Shown: one piece after another, positions 1 to 48,739 of the stretch
Numbering within the stretch: the stretch's first letter is position 1
Layout: each line of letters starts with the position of its first letter
NCBI GenBank assembly: GCA_018968925.1
Contig: JAGWZI010000002.1
Coordinates: 1-48,739 of the forward strand
Reading direction: 5' to 3'
Origin: Patescibacteria group bacterium
Lineage (GTDB): Bacteria > Patescibacteriota > Minisyncoccia > Phycocordibacterales > GWA1-40-21
DNA: 48,739 bases
Made by a program: the position numbers and the translations under genes
The notes under the pieces: generated by a model
What the model was told of the DNA's origin: nothing
What the model saw: only the letters and a program-made list of their open reading frames with translations
Databases searched by the model: none

Positions 1-48
1 CCTCGAGCACGCAGTAAGAAACATTATCACTTTAATCCATCGAACAGT

Positions 49-948
49 ATGAAAACATCACGAAACATCCTTGCGGTCGCGACAGTGTTCGCTCTTGTCG
101 CGCCGTTCGCCGCTTCGGCGCAAATATACGGCGACGTCAACGCAAACATCACGACCTCGGTCGTGAATGCGAGCGCGACGGCGGAATTCCAAGGGTCGTC
201 GAGCACGACACGTGCGGAAATGAGGACCAAGGCCAGTTCGACCCGCGCGGCGAACATGGAAGCGCGCCAGGCGAATATGATGCAGCGGGAAATGACAACC
301 GCCGATACAGAGATCACGAACCGTATCAATTCGCTGAACAACCTGATCGCCAAGGTGAATGCCATGGCGAAAGTCTCGAGCTCGGACAAGGCGAGCATCA
401 CGGCGACGATCCAGGCAGAAATCAACGCGATGACGTCGCTCAAGGCGAAAGTCGATGCCGACACCGGGACGACCACGCTTCGCACCGATCTGAAATCCAT
501 CACCGGCGATTACCGCGTCTACGCGCTCGTCGAGCCGCAGATAGCGATCCTCGCCGCAGCGGACAGGATCAACCAGATCGTTTCGCTCATGACCACAGTT
601 GAAACCAAGATCAACGCGAGGATCGCGGCCCTGCAATCGGCCGGAATCGATGTGTCCGCCTTCGCTTCGACGACCGCCGACATTTCGGCAAAGCTCGGCG
701 ATGCCGGCGTGCAGTCGTCCGCCGCGGTCAGCGCGACCGCATCATTGACTCCTGATCAGGGCAATGCGACCGTCGCCGCTTCCAATGCCGCGGCGCTCAA
801 AACCGGCAGAGCCGACATCAAGGCCGGCAATGCCGACTTGCAGGCTGTGCGAAGAGACATGGAAGCCGCGATCATCGGGATCAGGAAAATCACGCCGCGC
901 GGCGGACTCCACGCGACGACGACCGCATCAACCACGGTCAACCAATAA
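49..948 (+). CDS. Secreted Ala/Thr/Ser-rich, probably alpha-helical protein of unknown function
   Basis: 299-aa ORF with a signal-like N-terminus (MKTSRNILAVATVFALVAPFAASAQ) and a low-complexity helical body. A hairpin terminator follows directly. No family recognised. Confidence 0.6.
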   Translation: MKTSRNILAVATVFALVAPFAASAQIYGDVNANITTSVVNASATAEFQGSSSTTRAEMRTKASSTRAANMEARQANMMQREMTTADTEITNRINSLNNLIAKVNAMAKVSSSDKASITATIQAEINAMTSLKAKVDADTGTTTLRTDLKSITGDYRVYALVEPQIAILAAADRINQIVSLMTTVETKINARIAALQSAGIDVSAFASTTADISAKLGDAGVQSSAAVSATASLTPDQGNATVAASNAAALKTGRADIKAGNADLQAVRRDMEAAIIGIRKITPRGGLHATTTASTTVNQ

Positions 949-972
949 CGGAAAATAAAAAAATATTCCAGC

Positions 973-1001
973 AAAAAAATCCGCTTCCCGCGGATTTTTT
1001 T
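973..1001 (+). terminator. Intrinsic terminator after the secreted protein gene
   Basis: A7-TCCGC / TTCCC loop / GCGGA-T7. The A-run and T-run extend the stem, and the structure lies 25 nt after the stop codon. Confidence 0.6.
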
Positions 1002-1024
1002 GCATGCGCAATGCCGCAACAACA

Positions 1025-1033
1025 TGCTATACT
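1025..1033 (+). promoter_or_regulatory. Extended -10 box (TGCTATACT) 6 nt upstream of the MFS start codon
   Basis: TGcTATACT, then TTTTGC, then ATG at 1040. No Shine-Dalgarno is present, which implies a leaderless mRNA. Confidence 0.45.
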
Positions 1034-1039
1034 TTTTGC

Positions 1040-2209
1040 ATGGAACGCAAACGGGTATTCGGCATTGAACAGGACGTCTTCCTGCTCGGTTTGACGAGCT
1101 TCTTCAACGATTTTTCCTCCGAAATGATCTTGTCGGTCATGCCGGCGTTCTTCATTTCCGTCCTTCGATCGGGCGCGGAATCGCTCGGCATCGTCGAAGG
1201 CATCGCCGAAGCGGCGTCTGACTTCATGAAAATATATTCCGGGAAGCTCGCCGACAGGATCGGCCGGAAGAAGATCTTCGCGGTTATCGGCTATTCGCTC
1301 TCGGTTGCCACCCGGCCGTTCTACCTGCTTGTGCAAAACGTCGGCGGCGTCATCGGCCTGCGCATCACCGACCGCCTCGGCAAAGGTTTGCGCGATTCGC
1401 CGCGCGACGCCCTCATCCGCGCGTCCGTGCCGGCCGGCGAAATGGGGAAATCGTTCGGCTACCACCGCACGATGGATACGATCGGCGCCATCGCGGGACC
1501 GCTTGTCGCGTACCTTGTCCTTCTTCGCAATCCGCACGCTTTCAATACGGTGTTCGTGACCGCATTCGTGATCGGCATTGCCGCCGTGGCAAGCCTTGCG
1601 GTCGTATCAGACGTAAAAATGATCGCCGCAACGCGCGCGGCGGACGCGAAAATCGGCTATCGTATGCCGCGCGGGTTCAAACGCTATCTTGCGGCGCTCT
1701 TTATCTTGTCTGTCGGATCATTGCCGACAGCGGTACTTTTGTTCAAGACCGCCGATCTCGGTCTCATGATCGCCTCCATTCCGCTTTTCTACATGATCTA
1801 TAATGTCTCGTACGCCGTTTTCTCCCTGCCGGCGGGAAGTCTCGGCGACCGGGTCGGCAAGCGGAAGGTGATCTTCGCCGGATATGCGTTCCTGATCGTG
1901 GGCTATCTCGTCTTGACCGTATCGCATACCGTGATGGTGCTTGTCGCCGGATTCCTGCTCGCCGGCATGCAGGCGGCGCTCACCGACGGCACGCAACGGG
2001 CGTACGCGGCTGAGCTCGTCGATGCCGAACATGCGGCAAGCTCGTACGGATATCTGAATGCGGTCATCGGCATCGGCTCGCTCGTATCCGGCATTCTCGG
2101 CGGTTACCTCTGGCAACATGCGGGAGATAACGAAACGCTCGTCATCGCGGCGCTCGTCATCGCGGCTGGTCTTGCCGCATTCGCCGTGATAAAACCCCGC
2201 ACCGCATAA
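1040..2209 (+). CDS. MFS-family transporter
   Basis: About 12 hydrophobic segments and a loop motif GKLADRIGRKK typical of MFS TM2-3. I chose the ATG at 1040 (in frame with the track ORF at 1004) because 1004 abuts the upstream terminator. Confidence 0.8.
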   Translation: MERKRVFGIEQDVFLLGLTSFFNDFSSEMILSVMPAFFISVLRSGAESLGIVEGIAEAASDFMKIYSGKLADRIGRKKIFAVIGYSLSVATRPFYLLVQNVGGVIGLRITDRLGKGLRDSPRDALIRASVPAGEMGKSFGYHRTMDTIGAIAGPLVAYLVLLRNPHAFNTVFVTAFVIGIAAVASLAVVSDVKMIAATRAADAKIGYRMPRGFKRYLAALFILSVGSLPTAVLLFKTADLGLMIASIPLFYMIYNVSYAVFSLPAGSLGDRVGKRKVIFAGYAFLIVGYLVLTVSHTVMVLVAGFLLAGMQAALTDGTQRAYAAELVDAEHAASSYGYLNAVIGIGSLVSGILGGYLWQHAGDNETLVIAALVIAAGLAAFAVIKPRTA

Positions 2210-2240
2210 GGCGCGATTTCGTATTATTTCGATACGGCAC

Positions 2241-2846
2241 ATGCACGACATGCTCCCATACACCGACGAAGAACTCGTCATCAGATACCGGGAAGGAAAC
2301 GATGAAGCGTTCACCGCGCTCGTCGACCGCTACCTGAAGCCGGCGTACAATTTCAGCATCCGCCTCGGCGCGCCGGCGCGGGATGCCGAGGAAATCGTGC
2401 AGGAAAGCTTCGTCAAGCTCTGGAAAAACATCGATTCGTTCCGTGCAGGCGAAAAATTCAAGACATGGTTCTATACGATCGTGCGCAACGCGACGATCGA
2501 TGTGATGCGACGGAAACGGCATGTCCTGCTGTCCGCCTTCGAAGACGAGGAAGGGAATAATCCCGTCGCGGAACGTCTCGTTGACGAGGAAAAGCTCGCG
2601 CACGAGATCTTCGAATCGGCGGAAAACGCCGCGGCAGTCGAACAGCTCGTCGGCGAATTGCCGGACAAATACCGCGCCGTCGTCGTCCTGCGGTATCGCG
2701 AAGAAATGGAATTCGAGGAGATCGGCAAGATCCTGAAAAAACCGCTCAACACGGTCAAAAGCCAGCATCGCCGGGCGCTGATCGCTTTGCGGAAAAAGAT
2801 GAGCGATGCACCGAAAAACCGGCGACCGACGTATGAACCGTCATGA
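2241..2846 (+). CDS. ECF-type RNA polymerase sigma-70 family factor
   Basis: Region 2 (EEIVQESFVKLWKNIDSF, TWFYTIVRNATIDVMRRKR) and region 4 (VVVLRYREEMEFEEIGKILKKPLNTVKSQHRRAL) are both recognisable. Confidence 0.85.
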   Translation: MHDMLPYTDEELVIRYREGNDEAFTALVDRYLKPAYNFSIRLGAPARDAEEIVQESFVKLWKNIDSFRAGEKFKTWFYTIVRNATIDVMRRKRHVLLSAFEDEEGNNPVAERLVDEEKLAHEIFESAENAAAVEQLVGELPDKYRAVVVLRYREEMEFEEIGKILKKPLNTVKSQHRRALIALRKKMSDAPKNRRPTYEPS

Positions 2847-3223
2847 ACAATGCTGCCTGGCATGATATCGATCCGCCCGCAGGGTTGAAAAGTCTCGTGA
2901 TCGCCCGCGTCGACGCCGCGATCATACGGCGGAACGCGACACGGAAATTCGTCGGCATCGGCACGTTCGTTGCGTCCTTTGCCGCGCTTTCGTACTGTAT
3001 CGTCATCCTTATCCAAGAAATCGGGAAATCCGGATTCTCGACATACGCATCGCTCGCTTTCACGGACAGCAAGCTTGTCCTCGCGAATTTTGGCCAGTTC
3101 GCGCTTTCGCTCGCCGACTCTTTGCCCGTAGCCGCTTTGACGCTCGCTCTTGCCGCATTTCTTGCCGTTCTCGCCGCCGCCAGGTACCTGGCGAACAGCA
3201 AAACGGTCATACAATACGCATAA
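2843..3223 (+). CDS. Putative membrane-anchored anti-sigma factor
   Basis: Its start overlaps the sigma gene stop (ATGA). It is a 126-aa protein with two hydrophobic segments. The assignment rests on position only. Confidence 0.5.
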   Translation: MNNAAWHDIDPPAGLKSLVIARVDAAIIRRNATRKFVGIGTFVASFAALSYCIVILIQEIGKSGFSTYASLAFTDSKLVLANFGQFALSLADSLPVAALTLALAAFLAVLAAARYLANSKTVIQYA

Positions 3224-3251
3224 TTATTCGTCATACATAATTGCACATGCC

Positions 3252-3716
3252 ATGGAAGAATTGAAGAATATCGTCCGGTCGCGAGCGTTCAAGACAACCC
3301 TGTTTGCGATCTTCGGCATCATCGTCGTCATGATCGCATTTCAGGCGGGCGTGTATGTCGGGACGGAACGGGCGGGATTCGCCGACAGGATCGGCGAGCG
3401 CTATTTCCGCACGCTCGAAGGAAGGAATATGGGCGTCATGATGACCGGTAATTTCGACAACGCGCACGGCACCGCGGGAACGGTCGTCTCGGTCAAATTA
3501 CCATTCGCCGTCATCAATGATCGCTCGGGCATTGAAAAGACGGTCGAAATATCAAGCTCGACCGCCATTCGCGACGCCGACGGAGACGAAGCGGCGAGCG
3601 CCGTCGCGGTCGGCGATTTTATTGTCGCCTTCGGCTCGCCGGCGTCGGCATCGTCGTCCGATGCGGTGCTTGTCGCGCGCCTCATCCGCATCCTGCCGCC
3701 TCCGCCCGCGAATTAA
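3252..3716 (+). CDS. Single-pass membrane protein, unknown function
   Basis: The in-frame ATG at 3252 gives MEELKNIVRSRAFKTTLFAIFGIIVVMIAF (N-terminal TM). The C-terminus is Ala/Ser-rich and ends in PPPP. Confidence 0.55.
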   Translation: MEELKNIVRSRAFKTTLFAIFGIIVVMIAFQAGVYVGTERAGFADRIGERYFRTLEGRNMGVMMTGNFDNAHGTAGTVVSVKLPFAVINDRSGIEKTVEISSSTAIRDADGDEAASAVAVGDFIVAFGSPASASSSDAVLVARLIRILPPPPAN

Positions 3717-3742
3717 TCCACATAAATCACTTTTGAAAAAAT

Positions 3743-5707
3743 ATGAATACCGCCGCTTCCGCCAAGCCTGAGACTCGCTGGCAAAAAATGAGAAATTTCG
3801 CATCGGCCCATAAACCGCTCACGATCGTCTCGTGCATCGTCGTCGTGTTCATCGCCGCGGCGGTCGTCGGCAGGGGAGGATCGGCAAGCGCCACAACGTA
3901 CGCCTTCGGACGCGTCACGCGCGGCGACCTTGCGGTGACGGTATCGGGTTCGGGACAGGTCTCCACGCTGAGCCAGGTCTCCATCAAACCGCAAACGGTC
4001 GGCCAAGCGCAGACGCTCGGCCAAATCGTTTCGGTCAACGTGAAGAACGGCGACTTCGTGAAAAAAGGTCAGGTCATCGCGGTGCTCGACGGACAGAATG
4101 CCTTGCAAACGTTAAACCAAGCAAAGGCGTCCGTCGAAAGCGCGCAGGCAAGCTATAACAAGCTCGTCAACGGCCCGACGGCGTCCGAATTGCAATCGTT
4201 CCAAAACAACGTCCAATCGGATGAGACGGCGCTTGTGAACGATGCGCAAAATGCGATCATCCTTCTCGAGAGCACCTACGCGTCGATCGCGAACTCGGTC
4301 TTCATCAACACCGACCCTTTCTACGAAAACGTGACCGGCGTCAATCCGGCGCTCGATGTCTCAGGCGTCAATTTCACGAATCAGACGCTTCAGCATGCGG
4401 TCGAAAGCGAACGCGGAGCGCTCGGAGCAGCCCTTTCCGCATGGGACGCAGAAGTGAATACAGCGGCAAGCTCGACGCAAGACGCCGCATCATCGACCGA
4501 AATCCTGCTGTCCGACTCGCTCAGCTACCTCAATCAGATCCGGCAGTATTTTGACGACATGACGTCGCTCTTCTCGCTCTATGCGGTCGCAGACGGATCG
4601 TCCGGAGCTTCGACCCTCTCGTTGGACAAATCAGCCGCGACCGCCGCGCTTTCGGGTGTCAATTCGTCCATCAGTTCGATCACGTCGTCGCTCCAGTCGT
4701 ACCAGAATGCCGTGACCAAGCTTGCGAACGATCAGCAATCCCTCGCATTCGAGACCGCACCGGCGAATCCCGACGATGTGACCGTATCGAAATCCCAGCT
4801 CGACAATGCGACGGCAAACCTCGCGAACGCCGAAACAAATTACGCTTCGCGCATCATCACCGCGCCGTTCGACGGGCAGATCGGGGGGCTCAACGCCCAG
4901 ATCGGCCAGCAGGTCTCGTCGTCCGATTCGCTCGGCACGCTCATCACCGCCGCGCAGGTCGTAAACGTAACGCTCAACGAAGTCGATGCGGCAAAAGTCG
5001 CGGGCGGTGATCCGGTCACCGTCACGTTCGATGCCGTGCCGAACCTGACCATCCAGGGCCACGTCAACTATGTCGATCCGCTCGGCACCGTCTCGCAAGG
5101 CGTTGTGAGCTACGGCGTCCAGGTTTCGCTCGACGAGCAATCAGGCGCGATCAAGACCGGCATGACGGCAACGGCAAACATCACCGTAGCCGATCATCCC
5201 GGAGCGCTCATGGTGCCGACGTCCGCCGTCAAGACGTCCGGCAATACGACGTACGTCCTCGTGGCGGATATCTCGACATCGAGCCTTCGCAGCATGCTCG
5301 GATTCGGCTCGTCGACGCGCGCATTCTCCTCATCGACATTCCAGGGTTTCCGCAATTCCTCTTCGACTTTCGCTTCAACGAGCGGCGGCTTTCCGGCAAG
5401 CTCGACACGGATGCGCGGCACGGGCGGCATGAACGCATCTATCGAGTTTCCGGCCGGTTCCGAACCGCAGGTCACGGAAGTGCCGGTGACGATCGGCATT
5501 GCGAATGCGACGGAAACTGAAATCCTGTCCGGTCTGTCCGAAGGACAGCTCGTCGTCACGCGGACGCTGACCGGCTCGGCGGTTTCGACTGCAAAATCCG
5601 CAGCGACGCAGGCGACGAGCCGCAATTTCGGCGGCGCGGGAGGCGCGATCCGCATCGGCGGAGGCTTCGGCGGCGGCGCGGTCGGCGCATTCACCGGCGG
5701 GCGGTAA
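3743..5707 (+). CDS. HlyD/MacA-like periplasmic adaptor (membrane fusion protein), unusually long
   Basis: N-terminal TM, a lipoyl-like motif (GDFVKKGQVIAVLD ... ITAPFDGQIGGLNAQIGQQV), a very long helical insert, and a Gly-rich C-terminal tail. It lies immediately upstream of the ABC ATPase and FtsX permease genes. Confidence 0.75.
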   Translation: MNTAASAKPETRWQKMRNFASAHKPLTIVSCIVVVFIAAAVVGRGGSASATTYAFGRVTRGDLAVTVSGSGQVSTLSQVSIKPQTVGQAQTLGQIVSVNVKNGDFVKKGQVIAVLDGQNALQTLNQAKASVESAQASYNKLVNGPTASELQSFQNNVQSDETALVNDAQNAIILLESTYASIANSVFINTDPFYENVTGVNPALDVSGVNFTNQTLQHAVESERGALGAALSAWDAEVNTAASSTQDAASSTEILLSDSLSYLNQIRQYFDDMTSLFSLYAVADGSSGASTLSLDKSAATAALSGVNSSISSITSSLQSYQNAVTKLANDQQSLAFETAPANPDDVTVSKSQLDNATANLANAETNYASRIITAPFDGQIGGLNAQIGQQVSSSDSLGTLITAAQVVNVTLNEVDAAKVAGGDPVTVTFDAVPNLTIQGHVNYVDPLGTVSQGVVSYGVQVSLDEQSGAIKTGMTATANITVADHPGALMVPTSAVKTSGNTTYVLVADISTSSLRSMLGFGSSTRAFSSSTFQGFRNSSSTFASTSGGFPASSTRMRGTGGMNASIEFPAGSEPQVTEVPVTIGIANATETEILSGLSEGQLVVTRTLTGSAVSTAKSAATQATSRNFGGAGGAIRIGGGFGGGAVGAFTGGR

Positions 5708-5713
5708 ACGAGC

Positions 5714-6421
5714 ATGATCGAGATCAAAAACATCACAAAAACGTACGTCAACGGCGATTCCGAGACGCACGCGCTCCGCGGCGTAACGTTTACCATCGCG
5801 GACGGCGAATTCGTCGCCATCATGGGCCCGTCCGGTTCGGGTAAATCGACCCTGATGCACATTCTGGGCGCCCTCGATACGCCGACGTCCGGCACGTATT
5901 TTCTCGATCGGCATGACGTCTCCAAGCTTTCCGACGACGAGCTTGCCGACATCCGCGGCAAGAAGATCGGTTTCGTCTTTCAGCAATTCAACCTTTTGAA
6001 ACGCACGACGGTACTGCGCAATGTCGTCTTGCCGCTCGTCTATCAGCACGTGCCGCCCGCGGAACGCGAAGTGCAGGCGGAAAAATCGCTTCGATCGGCC
6101 GGCCTCGAGGAAGATCGCTGGACGCACCTGTCGAACCAGCTCTCCGGCGGCCAGATCCAGCGCGTCGCCATCGCCCGCGCGCTCGTCAACGATCCGTCGC
6201 TCATCATGGCCGACGAACCGACCGGCAACCTCGATACGCGCACGGGCGAAATCGTCCTCGGCACGTTCCAGGAACTGAACAAGAAAGAAGGCCACACGAT
6301 CGTCCTTATCACCCACGAACAGGATGTCGCCGAACACGCCGACCGCATCATCCACATCCGCGACGGGCTCATCGTCTCCGACAGCGCAAACCATACGAAA
6401 CGCATCGCCAAAACAAGCTAA
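5714..6421 (+). CDS. ABC transporter ATP-binding protein (MacB/LolD-type)
   Basis: Walker A GPSGSGKST, signature LSGGQIQRVAIARAL, Walker B LIMADEPTGNLD. Confidence 0.92.
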   Translation: MIEIKNITKTYVNGDSETHALRGVTFTIADGEFVAIMGPSGSGKSTLMHILGALDTPTSGTYFLDRHDVSKLSDDELADIRGKKIGFVFQQFNLLKRTTVLRNVVLPLVYQHVPPAEREVQAEKSLRSAGLEEDRWTHLSNQLSGGQIQRVAIARALVNDPSLIMADEPTGNLDTRTGEIVLGTFQELNKKEGHTIVLITHEQDVAEHADRIIHIRDGLIVSDSANHTKRIAKTS

Positions 6422-6425
6422 TCCC

Positions 6426-7652
6426 ATGACATTCTCCGATCTCAGCCATGAAACCGCATCGGCGCTTCTCGCGAACAAGGTGAGAACCGCGCTTACCATG
6501 CTCGGCATCGTCATCGGCATCGCGTCCGTCATCGCCATGCTCGCCATCGGCACGGGCGCGTCGGCATCGATCCAGTCGTCCATCCAATCGATCGGCTCGA
6601 ATCTCGTCATTGTCACGCCGGCTGCCCAGCGGAACGCGGGCAGCATCGTGTCGACCGGCAGGGGAACGGCAAATTCCCTTACCATGGACGATGCGAACGC
6701 GATCGCAAGCGATGTGACAAGCGCGAAAGCCGTCGCACCCGACGTCACGACGCGCGGCAAACAGGTCGTGGCCGGCGGCAATAACACCAATACGACGGTC
6801 ATCGGCACCGTGCCGGCATATCTCGATGTGCGCAATTTTTCCGTCAACGACGGCTCGTTTTTCACCGACGCCGACGTGACCGAACTGTCCCGCGTTGCCA
6901 TCCTCGGTCCGACGACCGCGAGCGATCTCTTTGCCACGGGCACCGAGCCCGTGGGGCAGACGGTCCGCATCGCGGGCAACATCTTCACCGTCATCGGCGT
7001 CATGAAATCGAAAGGCGGCTCGGGCTTCAACAATCCGGACGATGCCGTTTACATTCCGATCACCGTCGCCCAGCAGTATCTCTCCGGCAACCGTTACGTT
7101 TCGGAAATCAGCATCGAGGCGGCATCGCCCGACCTCGTCACCGACGCCCAGAACCAGGCGACGTCGCTCCTGTTGGCGCGGCATAACATTTCCGATCCGA
7201 CGCAGGCAGATTTCAGCACCATCAACCAGTCGGATATTCTTTCGACCGCGTCATCCGTCACCTCCACCCTCACGTATCTGCTTGCCGCGATCGCCGGCAT
7301 CTCGCTTCTCGTCGGCGGCATCGGCATCATGAACATGATGCTGACCACCGTCACGGAACGCACGAAAGAGATCGGCCTGCGCAAAGCGATCGGCGCGAAA
7401 AAACGCGATATCCGTCTCCAGTTCCTCTTTGAATCCGTCGCCATGACGACGATCGGCGGAGTCGTCGGCATCGTTTTGGGCATTGGCATCGCATTCGCTC
7501 TCTCGCTCACCGGCGCTGTCAAGGCGGAAGTGACGGTCTTTCCGATCATCCTGTCTTTCAGCGTTTCGGCGATCATCGGCATCGCCTTCGGCTACTATCC
7601 GGCCGCCCGCGCATCGGATCTGAATCCGATCGACGCCTTGCGGTACGAATAG
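6426..7652 (+). CDS. ABC transporter permease, FtsX/MacB family
   Basis: An N-terminal TM, then a large extracytoplasmic domain, then three C-terminal TMs with the TERTKEIGLRKAIGA motif. The ATG at 6426 lies 5 nt after the ATPase stop. Confidence 0.88.
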   Translation: MTFSDLSHETASALLANKVRTALTMLGIVIGIASVIAMLAIGTGASASIQSSIQSIGSNLVIVTPAAQRNAGSIVSTGRGTANSLTMDDANAIASDVTSAKAVAPDVTTRGKQVVAGGNNTNTTVIGTVPAYLDVRNFSVNDGSFFTDADVTELSRVAILGPTTASDLFATGTEPVGQTVRIAGNIFTVIGVMKSKGGSGFNNPDDAVYIPITVAQQYLSGNRYVSEISIEAASPDLVTDAQNQATSLLLARHNISDPTQADFSTINQSDILSTASSVTSTLTYLLAAIAGISLLVGGIGIMNMMLTTVTERTKEIGLRKAIGAKKRDIRLQFLFESVAMTTIGGVVGIVLGIGIAFALSLTGAVKAEVTVFPIILSFSVSAIIGIAFGYYPAARASDLNPIDALRYE

Positions 7653-7668
7653 GCAAATATTTTCATAA

Positions 7669-7677
7669 TGTTAGAAT
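7669..7677 (+). promoter_or_regulatory. Extended -10 box (TGTTAGAAT) 6 nt upstream of the helicase ATG
   Basis: TGtTAGAAT, then GTCGTC, then ATG at 7684. No SD. Confidence 0.45.
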
Positions 7678-7683
7678 GTCGTC

Positions 7684-10545
7684 ATGACATTCGAGGAGCG
7701 GTATCGGGGGCTCAATGCCGCCCAAAAACGGGCGGTTGACGCGATCGAGGGGCCGGTCATGGTCATCGCGGGACCGGGCACCGGCAAGACGACCATTTTG
7801 ACGATGCGGATCGCGAACATACTGCTTCGCACCGACACGCCGCCGTCCGGCATCCTCGCCATCACGTATACCTCGGCAGGCGTAAAAGCCGTGCGCGAGA
7901 ACCTCCGGAATATCATCGGCGGCCGCGCAGATGAAGTCGCCATTCATACCTTCCATGATTTTGCCTCGGCGATGATGGCCGAATATCAGGATCACTTCCT
8001 CCATATGAAAGACGCGCGCCCGGCGTCTGATGTCGAAACAGAATCGCTCATCCGCGATATTCTCATTGAGCCGGAATTTGCCGAGCTGCGGCCCGCAGGC
8101 AGGCCGGACGCGTTTCTCGAAGGCATCATCCGTTCGATCGACGAAGCCAAGCGCGACGCCTTGACGCCCGACATGGTCGCGTCGTTCGCCGCGGAAAAGA
8201 TCGAGAAAATAAAAAACGACGAATCGTCGATTTCAACGAGAGGGAAGAGCAAGGGACAGCTCAAGACCGACGCGCTCGAACAGATAGGGAAATGCGAGCG
8301 GACGAAGCTCTTCGCCGGCGCGTATGCGGAGTATGAAAAAAGGAAGCGGGAAAAGAAGATGTTGGATTTCAACGATCTCATCATCGAGTTTCTCGCCGTC
8401 CTGCGGACCGATGCGCTCTTCCTGCGGCTCCTCCAAGAGCGTTTTCTCTCCATCCTCGTCGACGAACATCAGGACACGAATGATGCGCAGAACGCGATCG
8501 TCGCCATCCTCGCGGAATTCTTTGACACGCCGAACATCTTCATCGTCGGCGACGAGAAACAGGCGATCTACCGCTTCCAGGGAGCATCCGTCGAGAATTT
8601 CATGCGCCTGCGCGAAAAATATCCCGCGATGCAGGTCATCAATCTCGAGAAAAACTACCGATCGCGCCGGGGCATTCTTGACGCCTCCTTTGCCATGATC
8701 GAGCAGAATTATGCGGGTGACGAGCACGCAGAGCTCCGCATCAGGCTCGAATCGAACCGCGCGGATGAAAGCGATTCCGTAGTCGTTGCCACGGCGGAGA
8801 ATGCGGCCGCGATGGAACAGTATCTTGTCTCAGAACTTCAAAAAATTTCCGCAAACGAGCCGCGGGCGACGGTCGCGGTCATCACCCGCCGCAACCGCGA
8901 GCTCGAGCGGGTCGTGCGTCTCCTCGAGTCCGAAGGCGTCGCGGTATCGTCCGAACGCTCGATCGACATTTTCAAACATCCTGTCGGTGCGATATTTTTT
9001 GACTTGCTCGAATACCTTTCCGACAAGACGCGCCTTGACGCCCTGGCCAAGACCGCGGCCGGCGGGCTCTGGGCCATGCCGCTCTCCGAAGCCGCGGATT
9101 TCGCGCGCACCATCAGGAGCGGCAAGCCCGTCGAGATCGAAGAAAAACTTTCGTCCCTGCAGGAAATTCTCCGGAAAGAATCCGACGATGATCCGATCGG
9201 TTTTCTCATCACCGCCGCCCGCGAATCTGGATTCGCCGATCTCGCCGCCCGCGATCCGGCGTACGTATATGTCTGGCGCGGCATCATGACATTGGCCGAA
9301 ACCTTGGTCCGTGATCGGGCGCTCGTCAGTCCGGACGATCTCATGCGCGCCATGCTCGATTACCGCCGATCCGCGGAATCAAAGGCGATCAAAATCTCGG
9401 TCGGCGCGCCGGACGCCCAGATCCGCGCCATGACCGCGCACGGCTCGAAAGGTCTTGAATTCGATTATGTTTTCCTGCCGTACGCAACCGAGGAAGCGTG
9501 GGTGAGCCGCGCCCGCGGCGCGCATTTCGTTCTGCCGAAAAAACAGGCGGCGCGCGACGACATCCGCGACACGCGCCGCCTGTTCTACGTCGCCTTGACG
9601 CGCGCGAAAGAGCGCGTGACGATCATGATTCCGCTTGAGGAATCCGACGGCACGGCGTTTGTTCCCGTGCGGTTCATCAACGAGCTCGGCACGGATCACG
9701 TCGGCATCGTCCGCCTGCCGCGCGCCGACGTATCCTTGCCGGCGGAAGAAAAAGCCCTGCCTCGCTCGTCCGCCGTCACCGACCTCGCCAAGCACGTGCT
9801 TTTGACATCGGGTCTCTCCGTCACTGCGCTCAATCATTTCCTCGAAAATCCCGCCGATTTTTTGAAAGAAAGCATTTTGAAATTGCCGCAGGCGCCGTCC
9901 GTCCCGTCCGAAAAGGGAAGCGCGATGCATTACGCCTTAGAGCATGTCTGGCAGCTTGAAGAGAAAACGGAAACGAATATCGCCCGGACTCTCGAAGAAA
10001 AAATCATCGAATACGTGAACGAATCCTTCCTGCCGTCGCGCGAGAAGGAGATCGCGAAAAAGGACCTCGTCGCGGACGCGCCGGCCGTCGCACGGGCGCT
10101 CCTGGCGCATTTTCAAACACACGGCATTGTCCGGACGGAATACTGGATCGAATCATTCTTTGAAAGCGCGCCGGACGGAGAAAAAGTGCGCATTCCGCTC
10201 CACGGCAAGCTCGACGCCGTGATCGAAGAGGACGGCATGGTTTCCGTTTTCGACTACAAGACGCGCGAAAGCATGTCGCTCGCCGAGATCCGCGGCGAAA
10301 CGAAGAATTCGAACGGCAATTATCTTCGTCAACTGGCGTTTTATGCCCTCCTCCTCTCCGGCGACCCGCGCTGGCGGATGAAAAAGCGGGAAACGTCGCT
10401 CGTTTTCGTTTCACCCGACAAGAAAGGCCGTTGTCCGATTGTGACCATTCCGATCACTCCGGCGGACATCGAAAAGCTGCGCGGGGAAATAGAGACACTT
10501 ATCGATTTTGTCTGGAGCGGCAAACTGCCGGAATCGGTCTATTGA
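7684..10545 (+). CDS. UvrD/PcrA-family helicase fused to a C-terminal PD-(D/E)XK (RecB-like) nuclease domain
   Basis: Walker A AGPGTGKTT, motif II VDEHQDTN, YRFQGA, and C-terminal GKLDAV...VFDYKT...YLRQLAFYALLL, which is typical of RecB/AddA nuclease domains. Confidence 0.8.
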   Translation: MTFEERYRGLNAAQKRAVDAIEGPVMVIAGPGTGKTTILTMRIANILLRTDTPPSGILAITYTSAGVKAVRENLRNIIGGRADEVAIHTFHDFASAMMAEYQDHFLHMKDARPASDVETESLIRDILIEPEFAELRPAGRPDAFLEGIIRSIDEAKRDALTPDMVASFAAEKIEKIKNDESSISTRGKSKGQLKTDALEQIGKCERTKLFAGAYAEYEKRKREKKMLDFNDLIIEFLAVLRTDALFLRLLQERFLSILVDEHQDTNDAQNAIVAILAEFFDTPNIFIVGDEKQAIYRFQGASVENFMRLREKYPAMQVINLEKNYRSRRGILDASFAMIEQNYAGDEHAELRIRLESNRADESDSVVVATAENAAAMEQYLVSELQKISANEPRATVAVITRRNRELERVVRLLESEGVAVSSERSIDIFKHPVGAIFFDLLEYLSDKTRLDALAKTAAGGLWAMPLSEAADFARTIRSGKPVEIEEKLSSLQEILRKESDDDPIGFLITAARESGFADLAARDPAYVYVWRGIMTLAETLVRDRALVSPDDLMRAMLDYRRSAESKAIKISVGAPDAQIRAMTAHGSKGLEFDYVFLPYATEEAWVSRARGAHFVLPKKQAARDDIRDTRRLFYVALTRAKERVTIMIPLEESDGTAFVPVRFINELGTDHVGIVRLPRADVSLPAEEKALPRSSAVTDLAKHVLLTSGLSVTALNHFLENPADFLKESILKLPQAPSVPSEKGSAMHYALEHVWQLEEKTETNIARTLEEKIIEYVNESFLPSREKEIAKKDLVADAPAVARALLAHFQTHGIVRTEYWIESFFESAPDGEKVRIPLHGKLDAVIEEDGMVSVFDYKTRESMSLAEIRGETKNSNGNYLRQLAFYALLLSGDPRWRMKKRETSLVFVSPDKKGRCPIVTIPITPADIEKLRGEIETLIDFVWSGKLPESVY

Positions 10546-11348
10546 TTGCCGAGGATCCTGTCGAGGATCGCCGTCATGTTGGCGATCGGCATGGCGCCGT
10601 CGACAACGACATATTTGCCGTCGCTCGATACGTTCACGTATTGCGAGAGCGGCGTCGTGCCGAAATAGGTGGTCGCGAGATAATTTTCCACGTCCGATTT
10701 CACGGCCGAAGAGAGCGGGGTCTTCATGACCATGACGGAAAACGGCGTTCCTTGCGCTCCCGCCGCCTGGGCGTCCGCGGTTTCGGCATCGATCACACTT
10801 TGGTACGTGCTCGAGGCAACGCACGCAGAGAACTTGGCGGCGTTCGCGCCGTCTGCCGCGGCAAGCGATGCGTAGTACGCCGGGCTCATTTTGTCCTGAT
10901 TGGCAAAGACAGTCATGCCGAATTTCCAGAAGGCGTCGTTGCCCGCTTCGGCGGCGATGCATTCGGCGGCGAGCGCGGCCGGCAGGGCCTGCGGATGGAT
11001 GGCAGTAAGCGGCAATTCGCGGTAGACCCAGGCGATCTTGCCGGACGATCCGTAGGTGCCCATCAGGGACTGCATCGTGCTCTCGAACTGCTTGCAATAC
11101 GGGCATTCGAAATCCGAATATTCGACGATGACGACCGGCGCATCCGCATTGCCGAGAATGTGGTCGCTCGCGGAAACGGGCTTGATCGAAATGGTCGGAT
11201 TGTTCGCAGGCGCCGGATTGTTCGCGGGTGCGGTAGCTCCCATCTTGCCGGACAAGAGGATCGCGCCGGCGACAAGCACGCCGACGATGATGATCGCCGC
11301 CGGAATCGACAGATTGCTTTTTTGATTCGAGGTTTCGTTCGGATTCAT
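10539..11348 (-). CDS. DsbA-family thiol:disulfide oxidoreductase, membrane-anchored
   Basis: N-terminal TM and a CPYC active site within EYSDFECPYCKQF. A PANNPAPANNP linker duplication is present. The 3' end overlaps the helicase 3' end by 7 nt (convergent genes). Confidence 0.8.
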   Translation of the reverse strand: MNPNETSNQKSNLSIPAAIIIVGVLVAGAILLSGKMGATAPANNPAPANNPTISIKPVSASDHILGNADAPVVIVEYSDFECPYCKQFESTMQSLMGTYGSSGKIAWVYRELPLTAIHPQALPAALAAECIAAEAGNDAFWKFGMTVFANQDKMSPAYYASLAAADGANAAKFSACVASSTYQSVIDAETADAQAAGAQGTPFSVMVMKTPLSSAVKSDVENYLATTYFGTTPLSQYVNVSSDGKYVVVDGAMPIANMTAILDRILGNQ

Positions 11349-11410
11349 GTTATTTAAAGGTTATGGACGCTATTCTATCATACTCCGGCAGAAAAAAAGC
11401 AAACGGACTC

Positions 11411-11438
11411 TTGCAAAATGCCTATTTTCGTGTATTAT
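11411..11438 (+). promoter_or_regulatory. rplU promoter (TTGCAA-16-TATTAT) ending 7 nt before the ATG
   Basis: -35 at 11411-11416 and -10 at 11433-11438, with the ATG at 11446. Geometry is leaderless. Confidence 0.45.
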
Positions 11439-11445
11439 ACCATCC

Positions 11446-11763
11446 ATGGAATTTGCGGTCATCAAAACGGGCGGCAAGCAGTACAAGGTGGCGAAAGGCG
11501 ATTCGATCAAGATCGAAAAGCTTTCCGGCGCTTCGAAAGCCGGCGACAAGGTCGTCTTCGACCAGGTTTTGCTCGTCGACAATGGCAAGGACACATCGAT
11601 CGGCACGCCGTACATCAAGGGCGCGACGGTAGAGGGAACGGTGGAAGCCGCCGGCCGCCTGCCGAAGATCATGGTCATGCACTACAAGCAGAAGAGCCGC
11701 TACTTCAAGAAGAACGGCCACCGCCAGCCGTATCTCAAGGTGAAGATCACCGCGATCAAGTAA
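11446..11763 (+). CDS. rplU: 50S ribosomal protein L21
   Basis: MEFAVIKTGGKQYKVAKGDSIKIEKL... is canonical L21. The internal ATG at 11446 gives a 105-aa product. Confidence 0.92.
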   Translation: MEFAVIKTGGKQYKVAKGDSIKIEKLSGASKAGDKVVFDQVLLVDNGKDTSIGTPYIKGATVEGTVEAAGRLPKIMVMHYKQKSRYFKKNGHRQPYLKVKITAIK

Positions 11764-11768
11764 CGATC

Positions 11769-11790
11769 AAACGGCCGAAAGGCCGTTTTT
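11769..11790 (+). terminator. Intrinsic terminator after rplU
   Basis: ACGGCC GAAA GGCCGT followed by TTTTT. Confidence 0.6.
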
Positions 11791-11880
11791 GATGCACCGG
11801 ATGATAGAATCTCTCCGTATGTTTTAAAGTTGACAGTTCTTTCAAAAAAACAGAAAGCGAGACCGACCGTGAAAAGGATC

Positions 11881-12057
11881 ATGCAGAAGATTTTCAGGAA
11901 GAAAAAAGAGAGGCCGAAGCGGTACCTGAAGCATCATTGCAAACAGCATTCCTGTTTCGAACATTCGTGCGCCGATTGCGTGCGAGAAAAAGAGAAGCGA
12001 CATGCCGAAATGGATCATTTCAGGCAGAAAGCGAGGTCGCGTCTCACCAAAAAATAA
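11881..12057 (+). CDS. Small highly basic Cys/His-rich protein (58 aa), hypothetical
   Basis: The ATG at 11881 is preceded by AAGGA. The product is MQKIFRKKKERPKRYLKHHCKQHSCFEHSCADCVREKEKRH.... It has its own TGATAGAAT box at 11802-11810 and a terminator at 12058-12085. Coding status is uncertain. Confidence 0.35.
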   Translation: MQKIFRKKKERPKRYLKHHCKQHSCFEHSCADCVREKEKRHAEMDHFRQKARSRLTKK

Positions 12058-12085
12058 CCCCGGGGCTTTTACCTCGGGGATTTTT
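12058..12085. terminator. Bidirectional hairpin between the small ORF and recR
   Basis: CCCCG / 12-nt loop / CGGGG, flanked by an A-run and a T-run. The recR stop overlaps the T-run. Confidence 0.5.
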
Positions 12086-12698
12086 ATTGACGATTCTTCA
12101 ACGCATTCTTGATCGTCTCTGGATCGGAATATTCGAGCTCGGTGCCACTCGACAAACCGCGGCCGAGTTCGGAAATTTTGATGCCGTGTTTCTCGGCGAG
12201 GGGAACGAGCGATCGGCTAACAATCTCGCCGGTATATTCGCCTTCGGCATTCGCGTCGAGACCGAGGATGATCTCGCGAAGTCCGTTTGCCGCGCGCTTT
12301 TCGACAAGCGCGAGCAGGTCTTTCAGCCGGATCCTTTTTTCCGGTTCCTTGTCGAGCACCGGCACCGCGCCGCCGAGGACAAAATAGGTTCCGGCAAACG
12401 ATCCGCTCTTTTCAATGTTTTCGAGATCGATGTCGCGCGAGACGACAAGAAGCGCCGTGCGGTCGCGCGATCCGTCCGCGCAGATATTGCAGATCTTCGC
12501 CGCGCCGTTTTTCGCAAAATACCGCTTGCACTCCGCGCAGACGGTGATATCCGAACGCAATTCATCGATCTCGCGCTTGAACTCGCCGACATACGCGTCG
12601 CTCTGCCGGATGAGAAAATAGACAAAACGCCTGGCCTGTTTCGGCCCGATACCGGGGAATTCGGAAAATTTCCTAACAAGCTTTTCGATCGCGTTCAT
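12084..12698 (-). CDS. recR: Recombination protein RecR
   Basis: MNAIEKLVRKFSEFPGIGPKQARRF (HhH), the Cys4 motif CAECKRY...CNIC, and a Toprim region. I used the internal ATG at 12698, because the track ORF extends upstream into dnaB in another frame. Confidence 0.9.
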   Translation of the reverse strand: MNAIEKLVRKFSEFPGIGPKQARRFVYFLIRQSDAYVGEFKREIDELRSDITVCAECKRYFAKNGAAKICNICADGSRDRTALLVVSRDIDLENIEKSGSFAGTYFVLGGAVPVLDKEPEKRIRLKDLLALVEKRAANGLREIILGLDANAEGEYTGEIVSRSLVPLAEKHGIKISELGRGLSSGTELEYSDPETIKNALKNRQ

Positions 12699-12702
12699 AT
12701 AG

Positions 12703-14064
12703 TTAGAATTCGCCGAAACCGGCATTCTTGTCGACGGAAAGGAATGACGAACGGTCGGCGTCAAAGAACAGCTCGACGCGGCCGGTCGGACCGTTGCGGT
12801 GCTTCTCGACGAGGATTTCTGCCTTCTGCTTCTTGCCGCCGCCGTCATCGTTCGCCTCGCGGTGGATGAAAATGACCACGTCCGCGTCCTGCTCGATCGA
12901 ACCCGAATCGCGCAAGTCGGAGAGCCGCGGTTTGCCGCCGCGAGATTCAACGGCGCGGGAGAGCTGAGAGAGAGCAACCACCGGGATGTCGAATTCCTTC
13001 GCCAATTGCTTGAGCGAATGCGAGATTTCGGTGATCTGCTGGACAAGGTTGTCATTGCCTTTCGTCGAGACCGGCGCCATGAGCTGGAGATAATCGACAA
13101 CGACGAGACCGAGATTCTTCTCATGCTTGAGGCGGCGGACGATGCTGCGCATCTTCAAAATATTGTTCGAACCCTGGTCATCGATGAAAAGCGGTGCCTT
13201 CGACAGCGGCTCGAGCGCCGAGCGGATGCGGTCGAAGACGTCGTCGCCGCGAAGCTGTCCCGAGCGCAAATGCCACGAGTTCACGTTCGACTCCGCCGCA
13301 AGCATGCGGTCAATAAGCTGCTGTGCGCTCATTTCAAGCGAGAAGAGCGCCGTCGGCACGCCGAGCTTCACTGCCGCATGCCGGACGATATCGAGCGCAA
13401 GCGACGTCTTACCGACGGACGGCCGCGCCGCGAGGATGATGAGGTCGGATTTTTGGAGGCCGGAGAGCAGATTGTCGAGATCGTTGAAACCGGTGGCAAT
13501 GCCGCGCAATTGGCCTTTCGATTCGTGCAATTTGTCAAGGCGCTCCATCGCCTCCGGCAGAATGTCTTTGAGGGCGACGTATTTGCCGGAAAGATTCTTG
13601 CTCGTCACGTCAAAAAGGTTTTTCTCCGCCTGATCGAGAATGGAAAGCAATTCCGCTTCCTCGTCGTAGCCCAAATTGCCGATCCGCTCCGCCGCTTCGA
13701 TCAGGCGGCGCATGACGTATTTCTTCTGGATGATGCCGGCATAGTGTTCGGCGTTCGATGAAGAGGGAACCGAACCGAGAATCTCGGTGAGAAAGCTTGC
13801 GCCTCCGATGCGATCGAGATCGCCGGATTCTTTGAGCTTTGACGAAAGGGTAAGGAGATCGATCGGCTCCTGGCGCCTGTAGAGCTCCTGCATCGCCATG
13901 AAGATGATTTTGTGCTTTCCGGTGTAAAACGATTCCGGCACGAGCATGTCCATGATCTCGGGCAGGACTTCCGGCCGGAGCATGATGGAACCGAGGAGCG
14001 CGATTTCGGCATCGCTGTTCTGCGGCGGAATGCGGATCTGTATCTTTCTCGTCTCGGTCGCCAT
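12703..14064 (-). CDS. dnaB: Replicative DNA helicase DnaB
   Basis: PPQNSDAEIALLGSIML N-terminal domain, Walker A ARPSVGKTSLAL, and LVVVDYLQLM. Confidence 0.93.
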   Translation of the reverse strand: MATETRKIQIRIPPQNSDAEIALLGSIMLRPEVLPEIMDMLVPESFYTGKHKIIFMAMQELYRRQEPIDLLTLSSKLKESGDLDRIGGASFLTEILGSVPSSSNAEHYAGIIQKKYVMRRLIEAAERIGNLGYDEEAELLSILDQAEKNLFDVTSKNLSGKYVALKDILPEAMERLDKLHESKGQLRGIATGFNDLDNLLSGLQKSDLIILAARPSVGKTSLALDIVRHAAVKLGVPTALFSLEMSAQQLIDRMLAAESNVNSWHLRSGQLRGDDVFDRIRSALEPLSKAPLFIDDQGSNNILKMRSIVRRLKHEKNLGLVVVDYLQLMAPVSTKGNDNLVQQITEISHSLKQLAKEFDIPVVALSQLSRAVESRGGKPRLSDLRDSGSIEQDADVVIFIHREANDDGGGKKQKAEILVEKHRNGPTGRVELFFDADRSSFLSVDKNAGFGEF

Positions 14065-14155
14065 GGGTTTGATAAATTCATTTTAACAAGCACAAAAAGA
14101 CTCGCAATCTCAAAACAACCAATAAAGTGTGTTTAAATTGTGGAGAAAACTAGCC

Positions 14156-15685
14156 TTACTTTAGCAATTCAACCTCTTGTCCCGCAGGAGTATCTTTTAC
14201 AAAAACATTAAATTCTTGAGCAGCTTTTTTACGCAATTCATCTGCTTTTACCCAATCTTTTTGATTTCGTGCAGATTGTCTTTCTTGTAACAATTTATTT
14301 AACTCTTGTTTTTTTCCTTCAGAAAGAGATTTATTTACTTCTCCACGGATAAGCAAAAAAGTTACATTACTACCAATTACTTTATATGTTGGCTCAATTT
14401 TTTCTTTACTAATTTGTTTATTTTCTCCACCTTCTTTTAATTTTAATCCAAGCACATTATCAAAATCTATCGCCGTGGCTATTATTTGATCTGCTGCTAA
14501 ATCTGAATTGAGCATTTCATTCAATACATCCATCGCCTTCGGCATATTCAAATCATCATTAATAGCTTCTATGAATTTTTCTTTCCATTCTTGATTTATT
14601 TTTCCACCTTCTTTATTAAGATTTCCAAGTTTTGTATACAGATTTTCGAGACCATTCTTCGCCGCAGTAAGAATTTCTTCATTCCATTCCATCGGCTTCC
14701 TGTAATGCACGGAGAGCGACGCGAAGCGATAGGCGAGGGAATTGATGCCTTTCGCGACTGTCTCGCTTGAAACAGTCAGGAAATTGCCCGCGCTTTTTGC
14801 CATCTTCTCGCCGACTTTCACGTTCAGAAATTCGCCATGGATCCAAAAATTCACCCACGGATGCACGCCGGTCGCGGCTTCGGACTGGGCGATCTCATTC
14901 GTGTGGTGGACATTCACATGGTCCACGCCGCCGCAGTGGATGTCGAAATGCTCGCCGAGATATTTCATGCTCATTGCGGAACATTCGATATGCCAGCCGG
15001 GAAAGCCGATACCCCAGGGACTCGGCCATTCCATTTCACGCTTTTTGCCTTTCGGCGAGAATTTCCAGAGCGCGAAGTCGGTGTGGTTCTTTTTCTCGAT
15101 ATTCACTTCGACACGTGCGCCCTCCTTGAGCGATTCGAGCTTCTGGCCGGAAAGCTCGGCGTAGCGAGGGAACTTCGCCGTATCGAAATAGATGCCGTCG
15201 GATGTCCGGTAGGTGAATCCTTTTTTCTCGAGCGTCTCAATGAGCGCGATTTGTTCGGAAATATGATCCGTCGCTTTGCAAATGATCGCCGGATGTTCGA
15301 TGTTGAGCCGATCCTCGTCCTTGAAAAATTCCTTCGTATAGAAATCGGCGATCTGCCATGCCGTCTTGCCTTCCTTTTTCGCTTCCGCTTCGACTTTGTC
15401 CTCGCCCATGTCGCGGTCGTTTGTCAGGTGGCCGACATCCGTAATATTCATGACATGTTTTACGCGGTAGCCATCATATTGCAAAACGCGCCGCAGAATG
15501 TCCTCGAATATATAGGTGCGCATGTTGCCGAGATGCGGATAGTTGTAAACGGTGGGGCCGCACGTATACAAGCCGACGGAATTCTTTTGTATCGGCACGA
15601 ACAATTCCTTTTTCCGCGTGAGCGTGTTGTAGAGGTGGAGCGGCGGATGCTTCCTGCCGCCGAAGAGGGAAGCGAGATCAAGCAT
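14156..15685 (-). CDS. cysS: Cysteine--tRNA ligase
   Basis: HIGH-type motif CGPTVYNYPHLGNMRTY and KMSKS-type KMAKSAGN. The 3' third is sharply AT-rich (see findings). Confidence 0.93.
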   Translation of the reverse strand: MLDLASLFGGRKHPPLHLYNTLTRKKELFVPIQKNSVGLYTCGPTVYNYPHLGNMRTYIFEDILRRVLQYDGYRVKHVMNITDVGHLTNDRDMGEDKVEAEAKKEGKTAWQIADFYTKEFFKDEDRLNIEHPAIICKATDHISEQIALIETLEKKGFTYRTSDGIYFDTAKFPRYAELSGQKLESLKEGARVEVNIEKKNHTDFALWKFSPKGKKREMEWPSPWGIGFPGWHIECSAMSMKYLGEHFDIHCGGVDHVNVHHTNEIAQSEAATGVHPWVNFWIHGEFLNVKVGEKMAKSAGNFLTVSSETVAKGINSLAYRFASLSVHYRKPMEWNEEILTAAKNGLENLYTKLGNLNKEGGKINQEWKEKFIEAINDDLNMPKAMDVLNEMLNSDLAADQIIATAIDFDNVLGLKLKEGGENKQISKEKIEPTYKVIGSNVTFLLIRGEVNKSLSEGKKQELNKLLQERQSARNQKDWVKADELRKKAAQEFNVFVKDTPAGQEVELLK

Positions 15686-16178
15686 GGGCGTCTGGTTTTT
15701 TCTTCGCGACGGATTTTTTCCCCGCCGACTGTTCCTCGAGCCGTTTCAGGATCTCAAGCATCAGCGCGTTCTGCCGCTCGAGATGGATGAGGATCGTGTC
15801 GATCTCCTTCTCGGCGATCTGGTTCAGCTCAAAATCGGCCTCGGCGCGGATGTCGGCATGGTGACCTTGCAAGTTCTGTCCGACCATGATGATCGGCATG
15901 AGGATGAGCTGGATCATGCTTGACACGAGCGCCCAGACGAAAAAGAAGGGGAAGGAATCGAAATGGAATTTTACCGGGCCGAAGATGTTCCAGGCGAACC
16001 ACAGCAGGGTCCACACGATGATGGCATAGAAAAAGCCCATCGATCCGACCTTGTCCGTGATCCAAGCGGCAAGTTTCTGCGTGCCGGTCAGGTGTTCGCG
16101 GCGGAGAATATAGAGGTTGCGCAATGACGGGCGCAGTTTGCGGAGCTCTTCGCGGGAGAGCGGCTGTTCGTCGTTCAT
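15678..16178 (-). CDS. DUF1003-family membrane protein
   Basis: Two TMs plus ILMPIIMVGQNLQGHHADIRAEADFELN, which is characteristic of DUF1003. Its 3' end overlaps the cysS start by 8 nt. Confidence 0.7.
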   Translation of the reverse strand: MNDEQPLSREELRKLRPSLRNLYILRREHLTGTQKLAAWITDKVGSMGFFYAIIVWTLLWFAWNIFGPVKFHFDSFPFFFVWALVSSMIQLILMPIIMVGQNLQGHHADIRAEADFELNQIAEKEIDTILIHLERQNALMLEILKRLEEQSAGKKSVAKKKPDAHA

Positions 16179-16184
16179 GGCAAA

Positions 16185-16193
16185 ATTGTATCA
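16185..16193 (-). promoter_or_regulatory. Extended -10 box (TGATACAAT, minus strand) 6 nt upstream of the DUF1003 ATG
   Basis: The minus strand reads TGaTACAAT, then TTTGCC, then ATG (16178). Confidence 0.45.
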
Positions 16194-16235
16194 TGCGCCG
16201 GACATCGAATCCAGGTGGACACGTCGCCCGTATTT

Positions 16236-16244
16236 TGAGATAAT
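16236..16244 (+). promoter_or_regulatory. Extended -10 box (TGAGATAAT) 9 nt upstream of the ctpA ATG
   Basis: It lies back-to-back with the DUF1003 promoter in a 75-nt divergent spacer. Confidence 0.4.
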
Positions 16245-16253
16245 GGCCGGACT

Positions 16254-17498
16254 ATGCGCGAAGACCGTCTGAAAGCACCGAAAATCGTCATCCTCTCGAC
16301 CGTCATTACGCTCGTCGTCTTCGGCGCAGGCGTCTATGTCGGCGCGCGCTTCACGCCGCATGTCGCGGCGGGAGAGGTGGTGAACATCGTCGACGACGGA
16401 TCGAATACCGTCTCCTCGACGACCGTCAACATGGCGCCGTTTTGGACCGTTTGGAACGATCTTGACCAGAAATTCGTCGCCACGCACAAGAACGAGAAAT
16501 TGCCGAGCGAGCAGGACAAGCTTTGGGGCGCGATCCAGGGCATGGCGGCCGCTTACGGCGATCCGTACACCGTCTTCATGCCGCCGGTCGAATCGAACGA
16601 TTTCAATTCGAACATCAGCGGCGACTTCGAGGGTGTCGGCATGGAACTTGCGGCCGACGATGCGGGCGATATCGTCGTCGTGGCGCCGCTCAAAGGCACT
16701 CCGGCATACGCGGCGGGCATCAAGACCGGCGACATTCTGCTTTCGATCAACGGCACGTCGACCGCGAACATGGACGTCGATACTGCTGTCGGGCTTATTC
16801 GCGGCAAAGCCGGGACGACCGTCGATCTTACCTTCGACCGGGCCGGATCGTCCAAGCCGCTCGACATCAAGCTCATGCGCGCGGTCATCAACATTCCGAC
16901 GATCGATACCGAGACGAAAGGCGATATCTTCGTTATCCATCTCTACAATTTCTACGAACCGTCGGCGAACGATTTCCGCGGCGCGCTCCGTGATTTTGTC
17001 CAGTCCGGAAAATCGAAGCTCGTCCTCGACCTGCGCGGCAACCCGGGCGGCTACCTCGACGCGGCCGTCGACATGGCGAGCTGGTTCCTGCCGCTCAATG
17101 ATGTCGTCGTGCGCGAGAATTTCGGTTCCTCGACGCCGGAAAACGTCTACCGGAGCAAAGGCTATAATGTGTTCAATAACAATCTGAAGATGGTCATCCT
17201 GGCGAATCAAGGCTCAGCCTCGGCCGCCGAGATCCTTTCCGGCGCCTTGCAAGAGCACGGCGTGGCGAAGCTCGTCGGCACGCGCACCTTCGGCAAGGGA
17301 TCAGTGCAGGAACTCCTGCCCATCACGTCCGACACATCGCTCAAAGTCACGGTCGCACGCTGGCTGACACCCGACGGCATTTCCATTTCCGACAACGGTC
17401 TGACACCTGATTACAACGTGCCGATGACCGATGCCGACGTCGCGGCGGGGAAGGACCCGCAGATGGACAAGGCGATCGAACTGCTTGACCAACAATAG
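16254..17498 (+). CDS. ctpA: Carboxy-terminal processing protease (S41 family)
   Basis: N-terminal TM, PDZ region (VVVAPLKGTPAYAAGIKTGDILLSING), LDLRGNPGGYL, and GSASAAEILSGAL. Confidence 0.88.
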   Translation: MREDRLKAPKIVILSTVITLVVFGAGVYVGARFTPHVAAGEVVNIVDDGSNTVSSTTVNMAPFWTVWNDLDQKFVATHKNEKLPSEQDKLWGAIQGMAAAYGDPYTVFMPPVESNDFNSNISGDFEGVGMELAADDAGDIVVVAPLKGTPAYAAGIKTGDILLSINGTSTANMDVDTAVGLIRGKAGTTVDLTFDRAGSSKPLDIKLMRAVINIPTIDTETKGDIFVIHLYNFYEPSANDFRGALRDFVQSGKSKLVLDLRGNPGGYLDAAVDMASWFLPLNDVVVRENFGSSTPENVYRSKGYNVFNNNLKMVILANQGSASAAEILSGALQEHGVAKLVGTRTFGKGSVQELLPITSDTSLKVTVARWLTPDGISISDNGLTPDYNVPMTDADVAAGKDPQMDKAIELLDQQ

Positions 17499-17501
17499 CT
17501 T

Positions 17502-19319
17502 ATGTGCGGCATCTTCGCGTACACGGGCAGAAAGAACGCGGTGCCGATACTCCTCGACGGCCTGTCGTCTCTCGAATACCGCGGCTATGATTCCGCCGGC
17601 GTCTATTGTCCGGCATCCGGAAGCGTGAAATCAGTCGGCGCGGTCGGCAACCTCTTGAAAAATATCGACGGTCTTTCCGGCGAAAGCGGCATCGCGCATA
17701 TCCGTTGGGCGACGCACGGCGAACCGACGGAAAAAAACGCCCATCCGCACCGCGACTGTACGGGCAAGGTTTGGGTCGTCCACAACGGCATCATTGAGAA
17801 TTATCTCGACTTGAAAAAGAAGCTCGCCATGAAAAGCCACCGATTCTCATCCGACACCGATACCGAAGTTCTTGCGCATCTCGTCGAGGAACATTTGAAA
17901 AAAAAGAAATCATTCGAAGCTGCGGTTGTGCAGGCGCTCCGTGAGGTGCGCGGCACATACGGCGCGGTCTTTGCGTACGAAACCGAACCGGACAAGCTCG
18001 TCGCCGCGCGGATGGGAGCGCCGGTCGTCCTCGGCCTTGGCTCACACGAGAATTTTGTCGCGTCGGATCCGTCGCCCATCATGCGCCATACGAAAGACGC
18101 GATTTTCATGAAAGACGGCGAAGTGGCTGTCATTACGCCCGATACGCATACGGTTTACAATCTCAACTTCGACCGGATTGACCGCGCTGCAGAAAAAATC
18201 GAAGGTGATGCAGAAGCGATCAAGAAAGGCGGTTACCGACATTTCATGCTGAAGGAAATTATGGAAGAACCAGATGTCGTAAAAAACACCCTGCGTGGAC
18301 GGCTCCTCACAAAAAACGGCTTGGCAAAACTCGGCGGACTCGAATCGGTTGCGGAACGTCTTCGCGGCGTAAAACGCATCATCATCGTCGGCTGCGGCAC
18401 GGCGTATTACGCCGGACTTGCCGGGGAATACATGCTCGAAGGCCATGCCGGATTGCCAGTCGAGGTCGAGGTCGGTTCTGAATTCAGATACCGCAAACCG
18501 GTGCTCGACAACTCGACGGCCCTCGTCGCCATTTCTCAATCCGGCGAGACGGCAGACACGCTCGAGGCGGTGCGCGAAGCGAAACGGCAGGGAATATTGA
18601 CGCTCGGCATCATCAACGCCGTCGGCTCGACGATCGCCCGAGAAACGGATGCCGGCATCTACAACCATGCCGGTCCGGAAATCGGCGTCGCCTCGACAAA
18701 GGCGTTCATTTCCCAGCTAACCGCCCTCGCTCTCCTCACGCTTTTCCTCGGCCGCCAGCGCGGCATGTCCCTTGCGGAAGGGAAGCGGATCGCCGAGGAA
18801 CTTACGCGCATTCCGGAAAAAATAGCTTCAATCCTCAAAGATGAGAGAAAAATAAAAGCGGTCGCCAAAAAATACAAGGATTGCCGAGATTTCCTCTACA
18901 TGGGACGCACGTACAACTATCCGGTCGCGCTTGAAGGCGCGCTCAAACTGAAGGAAATCTCCTATATTCATGCCGAGGGCTACGGCGCGGGCGAAATGAA
19001 GCACGGCCCCTTAGCCATGATCGATGGATCGTTCCCGACCGTCGCTATCGCGCCGTCCGGTAGTGTTTATGAAAAAATGCTCTCGAATATCCAAGAGATC
19101 CGAGCTCGCAAAGGCCCGATCATTGCCGTTTCCACGGCAGGGGATAAAATGATGAGGCAATTTGCAAGCGATACCATGTTCATTCCGGAAACGATCGAAA
19201 TGCTCTCGCCCCTGCTTGCCGTCGTACCTCTCCAGCTTTTCGCCTACCACATCGCGACACTGCGCAAGCTTGATGTCGACCGGCCGCGCAACCTTGCAAA
19301 ATCTGTCACGGTAGAATAG
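17502..19319 (+). CDS. glmS: Glutamine--fructose-6-phosphate aminotransferase
   Basis: MCGIFAY N-terminal nucleophile, two SIS domains, and C-terminal DRPRNLAKSVTVE. Confidence 0.95.
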   Translation: MCGIFAYTGRKNAVPILLDGLSSLEYRGYDSAGVYCPASGSVKSVGAVGNLLKNIDGLSGESGIAHIRWATHGEPTEKNAHPHRDCTGKVWVVHNGIIENYLDLKKKLAMKSHRFSSDTDTEVLAHLVEEHLKKKKSFEAAVVQALREVRGTYGAVFAYETEPDKLVAARMGAPVVLGLGSHENFVASDPSPIMRHTKDAIFMKDGEVAVITPDTHTVYNLNFDRIDRAAEKIEGDAEAIKKGGYRHFMLKEIMEEPDVVKNTLRGRLLTKNGLAKLGGLESVAERLRGVKRIIIVGCGTAYYAGLAGEYMLEGHAGLPVEVEVGSEFRYRKPVLDNSTALVAISQSGETADTLEAVREAKRQGILTLGIINAVGSTIARETDAGIYNHAGPEIGVASTKAFISQLTALALLTLFLGRQRGMSLAEGKRIAEELTRIPEKIASILKDERKIKAVAKKYKDCRDFLYMGRTYNYPVALEGALKLKEISYIHAEGYGAGEMKHGPLAMIDGSFPTVAIAPSGSVYEKMLSNIQEIRARKGPIIAVSTAGDKMMRQFASDTMFIPETIEMLSPLLAVVPLQLFAYHIATLRKLDVDRPRNLAKSVTVE

Positions 19320-19342
19320 TATGGAATGATAATCACACGAAC

Positions 19343-19789
19343 ATGAAAGTCATATTGCTCAAAGATGCAAAGAAGATCGGGCGCAAGTACGAGATCAAGG
19401 ACGTGGCGGAAGGCTACGCGACGAACATGCTCATCCCGCAAGGCTATGCGGTGCCGGCGACGGCAAGCTATGTGAAGCTCGTCGAAGCGAAGAAACAGCA
19501 GGACGCCCTCATGCGCGAAGAGTTCAAGAAGGCGTTCGAATACGGCATCGGCAAACTGCCCGGCGGCAAGCTGAAAATTTCTGGCAAAGCGAACGACAAA
19601 GGACACCTCTTTGCCGCAATATCGAAAGCGGATATTATCGAGAATTTCCGGAAAGAGACCGGCGTCATGCTCTCGGACGAGCATTTCGAGCTTGAAAAAC
19701 CGATCAAGGAGGCCGGCGAGCACGTGATCGAAGTGAAGATCGGCGACGCGCCGTACAAGCTCGCCGTTCTCGTGGAAACGGGGAAATAA
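19343..19789 (+). CDS. rplI: 50S ribosomal protein L9
   Basis: MKVILLKDAKKIGRKYEIKDVAEGYATNMLIPQGYA is canonical L9. A TGATAATCA box lies at 19327-19335, 7 nt before the ATG. Confidence 0.9.
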   Translation: MKVILLKDAKKIGRKYEIKDVAEGYATNMLIPQGYAVPATASYVKLVEAKKQQDALMREEFKKAFEYGIGKLPGGKLKISGKANDKGHLFAAISKADIIENFRKETGVMLSDEHFELEKPIKEAGEHVIEVKIGDAPYKLAVLVETGK

Positions 19790-19801
19790 AATCAAAAAGA
19801 T

Positions 19802-19844
19802 AAAAAACAAAGGGCGGCCGCGAAGCGGCCGCCCTTTGTTTTTT
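19802..19844. terminator. Bidirectional GC-rich hairpin terminator between rplI and rpmA
   Basis: AAAAAACAAAGGGCGGCCGC GAA GCGGCCGCCCTTTGTTTTTT is a perfect long stem. The 23-nt core recurs at 35721-35743. Confidence 0.7.
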
Positions 19845-19857
19845 CCGTTTCGGAATT

Positions 19858-20130
19858 TTAGACAACGCTCACGAGCGTCCGGCGCGTCATCGTGCCGTCG
19901 AAATTGTTCTTGCGCTTCGAGCCGAACTTGACGGTGCCGTTCGCAAGGGCGAAGAGCGTGTGATCCTTGCCGATGCCGACGCCTTTGCCCGCGAGCATGT
20001 CGCGGCCCTTCTGGCGGATGATGATATCGCCGACCGACGCCGTTTCGCCGTCGTTGATCTTGACGCCGAGATATCGTGGCCCGGAATCTCTGCCGTTTTT
20101 TGATGCGCCTGCTGCTTTCTTATGTGCCAT
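19858..20130 (-). CDS. rpmA: 50S ribosomal protein L27
   Basis: [24 protein letters not shown]... is canonical L27. Confidence 0.93.
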
Positions 20131-20140
20131 GGAATTCGCG

Positions 20141-20149
20141 TGTTATACT
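20141..20149 (+). promoter_or_regulatory. Extended -10 box (TGTTATACT) 6 nt upstream of an in-frame GTG
   Basis: TGtTATACT, then AGCCGG, then GTG at 20156. This is the same geometry as at 1025, 7669, 16185 and 35682. Confidence 0.4.
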
Positions 20150-20155
20150 AGCCGG

Positions 20156-20578
20156 GTGAGTATACAAGATGTCTCTTTCAAAATCAAGCGGCTTGCCGAC
20201 CGTATCGGCCAGGCTGTTCCCATGGCCCTTGCCGCCATCGCCAAAACCGATATGTTCGTCGCCATCCTCATCATCCTTGTGGGCCTCGCATCTTTTGCTC
20301 TCGGCAGACTTTCCGTCCTTGAAAACAACCGGGCGCCGATCGCCATATCGGCGGCGGGGGAGACCGCAAGCGCGGCGAGCGCCCTGCCAACGTCTCCCGC
20401 CGTGACGGGACAAGGGCAAGGCGTCGTATTCGCCTCGAAATCAGGCTCGAAATACTACTCTCCGACCTGCTCCGGCGCCTCGCGGGTGAAGCCCGAGAAC
20501 CGGGTCTGGTTCCCGTCGATCGCCGCCGCCGAAGCCGCCGGCCTCACTCCGGCCGCCAATTGCCCCGGGCTTCAATAA
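20156..20578 (+). CDS. Membrane-anchored protein with a C-terminal Ada-N-like (degenerate Zn-binding) motif
   Basis: TM segment MFVAILIILVGLASFALG. The C-terminal KYYSPTCSGASRVKPENRVWFPSIAAAEAAGLTPAANCPG resembles the Ada N-terminal metal-binding domain but keeps only 2 of its 4 Cys. The start is uncertain (GTG 20156 or ATG 20222). The track start at 19967 overlaps rpmA and was rejected. Confidence 0.5.
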   Translation: MSIQDVSFKIKRLADRIGQAVPMALAAIAKTDMFVAILIILVGLASFALGRLSVLENNRAPIAISAAGETASAASALPTSPAVTGQGQGVVFASKSGSKYYSPTCSGASRVKPENRVWFPSIAAAEAAGLTPAANCPGLQ

Positions 20579-20684
20579 ATGCAGCAAAGTTGATAGCAAA
20601 AATGGGAGTCAAAAATCGGTAAAATATGGCTTTATAGAGCCGTATGTTTATATTTGACTGACAGGAAAATCAGTGGTCTGACTA

Positions 20685-20713
20685 TTGACAGAAAAGCCGG
20701 AAAATGCTAACAT
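20685..20713 (+). promoter_or_regulatory. Sigma-70-type promoter TTGACA-17-TAACAT
   Basis: -35 at 20685-20690 and -10 at 20708-20713, upstream of the lysozyme-like gene. Confidence 0.5.
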
Positions 20714-20720
20714 ATTGGCA

Positions 20721-20747
20721 ATCAGGGGCAACCCTGATTTTTGATTT
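20721..20747 (+). promoter_or_regulatory. Leader hairpin plus U-tract immediately before the start codon
   Basis: ATCAGGG GCAA CCCTGAT followed by TTTTGATTT, then ATG at 20748. Confidence 0.35.
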
Positions 20748-21233
20748 ATGATGGAACTTTTGACAACGTCGTTCTTCGTCTTTTCGTCGATCTACGGCGG
20801 GCCGACAGCATCGAGCGCGATCGCATCAAGCTCGGCGTCCGTAACCCCCGCACCGCAGGTGGAAGAGGCAAGCACGACTCCGCATACGAATGCGGGACTC
20901 AAGGATGAGGCTCTTGCATACTTCAAGAATACGCCGATCCTTGCGAACATCGCCGGGTGCGAATCCCGATTCCGCCAGTATGACAAGCGCGGTAACGTCC
21001 TTGTCGGCGCAGTGAACAAAGGCGATATCGGCGTCATGCAGATCAACACGTACTACCAGGGCAAGAAGGCGGCCGAGCTCGGATACGATCTCGATACGCC
21101 GGAAGGCAACATGGCCTATGGCAAGTATCTCTACGAAAAGGAGGGTACCAAGCCGTGGGATTCGTCGTCCGCATGCTGGAAGCATGCCGATGACGCAAGT
21201 TCGACTGCAGACGATATCGTAGCAATGAATTAA
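20748..21233 (+). CDS. Secreted lysozyme-like / lytic transglycosylase-like protein
   Basis: Hydrophobic N-terminus, then IAGCESRFRQYD ... DIGVMQINTYYQGKKAAELGYD ... NMAYGKYLYEKEGTKPWDSSSACW. The CES catalytic-Glu context and GxMQIN are SLT/goose-lysozyme-like. Confidence 0.6.
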   Translation: MMELLTTSFFVFSSIYGGPTASSAIASSSASVTPAPQVEEASTTPHTNAGLKDEALAYFKNTPILANIAGCESRFRQYDKRGNVLVGAVNKGDIGVMQINTYYQGKKAAELGYDLDTPEGNMAYGKYLYEKEGTKPWDSSSACWKHADDASSTADDIVAMN

Positions 21234-21240
21234 ACAAACA

Positions 21241-21266
21241 AAACTCCGGGATTCCCGGGGTTTTGT
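21241..21266 (+). terminator. Intrinsic terminator after the lysozyme-like gene
   Basis: AAAACTCCGGG ATT CCCGGGGTTTT with one G:T wobble, followed by GTTTTG. Confidence 0.55.
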
Positions 21267-21360
21267 TTTGCATATGCAGACGGTTTTTGTTGAAGGGAAG
21301 GACAGGTTTTATTATTCTAGCAGTGTTCCACAATATACCTTTTGGTATATACATATAGGA

Positions 21361-21393
21361 TAAAAAGGAGGCGCGAGGTATTCCCCCGCGCCT
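21361..21393 (-). terminator. Intrinsic terminator (minus strand) after the 146-aa ORF
   Basis: The minus strand reads AGGCGCGGGG GAATA CCTCGCGCCT followed by CCTTTTTA. Confidence 0.55.
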
Positions 21394-21408
21394 TTGCCGT
21401 TTGAAGGC

Positions 21409-21849
21409 TTATCTGCCCACCACAGTGAGTGCGTCATCGAGTGATGGCGACCACATGGGACCATCGGTCCATGACTGTTGCTTCCGGAACCAGTGGTATT
21501 CGCCTTTTTGCCCGATTCTTTCCTCCTTCCCGATAAGGATCAGATTGGCTCCCCGACGCCATCTGAACAGCTTGTCGTATCTGGCGGTCATCTCTTCGGA
21601 AAAACGGGCAAGCTTCTCAAGCTCTTCGAGAGTATATATCTTCGGATCGCCGTTTATTGCGACGATCGAGATGTAATCGGGCTTGCCCGGACCCGGCCGA
21701 TCAAACGCCGCCGCAAGCATTCCGGCCACGGCACAGATGCCGTAGCCGTTGCCGCCTTTGTTCCACATGAGCTTCTTGATCAGTTCCTGCCGAGTTTGCT
21801 TCTTCGTGATGATTTTCACAAGAGCCTCCGCGATTGAAATAACGTTCAA
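21409..21849 (-). CDS. Hypothetical protein (146 aa), no recognisable family
   Basis: The ORF has coherent codon usage, its own TTGACA-16-TAATAT promoter and its own terminator. The listed start is TTG only 4 nt after the -10 box, so the true start is uncertain (next Met is MWNKGG). Confidence 0.5.
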   Translation of the reverse strand: MNVISIAEALVKIITKKQTRQELIKKLMWNKGGNGYGICAVAGMLAAAFDRPGPGKPDYISIVAINGDPKIYTLEELEKLARFSEEMTARYDKLFRWRRGANLILIGKEERIGQKGEYHWFRKQQSWTDGPMWSPSLDDALTVVGR

Positions 21850-21853
21850 AAAG

Positions 21854-21881
21854 ATATTACTGCAGATTTACCATTTGTCAA
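21854..21881 (-). promoter_or_regulatory. Sigma-70-type promoter (minus strand) TTGACA-16-TAATAT
   Basis: -35 at 21876-21881 and -10 at 21854-21859 (reverse complement). Confidence 0.45.
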
Positions 21882-21926
21882 TCATCATGTGACTTTGAGA
21901 AAAATTCCTTTATTTATTGCCTTGTT

Positions 21927-23024
21927 TCACTTGTTCTTCTTTGGATTGTTCCAGATCTTGCAAAAAGCTCCGTACACCTCCTCGACGGTTATCCGTTCAA
22001 TGAAGCCATGTTTTTTCAGAAAAAACCTCTGATAGAGGCCCCTGCCGCCCGACTTATCGAGCATGATGTCATTTGGATCCTGCGACATGTAGATATGCGG
22101 TCCGGGACCGTAAAGAACGATGCTTCGAAGCCCTGCGAGGTGAGCCATGTTGGCGGGTCCGCTGTCGATACCGATAAAATAGTCCGCCGCATTCATCAAT
22201 AACAGCAGTTCCGCCGTATCAATCTGCCCGATCAACGAAAACACGGGAAAATCGAGCCGGGAAGCTATGTACGCATAATCCTCCCGCTCTTTTTCCTGCC
22301 CGATAAAAATGAAATCAAGCTCCCCCAATGCATGTATATCTTTCAGAAGCAGCGCCCATTTCTCTTTATCCCATCGCATCATCGGCCAGCTTGCTCCGGT
22401 ATGAATGAGTATCTTTTTGTTTTTTGCGCCGATACGCAACCGGGAAATGATCGTTTCGTATTCTTCCTTCGTAAAATTGAAAATATCCTTGAAGAAAATA
22501 TCCTTTGGTCTGCCGTCAAACAAAGAAAAAACGAAATCCCGCCATTGCGTCGGTCTGCGGCGCAATACGGTATTTTTCAACAGATCGCATAGAGCGTACC
22601 GCGTCATGCGTTGCAGCGCCGTGGTCACCTTGGAGGCGCTGATAAACGGTGCGACGTTCTGCAATACGTCCCTGCTTGCCCTGATCAGGAAAACCTCCTC
22701 GTATGTTCCCGATACGGCGCCGCTCGTCGATTCGTTCGCTCTTCCCGCGACCGATTTGGCCACAAAAACATTTCGAACGCAAACGATCCTTTCCGCAAGA
22801 GACTTGAGCGGAGATGTCACCATGAGGTCTATCGTTTTGTCCGTTCTTTCGGAAAAATCAAACAGCGCCGGAAGCATCGCGACGAACTCCCCCACAAGGC
22901 ATGGCGCGACGACAAGCACGGCGTTGTTCGCGCATTCGGTCCGCTTGATCTTCGAGGCGCACCGGCGCACAAGGTACGGTTCCTCGATGATTTGCCGGAA
23001 ATAATCGAGGTTGAAAAAATTCAT
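21927..23024 (-). CDS. Glycosyltransferase family 9 (heptosyltransferase-like)
   Basis: ILIHTGASWPMMRWDKEKWALLL ... FIGIDSGPANMAHLAGLRSIVLYGP matches the GT9 C-terminal nucleotide-sugar-binding half. GC is lower than in the surrounding genes. Confidence 0.72.
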   Translation of the reverse strand: MNFFNLDYFRQIIEEPYLVRRCASKIKRTECANNAVLVVAPCLVGEFVAMLPALFDFSERTDKTIDLMVTSPLKSLAERIVCVRNVFVAKSVAGRANESTSGAVSGTYEEVFLIRASRDVLQNVAPFISASKVTTALQRMTRYALCDLLKNTVLRRRPTQWRDFVFSLFDGRPKDIFFKDIFNFTKEEYETIISRLRIGAKNKKILIHTGASWPMMRWDKEKWALLLKDIHALGELDFIFIGQEKEREDYAYIASRLDFPVFSLIGQIDTAELLLLMNAADYFIGIDSGPANMAHLAGLRSIVLYGPGPHIYMSQDPNDIMLDKSGGRGLYQRFFLKKHGFIERITVEEVYGAFCKIWNNPKKNK

Positions 23025-23045
23025 AGGTCGCGCCCGGTTCCGCTC

Positions 23046-23315
23046 TTATGGCGTCGTGCTCGTTGCGGCCGTGTGAACGCCCGCCTGAATGCCGTGCCAG
23101 AGGACGCCGACGACAAACGTATTCCAGAGCCACGTGATCGGCCCGGAGATCCAGCCCCAGATCGTGGTGAGGACCTGTCCGAACCAGCCGAGATTCGACT
23201 GCACCGTCGGCGAATGGATGACGTTGTTGATATTGATGCCGAAATAGCCGAGCACGATGAGAATGACGACCACGATGATGATATCCATGATGAGCCCGCC
23301 GCGGTTGTATTTCAT
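23046..23315 (-). CDS. Small membrane protein (89 aa), hypothetical
   Basis: Two hydrophobic, Trp-rich segments (IIIVVVILIVLGYFGI; WGWISGPITWLWNTFVVGVLW). Confidence 0.55.
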   Translation of the reverse strand: MKYNRGGLIMDIIIVVVILIVLGYFGININNVIHSPTVQSNLGWFGQVLTTIWGWISGPITWLWNTFVVGVLWHGIQAGVHTAATSTTP

Positions 23316-23359
23316 ACAAATGATTTATGACCTGATAATGCCACTCGTATTATACCACG

Positions 23360-24706
23360 CTACTTGAGAAGCGCCAGAGCCGCCGCAATGCGTGCCAGGG
23401 ACTCTTTTTTGCCGAAAATGGCGAGCAGGACGAACGGATCAGGGGACTTTTCCCTACCCGACAAGGCGACCCGCAACGGCCAGAGGACGTTCCCCCTCCC
23501 CTTCTCCTCAGCAAGCGGCATAAGGGCGGATTTGAGCCGTTCTGCGTCGAAATCGGCATCGGCAAGGGCGGCAAGCTTTTCTGAAACAAGCACGAGGTTC
23601 TCGCGCGCTTCCGCTGCCGTGCCGCCTTTCTTCCAGACGAGCATTTCCTGAGAAAATTTTGGCTGTTCAAAAAAATATTGAATATCTCCATCCGCCACCA
23701 TTTTATCTATGTCGGACCAAACAGAAATTCTCTCAACTATTATTTCGGAAAGTTTTTCAATCATTAAATCATTCTGACAGTTTTTAGGAAATCTTTTTTT
23801 AATTTCTTTATCAATTTCCATCGGTGAAAGCCGATTCATATACTCTTTGTTATACCAAAGTAATTTTTCTGGATTAAAAATTGCGCCGGCTTTTTGTACT
23901 TTTGTGATATCAAATCTAGAAATTATTTCTTCTACACTCATAACTTCTCTAGTGGTTCCCGGATTCCAGCCGAGAAATGCGAGATAGTTTACGACGGCTT
24001 CCGGCAAATAGCCTTTCTCACGATAATATTTCACGGAGACGAGCTCGCCCGCTTGGCGTTTCGAAAGTTTTGACCGGTCGGCGTTCAGAATGAACGGCAT
24101 ATGGGCATAGACCGGCCGCGGCGCGCCGATCGCTTCCTGAATCAGGATCTGCCGCGGCGTGTTGTAGATGCCGTCCTCGCCGCGGATGACGTGCGTCACG
24201 CCCATCTCGAAATCGTCGACGACGACGGCAAAATGGTAGATCGGCTCGTCGACGGATTTCGCGATGACGAAATCGCCGAGCTCGGCCGTATCGACGGTAA
24301 TGTCGCCGCGGATCATGTCAGTAAAAGTAACTTTCTTGCCCGGATTCTTCAGACGGATGACTTTGGCGCGCTGTCCCGCTTCTTTCACCTCTTCTTTCGA
24401 CACGTACGCCTTGCCGTCGGCAATGAGCTGTTCAAGATATTTTTTGTACGTCGCCGAATGCGCCGATTGCCTGTACGGATGGGAAAAATCGATGTCGATG
24501 CCGAGCCACTGCAAACCGGACACGATATCGTCGGCATATTCCTGCTTGGACCTTTCGCGATCGGTATCCTCGAGACGGAACAGGAGCTTGCCGCCGTTTT
24601 TCTTCACGAAAAAGTAATTAAACAGCGCGGTGCGGGCGTTGCCGATATGGAACGGGCCGGTCGGCGATGGCGGAAAACGGGCGACGATGTGGGATTTATT
24701 GCTCAT
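23360..24706 (-). CDS. gltX: Glutamate--tRNA ligase
   Basis: VARFPPSPTGPFHIGNARTALFNY (HIGH) and SKLSKRQ (KMSKS). I used the ATG at 24706, which overlaps the murG stop by 11 nt. An internal AT-rich block is described in the findings. Confidence 0.92.
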   Translation of the reverse strand: MSNKSHIVARFPPSPTGPFHIGNARTALFNYFFVKKNGGKLLFRLEDTDRERSKQEYADDIVSGLQWLGIDIDFSHPYRQSAHSATYKKYLEQLIADGKAYVSKEEVKEAGQRAKVIRLKNPGKKVTFTDMIRGDITVDTAELGDFVIAKSVDEPIYHFAVVVDDFEMGVTHVIRGEDGIYNTPRQILIQEAIGAPRPVYAHMPFILNADRSKLSKRQAGELVSVKYYREKGYLPEAVVNYLAFLGWNPGTTREVMSVEEIISRFDITKVQKAGAIFNPEKLLWYNKEYMNRLSPMEIDKEIKKRFPKNCQNDLMIEKLSEIIVERISVWSDIDKMVADGDIQYFFEQPKFSQEMLVWKKGGTAAEARENLVLVSEKLAALADADFDAERLKSALMPLAEEKGRGNVLWPLRVALSGREKSPDPFVLLAIFGKKESLARIAAALALLK

Positions 24707-25826
24707 GGGAAAGGGCGATACGCAGGATTTCCCCGGCGATCTCGTGCGCGGCGTCGGTTTTGACAAAATTCTTTGCGCCGGCGGACATCCGTGCAGAGAG
24801 CGCCGGATCGTCCATGATGCGCTTGATCTCGGAAAGAAGAATTGTTGGAGAAAGATTCCCCTCCTCTATCACGGTCGCACCGCCCGACTCGGCATAGAAA
24901 TAGGCGTTCTGGCGCTGATGGTCGCCGTTCGTGTTCGTGATCGGAATGAGGATGCTCGGCAAGCCCCAGTTCGCGATCTCGAAGATCGCCGAACCCGCGC
25001 GCGAGATGACGAGATTCGCCGCGCCGGCCGCCATGCTCATGTTCAGATTGTCCAGGTAATCGAACGGACGGTAGCGATCCTTGTGCGGATGATCGGCAAG
25101 GACGACGTTCGCCGTGCCGAGCACGTCCTGCATGTTTCCCTTGCCGATCTGATGGATGACGTAATAGCGGTCGACAAGCGACGGAATGATGCTCATCAGG
25201 GTATCATTGATGACGCGCGCGCCGAGGGATCCGCCGACGACGAGCAGGACGGGGATGTTTTCCTTCATGCCGAAGAATTCGCGCGCCGCGTCCGCTTTCT
25301 GCAATACGCGAACGTTCGTGCGGATCGGATTGCCGGTCACCGCCACTTTCTTCTGATCGAAATATTTTGCCGCCTGCGGATACGATACGGCGATGCGCTT
25401 TGCGAACTTGCCCGCCCAGGCGTTCGCCCTGCCCGGCACGGAATCGGATTCGTGAATGACGACCGGAATGCCGAAGAACCGCGCGGCGAGGACGACCGGA
25501 AAACTGACGTAGGCACCCTTGCTGAAGACGACGTCGGGAAAGATCCGGTAGACCTCGATCATCGCTCCAATGACGCCGAAAAACGTCTTGACGAGATCGA
25601 CGATGTTGAGAAGCGAAAAATAGCGGCGCAATTTGCCGGCAAAGATTCTGACGAAACGGATATTGTTCTCGACGAGCATGTCGGCGTCGTGCGGCGCGTC
25701 GGAAAGATAATAGAGATCGACTGGCAGGAGCTTCTCTTCCCGCACCATCGCATTGATCTCCTCGGCGACCGCAATGAGCGGGTAGAAATGCCCTCCGGTG
25801 CCGCCGCCTGTCAGTATCACTTTCAT
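24696..25826 (-). CDS. murG: UDP-N-acetylglucosamine--lipid I GlcNAc transferase MurG
   Basis: MKVILTGGGTGGHFYPLIAVAEE is the canonical MurG N-terminus. The ATG at 25826 lies 1 nt after the ftsW stop. Confidence 0.92.
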   Translation of the reverse strand: MKVILTGGGTGGHFYPLIAVAEEINAMVREEKLLPVDLYYLSDAPHDADMLVENNIRFVRIFAGKLRRYFSLLNIVDLVKTFFGVIGAMIEVYRIFPDVVFSKGAYVSFPVVLAARFFGIPVVIHESDSVPGRANAWAGKFAKRIAVSYPQAAKYFDQKKVAVTGNPIRTNVRVLQKADAAREFFGMKENIPVLLVVGGSLGARVINDTLMSIIPSLVDRYYVIHQIGKGNMQDVLGTANVVLADHPHKDRYRPFDYLDNLNMSMAAGAANLVISRAGSAIFEIANWGLPSILIPITNTNGDHQRQNAYFYAESGGATVIEEGNLSPTILLSEIKRIMDDPALSARMSAGAKNFVKTDAAHEIAGEILRIALSHEQ

Positions 25827-25827
25827 A

Positions 25828-26928
25828 TCATTCTTTGGTTGATTTCGAGATGTTGAGGATGATGCCAAGTTCGGCAAGCATCGCGAGCATGGACGTCCCG
25901 CCCTGGCTGAAGAACGCGAGTGGCACGCCGGAAAACGGAATGACGCCGATCGTCGAGCCGATATTCGCGAACGATTGGACGATGACGATTATAACAATTC
26001 CCGCGGCAAAAAGTCCACCGAACGCATCGGGTGCCGTGACGGCGATCCGGAAGCCGCGGAACGCGAAAATGAGGAACAGGACGATCGCCGCCAGGCAACC
26101 GACAAATCCGAGTTCCTCGCCGAGGATGGCGAAAATGGCGTCGCTCGTCGAAACCGGCAGATACTGGTATTTCTCGATACTCTGTCCGAGTCCCCTGCCG
26201 AGGAAACCTCCCGACCCGAGCGCGATCTCCGACTGCGCCACCTGATAGCCAGAGGTGAGCGCATTGTCCGCCGGGTGGAGGAAAGTCTCGATGCGCGACA
26301 TGACGTACGGCCGCATGATCGCGAGCGCGGCGATGCATGCGATGCCGATAAGACCGAGGATGAGAATATGACGGATTCTGCCGCCCGCGATGAGAAGCAT
26401 CGAAACGCCGGTCACGGCTATGACGGTAAACGACGTCGTATCCGGCTGTTTTATGAGAATGGCGCCGACGAGCGCAACCAGGACGAGAAGCGGCAAAGGG
26501 CCGTAGCGGAACGTGGCGACTTTCTCTTTTGCCGACGCAAGCCAGGCGGCGAAATAAGCCGTAAAGCCGATATTGAGGAATGCGACCGGCTGAAAAGATA
26601 TGCCGGCAATCAGAAGCCACCGCCGCGCACCGTTGATCTTCACGCCGATATGCGGGATGAAAACTGCCGCCGTAACGAAAAGCGATCCGAGAAAGAGAAA
26701 AAGCGCGTAACGGCGGAATAGGACGTACGGCACGCGAGAAAAGACAAAGCATGCCGCGACACCGAGGACGATGCCGAAGAACGCCTGCTTGAACGCCGCC
26801 GCCGAGAATGCGGCGGCGTTTGTCGCGAGGAGTCCCATCGATGCCGACAGGAACACGGCGAAGCCGAATATGACAAGAACGGCGATGATGGTGATGAATG
26901 CCCGGTCGATGCCCTGAGTGTGCTTCAT
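25828..26928 (-). CDS. ftsW: FtsW/RodA (SEDS) family peptidoglycan glycosyltransferase
   Basis: A roughly 10-TM protein with SEDS motifs (PDTTSFTVIAV, YQVAQSEIALGSGGFLGRGLG, SDAIFAILGEELGF). The ATG at 26928 lies 1 nt after the mraY stop. Confidence 0.88.
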   Translation of the reverse strand: MKHTQGIDRAFITIIAVLVIFGFAVFLSASMGLLATNAAAFSAAAFKQAFFGIVLGVAACFVFSRVPYVLFRRYALFLFLGSLFVTAAVFIPHIGVKINGARRWLLIAGISFQPVAFLNIGFTAYFAAWLASAKEKVATFRYGPLPLLVLVALVGAILIKQPDTTSFTVIAVTGVSMLLIAGGRIRHILILGLIGIACIAALAIMRPYVMSRIETFLHPADNALTSGYQVAQSEIALGSGGFLGRGLGQSIEKYQYLPVSTSDAIFAILGEELGFVGCLAAIVLFLIFAFRGFRIAVTAPDAFGGLFAAGIVIIVIVQSFANIGSTIGVIPFSGVPLAFFSQGGTSMLAMLAELGIILNISKSTKE

Positions 26929-26929
26929 G

Positions 26930-27985
26930 TCAGCTGACCAGGACGAGGATCGTGCCAATGATGACCGATACGAGCGCGATAATCCAATAGCGCATCACGA
27001 CCTTTTCCTTCGACCAGCCGATCGCCTCGAAATGATGGTGCAGCGGCGCGACCTTGAACACCCGCCGCTTGCCGAAATACCGGTACGAGATCATCTGGAT
27101 GATGTCGGAGAGCGACGTGAGGACGAGCGGAAAGGCGATGACCGGCAGCAGAAGCACCGAATTGGTCAGGAATGCGATGACGGAGAGCGTGACCGTGAGC
27201 GCAAGCATGCCGGTCTCTCCCATATAGAATCGCGCCGGCGGCACATTGAACCAGAGGAATGCGAGAGTGCCGCCGGCGATCGCCGCCGAGAACGCCGCGA
27301 TGTCGATCTGGTTGTTCACGAATGCGATGACCGCATATGCCGCAAAGATGGACGCGAGTACGCCGCCCGAAAGGCCGTCGATGCCGTCGATGACGCTCGT
27401 CGAGAACGCCGCAAGCATGACGATGACGAAGATCGGAATAAAGAGAATGCCGAGGTCGAGCGAACCGTCGAACGGCACATGGATCGCATGCATGCCGAGC
27501 TTGAAATAGAACCACGAGCCGATGGAAAGGCCGAGGAGCATGATTGCGCCGACTTTCACCCGCCGGTAGACGATCTTGTCCTCCGCATACGCGCTTTTGC
27601 CGAAAATCTGCAGGAGGTCGTCCGCAAGGCCGATGAGCGCGCCGACGACAAGGGCGACGAGCGGAACGAGCGTCTGATTGCGGCTGAGAAAATTGAACTT
27701 CTCGGTCATCGCGTTCGGAAACACCATCGAGAGAAGCCAGATGAGAAACAAGGTCAAAAGCACCGATACCCAGATGATCATGCCGCCCGTCCGCGGCGTC
27801 GAAAGCTCGCCCTTCGTGTTATGCACCCGTGTGAAATCGTCCGTCGTGATCTCCGACTCCGTCCGCGGCTTTTTCTTCCACATCCTGTGCTTGTAGAAGA
27901 TGTTCGCGAAAAAGGGCGTGATGAAAAAACCGATAAAGAACGTGAGGGCGGCGGGCAGGACGACTTTGAGCGTAGAAAGCATCAT
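26930..27985 (-). CDS. mraY: Phospho-N-acetylmuramoyl-pentapeptide transferase MraY
   Basis: GGMIIW, DDLL, NVIDGIDGLSGG-like (SVIDGIDGLSGG), FLWFNVPPARFYMGETG, APLHHHFE. Confidence 0.92.
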   Translation of the reverse strand: MMLSTLKVVLPAALTFFIGFFITPFFANIFYKHRMWKKKPRTESEITTDDFTRVHNTKGELSTPRTGGMIIWVSVLLTLFLIWLLSMVFPNAMTEKFNFLSRNQTLVPLVALVVGALIGLADDLLQIFGKSAYAEDKIVYRRVKVGAIMLLGLSIGSWFYFKLGMHAIHVPFDGSLDLGILFIPIFVIVMLAAFSTSVIDGIDGLSGGVLASIFAAYAVIAFVNNQIDIAAFSAAIAGGTLAFLWFNVPPARFYMGETGMLALTVTLSVIAFLTNSVLLLPVIAFPLVLTSLSDIIQMISYRYFGKRRVFKVAPLHHHFEAIGWSKEKVVMRYWIIALVSVIIGTILVLVS

Positions 27986-27989
27986 GGCA

Positions 27990-29819
27990 TTATTGCATGA
28001 ACGTATCATACCAGAGCGCGAGCATGATGAGAACGTAGAGCTTGCGGGCATGGTCGGCCGCGCCGGACTCGTGTTCCGCGATCATCCGCTCGATCGCGGT
28101 CATGTCGAAATGCGCCGCGACATATGCATTTTTCCGCACAAGATCGAAGACATGCGCGCCATTGCTCTTGAGCCATGCGGCGAGCGGAATGGGAAAGCCG
28201 AGCTTCCTGCGCGTGCGCGTCGCTTCCGGAATGACGCCGCGGAATGCTTCGCGCAGGAGCCATTTCGTCTCGTCGCCTCGCCATTTGAGCGAATCGGGCA
28301 ATGTGCGCGCCAGTCCCGCAACCTGCATATCGAGGAACGGCACGCGCAGTTCCAAGGAATTTGCCATTGTCATCTTGTCCGCTTTCGCGAGAATGTCGCC
28401 GACAAGCCAGGTATGGATATCGACATATTGCATCTTGGTCGGATCGGAAAGGTCGGCGACGCTCGCGTAGACGGTATCAAGCGAGAATTTCTCCTGCGGC
28501 TTCCTTTTCCAGAGCGAAGCGATCTCGCGCGGCTTGAAGACGGACGCGTTGCCGATATACCAGGTTGAGAGCTTCTCATGGACGCGCCGGAGAAAATTTT
28601 TTCCGGGAAAATGAAACGGCAAGGATACGAAAAATCCCGTGACGCTTTTCGGCAGCCAGGCGAGGCGACGATATGCGAACGGCGCGAGATAGATGTTGTA
28701 GCCGCCGAAGAGCTCGTCTGCGCCTTCGCCCGAAAGAACGACCGTCACGTGCTTGCGCGCTTCGCGGGCGACGAAATAGAGGCCGATGGCCGACGGATCG
28801 GCGACCGGCTCGTCAAAATGCCAGACCGCTTTCGGCAGCGTGGCAAAATATTCGTCCGGACCGATCGTGATCTCGGTATGGTCCGTGCCGAGGAAATCGG
28901 ATGTCTGTCTTGATTTCATTCCCTCCGACAGACGATCGAAACCGACGGTAAAGGTCTTCACCTTCTTTCCGCCCATGTTTTTGTCGAGCGTGCGCTGCAT
29001 CAGGGTCGCGATGATGCTCGAGTCGATGCCGCCCGACAGGAACGCGCCGACGGGCACGTCCGCGATCATGTGATGCTCGACGGAATCCTTGACCGTCGCA
29101 AAAACCTTTTCTTTCGTGCGCTCATCGAGTTCCTTATCCTGCGCGAAGGAAAATGCCCAGTATTTTCTCATTTCATATGCGCCGGTATCTGCCGAGATTT
29201 TCAGGAAATGTCCGGGCGGCAGTTTGAAGATGTTCTTGAAAAAAGTTTCTTCGAGCGGATTGTACTGGAACGACAGGTAATTGAAAACGGCCGCATCGTT
29301 CACTTCACGCGCAAAACCGGGAATCTCGAGAAAGCTCTTGATTTCCGAGGAGAACGCGAGGATCTTCCCGTTCTGTTTCCAGTAATAGAGCGGCTTGATG
29401 CCGAAGAAATCCCGGGCGATGAAGATCGTCTTCTTTTTCGTATCGTAGATCGAAAACGCGAACATGCCGCGCAATTTCGGCAGCATCGCTTCGCCGTATT
29501 TCTCGTAGAGATGCAGGATGACCTCCGTATCGCCCTCGGTCGTCCAAGAGAATTCTTTCTCGATGTCCTTCCGCAGCTCTTTATAATTGTAGATTTCGCC
29601 GTTGAAAAAGATGACCTTCGCGCCGTCCGCGGAAAAGATCGGCTGCTTGCCAGTCGACAGGTCGATGATGGACAGCCGCCGCATGCCGAGGCCGACCGAA
29701 GCATCGGAAAAATAGCCGTCCTGGTCGGGGCCGCGATGGACGAGCGCGTCCGTCATCTTCTTGTTCACGCCCGCCTTGTCCGCGACGCGCGAATCGATAA
29801 TGCCGCAAATGCCGCACAT
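27990..29819 (-). CDS. asnB: Asparagine synthase (glutamine-hydrolysing) family amidotransferase
   Basis: MCGICGI N-terminal nucleophile Cys2 and the PP-loop SGGIDSS. The start was trimmed to make Cys residue 2. Confidence 0.88.
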   Translation of the reverse strand: MCGICGIIDSRVADKAGVNKKMTDALVHRGPDQDGYFSDASVGLGMRRLSIIDLSTGKQPIFSADGAKVIFFNGEIYNYKELRKDIEKEFSWTTEGDTEVILHLYEKYGEAMLPKLRGMFAFSIYDTKKKTIFIARDFFGIKPLYYWKQNGKILAFSSEIKSFLEIPGFAREVNDAAVFNYLSFQYNPLEETFFKNIFKLPPGHFLKISADTGAYEMRKYWAFSFAQDKELDERTKEKVFATVKDSVEHHMIADVPVGAFLSGGIDSSIIATLMQRTLDKNMGGKKVKTFTVGFDRLSEGMKSRQTSDFLGTDHTEITIGPDEYFATLPKAVWHFDEPVADPSAIGLYFVAREARKHVTVVLSGEGADELFGGYNIYLAPFAYRRLAWLPKSVTGFFVSLPFHFPGKNFLRRVHEKLSTWYIGNASVFKPREIASLWKRKPQEKFSLDTVYASVADLSDPTKMQYVDIHTWLVGDILAKADKMTMANSLELRVPFLDMQVAGLARTLPDSLKWRGDETKWLLREAFRGVIPEATRTRRKLGFPIPLAAWLKSNGAHVFDLVRKNAYVAAHFDMTAIERMIAEHESGAADHARKLYVLIMLALWYDTFMQ

Positions 29820-29858
29820 ATGCGGCAAAATATAGCATATTTCGGCTCGAAAGTCCGC

Positions 29859-30791
29859 TTACTGACGTGAATAATAGTCAGCGATCGCGCGGAGGAGAAT
29901 TTGCATGTCGGAAAACCTGCCCTCTTCGGTCGAGCCGAGAAGCGCCGCAACGACCGGATGTCCGAGGCCGGCATCGAGCGCGACGACGAGATTCCCGCCG
30001 GCCAGATCGGTAAAACCGGTCTTCGACGCGACAAGGCCGACGATTTTTCCGACAAGCGTATCGGTGTTGACCGCCGTATGGCGGATACCCGAGAGCGAAA
30101 CGAACGATTCGGCGTTTTCCGTCGTCTCGGCAAGGAGCGACGGATCGGTTTTGAGGACGGCCGCCATAAGCAGCGCGGCATCACGCGCCGAACTGTAGCT
30201 GCCGGACGTTGTCGCATCGAGATCAAGGCCCGATTCGTTGAAAAAAACGGTGTCGGAAAAGCCGAGTTCGCGCGCTTTTGCGTTCATGAGGTGTATGGTC
30301 GTTGATGCGTCGCCGCCGAGGTGGGCATTCAAGGCATCGGCAAGCGCGTACATGCCGGTATTCGACGACATGATGAGCGAGAAATCGAGCAGATCTTCCG
30401 CCTTCCACTTTTCGCCGGCAATAAGACCGTTCGTATCCTCGCCTCTTACGAGATCGTTCCGGGTAATGGTCGCTGTGCTCGACGCGGGCAGATTGCCGGC
30501 GATAACAAGCGTGGTCATGAGTTTCGTGATCGAAGCGAGCGGCAACGTGGCGGTCGCGTTCTTCTCAAAGATCGCCGTGCCAGCGTTCACGTCATAGACA
30601 TAAAACGCTTTTGCCTGGATGTCGGCAAATTCGGGCGGATACGCTGCGGCCTGCATATGCGCCTTTTCAGCCGCAGGTTTTTCGGGTGTGCCGAAAAGCC
30701 GAGCGGCAAGAATGCTGAGCGCGACGATAAGCATGCAAAGAAGCACGAGCAAAATCGGCTTATGCTTTTTGGGTATCGTCTGATAATGCAT
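29859..30791 (-). CDS. dacA: D-alanyl-D-alanine carboxypeptidase (S11, PBP5/6-like)
   Basis: N-terminal TM with SITK (SxxK), SSN (SxN) and KTGFT (KTG) motifs in the correct order. Confidence 0.85.
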   Translation of the reverse strand: MHYQTIPKKHKPILLVLLCMLIVALSILAARLFGTPEKPAAEKAHMQAAAYPPEFADIQAKAFYVYDVNAGTAIFEKNATATLPLASITKLMTTLVIAGNLPASSTATITRNDLVRGEDTNGLIAGEKWKAEDLLDFSLIMSSNTGMYALADALNAHLGGDASTTIHLMNAKARELGFSDTVFFNESGLDLDATTSGSYSSARDAALLMAAVLKTDPSLLAETTENAESFVSLSGIRHTAVNTDTLVGKIVGLVASKTGFTDLAGGNLVVALDAGLGHPVVAALLGSTEEGRFSDMQILLRAIADYYSRQ

Positions 30792-30796
30792 TGCGC

Positions 30797-31384
30797 TTAG
30801 GCGGCGATTTCCTGCGGCGTTCCTACCGCAGCTTCTTCTTTCTTTTCCTCGGCGGTCGCGGCGGTCCGGTATGATTCGATCTCGGCGCGGGCTTCGGCGT
30901 ACTGCGGCATCTCCTCTATCTTCGTGAGACCGAGATGGGACAGCAGCTCGAATGTGGGCTTGTAGAGGAAGCTGCGCTGGTCTTTCGGGTTCGGCACGCG
31001 CTCGACAAGGCCGCGGATGGCAAGGTTCCGCAGGATGAAATTCGACTGGACGCCGCGGATGTAGTCGATCTCGGCGCGCGAAATCGGCCCTTGGTAGATG
31101 ATGATGGAAAGCGTCTCAAGCCCGGCTTTGCCGAGATCCTTCACCAGTTCTTCTTTGGTCAATTTCTCGATGAGTTCGCTCGTCTCCTTTGCTGTCGCAA
31201 GCGCGACCTCGTCGTCTTTGCGGACGAGGCTGACTCCCCTGCCGGCAAGGTTCGCCTCGAGCGCGGCAAGCGCGGCGGAAATTTCCTCTTCCGGTTTGGT
31301 AAAAATCTGCGCCAATTTCTTCAAGGAAACCGGCTCCCCTTTCCAAAACAGCACCGCTTCGATCTGTTGTTCGAGATTTCCCAT
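30797..31384 (-). CDS. scpB: Segregation and condensation protein B
   Basis: IEAVLFWKGEPVSLKKLAQIF and SRAEIDYIRGV winged-helix motifs. It follows scpA. Confidence 0.85.
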   Translation of the reverse strand: MGNLEQQIEAVLFWKGEPVSLKKLAQIFTKPEEEISAALAALEANLAGRGVSLVRKDDEVALATAKETSELIEKLTKEELVKDLGKAGLETLSIIIYQGPISRAEIDYIRGVQSNFILRNLAIRGLVERVPNPKDQRSFLYKPTFELLSHLGLTKIEEMPQYAEARAEIESYRTAATAEEKKEEAAVGTPQEIAA

Positions 31385-31388
31385 ATGG

Positions 31389-32117
31389 TTATGAATAGCT
31401 CGGCACGCCGACGGATTTCGTTTCCATGGAAATGTCGGCGAATTTTTCGCGCTGTTCGACCTCTATTATACCCTGTTTGACGAGCTCGAGCATGGCGAGA
31501 AACGAGACAATGACGTTCACCTTCTCGGCCTTGCCCATGCCGGAGAAATCCTTGAAGCTCATCTTGAGCGATGACTGCACGCGCGCGGTCAGGTTCGTGA
31601 TCATTTCTTCGAGCGAGATCGCTTTTGCTACGCTCACCTTCGGCTTTGCTTCGAACTTCGGCAATGCCTTGATGACCGAGAAAATGGCGTTCGCGATATT
31701 TGCCGCGGTCATCGACGCATCCGGCGAGAAGACCGGCTCGGTCTTGCGAGCATTCGGGAAAAAGAGCATATCGGCGCCAAAAAGGTTCTTGACGTTGGCC
31801 GAAAGCTCCTTGATCTTCTTGTAGATTTTCAGTTTCAGCTCGAGGTCGCGCATGTCGGCTTTCTCGTCTTCCGACAGGTCAAGTGTCGGCAGGAGCGATT
31901 TTGACTTGATGAGGAGGAGCGTCGCCGCAATGACGAGAAATTCCGACGTATCCTTGATCGAATACGCCTCACGGTTTTGCATGTGGGCGATGAAGTCGTC
32001 CGTCACCTTGGCGAGCGAGACGTCGTTGATGAGGAGCTTGCGCTTTTCAATCAGGTCAAGCAAGAGGTCCATCGGCCCCTCGAACGCCTCGGTCTTGATT
32101 TTGAAGCGGTTATCCAT
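31389..32117 (-). CDS. scpA: Segregation and condensation protein A
   Basis: FEGPMDLLLDLIEKRKLLINDVSLAKVTDDF is canonical ScpA. Confidence 0.85.
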   Translation of the reverse strand: MDNRFKIKTEAFEGPMDLLLDLIEKRKLLINDVSLAKVTDDFIAHMQNREAYSIKDTSEFLVIAATLLLIKSKSLLPTLDLSEDEKADMRDLELKLKIYKKIKELSANVKNLFGADMLFFPNARKTEPVFSPDASMTAANIANAIFSVIKALPKFEAKPKVSVAKAISLEEMITNLTARVQSSLKMSFKDFSGMGKAEKVNVIVSFLAMLELVKQGIIEVEQREKFADISMETKSVGVPSYS

Positions 32118-32490
32118 TGATTTTCTTCGCGAGCTTTTCCAATTCCGCCATATCGGCTTCTTTCGACGGGCCGGATATCTCGCGCGGCTTGTTGATCGGG
32201 ATGAGATGCACGTGCGTATGCGGCACGCCGAAGCCTTCGACGAGGATGCCGATGCGCTTTGCGCCTATTTTTTCTTTCAGTTTTTTCGCAAGTTTCTTCG
32301 CCTCAAGAAACAATGCCGTGTATTCGGCATCCGGCAGGTCGAAAACGTAATCCTCGTGTTTTTTCGGGATAAGGAGCGTATGGCCGGGCATGACCGGATA
32401 GATGTCGAGGAAACCGAGATAGTTTTCGCTCTCCCAGACTTTCAGCGTTGCTCCCTCCTGGACCAGTTTGCAAAAAATGCAGTTTTCCAT
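32110..32490 (-). CDS. HIT-family nucleotide hydrolase
   Basis: CIFCKL and the histidine triad HTHVHLIP. Confidence 0.85.
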   Translation of the reverse strand: MENCIFCKLVQEGATLKVWESENYLGFLDIYPVMPGHTLLIPKKHEDYVFDLPDAEYTALFLEAKKLAKKLKEKIGAKRIGILVEGFGVPHTHVHLIPINKPREISGPSKEADMAELEKLAKKING

Positions 32491-33888
32491 TTATTTTTTC
32501 TTCTTGATCTCGATCCGCAGATCCCGGAGCTGTTCCGCCGACACCGGCCCGGGCGCGTTCATCATGAGATCGCGGCCTTCGCCCGATTTCGCGAATGCGA
32601 TCGTCTCGCGGATGTTCGGCTCGTTCTCGAGGATCATGACAAGACGGTCGAGTCCCCAGGCGATGCCGCCGTGCGGCGGAACGCCGGTTTCGAATGCGCG
32701 AAGCATATGGCCGTACTGCGATTCGATCTTCTCGGCGGAAAAATCCATGATCTCGAGCGTTTTGCGCAAAGCCTCGGGCCGGTGGTTGCGGATGCTGCCG
32801 CCGCCGGCTTCGTTGCCGTTGAGCACCAAATCATACTGCGCCGCCATGATCGTTTCGATATTTTTCTTCGCCATGAGGTCGCCCATCGATTCCGGTTTCG
32901 TCGTCGAGAAGGGATTATGCGTGAACGTCCATTTGCCGTCGTCGCCTTTCTCGAACATGGGAAAGTCAACCGTCCAGGCGAACGCGAGCAGATCCAGATC
33001 GTTCTTGTCTTTTCGCAGGTCCGGCTTGTCCGTGCCGTATTTCGCCATCGCTTCGGCATACGGGATTTTCGGGAACGGGATCTCTTGGATCTTCTTGTGC
33101 GGATAGAGTTTCTTCACGACTTCAATGATGACCTTCTCGTTCACCGCCATCACGTCTTCCTCCGTTGCGAAGCTCATTTCGAGGTCCATCTGCGTGAATT
33201 CCGGCTGGCGGTCGCCGCGGGAATCCTCGTCGCGAAAGCATCGCGCAAACTGGAAATATTTTTCAAAACCGGCGGCCATGAGAAGCTGCTTGTATTGCTG
33301 GGGCGACTGCGGCAATGCGTAAAAATTGCCGGGCTCGAGACGCGATGGCACGATGAAGTCACGCGAGCCTTCGGCGGTCGCGTTCGTCAGGTTCGGCGTC
33401 TCGATCTCGGTGAATCCTTCCGCGGCAAGGAGGGTGCGCACCAAGGTCATGATCGAGCTGCGGTTCCGGATATTCTTCTGCAAGCGCGGACGGCGCAAGT
33501 CGAGCCAGCGATGCGAGAGGCGCGCGTCCTCGCCGATATCGCGGCCGTCGCCGCGCACGTCAAACGGCGGCGTGACTGCTTCGTTCAGGACGTTCATCGA
33601 GAGGATTTCAATCTCGATCGTGCCATTCGCTTCGTCTTTGTTCACCATCCGTTCCGGCCGGGCGTTCACTTTGCCCGTCACTTCGACGACCCATTCGGGA
33701 CGAACCGTGTTCGCCATCTCGTGCGCTTCCGCATGGTTCGGCAGAGCGACCATCTGGACTTTGCCCGACATATCGCGCAGGTCGATGAAAATGAGCTTGC
33801 CATGGTCGCGCCGCACGTCCACCCATCCGGCGATCTTCACCTCCTTCCCGATTTCCTTGTTCAGTTCCCCGATATATGTGCGTTTCAT
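32491..33888 (-). CDS. aspS: Aspartate--tRNA ligase, bacterial-type core without the GAD insertion domain
   Basis: QSPQQYKQLLM, FRDEDSRGDRQPEFTQMDLEMSF, GGGSIRNH and GIAWGLDRLVM. It is only 465 aa. Confidence 0.92.
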   Translation of the reverse strand: MKRTYIGELNKEIGKEVKIAGWVDVRRDHGKLIFIDLRDMSGKVQMVALPNHAEAHEMANTVRPEWVVEVTGKVNARPERMVNKDEANGTIEIEILSMNVLNEAVTPPFDVRGDGRDIGEDARLSHRWLDLRRPRLQKNIRNRSSIMTLVRTLLAAEGFTEIETPNLTNATAEGSRDFIVPSRLEPGNFYALPQSPQQYKQLLMAAGFEKYFQFARCFRDEDSRGDRQPEFTQMDLEMSFATEEDVMAVNEKVIIEVVKKLYPHKKIQEIPFPKIPYAEAMAKYGTDKPDLRKDKNDLDLLAFAWTVDFPMFEKGDDGKWTFTHNPFSTTKPESMGDLMAKKNIETIMAAQYDLVLNGNEAGGGSIRNHRPEALRKTLEIMDFSAEKIESQYGHMLRAFETGVPPHGGIAWGLDRLVMILENEPNIRETIAFAKSGEGRDLMMNAPGPVSAEQLRDLRIEIKKKK

Positions 33889-33929
33889 AATTATGCTGAT
33901 TTTACATGATTTTTATGAATAAAATGATA

Positions 33930-33958
33930 TTGACATATAATAAATAAAGTGATAAAAT
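33930..33958 (+). promoter_or_regulatory. Sigma-70-type promoter TTGACA-17-TAAAAT for the ClpP-like gene
   Basis: -35 at 33930-33935 and -10 at 33953-33958. The leader contains a perfect AGGAGG at 33985-33990. Confidence 0.5.
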
Positions 33959-33996
33959 TGTTATTGGTTGATCTTCATCAAAACAGGAGGAAAAGA

Positions 33997-34566
33997 ATGG
34001 ATCCAAAATCGCTGGATAATGGCAAACTGGAAGCATTGTTGAAAAAGAACGTCTTTCCGATCGTTGGCGACATCGACGGGAAAATCTTGAATCTGGTACA
34101 GGACGCCTTTAGCAAGCTGTACATCCAAGAAAATCCGCCGGATATCTTGGTCTTGCTAAGCAGTCCAGGCGGTTCCGTAAAACGAGGGCTCTTTGTTTAC
34201 GATCTGCTCCGGTTGTATCCGGGAAAGAAAACGGCGATCGTCGTCGGCGAAGCGTCCTCGATGGGAGCAATCATTCTGCAGGCATGCGACAAGCGGTATG
34301 CGACAGAAAATGCCTGGATATTGATCCATAATCTCACGAACACCGAGATAAAACTGGATCAGTTGCGCGACAAAGCGAAGCTTGAGGAGTTGCTTGCCGA
34401 CAATGAAAAACTGCAAGCAAAGCAGTACGCCATTATCGCGAAACGAACGGGAAAATCTATGGAGGAAATTCGCGAGGTTTTCGCAAAAGATAAATCCATG
34501 GACGTTTCCGAAGCGGTCGCCTTTGGCCTCCTCGACGGTATCTGGGACCAGCCGCTTCCAAAATAA
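33997..34566 (+). CDS. ClpP-family (S14) serine protease-like protein, orphan
   Basis: LLSSPGGSV, GEASSMGAIILQA (Ser), ILIHN (His), KDKSMDVSEAVAFGLLDGI. The ATG lies 6 nt after AGGAGG. GC is lower than in the flanking genes. Confidence 0.7.
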   Translation: MDPKSLDNGKLEALLKKNVFPIVGDIDGKILNLVQDAFSKLYIQENPPDILVLLSSPGGSVKRGLFVYDLLRLYPGKKTAIVVGEASSMGAIILQACDKRYATENAWILIHNLTNTEIKLDQLRDKAKLEELLADNEKLQAKQYAIIAKRTGKSMEEIREVFAKDKSMDVSEAVAFGLLDGIWDQPLPK

Positions 34567-34579
34567 ACGCGGCAAAACG

Positions 34580-34609
34580 AATCCGCCGGGATGTTTCCGG
34601 CGGATTTTT
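34580..34609. terminator. Bidirectional terminator between the ClpP-like gene and trpS
   Basis: AATCCGCCGG / 7-nt loop / CCGGCGGATT followed by TTT. Confidence 0.6.
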
Positions 34610-35675
34610 AATAGATTGAAATTCCGACTTTTTGCCTTACGTCCTGCATTTTCTTTTCAGCCCGTGCAGATGCGCGTTTGCCGCCGTCCTTCAAGATCTT
34701 CAAAACATTTTTCATGTCTTTCGCGAGCTTTTCTCTCTTTTCGCGGAGCGGTGTGATGAACGCGGTCAGGTCTTTGATAAGAAGTTCCTTCGCCTCTTTG
34801 TATCCCATACCGCCTTTTTCGTATTTCGCGCGAAGTGATTTTACTCCTTTTTCATCAAGCAGAAGTTTGTGGATGGAAAAAAGTATGGACTCGTCCGGAT
34901 TTTTCGACTCATCCACGCCCTTTGAATCCGTCGGAATCTTCATCACGGCTTTCTTGATCTCGTCATCCGTAGCAAAAAGCGGAATGACATTGTCGTAGCT
35001 TTTCGACATTTTGCGGCCGTCCGTGCCGGGAACGGTTTCAACGGCGGAAAGGATGAACGGTTCCGGCAATTTGAATGTCTCACCATATTTATTATTGAAT
35101 TTCTGCGCCGTGTCGCGCGCGTATTCGATATGTTGTTTTTGATCTTTTCCTACCGGCACAATATCCGCATCCTGAATAAGAATATCTGCAGCCATAAGAA
35201 TTGGGTAATCAAGAACGCCTGTATTAGTACCACTAAAAAGTCTTGTTGTTTTATCTTCAAACGATTCATCTAAATTACCAACTTTAGACAAGTTTTTAGA
35301 AAGTTGTTTTTTAAAATCAGCTTGAAGAAATTCTCTAAAAGAATGCCCAAGCATTAAATAAGAAACTGAAGTAATACAATTAAACATCCAGCAAAGTTCC
35401 GTCACCTGCGGCAGATCGGACTGCTTGAAAAGCGTGATCTTTTTCGGATCAAGGCCGATGGCGAGATAGTCGAGCGCAACGTCGATGATCCCCTGCCGAA
35501 GCTCCGCCGCGTTCTGCACCGTCGTCATCGCGTGGTAATCGGCGATGAAAATATAGCAGTCATGCTTGTCCTGGAGATCGACGAACTGCTTCATCGCGCC
35601 GAAATAGTTGCCGAGATGCACCCGGCCGGTCGGCTTCACGCCGGAAAGGAGGATTTTCTTCGGTTCTTTGGACAT
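34608..35675 (-). CDS. trpS: Tryptophan--tRNA ligase
   Basis: SGVKPTGRVHLGNYFGAMKQF (HIGH-type), PVGKDQKQH and KMSKS. An internal AT-rich block with an insertion is described in the findings. Confidence 0.92.
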   Translation of the reverse strand: MSKEPKKILLSGVKPTGRVHLGNYFGAMKQFVDLQDKHDCYIFIADYHAMTTVQNAAELRQGIIDVALDYLAIGLDPKKITLFKQSDLPQVTELCWMFNCITSVSYLMLGHSFREFLQADFKKQLSKNLSKVGNLDESFEDKTTRLFSGTNTGVLDYPILMAADILIQDADIVPVGKDQKQHIEYARDTAQKFNNKYGETFKLPEPFILSAVETVPGTDGRKMSKSYDNVIPLFATDDEIKKAVMKIPTDSKGVDESKNPDESILFSIHKLLLDEKGVKSLRAKYEKGGMGYKEAKELLIKDLTAFITPLREKREKLAKDMKNVLKILKDGGKRASARAEKKMQDVRQKVGISIY

Positions 35676-35681
35676 GCGAAA

Positions 35682-35690
35682 AGTATAGCA
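35682..35690 (-). promoter_or_regulatory. Extended -10 box (TGCTATACT, minus strand) 6 nt upstream of the trpS ATG
   Basis: The minus strand reads TGcTATACT, then TTTCGC, then ATG (35675). The 9-mer is identical to the one at 1025-1033. Confidence 0.45.
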
Positions 35691-35710
35691 AAATAGGGCG
35701 ATTTTTGGAA

Positions 35711-35753
35711 GAAAAGAAACGGGCGGCCGCGAAGCGGCCGCCCGTTTCTTTTC
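35711..35753 (-). terminator. GC-rich hairpin terminator after dnaJ
   Basis: GAAAAGAAACGGGCGGCCGC GAA GCGGCCGCCCGTTTCTTTTC. The core is identical to the one at 19812-19834. Confidence 0.65.
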
Positions 35754-35772
35754 TTCCTTTTGTTTTCGGATC

Positions 35773-36651
35773 CTACAATCCTTCCCGCTTCAGGTTCTCG
35801 AAATCTTCCCTTGCTTTGCGCGAGAGGCGCGACGGCATCTTCACCTTTACGCGGACGAGAAGGTCGCCGCGCTTGTCGGACGCGTACGGAATGCCCTTGC
35901 CTTTGACGCGCAGAATGTCGCCGGACGAGGTGCCTTCCGGGATTTTCAAGTCAATATCGCCGTCGAGCGTCCGCACCGTGTGCGTCGCGCCAAGGACCGC
36001 GTCCGTAAGCTTCACGCTAAGTTCCGTGACGAGATTCTTGCCGTCCTTTGCGAACATCGGATCGCGCATGACATGCACGCGAATGTAGAGATCGCCGTTC
36101 ACGCCGCCTGCGAGCGGTTCGCCTGCGCCTGCGAGGCGAAGCGTCTGTCCGTCGTCGATATCGGCGGGAATTTTTACGGTAAAGGATTCTTCCTTGCGGT
36201 TCTTATTGGCGCTTTTCGTCAGACGGATCTGCTTTTCCGCGCCGAAGACAGACTCGGCGAACGTTATCTGCAGATCGACGGAAATATCCCGGCCTTTCCG
36301 CGCGCGCTGGAAACCGCCGCCGAAAAATTCGCCGAAGATGTCGTTCAGGTCGAACTGCATGTTGCCGCCCTGAAAACCGGAAAAGTCAAAGCCGAAATCC
36401 TGCGCGTTGAATCCGCCCGCGCCACCGTAACCCGCGCCCGCCGGTCCGGCCGAGCCGAACTGGTCGTACTGCGCGCGCTTCTTGTCATCAGACAGCACGG
36501 AATATGCTTCGCTCGCTTCCTTGAAGCGTTCCGCGTTGCCGCCTTTGTCCGGATGGTGTTCGAGCGCAAGCTTGCGGAAGGCTTTCTTGATGTCCTCCTG
36601 GCTCGCGTTCTTTTCCACGCCGAGAATTTTGTAGTAATCCTTGTTCGCCAC
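35773..36651 (-). CDS. dnaJ: J-domain co-chaperone, type II (DnaJ/CbpA-like, no zinc-finger domain)
   Basis: The J domain ([32 protein letters not shown]) and G/F region run directly into the C-terminal substrate-binding domains. No CxxCxGxG repeats are present. Confidence 0.85.
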
Positions 36652-36655
36652 GAAT

Positions 36656-38533
36656 TTATTTCGTCTCCTTATACTCCGCGTCCTTCACATTTCCTTTGTC
36701 ATCCGTTCCGCCCGCCTGCTGGCCTTGCGGCTGTGCCTTCGCCATCGCTTCGCCGATCTTCTGCATTTCGGCGCCGAGGTCGTCGGTCGCCTTGCGCGTC
36801 GCAGAAAGATCCATGCCGTCCTTCGCTTTCTTCAGGTCAGCGATCTTGTCTTCCACGCCTTTCACCACCTCTGCCGGCACTTTCGCGCCGTTTTCCTTGA
36901 TGGCCTTTTCGGCCGTGTAGATCATCTGCTCGGCGACGTTCTTCGCCTCGACTTCCTCGCGCTTTTTCTTGTCGTCTTCCGCGTGCATCTCCGCCTCCTT
37001 CTGCATCTTTTCGATGTCTTCTTTCTTGAGGCCGGACGACGCTTCGATGCGGATGGACTGTTCCTTGCCGGTCGTCTTTTCTTTTGCCTTTACATTGAGG
37101 ATGCCGTTCGCATCCACGTCAAAGGTGACTTCCACCTGCGGAAGCCCTCGAGGCGCCGGCGGAATGCCGTCGAGGATGAATTTGCCAAGAGACTTATTGT
37201 CCGACGCCATCGGCCGCTCGCCCTGGACGATGTGGATCTCCACTTGCGTCTGGTTGTCGGCCGCGGTCGAGAAGACCTGGCTTTTCGAGGTCGGAATGGT
37301 CGTGTTCTTTTCGATCAAGTGCGTCGCCACGCCGCCCATCGTCTCGATGCCGAGAGAGAGCGGTATGACGTCGAGGAGCAGGACGTCTTTGACATCACCG
37401 CGCAGAATGCCGCCCTGCACCGCGGCGCCGAGCGCCACGACTTCGTCCGGATTGACCGAAAGGTTCGGCTCCTTGCCGAAGAGATCCTTCACCGCTTTGA
37501 CGATCGCCGGCATGCGCGTCTGGCCGCCGACCATGATGATTTCGTTGATGTCGTTCACTTTGAACGGCGACGCCGCAAGGGCGCGTTTCGCGATCTCGAT
37601 CGAACGATCGATGAGGTCCTTGACGAGATTTTCGAGGGTCGCGCGGGAAAGTTTGATGAGCAGGTGCTTCGGACCAGACGCATCGGACGTGACGAACGGA
37701 ATGTTGATCTCCGTCTCCATCGCGGTCGAAAGCTCAATCTTGGCCTTCTCCGCCGCCTCGTCGAGGCGTTGGAGCGAGAGCGCATCCTTGCGCAGGTCGA
37801 TGCCGTTTTCCTTCTGGAACTCTCCGGCCATCCAGTCCACGATCTTCTTGTCGATGTCGCGGCCGCCCAAGTGGCTGTCGCCATCCGTCGATCGGACCTC
37901 AACGACCGAATCGCCGATTTCGAGGATCGAAATATCGAACGTGCCGCCGCCGAAGTCATACACCGCTATTTTCTCATTCTTGTTCTTGTTGAGCCCGTAC
38001 GCGAGCGCCGCCGCCGTCGGCTCGTTGATGATGCGCAGGACGTTGAGCCCTGCGATCTGCCCCGCGTCTTTCGTCGCCTGGCGCTGCGAGTCGTTGAAGT
38101 ACGCCGGCACGGTGATAACCGCGTCGGTGATCTTTTCGCCGAGGCGCGCTTCCGCGTCGGTCTTCAGTTTCTGAAGGATCATCGCGGACACTTCCTCCGG
38201 GCGGTAATTCTTGCCGCCCATGGCGACTTCCACGCCGCCGTTCGCCGATTTCAGGACGTCGAACGGGACGGATGCCTTGTCCTTCTGCACGCCCGGATCG
38301 TCGTACTGATGGCCCATGAAGCGCTTGATTTGGAAGATTGTGTTCTTCGGATTCGTCACCGCTTGCCTGCGAGCAAGCAAACCGACGAGCCGCTCGCCTG
38401 TCTTTGTCGTCGCGACGATGGACGGCGTCGTGCGCGCACCCTCGGCGTTTTCGATGATCTTCGGCGCGTTGCCTTCCATCACCGCCATGGCGGAGAAGGT
38501 CGTGCCGAGATCGATGCCCAATATCTTTGCCAT
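36656..38533 (-). CDS. dnaK: Molecular chaperone DnaK (Hsp70)
   Basis: [27 protein letters not shown] and [10 protein letters not shown]. Confidence 0.97.
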
Positions 38534-38618
38534 AATTTTTTCTTTTTTAATTTTGATAAATGAAAAAACAAAAGTACCTAATACTCTTCACTATGCCAAA
38601 GAAAATTTCTCTGGCGCT

Positions 38619-38921
38619 TTATATGAAATCCGGCGCGCGGGACGGTTGCGCGATGATGAAGGAGAGGTCCTTGACGATCGCCGCGACGGTCGCGAAAAAC
38701 GGGCTTTTGACCGGAGCAATATTCTGCTTCTCGATGATTGCCGGCAGAGCGAGGGTGGTTTCCTTGGTGCAAACTTCTTGATGCAAAACCTTGCCGCAGA
38801 CGGCTTTTGCCACCGTCTTGCCGTTCAACTGGACAAGCTCGAAAACGACCGCGGCGATCCTGCCGTCGGGCAAGGTGACGGTCTTCGTAAAGAATTTCGG
38901 CTGTTTTTGGACGGAAAGCAT
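38619..38921 (-). CDS. Hypothetical 100-aa protein inserted between grpE and dnaK
   Basis: The ORF has GC3-rich codon usage like its neighbours. The ATG at 38921 lies 17 nt after the grpE stop. No family recognised. Confidence 0.45.
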   Translation of the reverse strand: MLSVQKQPKFFTKTVTLPDGRIAAVVFELVQLNGKTVAKAVCGKVLHQEVCTKETTLALPAIIEKQNIAPVKSPFFATVAAIVKDLSFIIAQPSRAPDFI

Positions 38922-38937
38922 GTGCAAAGGTATTTTA

Positions 38938-39516
38938 TCACTTTTTCAATTCCCCCACCACCACCTGCGGCGCGACAAGGATGCGGCCGTTCAGACTGAA
39001 GCCCTTCTTTTTCACCGCAAGGATTGTGCCATCTTCGTTCTCGTCGGTAACTTCCTTGATTTCCTCGGCAACTTGTTTCGCCGGATCGAATTTTTCTCCG
39101 GCAGGATCAAGCTCGGCAAGGCCGTTGTCTTTCAGGATTTTGAGAAACTGCGCGTGGATGTATTCCACGCCGACGCGCCAGTTCTTGTCCACCTTCTCCC
39201 AGATCTCCTTGTTCGCAAACGCCATGTCGAAGCTCTCAACGACGGACAAAAGATCGGCAATGAGATTCTCATTCGCGAATTTCACCGTCTCGATCTTTTC
39301 CTGCTCGATGCGCTTCTTGAAATTGACAAAATCTGCCCGCTCGCGCTGCCAGCCGTCGAGGTGCTCCTTGCTTTCCTTCTCGAGTGCTTTGATCTTTTCT
39401 TTCAGCTTCTTCACCTGCTCGCGCGCCACGGCTGGCAAGCCAGAATCCTCAGTTTGTTCCTCTTCGATGACGATATCGTCATTTTCCGCCGCTTTTTTAT
39501 CCATATTTTGAGCCAT
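38938..39516 (-). CDS. grpE: Nucleotide exchange factor GrpE
   Basis: Acidic N-terminus, a coiled coil, and the WQRERADFVNFKKR motif. Confidence 0.9.
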   Translation of the reverse strand: MAQNMDKKAAENDDIVIEEEQTEDSGLPAVAREQVKKLKEKIKALEKESKEHLDGWQRERADFVNFKKRIEQEKIETVKFANENLIADLLSVVESFDMAFANKEIWEKVDKNWRVGVEYIHAQFLKILKDNGLAELDPAGEKFDPAKQVAEEIKEVTDENEDGTILAVKKKGFSLNGRILVAPQVVVGELKK

Positions 39517-39524
39517 TTTTCAGC

Positions 39525-39552
39525 ATTATAGCAATTTTTTTGAAAAAAGCAA
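39525..39552 (-). promoter_or_regulatory. grpE promoter (minus strand) TTGCTT-16-TATAAT ending 8 nt before the ATG
   Basis: -10 at 39525-39530 and -35 at 39547-39552 (reverse complement). No SD and no CIRCE-like inverted repeat were seen. Confidence 0.45.
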
Positions 39553-39561
39553 GAAAAATGC

Positions 39562-39590
39562 TTGACAAGATTTTATTAGTATGCTATCAT
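39562..39590 (+). promoter_or_regulatory. Consensus-like promoter TTGACA-17-TATCAT with no downstream CDS
   Basis: It is divergent from the grpE promoter and drives the candidate RNA at 39597-39733. Confidence 0.5.
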
Positions 39591-39596
39591 ACTTTT

Positions 39597-39733
39597 GTTC
39601 TCGAAAACAGTTCTTTCAAACCCATGGGTGAAATGTTCACCAACCCGGGTCAATGTCCAGGGAACGAATACCCCGGACGCATGTACACATACCGCCCCTT
39701 GCATACTTCACAGTTGCAACCGGGCGGTTTTTT
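39597..39733 (+). ncRNA. Candidate small RNA (about 135 nt), unclassified
   Basis: The unit runs from the predicted TSS to a strand-specific terminator (ACCGCCCCTTGCA...TGCAACCGGGCGGT followed by TTTTTT, 39691-39733). An internal hairpin GGTGAA ATG TTCACC is present. No plausible CDS. Confidence 0.35.
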
Positions 39734-39741
39734 CTTGCATG

Positions 39742-39772
39742 AAAAATCCCGAGATGCTTCTCGGGATTTTTT
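39742..39772. terminator. Bidirectional terminator after rpsI
   Basis: AAAAATCCCGAG / ATGCTT / CTCGGGATTTTT, a perfect 12-bp stem. Confidence 0.65.
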
Positions 39773-39781
39773 GATTCCGGT

Positions 39782-40204
39782 TTAGCGCTTCGACCACTGC
39801 GGGGCCTTGCGCGCTTTCTTGAGGCCGAACTTGCGGCGCTCCTTGGCGCGGGCGTCGCGCTTCAAATAGCCTTCCTTTTTCAAATCTTTGCGGAGTGCCG
39901 GGTCGATCATGGTGAGAACGCGGGCGATCGCATGGCGAAGCGCCTCGGCCTGCGAATTGATGCCGCCGCCCGTGATGACCGCGGTGATGGCAAGATCGTT
40001 TCCCTTGCCCGATTTCGCGAGCGATTCGAGCGCTTTGAGCTGTTGAGCTTCCACCTTGAAATAGTCGGCGATGCTCTTGCCGCCGTTCACCGAAACGGAG
40101 CCTTTTGCCGCCGCTGTCGCGCGGACGCGCGCGACGGAGGTCTTCCTGCGGCCGACCGCCTCGACATACTTCCCTTCCGATTTTTTTACCGTTGATTTGT
40201 CCAT
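39782..40204 (-). CDS. rpsI: 30S ribosomal protein S9
   Basis: The C-terminal RKFGLKKARKAPQWSKR is canonical. Confidence 0.93.
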   Translation of the reverse strand: MDKSTVKKSEGKYVEAVGRRKTSVARVRATAAAKGSVSVNGGKSIADYFKVEAQQLKALESLAKSGKGNDLAITAVITGGGINSQAEALRHAIARVLTMIDPALRKDLKKEGYLKRDARAKERRKFGLKKARKAPQWSKR

Positions 40205-40208
40205 ATGA

Positions 40209-40565
40209 TTATTCCTTGATAGTGACGTTCTTGACGATCCGGCTCTTCAATTTGTTGCGCGGCAACATGCCGGCGATCGCGAGACGCAAAATCTCCTTCT
40301 TGCCTTTCTTCTCGATGATCTGCTGCATGCTCTTCTCGTGCAAACCGCCCGGATAGCCAGAATAGCGCGCGTAGACGGTCGACAGGCGCGATTCCGGAAT
40401 GTCGAGCTTGCCGGCGTTCTCGATGACGATCTTCACATCGAACGCCTTGTTGCGGGCATAATCCGTGCGATTCTTGCCCATGAGGATGTATGCCGCGCGC
40501 GAGGCGATCCGGCCGAGCTTGCCGCCCGTCGCGTCGATCGTGAATGTGTTCTGTTTGTTTGCCAT
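40209..40565 (-). CDS. rplM: 50S ribosomal protein L13
   Basis: GKLGRIASRAAYILMGKNRTDY. I used the internal ATG at 40565 (118 aa). Confidence 0.93.
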   Translation of the reverse strand: MANKQNTFTIDATGGKLGRIASRAAYILMGKNRTDYARNKAFDVKIVIENAGKLDIPESRLSTVYARYSGYPGGLHEKSMQQIIEKKGKKEILRLAIAGMLPRNKLKSRIVKNVTIKE

Positions 40566-40569
40566 AAAT

Positions 40570-40917
40570 TTATATGAATGCGATCTCGGCCATGCTGGCG
40601 CCGTCGGAGAGCCTCCGACCGAGCTTGACCACCCGCGTGTAGCCGCCCGCGCGGTCCTTGTACTTCGGCGAGATTTCCTTGACGACCTTGGCCGCCATGC
40701 GGGCCCCGACGGTCGACGCGATGAGGCGCTGCGCCGCAAGCGTGCCGGATTTGCCTTTCGTCACGAGTTTCTCCACGACGGAGCGGATCGCTTTCGCCTT
40801 CGTTTCGGTCGTTTTCATGTGACCGTCGCGGATGAGCGATACGGCAAGCGTCCGGACGAGCGCGTTGCGCACGTTCCTTTTCCTGCCGAATTGTTTGTTC
40901 TTGTTCCGGTGCAACAT
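40570..40917 (-). CDS. rplQ: 50S ribosomal protein L17
   Basis: MLHRNKNKQFGRKRNVRNALVRTLAVSLI... I used the internal ATG at 40917 (115 aa). Confidence 0.92.
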   Translation of the reverse strand: MLHRNKNKQFGRKRNVRNALVRTLAVSLIRDGHMKTTETKAKAIRSVVEKLVTKGKSGTLAAQRLIASTVGARMAAKVVKEISPKYKDRAGGYTRVVKLGRRLSDGASMAEIAFI

Positions 40918-40921
40918 GGAA

Positions 40922-41875
40922 TTATTTGAGCGTGATGCCGTACGCGTCGAGCGCCTTCTTGATCTCCGCGATGCCCTTCGCGCCGAGACCCTCGATATCC
41001 GAAAGGTCCTTTTCTTTCTTCTTGGCAAGGCCGCCGAGCGTACGGATGTTCGCGTTCGAAAGCGCGTTCGCCGTCCGGACGGAAAGATCGAGCTCCTCGA
41101 TGCGCGTCTTGAGCGATTCGGCGTCGACTTCCTTGCCGTTCTCGGCTTCGGCTTTCGCTTCGGCCTTTTCCGCGACCGGTTCGGCGAAGCCGACGATGGC
41201 GCGGAGCTGTTCGATCATGGTCGCGATCGAACGTTCGAGCGCCTCTTTCGGCGTGATCGAACCGTCGGTCGAGATCGAAACGACGAGCTTGTTGAAATCC
41301 GTCCGGTCGCCGACGCGCATGTTCTCGACTTCATAATTGACGCGGCGGATCGGCGTGAAGATGGCGTCAAGCGCGATCGTGCCGATCTCGACCTTGTTCT
41401 TCTGGAACGCTTCCTTCGGAACGAAGCCGAGGCCTTTCTCGATATGCATTTCGATTACGAGTTCCGTCGCCTTGTCCGTGATGGTCGCGATGTGCTGGCC
41501 GGGATTCAGGATTTCCACCTGGCCCGGAGCCTTGATGTCCGCGGCCGTGACGTCTTTGACGCCTTTCACCTTGAGTTCGACGGTCTGCGGTTCGTCGCCC
41601 ACGATCTTGAAACGGACCTGCTTGAGATTGAGAATGACGCCGATGACGTCTTCCTTGACGCCTTTCAAGGTCGAGAATTCATGCTCGACGCCCGAGATCT
41701 TGACCGACGTGATGGCGACGCCTGGGATCGACGAGAGGATGATGCGGCGGAGCGAATTGCCGAGCGTGTGGCCGTAACCAGGATAGAGCCCTTCGATCTC
41801 GTAGGTGCCGGAATTCTCCTTTTCGGCGACGATCTTCGGTTTCGACGGGAGCACGATGCTGTACTTGTCGGACAT
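40922..41875 (-). CDS. rpoA: DNA-directed RNA polymerase subunit alpha
   Basis: GYGHTLGNSLRRIILSSIPG and the C-terminal-domain HhH region (LDLSVRTANALSNANIRTLGGL). Confidence 0.95.
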   Translation of the reverse strand: MSDKYSIVLPSKPKIVAEKENSGTYEIEGLYPGYGHTLGNSLRRIILSSIPGVAITSVKISGVEHEFSTLKGVKEDVIGVILNLKQVRFKIVGDEPQTVELKVKGVKDVTAADIKAPGQVEILNPGQHIATITDKATELVIEMHIEKGLGFVPKEAFQKNKVEIGTIALDAIFTPIRRVNYEVENMRVGDRTDFNKLVVSISTDGSITPKEALERSIATMIEQLRAIVGFAEPVAEKAEAKAEAENGKEVDAESLKTRIEELDLSVRTANALSNANIRTLGGLAKKKEKDLSDIEGLGAKGIAEIKKALDAYGITLK

Positions 41876-41911
41876 GGCGTTGTTATGATTAAAAATTGAT
41901 AAAGAAACCGA

Positions 41912-42517
41912 TTATTTGCTGTAATATTGGAATATCTGCGACAGGTCGAAGGCGAGCTCGTTCTGCGCGAGCTTCGGCACGCCCTGGACCTTCGCCGTTT
42001 TCTTTTCGGCGTCGAGCGAGAGCCACGACGGGACCTTCGTTTCCTTGAGCCGCTCGTCGAGGCCGTTGAACACGCCTTTCTTGGCGCTTCCCGGGCGCAC
42101 GGCGATCGTGTCGCCGACTTCGACGCGCGCGGACGGGATTGACTGGCGCTTGCCGTTCACGTCGATGTGACCGTGGCTCACCATCTGGCGCGCCGCCTGG
42201 CGCGTCGCGGCGAGACCGAGGCGGTAGACGGCGTTGTCGAGACGCATCTCGAGCGCGGCGACCAAAGCTTCGCCCAAGTTCGCCGGACGCTTCTCGATGA
42301 TCGTCTGGACGAGCGTCTTGAACTGGCGCTCGTTCACGCCGTAGGTAACCTTCGCCCGCTGTTTCTCGATCAGCTGGAGGCCGAAGTCCGATCCGGCTCG
42401 TTTGAATTTGCCGCCTGCTTTCGTATCCTGGCGCAAAGCGAATTTCTTGCCCTGCGTTTTGTCGAAGACCGAGGGGCCGAGCCTGCGCGCGATTTTGTAT
42501 CTTTTGCCGGTGATCAT
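41912..42517 (-). CDS. rpsD: 30S ribosomal protein S4
   Basis: RLDNAVYRLGLAATRQAARQMVSHGHIDVNG (S4 domain). Confidence 0.93.
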   Translation of the reverse strand: MITGKRYKIARRLGPSVFDKTQGKKFALRQDTKAGGKFKRAGSDFGLQLIEKQRAKVTYGVNERQFKTLVQTIIEKRPANLGEALVAALEMRLDNAVYRLGLAATRQAARQMVSHGHIDVNGKRQSIPSARVEVGDTIAVRPGSAKKGVFNGLDERLKETKVPSWLSLDAEKKTAKVQGVPKLAQNELAFDLSQIFQYYSK

Positions 42518-42532
42518 GGTGATGTATGAAAA

Positions 42533-42967
42533 TTAGACGCGGCGCGGTTTCTTCGGTTTCGGACCGTTGTGCGGGACCGGCGTCTCGTCCTTGATGGACG
42601 TGATGTTTGCGCCCGACTTGCCGATGAAACCGCGGATCGCCGACTCGCGACCAGAACCGACGCCTTTGACGACCACGTCGATCTCCTTCACGCCGAGGTC
42701 GAGCGCCTTCTCGCCGAGGACTTCGCCGACCTTCGCCGCCGCGAACGGCGTGCCTTTCTTCGCACCCTTGAAACCCATGGCGCCCGAGGACGACGCGAGC
42801 ATCGCATTGCCGGACTTGTCGGCAAGTAAGACCATCGTGTTGTTGTACGTCGACTGGACAAAGAGAATGCCCGACTCGAGGCGCTTCTTCGAGGCTTTCT
42901 TGGCGGAACCCGCCGCGGCACCTGCCGCTTTCGTGTCTTCGGTTGTCGCTACTCGTTTCTTACCCAT
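42533..42967 (-). CDS. rpsK: 30S ribosomal protein S11
   Basis: GILFVQSTYNNTMVLLADKSGN ... DETPVPHNGPKPKKPRRV. Confidence 0.93.
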   Translation of the reverse strand: MGKKRVATTEDTKAAGAAAGSAKKASKKRLESGILFVQSTYNNTMVLLADKSGNAMLASSSGAMGFKGAKKGTPFAAAKVGEVLGEKALDLGVKEIDVVVKGVGSGRESAIRGFIGKSGANITSIKDETPVPHNGPKPKKPRRV

Positions 42968-42988
42968 TGGTCGTGTGAATATTATGTT

Positions 42989-43369
42989 TTACTTCTTGTC
43001 CGCCGCCTTCCTGCCCGTGCCCATCGTCTTTCTCGTATTGCCGCGGAGCGTCCGGGAGTTCGTCTTCGTCCGCTGGCCGCGCGACGGGAGCTTCCTGATG
43101 TGCCGGATGCCGCGGTACGATTTGATGTCCTTGAGGCGCTTGATGTGCGCCGCGACCTCGCGCTTGAGATCGCCCTCGATCTTTCTCGATTCGACGATCT
43201 TCCTGATGCGTGCCTCTTCGTCGGCGGAAAGTTCCGTCGGCTTTTTGTCCGCATTCACCTTCGCCTGTTCAAGGATGATCCGGGCAAGGGGTAAGCCGAT
43301 GCCGTAGAGCACCGTAAGGCCGACCTTCAACCGCTTGTTGTCTGGAATTGTGATACCGACGATGCGCAT
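42989..43369 (-). CDS. rpsM: 30S ribosomal protein S13
   Basis: MRIVGITIPDNKRLKVGLTVLYGIG. Confidence 0.93.
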   Translation of the reverse strand: MRIVGITIPDNKRLKVGLTVLYGIGLPLARIILEQAKVNADKKPTELSADEEARIRKIVESRKIEGDLKREVAAHIKRLKDIKSYRGIRHIRKLPSRGQRTKTNSRTLRGNTRKTMGTGRKAADKK

Positions 43370-43422
43370 ACAAAATTCAGAAGCTTTACCTTAGCATTCT
43401 ATCCTTATAAAATCAAGGCCTT

Positions 43423-43539
43423 TTAGCCCTGCCGCTGTTTATGGCGCGGATTGCCCGTGCAGACGACATGCACCCGCCCTTTCCGGCGGACGATCCTGCA
43501 CTTGGCGCAGATTGTCTTGACTGATGCTTTGACTTTCAT
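43423..43539 (-). CDS. rpmJ: 50S ribosomal protein L36
   Basis: This gene is absent from the ORF track because it is too short. Manual translation gives [38 protein letters not shown] (38 aa). It sits in the conserved position between infA and rpsM. Confidence 0.9.
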
Positions 43540-43550
43540 GTTTTCGTTGT

Positions 43551-43766
43551 TTAGAGCCTTCGCACGATCCTTCCTTTGCCGCCGTACTCGTCAAGCACCA
43601 CTTCCACCTTGTCGCCGATGAGGATCTTGATCCGGTGAAGGCGCATCTTGCCGGCGAGGTAGCAGAGGAGTTCCTGTCCGCTGTCCATGTTCACCTTGAA
43701 CAGAGCGTTCGGGAACGCTTCGAGCACCGTTCCGGTCTCGGTTTGCTTGGCTTTTGGTATTGTCAT
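43551..43766 (-). CDS. infA: Translation initiation factor IF-1
   Basis: [43 protein letters not shown] (S1-like fold). A TATAAT box (minus strand) lies at 43789-43794. Confidence 0.93.
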
Positions 43767-43809
43767 GAACGACGCATCATCCTAACAAATTATAAAGGGA
43801 GAGTCAATG

Positions 43810-44688
43810 TTATCCGCCGCTATTTTCCCCTATCTGCCCCGGATCGGAAACGTTAATCTCCGCCTTGCCGCCATAGCTCGTGATCATACCGGTTACCGTG
43901 ATCGGCACATCCGTATATTCGGCGATGTTCTTGAATTTCTTGGCATCATCGGCAAATATGACGACCGAGAACGGACATGATTTGTAATTCGTGCAGTAAT
44001 CGAAAAAGACCGTGCCGCCCGATGATGTGTAGATATTCACCGGCACGCCGGAGACCGACGCCATTCTGCCGATATAATTTCCCGCTTCGGAAAAGGAAAT
44101 CGATACGGGCGGCGCGGCGGCGGAAGCCGCCGCGCCCGTGCTTGTCGCAGCATTTGCCGCGATGACCTTTTCGATGATGGCGAGATATTCCTGCCGCAAT
44201 GTTTCGTCCGTGCCGATCTCGAGGATCTCATCGTTCGCCACGGTCGCGCTCGAGGTCCAGTTGTAGCTGCCGATCGCGTACGCCTTGTCCGTGACGAGCG
44301 CCTTGATATGCATGATGCCGTCGGGATGCGTTTGCGTTTCGACCGGAATGCCGGCGGCGGAAAGCTCGGCAAGGATCGGCTTCTCATAATCCGTCGCCGC
44401 CTCGTCGCGGTCGGTGATGCCGCGCACGTCGATGCCGCGCGATTTCGCAGCGACAAGCGCGTCCGCAATGTTCTTTTTCGTGAAGGTATAGACGGCGAAA
44501 TAGGCAAACTGTTTCGCGCCGTCGATCAGTTTGATGATTTCCCGATCGTTCTCTCGCGCATCGAGGCTGTACAAAACCTTCGTCTCGCCCGCGAGATTTG
44601 CCGAATGCATCGATGCGACCGCAAAGCCCGCGCAAAAGAGCGCGGCCCCCGCCGCAACCGGTAACCATATTTTGTATGATGTACGCAT
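43810..44688 (-). CDS. Secreted phospholipase D-family (Nuc-like) nuclease with a C-terminal OB-fold-like domain
   Basis: Signal or TM N-terminus and a single HKD motif (HIKALVTDKAYAIGSYNWTSSA). The roughly 100-aa C-terminal tail (IGRMASVSGVPVNIYTSSGGTVFFDY...FSVVIFADD...VPITVTGMITSYGGKAEINV) resembles nuclease-associated OB folds. Confidence 0.7.
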   Translation of the reverse strand: MRTSYKIWLPVAAGAALFCAGFAVASMHSANLAGETKVLYSLDARENDREIIKLIDGAKQFAYFAVYTFTKKNIADALVAAKSRGIDVRGITDRDEAATDYEKPILAELSAAGIPVETQTHPDGIMHIKALVTDKAYAIGSYNWTSSATVANDEILEIGTDETLRQEYLAIIEKVIAANAATSTGAAASAAAPPVSISFSEAGNYIGRMASVSGVPVNIYTSSGGTVFFDYCTNYKSCPFSVVIFADDAKKFKNIAEYTDVPITVTGMITSYGGKAEINVSDPGQIGENSGG

Positions 44689-46122
44689 TTACTGACCGCC
44701 CGTACCCCTTATGGTGTCGACGATCTGTATTTTATCAGCATTTTTCGGGAACGCGCCGGCCCACGGCGGCGTGATCTTGGCGGTCATGCCGGAAACGGCT
44801 GGTTTTTGTTCGTCGGCGACCGTCGCAAGAACGGATTTGTCCTGCCCCTGCAATTCGTCCTTTATTTTCTGCGCATCATATGACCAGACGATCTTGCCGC
44901 CGCCCGAGAATGTCGCCTTGAGCTGCCGCTCGAGCCAGGGCGTCGCGGTCATGCCGGAAACGGAAACGCTCATGTCCGGGTTCCAGATCGCATCGACGGA
45001 CGACGTGCCGTCGTAGTCGGAAAGTTTGTTGCGCGCGATGAACGAAGCGAGCGACGCATTGTCGAAGACGATCGCGTACATGGCCGCCGATTCGGAAACG
45101 ACATAGGTGGTCACATCGGGCGCATCCGGCAGATCGCCGTAGGAGATGAAATAATCGCCCTTGAAAAAAGTCTCACTGTTCCCCGCCGCCTGGTCGGAAA
45201 CCGTCTTCACAAGATTCGCCGCAAGCTGGTTTTTGAGTTCGTTCCGCGCCGCAGTGATGACGTCGCCCGAGGCGGTCTTCACCGTGCCGACGATCCCGCC
45301 CGCCGCATCGGCGGACAAGCGCGCATAAAAGCTCGAATACTCCGGCTTGCCTTGAAGGCCCGGAATGGTGAAATCGCCTTTCAGATCGGAAAGCTTCATA
45401 TTATAGTCGGCGCCCGGCGCATCGGCGATGATCGGCACTTCGACGCTGCCCGGCGTTTTCGTCCCGTTCACGGTGTGGATGCCGGGCACCGTTACGGACT
45501 GCGTGATGTGGTAGATGAGACCGGCCGACGTCTCGAGCCGCGTATTGATGACGAGCTTCTCCGACGCGGAGCTGTAGTTGTTGTAAATGATCGCCTTGCC
45601 GGTCGCTTTGCGCGCGACATTCTCCGTGCCGTTCGTCACGACCGGCTGGGACAGGGTGGTGGAAGCGGCGATGATCTGATAATGCAGACCGAGGCTTTCG
45701 GCGGTCGAGGTCGATGTCGTGATCATGTACAGGTCATTCAGCGCGACCGGTTCCGATTTCGGCGTGACCGTCACGGTCGCCGAGGCAAAAACGGACGAGA
45801 CGAAGAAAATGACGACGCCGACGACAATGATGCACAGCGCCCAGAGGAACATGCGGGAATTTCCCGACACTTTCTCTTCGGGATCTGCCGGATAACCGAC
45901 GGCGGAAAAGCTCCGGCGGCGTTCCTCGAAAATCTTCCTGAAATCCTGCCGCTTGGAAATGGCGGGGGTATCATTGTCATCGATTCTCTCTTCTTCATCA
46001 ACAGAGTCCCGGACCGGTTTCTGCACCGGTGTCGGCGCGACGGCCGGCCGGATGATGCCGCGTTCCGGACGGTCTGCCGGCTTTCCCTTCACGAAAATAT
46101 CCTGGATGAGTTTCTTCGCCAT
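44689..46122 (-). CDS. Single-pass membrane protein with a large extracytoplasmic domain, unknown function
   Basis: A charged cytoplasmic N-terminus of about 90 aa, then the TM segment MFLWALCIIVVGVVIFFVSSVFA, then about 370 aa rich in Thr/Ser/Val (beta-rich). The stop abuts the PLD gene start with no gap. Confidence 0.55.
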   Translation of the reverse strand: MAKKLIQDIFVKGKPADRPERGIIRPAVAPTPVQKPVRDSVDEEERIDDNDTPAISKRQDFRKIFEERRRSFSAVGYPADPEEKVSGNSRMFLWALCIIVVGVVIFFVSSVFASATVTVTPKSEPVALNDLYMITTSTSTAESLGLHYQIIAASTTLSQPVVTNGTENVARKATGKAIIYNNYSSASEKLVINTRLETSAGLIYHITQSVTVPGIHTVNGTKTPGSVEVPIIADAPGADYNMKLSDLKGDFTIPGLQGKPEYSSFYARLSADAAGGIVGTVKTASGDVITAARNELKNQLAANLVKTVSDQAAGNSETFFKGDYFISYGDLPDAPDVTTYVVSESAAMYAIVFDNASLASFIARNKLSDYDGTSSVDAIWNPDMSVSVSGMTATPWLERQLKATFSGGGKIVWSYDAQKIKDELQGQDKSVLATVADEQKPAVSGMTAKITPPWAGAFPKNADKIQIVDTIRGTGGQ

Positions 46123-46137
46123 TGTTTTGATTATACA

Positions 46138-47295
46138 TTATTTCGCGCGCAAACGCTCGCAGAACGCAATGTTCATCTTCACGTCAGGGTCGCCGGGAAA
46201 CGCCTGTGCGTTGCCGATGCGCGCGATGAACATATCGTCGCCGATCGTGACGACATCCGCCGGCCCGTCGCCCGCATGGAACGGATTCCCCTTCGCGCCG
46301 CTCATTTCCTCCGCGGCAAAATGCCCGATATCGGTTTTCGGCGCGATGAAAACGGTTTTCGGCGCTCCCGACGGGCACATCGCGGCGATGGTGCCGGCAA
46401 GTTCTTTTTCCCACGTTTCCACCGCCGCGTCGATCGGCGCTTCCATCTTCTTGCGCGACAAGGCTTCATAATTGCCGATGCGCCGGATGGCGACGGCGGA
46501 CGCGACCAATCCTTTCGGTCTTGCTGACTTGGTCGACGCGGATTCGATGATGCGCCGGGCGCCCGACGGGAATGAGGCCGTCGCGGCGACCGTTCCGCCG
46601 CGGACGGCAAGCACGTCGGTCACAAAATCGTTCATGTCGACATAGATGAAATCGCGGATCTCGGGATATGCGGCGCGGATGAAGGAATGCGCGGCGAGGA
46701 GGGCCGAGCCGCGCCGGGCGGCATGGGCCGGAAGCCGTCGTGCGAGCGCGACCGGAGCGAACGACACATACGTATCTATCTCGCAATTGACGGCCTGTTT
46801 GCCGATGATGTTCCCGACCGCATAGCCGTTCAGACGTGATTCGAGCACTTTTTCCTCGATGACCTGCCAGTCGCGAATGCCGGATCGGCGCGTAAGAATG
46901 TTCATCATGCTTGACTCCTCTCCGAGGAGCACCTTTTTCAAAAAGCCCGCGTCGATGGAAAACGGGCGGTCTTTGGCGACACGGATCGTCTTTGCCTGCG
47001 ACATCACCCACGGCGATCCGAAAAAGAAATACTGGGCACCGACATGTTCCCGCACCCCGGTTTCTGCAAGCATCCGCCGCGCATCGAGCGCCGCCTGGTC
47101 AACCGTCGCGAGCATCGCCGCGAGATGCTTGTCGTGGTCGTCCGGCGCGATGACCGGAATCGCGAAATCGCGGCACGAGAGCATGTCAGGCTTCTTCCCT
47201 TCCTCGAAGGCGACGGCTGCGACCGTGAGCCGCGCATCGCGGACGTCAAAGACGAGCGTAATTTCCCGTTTCGATTGTGAAGAAAAAAGACCCAT
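46138..47295 (-). CDS. Hypothetical protein, possibly a degenerate actin-like (FtsA/PilM-superfamily) fold
   Basis: ITLVFDVRDARLTVAAV and IYVDMNDFVTDVLAVRGG loosely resemble phosphate-1 and phosphate-2 motifs but lack the Gly residues. The functional call is weak. Confidence 0.45.
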   Translation of the reverse strand: MGLFSSQSKREITLVFDVRDARLTVAAVAFEEGKKPDMLSCRDFAIPVIAPDDHDKHLAAMLATVDQAALDARRMLAETGVREHVGAQYFFFGSPWVMSQAKTIRVAKDRPFSIDAGFLKKVLLGEESSMMNILTRRSGIRDWQVIEEKVLESRLNGYAVGNIIGKQAVNCEIDTYVSFAPVALARRLPAHAARRGSALLAAHSFIRAAYPEIRDFIYVDMNDFVTDVLAVRGGTVAATASFPSGARRIIESASTKSARPKGLVASAVAIRRIGNYEALSRKKMEAPIDAAVETWEKELAGTIAAMCPSGAPKTVFIAPKTDIGHFAAEEMSGAKGNPFHAGDGPADVVTIGDDMFIARIGNAQAFPGDPDVKMNIAFCERLRAK

Positions 47296-47302
47296 ATGGG
47301 CC

Positions 47303-48739
47303 TTATTCTAGCACAGCTTTTATTCTGCGCACGCCGGCGGAGACCGCCTCTTCCTTCACGATCTTGAAATGTCCGAGTTCGCCTGTGTTTTTGACATGCG
47401 GGCCGCCGCAGAATTCGATGCTGAAATAGCCGCCGTCTTTCACGCCGATCTTGTAGACTTTCACGACGTCGCCGTAATGCGAAAGATCGAACGCGAGCGT
47501 CGTCGCGATCTTTTCCGCCTCCGGCTTCGGCAATTCCTGCATTTCGACCGGCAGATGTTCCTTGATCTTCTCGTTCACGAGATCTTCCACCGCTTTCACC
47601 TGCTCCGGCGTCAATTTCGTCGGCCAGTTGAAATCAAAGCGCATGCGCTCCGCCGTGATATTGCTTCCCTTCTGGACGATTGCTTGTCCGAGCACTTTCT
47701 GCAGAGCCGCGAGCGTCAAATGCGTCGCCGTGTGGTATTTCGTCTCCTGCTCGCCAGTTGAAGCAAGTCCTCCTTTGAATTTCTGTTCACTACCGGCGCG
47801 GGAAATGTCCTGGTGTTTTTTGAATTCTCCCTGGAAACCAGCAATATCAACTTTTATTCCCTTTTGATTCGCCATTTCCACGGTAAGCTCGAGCGGGTAA
47901 CCATATGTCGAAAACAATTTGAACGCATCTTCGCCGGAAATATCTTTGGTGCTGATCTTATTGAAGATTTTTTCACCTTCGACAAGAGTTTTGGTAAATT
48001 TTAATTCTTCATCTGCAAGAATATTCCTAACATGCTTTTGTTTAGTTTTAATCTCGGCGTATACATCCTTATATTTTTCAGCGACAATGCCGACAAAGCT
48101 ATTGAGAGAATTTTGCAATTGAATGCTTGCCGCATTAAAAGCCGCTCGGCGTATTAAACGACGAAGCACATAACCTTGCTCGGTATTCGAAGGGATCACT
48201 CCGTCTGCAATCATAAATACAGAACTGCGAATGTGATCAGCGATGATCCTTACTTTTCTCATATATTCTTCCTTTGTTTCGAAAGAAATATTGGATGGCA
48301 AAGCCTTGCGAGGCGTAGCAAGAATTGCATTCATTAAGTAATCAAAAAGATCGGTTTCGAACACAGTACTTTTCTGTTGCATCACTACGGCAGTTCTTTC
48401 CAAACCCATGCCGGTGTCGACGTTCTGCTTTGCAAGCTTTTCGATGCTGCCGTCGGCTTTCTTGTTGAACTCCATGAAGACGTCGTTCCAGATCTCGATG
48501 ATCCGTCCTTGCTTCACGAGGTCATGGAATTTCCCTTCAAGCTTGCCACCGACGACATCGTAGAACATTTCCGTGTCCGGACCGCACGGACCGGTGTTGC
48601 CTGCGATCCAGAAATTGTCGTCCGTTCCGAGCGGCACGATGCGCACGTCGCCGGAAATCTTTTCATCAGCGCCTGCGACGCCTGCCTTGATATTGTGCTT
48701 CGCAAAATTTTCTTCCCAATGCTTGATCGATTCCTCGTC
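47303..48739 (-). CDS. alaS: Alanine--tRNA ligase, 5'-partial (runs off the window), lacking a C-Ala domain
   Basis: NFWIAGNTGPCGPDTEMFYD, GMGLERTA, the editing-domain motifs HTATHL and CGGPHV. The frame stays open to 48739 (..DEESIKHWEENFAK..). The stop comes right after VRRIKAVLE. Confidence 0.9.
   Translation of the reverse strand, partial: DEESIKHWEENFAKHNIKAGVAGADEKISGDVRIVPLGTDDNFWIAGNTGPCGPDTEMFYDVVGGKLEGKFHDLVKQGRIIEIWNDVFMEFNKKADGSIEKLAKQNVDTGMGLERTAVVMQQKSTVFETDLFDYLMNAILATPRKALPSNISFETKEEYMRKVRIIADHIRSSVFMIADGVIPSNTEQGYVLRRLIRRAAFNAASIQLQNSLNSFVGIVAEKYKDVYAEIKTKQKHVRNILADEELKFTKTLVEGEKIFNKISTKDISGEDAFKLFSTYGYPLELTVEMANQKGIKVDIAGFQGEFKKHQDISRAGSEQKFKGGLASTGEQETKYHTATHLTLAALQKVLGQAIVQKGSNITAERMRFDFNWPTKLTPEQVKAVEDLVNEKIKEHLPVEMQELPKPEAEKIATTLAFDLSHYGDVVKVYKIGVKDGGYFSIEFCGGPHVKNTGELGHFKIVKEEAVSAGVRRIKAVLE

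Follow-up and report, generated by a model that had tools for sequence, protein, structure and literature searches.

Aminoacyl-tRNA synthetase (aaRS) genes are essential, single-copy and in common use as phylogenetic and completeness markers, and they are reportedly prone to horizontal gene transfer (HGT). The mosaic penicillin-binding-protein (PBP) genes of Streptococcus and Neisseria and the shuffled target-recognition domains of type I restriction hsdS genes are products of homeologous recombination under selection. In these systems sharply bounded divergent blocks lie inside an otherwise conserved gene, crossovers fall in conserved stretches, variable modules lie between conserved ones, GC is often atypical, the donors are identifiable close relatives (typically at 5-25% DNA divergence) and the selective agent is known. 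Among the synthetases themselves, bacterial GluRS2 has its catalytic and anticodon-binding domains from different sources and is a chimera made by HGT (Dasgupta & Basu 2014, PMC3927822). By analogy, such a domain-level chimera may be taken as a precedent for mosaic aaRS genes of the kind considered here.

The window, i.e. the whole 48.7-kb stretch of DNA that was analysed, comes from a Paceibacteria-like MAG, has a GC of 0.557 and contains five aaRS genes (Table 1). A maximum-likelihood change-point scan of third-codon-position GC (GC3), scored by its log-likelihood ratio (LLR), detected one AT-rich block in each of cysS, gltX, trpS and alaS. The blocks measure 255-651 nt, with a GC3 of 0.14-0.37 compared to 0.64-0.73 outside and an LLR of 30-68. 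Permutation nulls gave a maximum LLR of about 5-13, the 99th percentile among 811 ORFs from 83 unrelated loci was 14, and the highest values in 67 trpS genes and 24 aspS genes were 9.7 and 13.2, respectively. The window's own aspS, our internal control, reached an LLR of 3.1, and the remaining correctly called genes of the window together with 20 further genes of the same contig stayed at or below about 11; among those without a block are the highly conserved dnaK, rpoA, ribosomal protein genes, glmS and dnaB. A block is present in 4 of 5 aaRS genes and in none of about 60 others (Fisher p = 7.4e-6). This bears out the sequence-only reading of the same DNA, which had noticed low-GC blocks inside these four genes by eye, with aspS and the other genes spared.

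Table 1. Synthetase genes of the window and their AT-rich blocks (values after "vs" are those outside the block).
Feature	Positions	Strand	Size	Description
cysS, cysteinyl-tRNA synthetase	14156..15685	-	509 aa	Pfam tRNA-synt_1e residues 29-343, CysS_C 460-505
cysS AT-rich block, codons 335-506	14168..14683	-	516 nt	GC3 0.17 vs 0.70, LLR 67
gltX, glutamyl-tRNA synthetase, maximal ORF	23360..24766	-	468 aa	Pfam tRNA-synt_1c + Anticodon_2
gltX AT-rich block, codons 272-372	23651..23953	-	303 nt	GC3 0.23 vs 0.71, LLR 38
aspS, class II Asp/Asn-type synthetase	32491..33888	-	465 aa	Pfam tRNA-synt_2 + OB anticodon-binding domain; no block; internal control
trpS, tryptophanyl-tRNA synthetase	34608..35675	-	355 aa	Pfam tRNA-synt_1b
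trpS AT-rich block, codons 98-182	35130..35384	-	255 nt	GC3 0.14 vs 0.64, LLR 35
alaS, alanyl-tRNA synthetase, 3' part incl. stop codon	47303..48739	-	1437 nt	Pfam tRNA-synt_2c + tRNA_SAD
alaS AT-rich block, codons 247-463 of full protein (217 codons)	47756..48406	-	651 nt	GC3 0.37 vs 0.70-0.73, LLR 30-31

The switch to A/T-ending codons, also described in the earlier reading, holds after conditioning on the encoded residues: the GC3 expected from the amino acids of the blocks is 0.70-0.73, compared to the observed 0.14-0.37. The dip is therefore a matter of codon choice and not of amino-acid content. As codon choice deviates given the amino acids, and as the LLR values exceed those of the shuffles and of the 811 ORFs, a dip driven by amino acids or by chance was rejected. 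The codons TTA, AGA, ATA and TCT, all rare in the genome, are enriched in the blocks; TTA makes up 12 of 50 leucine codons there and 4 of 543 elsewhere, and AGA 9 of 22 arginine codons compared to 11 of 339. The difference in codon dialect extends to synonymous choices at the first position, which points to a long residence under AT pressure and not to recent local decay. The amino-acid composition is shifted as well, the blocks lying toward the AT-rich family average and the flanks at the GC-rich extreme.

The reading frame and the collinearity with PDB homologues are preserved across the blocks, and all junction motifs are strongly conserved. In cysS, the product of which is collinear with PDB CysRS and is found as an exact match on the NCBI MAG contig JAGWJB010000002.1, the block comprises all that lies C-terminal to the catalytic domain, namely the helical bundle and the anticodon-binding domain, with its 5' junction on the MEWNEEI motif. 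The gltX product is collinear with PDB GluRS, and its block, with junctions at LGWNPG and LVWKKGG, reaches from the last part of the catalytic/stem-contact region into the first part of the anticodon-binding domain. In trpS, the block takes up a stretch within the catalytic domain around the AHAYKD loop and the DYPxLMAADIL helix, with junctions at ELCWMFNC and VPVGKDQKQH. The alaS frame is open to the end of the window and the gene extends beyond it; the full gene, at positions 8152-9993 of the sequence L168, encodes a product of 613 aa without the C-Ala domain. Its block runs from the DTGMGLER to the KFKGGLA motif, corresponds to the second half of the 441-residue fragment of E. coli AlaRS, i.e. 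the tRNA-recognition domain, and aligns to about residues 236-434 of PDB 3hxu.

The encoded segments had been taken for the expected homologous parts of each enzyme. Their collinearity agrees with this, but the cysS and trpS blocks contain insertions of about 33 and 27 aa and the divergence is abnormal. The trpS insertion, around which the matches to PDB TrpRS split into two stretches, resembles a partial duplication (HSFRE... / ESFEDK...). An intein or other mobile insertion was rejected, since the blocks are collinear homologous parts and the extra sequence is confined to these short segments in two of them. Likewise, a diversity-generating retroelement was rejected, as the 48.7-kb window holds no repeat of any block and the annotated genes no RT domain.

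As in chimeric GluRS2, the parts of one synthetase would differ in their history and the breaks would lie close to domain borders, and in cysS and alaS a tRNA-binding module would have been exchanged independently of the catalytic core. Whereas the known chimeric synthetases are ancient, tree-inferred and show no compositional trace, here four un-ameliorated AT-rich segments lie within 49 kb, the breaks do not always coincide with domain borders (trpS is broken within its catalytic domain, gltX across a border), the putative donors are unsampled and the same sites are affected in siblings. Like the PBP and hsdS mosaics, these essential genes have sharply bounded divergent blocks with junctions in conserved stretches; unlike in those systems, the divergence of the block proteins from all known sequences is 35-50%, and the GC3 gap between recipient and block is 0.35-0.55.

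The blocks of cysS, trpS and alaS are orphans, with a best identity to any homologue of 0.54-0.67, compared to family medians of 0.76-0.92 and to 0.82-0.87 for their flanks, and they are about equally distant (about 50-60% identity) from all relatives. For cysS, the best match of the block among 120 homologues has an identity of 0.54, which ranks second lowest of 121 against a family median of 0.76; the flank reaches 0.83. An exhaustive search of 1.84 billion representatives for a close relative of this block gave no match above 56-64%, and that on fragments. In the tryptophanyl enzyme, conservation normally peaks in the region of the trpS block (a median best identity of 0.92 in 67 sequences); the block of the window, with 0.67, is the second lowest of them, compared to 0.82 for its flanks, and in JGI metagenomes 51% was the best among the matches listed. 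The alaS block reaches 0.59 (family median 0.81) and its flanks 0.87. When similarity to homologues in the block was compared with that in the flanks, cysS gave an identity-based Spearman coefficient of 0.04, the 5th lowest of 121, and alaS one of -0.21, the 3rd lowest of 120; both values fall within the lowest 2-4% of their families. For gltX, with about three homologues in all, block identity to the low-GC relative L003 is 0.60 and flank identity 0.79; this ratio resembles that between two low-GC relatives, so that no discordance was seen in this small set. Scans of IMG/VR returned no close block relative, and no donor lineage, more similar in the segment than in the flanks, was found in the homologue sets, the 1.84-billion-representative search, the metagenome matches listed or IMG/VR.

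Sibling genomes of higher GC that come from other samples and assemblers, Logan contigs (L002, L085 and L087) among them, have similar AT-rich blocks in cysS and alaS, and the genes adjoining these two carry none. The alaS block occupies the same place in the window's genome, L085 and L170, and the C-terminal block of cysS in the window's genome, L002, L086 and L060; the extents vary among siblings, and the alaS of L084 has no block. Assemblies from Logan, ENA and JGI reproduce the sibling blocks, the L086/L087 protein being identical in three assemblies. A dip shared with relatives, which the sequence-only reading had counted against itself, is found in part; we read it as evidence that the blocks are no artefact, and it does not make them less interesting biologically. 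In five sibling AlaRS genes, flank identity is 0.83-0.92 and block identity 0.48-0.66, with no relation between them; between L085 and L170, flank identity is 0.92 and block identity 0.54. For a further member of the alaS-block protein family (P0137), the best flank neighbour has 0.88 in the flank and 0.55 in the block, and the best block neighbour 0.81 in the block and 0.78 in the flank, a clear indication, as judged from sequence identities, that blocks have been exchanged elsewhere in this family. The AT-rich blocks together with their recurrence in siblings point to segment-level swapping or runaway local evolution over assembly error.

We tentatively favour sub-genic mosaic replacement from unsampled AT-rich donors through recombination at conserved motifs, in confidence somewhat short of calling it probable. 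One internal module in each of the four genes would have been exchanged for a homologous segment long resident in an AT-rich genome: the anticodon-binding C-terminal half of cysS, the tRNA-recognition domain of alaS, the junction in gltX between the catalytic domain and the anticodon-binding one, and the insertion-bearing stretch of the catalytic domain of trpS. The crossovers would lie within short, highly conserved motifs, so that reading frame and domain order are kept. Paceibacteria are mostly AT-rich; the donors may be AT-rich lineages or elements that are divergent and have yet to be sampled, and the process would be recurrent in the higher-GC members of the clade. Recombination with low-GC donors, already proposed in the earlier reading, is the best supported explanation as regards the codon dialect, the breakpoints in motifs and the uncorrelated or discordant similarity patterns of block and flank, which speak for exchange as far as sequence comparison allows. 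Against it stand the donor missing from all searches and the fact that the blocks are orphans, not ordinary low-GC homologues. Several further points weigh against recombination: with ordinary Paceibacteria as donors one would not expect three orphan blocks, given the typical block matches of 0.76-0.92; at a GC3 of 0.14-0.17 there would have been hardly any amelioration; the same block position in several siblings could mean an inherited, persistently AT-rich state; the restriction to aaRS genes is left unexplained by recombination alone; and in gltX block and flank show no discordance.

In-situ hyperdivergence, a serious but on balance unlikely alternative, would have the blocks vertically inherited and evolving unusually fast and AT-ward in the higher-GC lineages. 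The cause could be selection on these modules, positive or diversifying and recurrent, e.g. in response to an antagonist of the aaRS-tRNA interface, with local hitchhiking possibly defeating a weak force that keeps GC3 high (codon selection or GC-biased gene conversion); it is also possible that the segments escaped a recent GC rise of the clade. The orphan blocks with their private insertions, their recurrence at the same positions in siblings and the donor missing from all searches are consistent with this reading, as is an AT-biased mutation suggested by the intergenic DNA (GC about 0.35-0.41). Genomic GC ranges from 0.35 to 0.56 among clade members with AlaRS flanks 83-92% identical, so GC is changing fast in this clade. 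Lower codon bias under recurrent positive selection has reportedly been seen in Drosophila, as an effect of Hill-Robertson interference or genetic draft, and such cases share with ours a fast protein evolution and the loss of the genome's preferred codons. Those effects are, however, small and gene-scale, and here GC3 falls from 0.7 to 0.15 in a bounded tract; to our knowledge no such collapse within 250-650 nt of a bacterial gene has been described for them, and we know of no mechanism that would produce it. Other fast-evolving sequence keeps its GC3: segments of other genes at <50% protein identity remain at about 0.74, hyp385 has 0.74 at 32% identity to its orthologue, and the variable stretches of gltX outside the block have 0.5-0.6. 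Moreover, low-GC siblings do not display the hyperdivergence of the blocks, the heavy use of AGA, TTA and ATA needs a long AT equilibrium, and the block identities of siblings do not follow the relatedness of the flanks.

A broader reading, which we regard as doubtful, is that defined sub-genic modules of several aaRS, mostly the tRNA-reading parts, are hypervariable cassettes in a GC-rich clade of Paceibacteria (CPR) and are renewed much more quickly than the remainder of the gene, through repeated import from an unsampled AT-rich pool or through arms-race evolution. Selection from aaRS-targeting agents, also raised in the earlier reading, is a possible driver of the hypervariability. Cassettes of this kind would imply a hidden antagonist or a compatibility constraint at the aaRS-tRNA interface of episymbionts, and the compositional scar would mark the modules directly in raw sequence.

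An assembly or binning chimera, in which the aaRS segments of a co-occurring AT-rich relative were threaded into the contig at shared k-mers, is improbable, and the systematic artefact that the sequence-only reading had entertained is disfavoured. Such an origin is compatible with a single-MAG sequence (no independent assembly of the organism was found in the collections searched), with the abundance of AT-rich relatives in such communities and with junctions on conserved motifs, where k-mers could be common. It would need eight junctions in four genes, each with an exact match of k-mer length, but with the closest relatives (83-87% identical) the longest exact nucleotide matches measure 14-29 nt, the one at the cysS junction 15 nt. 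In addition, the blocks are unlike the ordinary relatives compared, as they carry private insertions and rank with the most divergent members of their families; far more conserved genes of the same contig are unaffected; and the sibling blocks come from other samples, in conservative Logan contigs. Finally, a functional codon de-optimisation, i.e. rare-codon stretches maintained by selection in aaRS mRNAs, which could give domains time to fold by slowing translation, or could tie the synthesis of aaRS to rare tRNAs or charging status, fits the genome-rare codons, the recurrent positions and the confinement to aaRS genes, but is very improbable, since it explains neither the protein hyperdivergence and insertions nor the shifted amino-acid composition, the block extents vary among siblings down to an unblocked alaS, and we know of no mechanism of this kind that acts on tracts of 85-217 codons.

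If several aaRS genes of CPR are sub-genic mosaics, marker-gene trees and contamination checks may mislead. If tRNA-recognition modules are exchanged as domains, or evolve in a runaway manner, this would indicate an unrecognised selective pressure on episymbiont translation (such as toxins, phage factors or tRNA compatibility), and the sharp contrast in composition would offer a rare chance to date the events and a within-gene test of how GC is maintained (mutation bias, biased gene conversion or codon selection). Were the blocks artefactual, they would show that MAG assembly fails systematically in marker genes in a particular way.

Two minor observations concern the annotation. The exact product of the maximal gltX ORF is absent from the protein collection searched, and the annotated start of this gene therefore probably differs. 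The genes at 20.6-23.3 kb and a ClpP-like gene, which had been described as low in GC over their whole length, are only mildly so, with a GC3 of 0.59-0.69.

The sliding GC profile of the window presents its largest low-GC stretches at 14.0-14.7, 23.6-24.0, 35.1-35.4 and 47.8-48.4 kb, and Pfam identified the genes at these positions as cysS, gltX, trpS and alaS, the four aminoacyl-tRNA synthetase (aaRS) genes in which a sequence-only reading had described sharp internal low-GC blocks. A maximum-likelihood change-point scan on GC3 (the GC content of third codon positions), with a single block in each affected gene, recovered the four blocks and defined their limits, with log-likelihood ratios (LLR) of 31-67. 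These values are real and strong: shuffled genes gave LLR of at most about 13, the 99th percentile of the background is 14 (811 ORFs, 83 unrelated loci), and trpS and aspS genes elsewhere reached at most 9.7 (n = 67) and 13.2 (n = 24). The fifth aaRS gene, aspS, was said to carry no block and indeed exhibits none. The impression that other genes are free of comparable blocks was likewise borne out on about 60 non-aaRS genes, correctly called in the window or among 20 more from the same contig (LLR at most about 11). The occurrence in 4 of 5 aaRS genes and 0 of about 60 others corresponds to a Fisher p value of 7.4e-6. The same reading had also described the glycosyltransferase-containing region and the ClpP-like gene as low-GC across whole genes; they are lower in GC, but only mildly (gene GC 0.48-0.56, GC3 0.59-0.69), and their low-GC spots are mostly intergenic.

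Features of the window, with GC3 change-point results and block boundaries
Feature	Position (strand)	Codons	GC3 inside / outside	LLR	Junction motifs or description
cysS block	14168-14683 (-)	335-506	0.17 / 0.70	67	MEWNEEI; other end at stop codon
gltX block	23651-23953 (-)	272-372	0.23 / 0.71	38	LGWNPG, LVWKKGG
trpS block	35130-35384 (-)	98-182	0.14 / 0.64	35	ELCWMFNC, VPVGKDQKQH
alaS block	47756-48406 (-)	247-463 of full protein	0.37 / 0.70-0.73	31	DTGMGLER, KFKGGLA
cysS insertion	14285-14390 (-)	~433-467			~33 residues, ENKQISKEKIEPTYKVIGSNVTFLLIRGEVNKSLS
trpS insertion	35253-35333 (-)	~115-141			~27 extra residues, AHAYKD-loop region
alaS	47303-48739 (-), with L168:8152-9993				613 aa; L168 is the locus holding the full gene
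aspS	32491-33888 (-)			3	465 aa
Non-aaRS ORF	11347-11760 (+)	2-36	0.31 / 0.86	18.5	Low-GC3 N-terminus
Glycosyltransferase-containing region	20566-23024				
ClpP-like gene	33949-34566				
asnB-like asparagine synthase gene	27990-29828				
Hairpin, two copies	19803-19843; 35712-35752				41 nt, AAAAACAAAGGGCGGCCGCGAAGCGGCCGCCCTTTGTTTTT

Three further ORFs, two of them non-aaRS and one unannotated, also gave elevated values. The first is the short plus-strand ORF of the table, in which the low-GC3 N-terminus is possibly a mis-called start. The second is a PLD-like gene of a sibling genome (L170:14962-15828; codons 4-75, at the N-terminus, GC3 0.33 vs 0.71, LLR 15.9). The third, L032:16259-17218 from a Desulfobacterales MAG, is the sole background ORF with an LLR above 30, the window's genes aside (LLR 37.9, GC3 0.82 vs 0.36), and could be either a further mosaic or an ORF called on the wrong strand.

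Amino-acid composition is not the cause of the dips, since the GC3 expected from the amino acids of the blocks and the genome's own codon usage is 0.70-0.73, compared with the observed 0.14-0.37. The arginine codon AGA accounts for 9 of 22 in the blocks and 11 of 339 elsewhere, and the leucine codon TTA for 12 of 50 and 4 of 543; ATA, TCT/AGT, AAA, GAA, AAT and GAT are also preferred in the blocks. The dialect extends to first-position synonymous choices, and it is of the kind acquired through long residence under AT pressure. A general rule by which weak protein conservation lowers GC3, through accuracy selection or divergence-limited gene conversion, was rejected, as segments of less than 50% identity keep a GC3 of about 0.74 (280 windows, 11 non-aaRS genes); a neighbouring gene only 32% identical to its orthologue also has a GC3 of 0.74. 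In the same way, a universal dip at the cysS C-terminus was discarded: in 84 cysS genes the two terminal parts, N and C, differ by only about 0.04, judged by eye, and differences of at least 0.24 occur only in the window's genome and in the loci L086/L087, L002 and L060.

The internal junctions of the blocks all (7/7) fall on highly conserved motifs. The encoded segments had been taken as the expected homologous parts of each enzyme, and they are collinear with solved structures; because they are homologous and collinear, the blocks are not an inserted element. The cysS block covers the whole region past the catalytic domain, anticodon-binding part included, and the gltX block extends from the last part of the catalytic model into the first part of the anticodon-binding one. 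The alaS block corresponds to the second half of the 441-residue fragment of E. coli AlaRS, which is the tRNA-recognition domain. The trpS block lies within the catalytic domain and keeps its catalytic signatures, e.g. DYPILMAADIL and GKDQKQH, and there is therefore no sign of pseudogenisation. Two blocks contain extra residues. The cysS insertion is missing in all 120 closest CysRS and aligns weakly with the longer C-terminal region of the PDB CysRS 8qhp and with a few single-stretch representative matches. In trpS, HMMER aligns residues 109-113 of PDB 3m5w with both copies (GHSFREF... and ...ESFEDK), and the insertion looks like a local partial duplication.

Judged by sequence comparison, the cysS, alaS and trpS blocks are orphans. 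The best identities in flanks (the rest of the same gene) and block are 0.83 and 0.54 for cysS (second lowest of 121; family median of best block 0.76), 0.87 and 0.59 for alaS (median 0.81), and 0.82 and 0.67 for trpS (second lowest of 67; median 0.92), the trpS block region being ordinarily the best-conserved part of the enzyme. When blocks and flanks are compared separately, as had been proposed, their similarities to homologues are uncorrelated in cysS and alaS (Spearman 0.04 and -0.21, each within the bottom few per cent of its family); the searches yielded no donor, and gltX looks ordinary (block 0.60, flank 0.79, with only about three homologues). When the cysS block was searched exhaustively with HMMER, 1.84 billion representatives gave nothing above 56-64% identity, in fragments. 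Among the matches listed, the trpS block reached at best 51% in JGI metagenomes, none with the insertion, and CysRS reached 59% in GTDB genomes, a background value only. A word-index protein search with the block only returned just 98 candidates and was uninformative, and two short cluster "representatives" (P0122, P0126) proved to be unrelated fragments. Phage or mobile-element donors were rejected, as no sequence related to the blocks turned up in four scans of IMG/VR. A recent exchange with any of the sampled relatives was also rejected, since at conserved residues the blocks do not exceed the flanks in third-position identity, and all values are close to saturation; a measure of excess over composition is inflated by two-fold codons and was set aside.

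The window corresponds, reversed, to bases 55113-103851 of contig JAGWJB010000002.1 (249.8 kb) of the NCBI MAG GCA_028865965.1, and its organism occurs in no other MAG of the collections searched, the copy that is the window itself being set aside. As Candidatus Paceibacterota/Minisyncoccia-labelled proteins are nearest to its CysRS and AlaRS, it is a CPR (Patescibacteria) bacterium, with a GC content (0.557) unusually high for this group.

Blocks of the same kind are present in siblings. The loci L170 and L086 share a single ENA assembly (ERZ27256499, GC about 0.50), their JGI counterpart appears to be a single 110,645-nt contig, and they are taken to be one genome. In it, alaS codons 272-456 have a GC3 of 0.16 vs 0.63 outside (LLR 62) and the cysS C-terminus 0.21 vs 0.60 (LLR 22); the 22 genes adjoining these blocks have LLR of at most 16, and 20 of them at most 10. 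In Logan contigs from two further, separate runs, alaS has a block in L085 (LLR 26) and the C-terminus of cysS a dip in L002 (LLR 16-17), and the GC-rich, more distant L060 has a cysS dip (LLR 21). The alaS of L084 (GC 0.51) is without a block, and two siblings of low GC, L171 (0.35) and L003 (0.41), are AT-rich in a uniform way. L171, L003, L085, L170/L086, L084 and L002 are syntenic with the window and their AlaRS flanks are 83-92% identical, yet genomic GC in this set extends from 0.35 to 0.56; therefore, base composition is shifting very fast in this Paceibacteria clade. In the AlaRS of five siblings, flank identity (0.83-0.92) and block identity (0.48-0.66) are unrelated, with L085 and L170 at 0.92 and 0.54. 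Block and flanks disagree elsewhere in the family too: the best flank neighbour of the AlaRS family member P0137 has identities of 0.88 in the flanks and 0.55 in the block, its best block neighbour 0.81 in the block and 0.78 in the flanks, and the nearest neighbour is the same for block and flanks in just 37% of AlaRS sequences.

We tentatively favour, at somewhat less than even confidence, a sub-genic mosaic replacement. A resident segment would have been replaced by the homologous one of a divergent, AT-rich, as yet unsampled lineage or element, with crossovers in conserved motifs, and the modular, stand-alone nature of aaRS enzymes would have made the exchange tolerable. GluRS2 (PMC3927822) is an earlier example of an aaRS made chimeric at the domain level by HGT. 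Recombination with low-GC donors had been proposed at the outset, and the foreign dialect, the motif junctions and the discordance of block and flank identities outside gltX are in its favour; the donor itself was not found. This missing donor, together with three orphan blocks despite well-sampled families, identical sites affected again in siblings and nearly nil amelioration, keeps alive a second reading, which we consider less probable, namely that the blocks are inherited and evolve in situ, abnormally fast and toward AT, in GC-rich lineages. Recurrent selection on the modules with local loss of whatever keeps GC3 high could be the cause, or these stretches may have been spared the fast GC rise of the clade (0.35 to 0.56, with AlaRS flanks 83-92% identical). 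Such in-situ evolution is without known mechanism, and the normal GC3 that other fast-evolving genes keep contradicts it. Common to both readings is the robust conclusion that, in this clade, several aaRS genes contain defined modules which are hypervariable and foreign in composition.

A systematic assembly chimera, also raised from the sequence alone, is unlikely. The block sequences are unlike those of ordinary relatives, and exact k-mer-length matches would be needed at eight junctions, yet even with the nearest relatives no exact match exceeds 29 nt. Additionally, far better conserved genes on the contig are unaffected, and analogous blocks occur in the siblings' Logan contigs, which are unitig-based; an identical L086 CysRS is encoded by the ENA MEGAHIT, Logan and JGI contigs. 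A DGR or other repeat-templated region is dismissed, as no DGR-type template repeats of the blocks were found in the window.

Mosaic genes are already known, and so is HGT of aaRS genes. The novelty lies in what occurs together here: AT-rich orphan segments, un-ameliorated and bounded by motifs, in 4 of 5 aaRS genes within 49 kb and 0 of about 60 others, recurring in siblings; neither a description of such aaRS blocks nor a paper naming the assembly was found in the searchable literature.

The AlaRS is short, ending directly past the tRNA_SAD editing-domain motif, without the C-Ala/DHHA1-like C-terminal domain; this appears typical of the clade, since about 120 of about 120 close homologues have 590-655 aa. 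The AspRS, a short one, belongs to class II and carries an OB anticodon-binding domain at its N-terminus; it is nearer in size to archaeal/eukaryotic-type or AsnRS-like forms than to the bacterial AspRS of about 590 aa. The window also holds an asparagine synthase gene, and no tRNA genes were found in it. A perfect hairpin, rich in GC and bordered by runs of A and of T, is present in two copies 85% identical, one of them directly upstream of the trpS start, and looks like a bidirectional intrinsic terminator.

Follow-up and report, generated by a model that had tools for sequence, protein, structure and literature searches.

The window analysed here, a stretch of 48,739 nucleotides from a Patescibacteria group bacterium, carries on its minus strand the genes rpoA-rplQ-rplM-rpsI, a spacer of 265 nt, then grpE, an ORF of about 100 aa, dnaK and dnaJ, as assigned with Pfam. 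A plus-strand unit running from a promoter to a terminator occupies the spacer. A first-pass annotation had placed such a unit between grpE and rpsI, pointing away from grpE, and all the elements it described were found in place. One correction of geometry is in order: rpsI and grpE are co-oriented, so that the unit lies antisense to each of them, diverging from grpE and converging with rpsI. The features of the spacer and its borders are as follows.

38938-39516, minus strand: grpE, downstream of rpsI
39525-39552, minus strand: grpE promoter, from direct reading of the sequence
39562-39590, plus strand: unit promoter, TTGACA-17-TATCAT with extended -10 TG
39597-39733, plus strand: predicted primary transcript of about 137 nt, promoter to terminator
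39603-39617, plus strand: weak 5′ hairpin, not conserved
39620-39650, plus strand: hairpin A, from RNAfold
39650-39656, plus strand: linker UCAAUGU, from comparison with homologues
39655-39678, plus strand: hairpin B, the best conserved block
39679-39690, plus strand: linker GCAUGUACACAU
39691-39733, plus strand only: intrinsic terminator of the unit, interrupted 12-bp stem then T6
39741-39772, both strands: bidirectional terminator, A-run before and T-run after
39782-40204, minus strand: rpsI, upstream of grpE

The best matches of GrpE and RpsI are MAGs of the Paceibacteria or “Taylorbacteria”-like group (CPR). DNA runs from metagenomes of mine drainage and of soil also contain the stretch: runs X1, X3 and X5 are identical in sequence, with 0 variants within the unit, and the diverged strain of run X8 stops at 39531. 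Relatives were found via GrpE and RpsI, yielding 94 syntenic or related loci; hereafter W designates the window copy and L-numbers (L001, L005, L108 etc.) the related loci compared with it.

The unit promoter consists of a -35 box TTGACA (39562-39567), a spacer of 17 nt and a -10 box TATCAT (39585-39590) within an extended -10 (TGcTATCAT). With an 11/12 match it is one of two sites scoring at least 11/12 on both strands of the 48.7-kb window, along with a site at 33930; block shuffles lead one to expect 0.22. Its earlier description as near-consensus is borne out. As awaited from a stand-alone small RNA gene, the unit would possess a promoter of its own. Facing the other way, the grpE promoter displays a -35 box TTGCTT (39552-39547), a spacer of 16 nt and an extended -10, TGcTATAAT (39533-39525), which ends 8 nt before the first ATG; the grpE transcript would start around 39518. 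Likewise in relatives, CTTGATT or CTTGCTT followed after 16 or 17 nt by TAAAAT or TATAAT directly precedes grpE. The two promoters are arranged back-to-back, with -35 boxes 9 bp apart and presumed start sites about 79 bp apart. A divergent promoter of the form (ATG)CTTGACA-N17-TATGCTAnnAT is found beside the grpE promoter in about 20 related loci.

At the other end, the terminator stem is made of two parts, ACCGCCC/GGGCGGU (7 bp) and UUGCA/UGCAA (5 bp), spanning 39691-39728, and T6 lies at 39728-39733. This hairpin reaches -19.3 kcal/mol (z = -5.5; 0/200 shuffles fold equally well), and it is a plus-strand terminator only, because no T-run follows the 39691-39728 hairpin on the minus strand, in agreement with the strong one-strand terminator previously proposed. 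The consensus terminator scanner missed it, presumably owing to its rule of a 3-8 nt loop and to the interruption of this stem. Homologous units have similar plus-strand terminators whose stems begin with (A)CCGCC. The unit therefore displays the same-strand intrinsic terminator of a stand-alone small RNA gene. The separate hairpin at 39741-39772, already attributed to rpsI as a bidirectional terminator, is indeed flanked by A- and T-runs and has energies of -20.2 and -17.9 kcal/mol on the two strands; it would end rpsI transcription on the minus strand and back up the unit terminator on the plus strand.

We infer that transcription of the unit starts about 7 nt after the -10 box. Folded as a whole, the predicted transcript has an MFE of -41.9 kcal/mol, a modest gain over shuffles (z = -2.1 to -2.65), and the 63-nt core by itself does not differ significantly from them (z = -1.65). 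It is the promoter, the terminator and the comparison between loci, and not the folding energy, that carry the case for a small RNA.

The body of this RNA is dominated by two hairpins. They are preceded by the weak 5′ hairpin, in which CAGUUC and CUUUCAAAC are similar to the 5′ portions of units L001 and L018. Hairpin A has an outer stem ACCC/GGGU, an interior pairing either as GGG/CCC or as a perfect GGUGAA/UUCACC, and a loop that includes UUCACCAAC; the same design recurs in L108_A and L005_A. Between the two hairpins, all three homologues have AAUGU ahead of hairpin B, and CAAUGUCC is common to W, L009 and L008. Hairpin B reads GUCC-A-GGG, then the loop AACGAAUA, then CCC-C-GGAC. In L005, 22/24 of its bases are identical to those of W (GUCCAGGGA-U-GAAUA-GAAA-CCCCGGAC), with loop indels of 1 nt and 4 nt, and L108 has GUCC-U-GGG...CCC-U-GGAU; all B hairpins fold as drawn in RNAfold. 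The linker that follows has as counterparts AAACAAUGU in L108 and AGAUCAAAUG in L005. Both helices singled out by the first-pass annotation are present, the perfect GGTGAA/TTCACC hairpin at 39627-32 / 39636-41 and the CCGGG/CCCGG pairing at 39645-49 / 39672-76. As the CCNGGG half-sites are quasi-palindromic, alternative pairings are possible, of which the CCGGG/CCCGG helix is an example, and the RNA could switch conformations or dimerise.

Seven hairpins of one design were recognized in the three loci (two in W, two in L108, three in L005). MAFFT misaligned them, and the table of pairs was compiled by hand and checked with RNAfold, which brings all seven to the same design, alone and in context. 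An outer stem NYCC/GGRN is separated by an internal loop (1x1 A.C or U.U, or 2-3 nt versus 0-1 nt) from an inner stem GGG(G)/CCC(C), closed by an A-rich terminal loop of 8-15 nt, often containing (A)UGAAUA. Only three members are known, with stems almost invariant between orthologues, which counts against the small RNA reading. At the first outer position A-U, G-C and G.U pairs occur; the second pair is C-G for hairpins of the A and M type and U-A for those of the B type. In the best-conserved hairpin the loop is 8, 12 or 13 nt long depending on the copy, which argues against a DNA operator of fixed spacing and for an RNA hairpin; the GTCC.GGG-N-CCC.GGAC inverted repeat was discarded on this ground as a transcription-factor operator.

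Adjacency of rpsI and grpE is widespread, with a spacer of 15 to about 3000 nt, and the cargo of the divergent promoter differs by locus. In some loci it is a small protein led by a Shine-Dalgarno (SD) sequence: 39 aa in L001, 30 aa in L091, 62 aa in L092, 112 aa in L082, about 80 aa in L084 and 166 aa in L086, further cases being L012/L020, L046 and L061. In others it is an SD-less promoter-to-terminator unit of 110-330 nt (W, L005, L108, L008, L009, L018/L021, L002). Two of the latter, L005 and L108, carry the module of W at the same position and in the same orientation, with a plus-strand terminator of their own behind it. The blocks common to the three are ACCC-AU(U)-GGG, CCC(C/U)GGG, AAUGU, GUCC-N-GGG, GAAUA/AAAUA, CCC-N-GGA(C/U), a CAAUG/CAUGU linker and the (A)CCGCC start of the terminator stem. 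Local alignments, from which promoters and terminators had been removed, were compared with dinucleotide shuffles: W-L005 scores 38 (shuffles 16.1 ± 2.7, p<0.001), W-L108 scores 26 (15.3 ± 2.7, p about 0.009) and L005-L108 scores 52 (19.3 ± 3.5, p<0.001). Weaker links join W to L009 (p about 0.015, with GGGU..UUCACCAAC..CAAUGUCC in common) and to L001 (p about 0.01), and L009 is in turn linked to L008 and L018. These sequence links suggest a fast-evolving superfamily at the grpE-adjacent position.

Identity to W is 70% for RpsI and 58% for GrpE in L005, and 73% and 56% in L108; because of these values, unconstrained DNA should be randomised between the three loci. Judged by the shuffle comparisons, the module, with its three members, appears to be conserved beyond neutral expectation, as a small RNA gene should be, and conservation in relatives, a check proposed by the first-pass annotation, speaks for the unit both through L005 and L108 and through the divergent promoter. 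A regular expression of the hairpin design matches only the W, L005 and L108 loci in 694 kb and nothing elsewhere in the window, so that the design is not an evident dispersed repeat. Nhmmer profiles recovered only the three members, and in a leave-one-out search with nhmmer, which uses sequence only, W was not recovered. The module is also patchy: the nearest relatives by RpsI, L001 (81%) and L091 (77%), have SD-led small ORFs instead, L001 keeping only a vestige of it (ACCCCUGGGUGAAAACGAA). Among 241 million metagenome records, the pattern GTCCAGGGAN{1,3}GAATAN{0,8}CCCCGGAC gave 2 matches, both in unrelated context, and a relaxed pattern gave 13 chance matches in viral contigs.

No known RNA family accounts for the unit. 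Rfam 15 gave 0 matches at gathering score in the window and nothing in 12 related loci; with E up to 10, only terminator-like noise appeared in 39450-39850, and nothing consistent or common to homologues in the L108 and L005 units. ARAGORN detected no tRNA or tmRNA. The covariance scan suggested with the first description yields no clear known family, and the annotation's remark that no convincing match to SRP RNA, 6S RNA, tmRNA or RNase P RNA could be made is upheld, these four being absent from Rfam matches at E up to 10.

We lean, with somewhat better than even confidence, towards the view that the unit is a predicted gene for a non-coding small RNA of about 137 nt, independently transcribed, lineage-restricted and fast-evolving. 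The initial proposal of a candidate novel small RNA gains from the retention of the module in two distantly related genomes and from the failure to find a known family or a translated ORF (discussed below); a candidate it remains.

The alternative that best withstands the data, though we think it rather unlikely, is that selection keeps the divergent half of a conserved bidirectional promoter, e.g. for promoter coupling or supercoiling, the stretch to the next terminator being variable cargo and the 137-nt RNA a decaying remnant or filler devoid of its own function. About 20 loci keep the promoter, and its cargo is nearly always different, be it SD-led proteins of 30-166 aa or unrelated RNA-like units, and the range of rpsI-grpE spacer lengths fits the same picture. 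The closest relative, L001, has its 39-aa ORF there, and the 5′ part of W aligns with the leader and the end of that ORF (p about 0.01); L018 and L021 have their first 45 nt in common and then diverge completely. Filler, however, would not keep 22/24 bases of a hairpin, and the module has been retained despite GrpE identities of 56-58%. Nor would filler account for the 2-3 copies of the design in each RNA, with one and the same loop motif.

Could the minus strand be the functional one? The hairpins would then act in a read-through RNA from rpsI to grpE, in processing, stability or as an insulator, or the plus-strand RNA would serve mainly as a cis-antisense that destroys this read-through; we hold this to be improbable. 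Since rpsI and grpE are co-oriented, a read-through RNA would indeed cross the unit, and W folds better on the minus strand (-53.0 versus -41.9 kcal/mol; z = -3.7 versus -2.1), because A.C mismatches of the plus strand become G.U pairs there, 4-5 in number. Hairpin B even forms a perfect 8-bp stem on that strand in W and L005. In L108, by contrast, the internal U.U of the plus strand reads A.A on the minus strand and its closing G.U reads A.C, so that L108_B folds better on the plus strand. The L008 and L018 units likewise favour the plus strand, but L009 sides with W and L005, its energy being lower on the minus strand. Against this possibility stand also the lack of an upstream minus-strand promoter, the proximal and conserved promoter of grpE and the good terminator that rpsI has of its own. 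As all homologues have the unit promoter on the plus strand and T-runs on that strand only, and the loops are A-rich on it, the RNA is assigned to the plus strand.

A CsrA-type decoy role for the unit is conceivable, and we give it very little weight. In this scheme the RNA would be of the CsrB/RsmZ kind, its repeated GGGA-bearing hairpins titrating a CsrA-like regulator. The CAGGGAUG of L005 equals CARGGAUG, the core of the CsrA SELEX consensus. The module is repeated 2-3 times per RNA, GGGA is present in 5/7 hairpins, and by our own count L005 holds 8-9 GGA in 182 nt where about 2.8 are expected. In favour of this role one may also cite a report (PMC9938205) that places csrA among the strongly expressed genes of ultra-small prokaryotes from groundwater. 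A decoy should expose many GGA in hairpin loops; the W RNA has two, about the chance level, both in predicted stems, and the GGG is likewise predicted in the stem and not in the loop. Rfam gave no CsrB or RsmX/Y/Z signal at E up to 10, and no CsrA gene was found in the window or in 0.7 Mb of related loci. A broader form of the idea, of which we are nearly as doubtful, would see here a Patescibacteria-specific family of regulatory RNAs composed of repeated CCNGGG/A-rich-loop hairpins, decoys of a CsrA-like or unknown RNA-binding regulator, wired to grpE-dnaK via the bidirectional promoter. If true, such a decoy family would tie stress-chaperone expression to post-transcriptional control in organisms without a characterised small RNA regulator.

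Least credible of all is a small protein gene, encoded by the 53-aa frame with ATG at 39624, the 29-aa frame with AUG-UCC at 39653 or the 59-aa frame with TTG at 39595. The 39624 frame is internal to an 81-aa ORF (39540-39785) that starts upstream of the -35 box. It stays open across the unit, and the AUG/GUG of ‘AAUGUCC’ occurs in W, L005, L008, L009 and L018. In one frame L008 and L009 have a CPP..PPGF similarity with synonymous-looking differences; L009 has no start codon in that frame. On the other hand, the candidate frames cross one or both terminators, and no SD precedes the 39624 ATG, an absence that is meaningful because the real genes of this slot carry strong SDs. The 1-nt and 4-nt indels between W and L005, inside the most conserved block, rule out a common reading frame; between W and L009 the spacing of common blocks, 6 versus 10 nt, does not change by a multiple of three either, and the L005 unit has stop codons in all three frames. 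The 53-aa frame has 0 homologues among 5.8 billion proteins and, in Pfam, only a sub-threshold zinc knuckle (14.6 bits against a cut-off of 27). The earlier view that no credible CDS fits the unit is thus confirmed, and the unit appears to contain no translated ORF, as expected of a small RNA gene. CIRCE or HAIR heat-shock operators were also considered for the unit and rejected.

Coming back to the small RNA gene, the following scheme can be proposed. A strong σ70-type extended -10 promoter, back-to-back with the grpE-dnaK promoter, would fire in the opposite direction, and transcription would stop at the unit's intrinsic terminator with the rpsI bidirectional terminator as backup; owing to this double termination, no antisense RNA from the strong promoter would run across the ribosomal-protein operon. 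We infer that an RNA is produced, whose body would consist of two tandem GC-clamped hairpins joined by the single-stranded AAUGU linker. It probably acts in trans, the conserved GAAUA-type loops and the AAUGU linker being the likely surfaces that would touch a target mRNA or an RNA-binding protein. In a search for targets, duplex energies against the 47 translation-start regions of the window were no better than those of shuffled RNA. The plus-strand RNA may also pair in antisense with a read-through RNA from rpsI to grpE. The bidirectional promoter region, common with grpE-dnaK, could couple the expression of both.

Patescibacteria (CPR) have tiny genomes and few recognisable regulators, and our literature search found no characterised small RNA regulator in this group. 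The candidate offers a concrete and testable entry point to CPR RNA regulation, with a defined anatomy, a module kept at about 57% GrpE identity and a constant place beside the main chaperone operon. Perhaps of equal importance to the RNA is the broader picture: a conserved promoter pointing away from grpE, whose cargo, RNAs or micro-proteins, keeps changing, would mark a hot spot at which new small genes apparently arise and disappear.

Set against known systems, the unit itself is what is new, lineage-restricted and unmatched in Rfam, and the class to which it would belong, that of stand-alone bacterial small RNAs, is known. With these, taken as the intergenic, Hfq-independent type of Gram-positive-like bacteria with a σ70 promoter of its own, it has in common a promoter, a structured ORF-less body of about 100-200 nt, a Rho-independent terminator and a fast sequence turnover at a kept position, with conserved motifs in short loops and linkers. 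It differs from those described in belonging to no Rfam 15 family and in a body built from repeats of one hairpin design. CsrB, RsmY and RsmZ likewise show several similar tandem hairpins followed by a terminator, some of them with AGGGA or CAGGGAUG, whereas W has only two hairpins and two GGA, its GGG is predicted paired and no covariance-model similarity was detected. The antitoxin RNAs of type III TA systems (ToxI-like) are also organised as a promoter, an array whose repeats measure about 25-35 nt and a terminator; such an array was rejected for W, where nothing but the terminator of rpsI and that convergent gene lies downstream, with no toxin gene on the same strand, and where the hairpins are of one design and not near-identical direct repeats. 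Two small GC-rich tandem hairpins, with ACGA in the loop of hairpin B, recall the Guanidine-II (mini-ykkC) riboswitch. This too was set aside: loops are of 8-15 nt instead of ACGR tetraloops, ACGA is missing in the homologues, there is no downstream gene and Rfam is negative. REP elements and BIMEs, finally, are clustered imperfect palindromes in intergenic regions between gene ends, as is the unit; they look unlikely here, as no other copy turned up in the 48.7-kb window or in the 694 kb of relatives. Each genome sample shows the design at this one locus (3 in 694 kb), and there invariably between promoter and terminator.

Upstream of grpE lies a conserved arrangement of paired, back-to-back promoters, in which the grpE promoter is accompanied by a divergent TTGACA-17-TGnTAnnAT. 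It occupies 39525-39590 in the window and is found in related rpsI/grpE loci of other genomes (L001, L005, L008, L009, L012, L018, L020, L021, L082, L084, L086, L091, L092 and L108). The pair stands at the head of the rpsI-grpE spacer, a hypervariable slot whose length ranges from 15 to ~3000 nt. The cargo of the divergent promoter differs by genome: in some it is an RNA-like unit, in others a small protein of 30-166 aa, and these proteins are unrelated. The rpsI-grpE slot resembles a hot spot of small-gene gain and loss. In L092, the divergent promoter and a small gene adjoin pyrF, not grpE.

Besides the promoter of the candidate ~137-nt RNA unit (39597-39733, plus strand), only one site in the whole window gives a match of at least 11/12 with TG, and it is situated upstream of a ClpP-like gene:

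Window 33930-33958, plus strand: TTGACA-17-TAAAAT promoter

The two distant relatives carrying the tandem-hairpin module of the window in the same slot, L005 and L108, each encode a small protein 3′ of the RNA unit:

L005 ~3130-3310, minus strand: gene for a 56-aa protein
L108 ~3345-3582, minus strand: gene for a 78-aa protein

These proteins are mutually homologous (34% identity, E = 2e-7) and have no counterpart in the window.

The closest relatives of the window by RpsI (L090, L092, L093 and L094; 76-80% identity) are devoid of grpE after rpsI, and downstream of rpsI they carry pyrF, a gene for a >1000-aa protein that combines beta-helix, LCAT and DUF7379 domains, or both. As grpE is replaced at this position, the rpsI-grpE junction is rearranged inside the window's clade. 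In three other relatives, an element that is missing from the window, CAGAAGUCCGCGGYGGCGGAC...CCGUAAAGAAAACCUGGURUU, adjoins the rpsI terminator:

L084 ~1903-1990, L085 ~2300-2400 and L086 ~1747-1810: conserved element just downstream of rpsI

On the grpE side, two features concern the coding sequences:

Window 39502-39516, minus strand: grpE start region
Window 38619-38927, minus strand: ~100-aa ORF between grpE and dnaK

The second ATG (39504) is the probable start of grpE; GrpE is 188 aa long in its database copy, and the L001 alignment also fits that position. Counted from the inferred start site at ~39518, the grpE leader would be just ~14 nt, without a clear SD. The intervening ORF has no Pfam match and is called at the matching position in L081, L082, L084, L085 and L086 (98-109 aa). 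Because it recurs in place across relatives, it is apparently conserved within the clade as part of the grpE-dnaK operon.

In L008 and L009, the divergent promoter beside grpE drives SD-less promoter-to-terminator units, each followed by a further unit:

L008 ~3665-3796 and L009 ~3655-3800, minus strand: first units, very stable long hairpins
L008 3458-3599 and L009 3441-3615, minus strand: second unit, 3′ of the first, with its own promoter and terminator

Conservation of the second unit between the two genomes is strong (nhmmer E = 4e-23); the unit gave no Rfam match and contains no ORF. It displays complementary blocks in a pseudoknot-like order, GGGUGG..GGAUG..CCCACC..CAUCC, together with a CACAAUU/AAUUGUG helix, and is probably another undescribed structured RNA. 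Folding of the first units gave z = -7.9 for L008 and z = -5.3 for L009. Both share an apical stem AAUG/CAUU with a C-rich loop, UCCCC, which would be suited to pairing with G-rich ribosome-binding sites.
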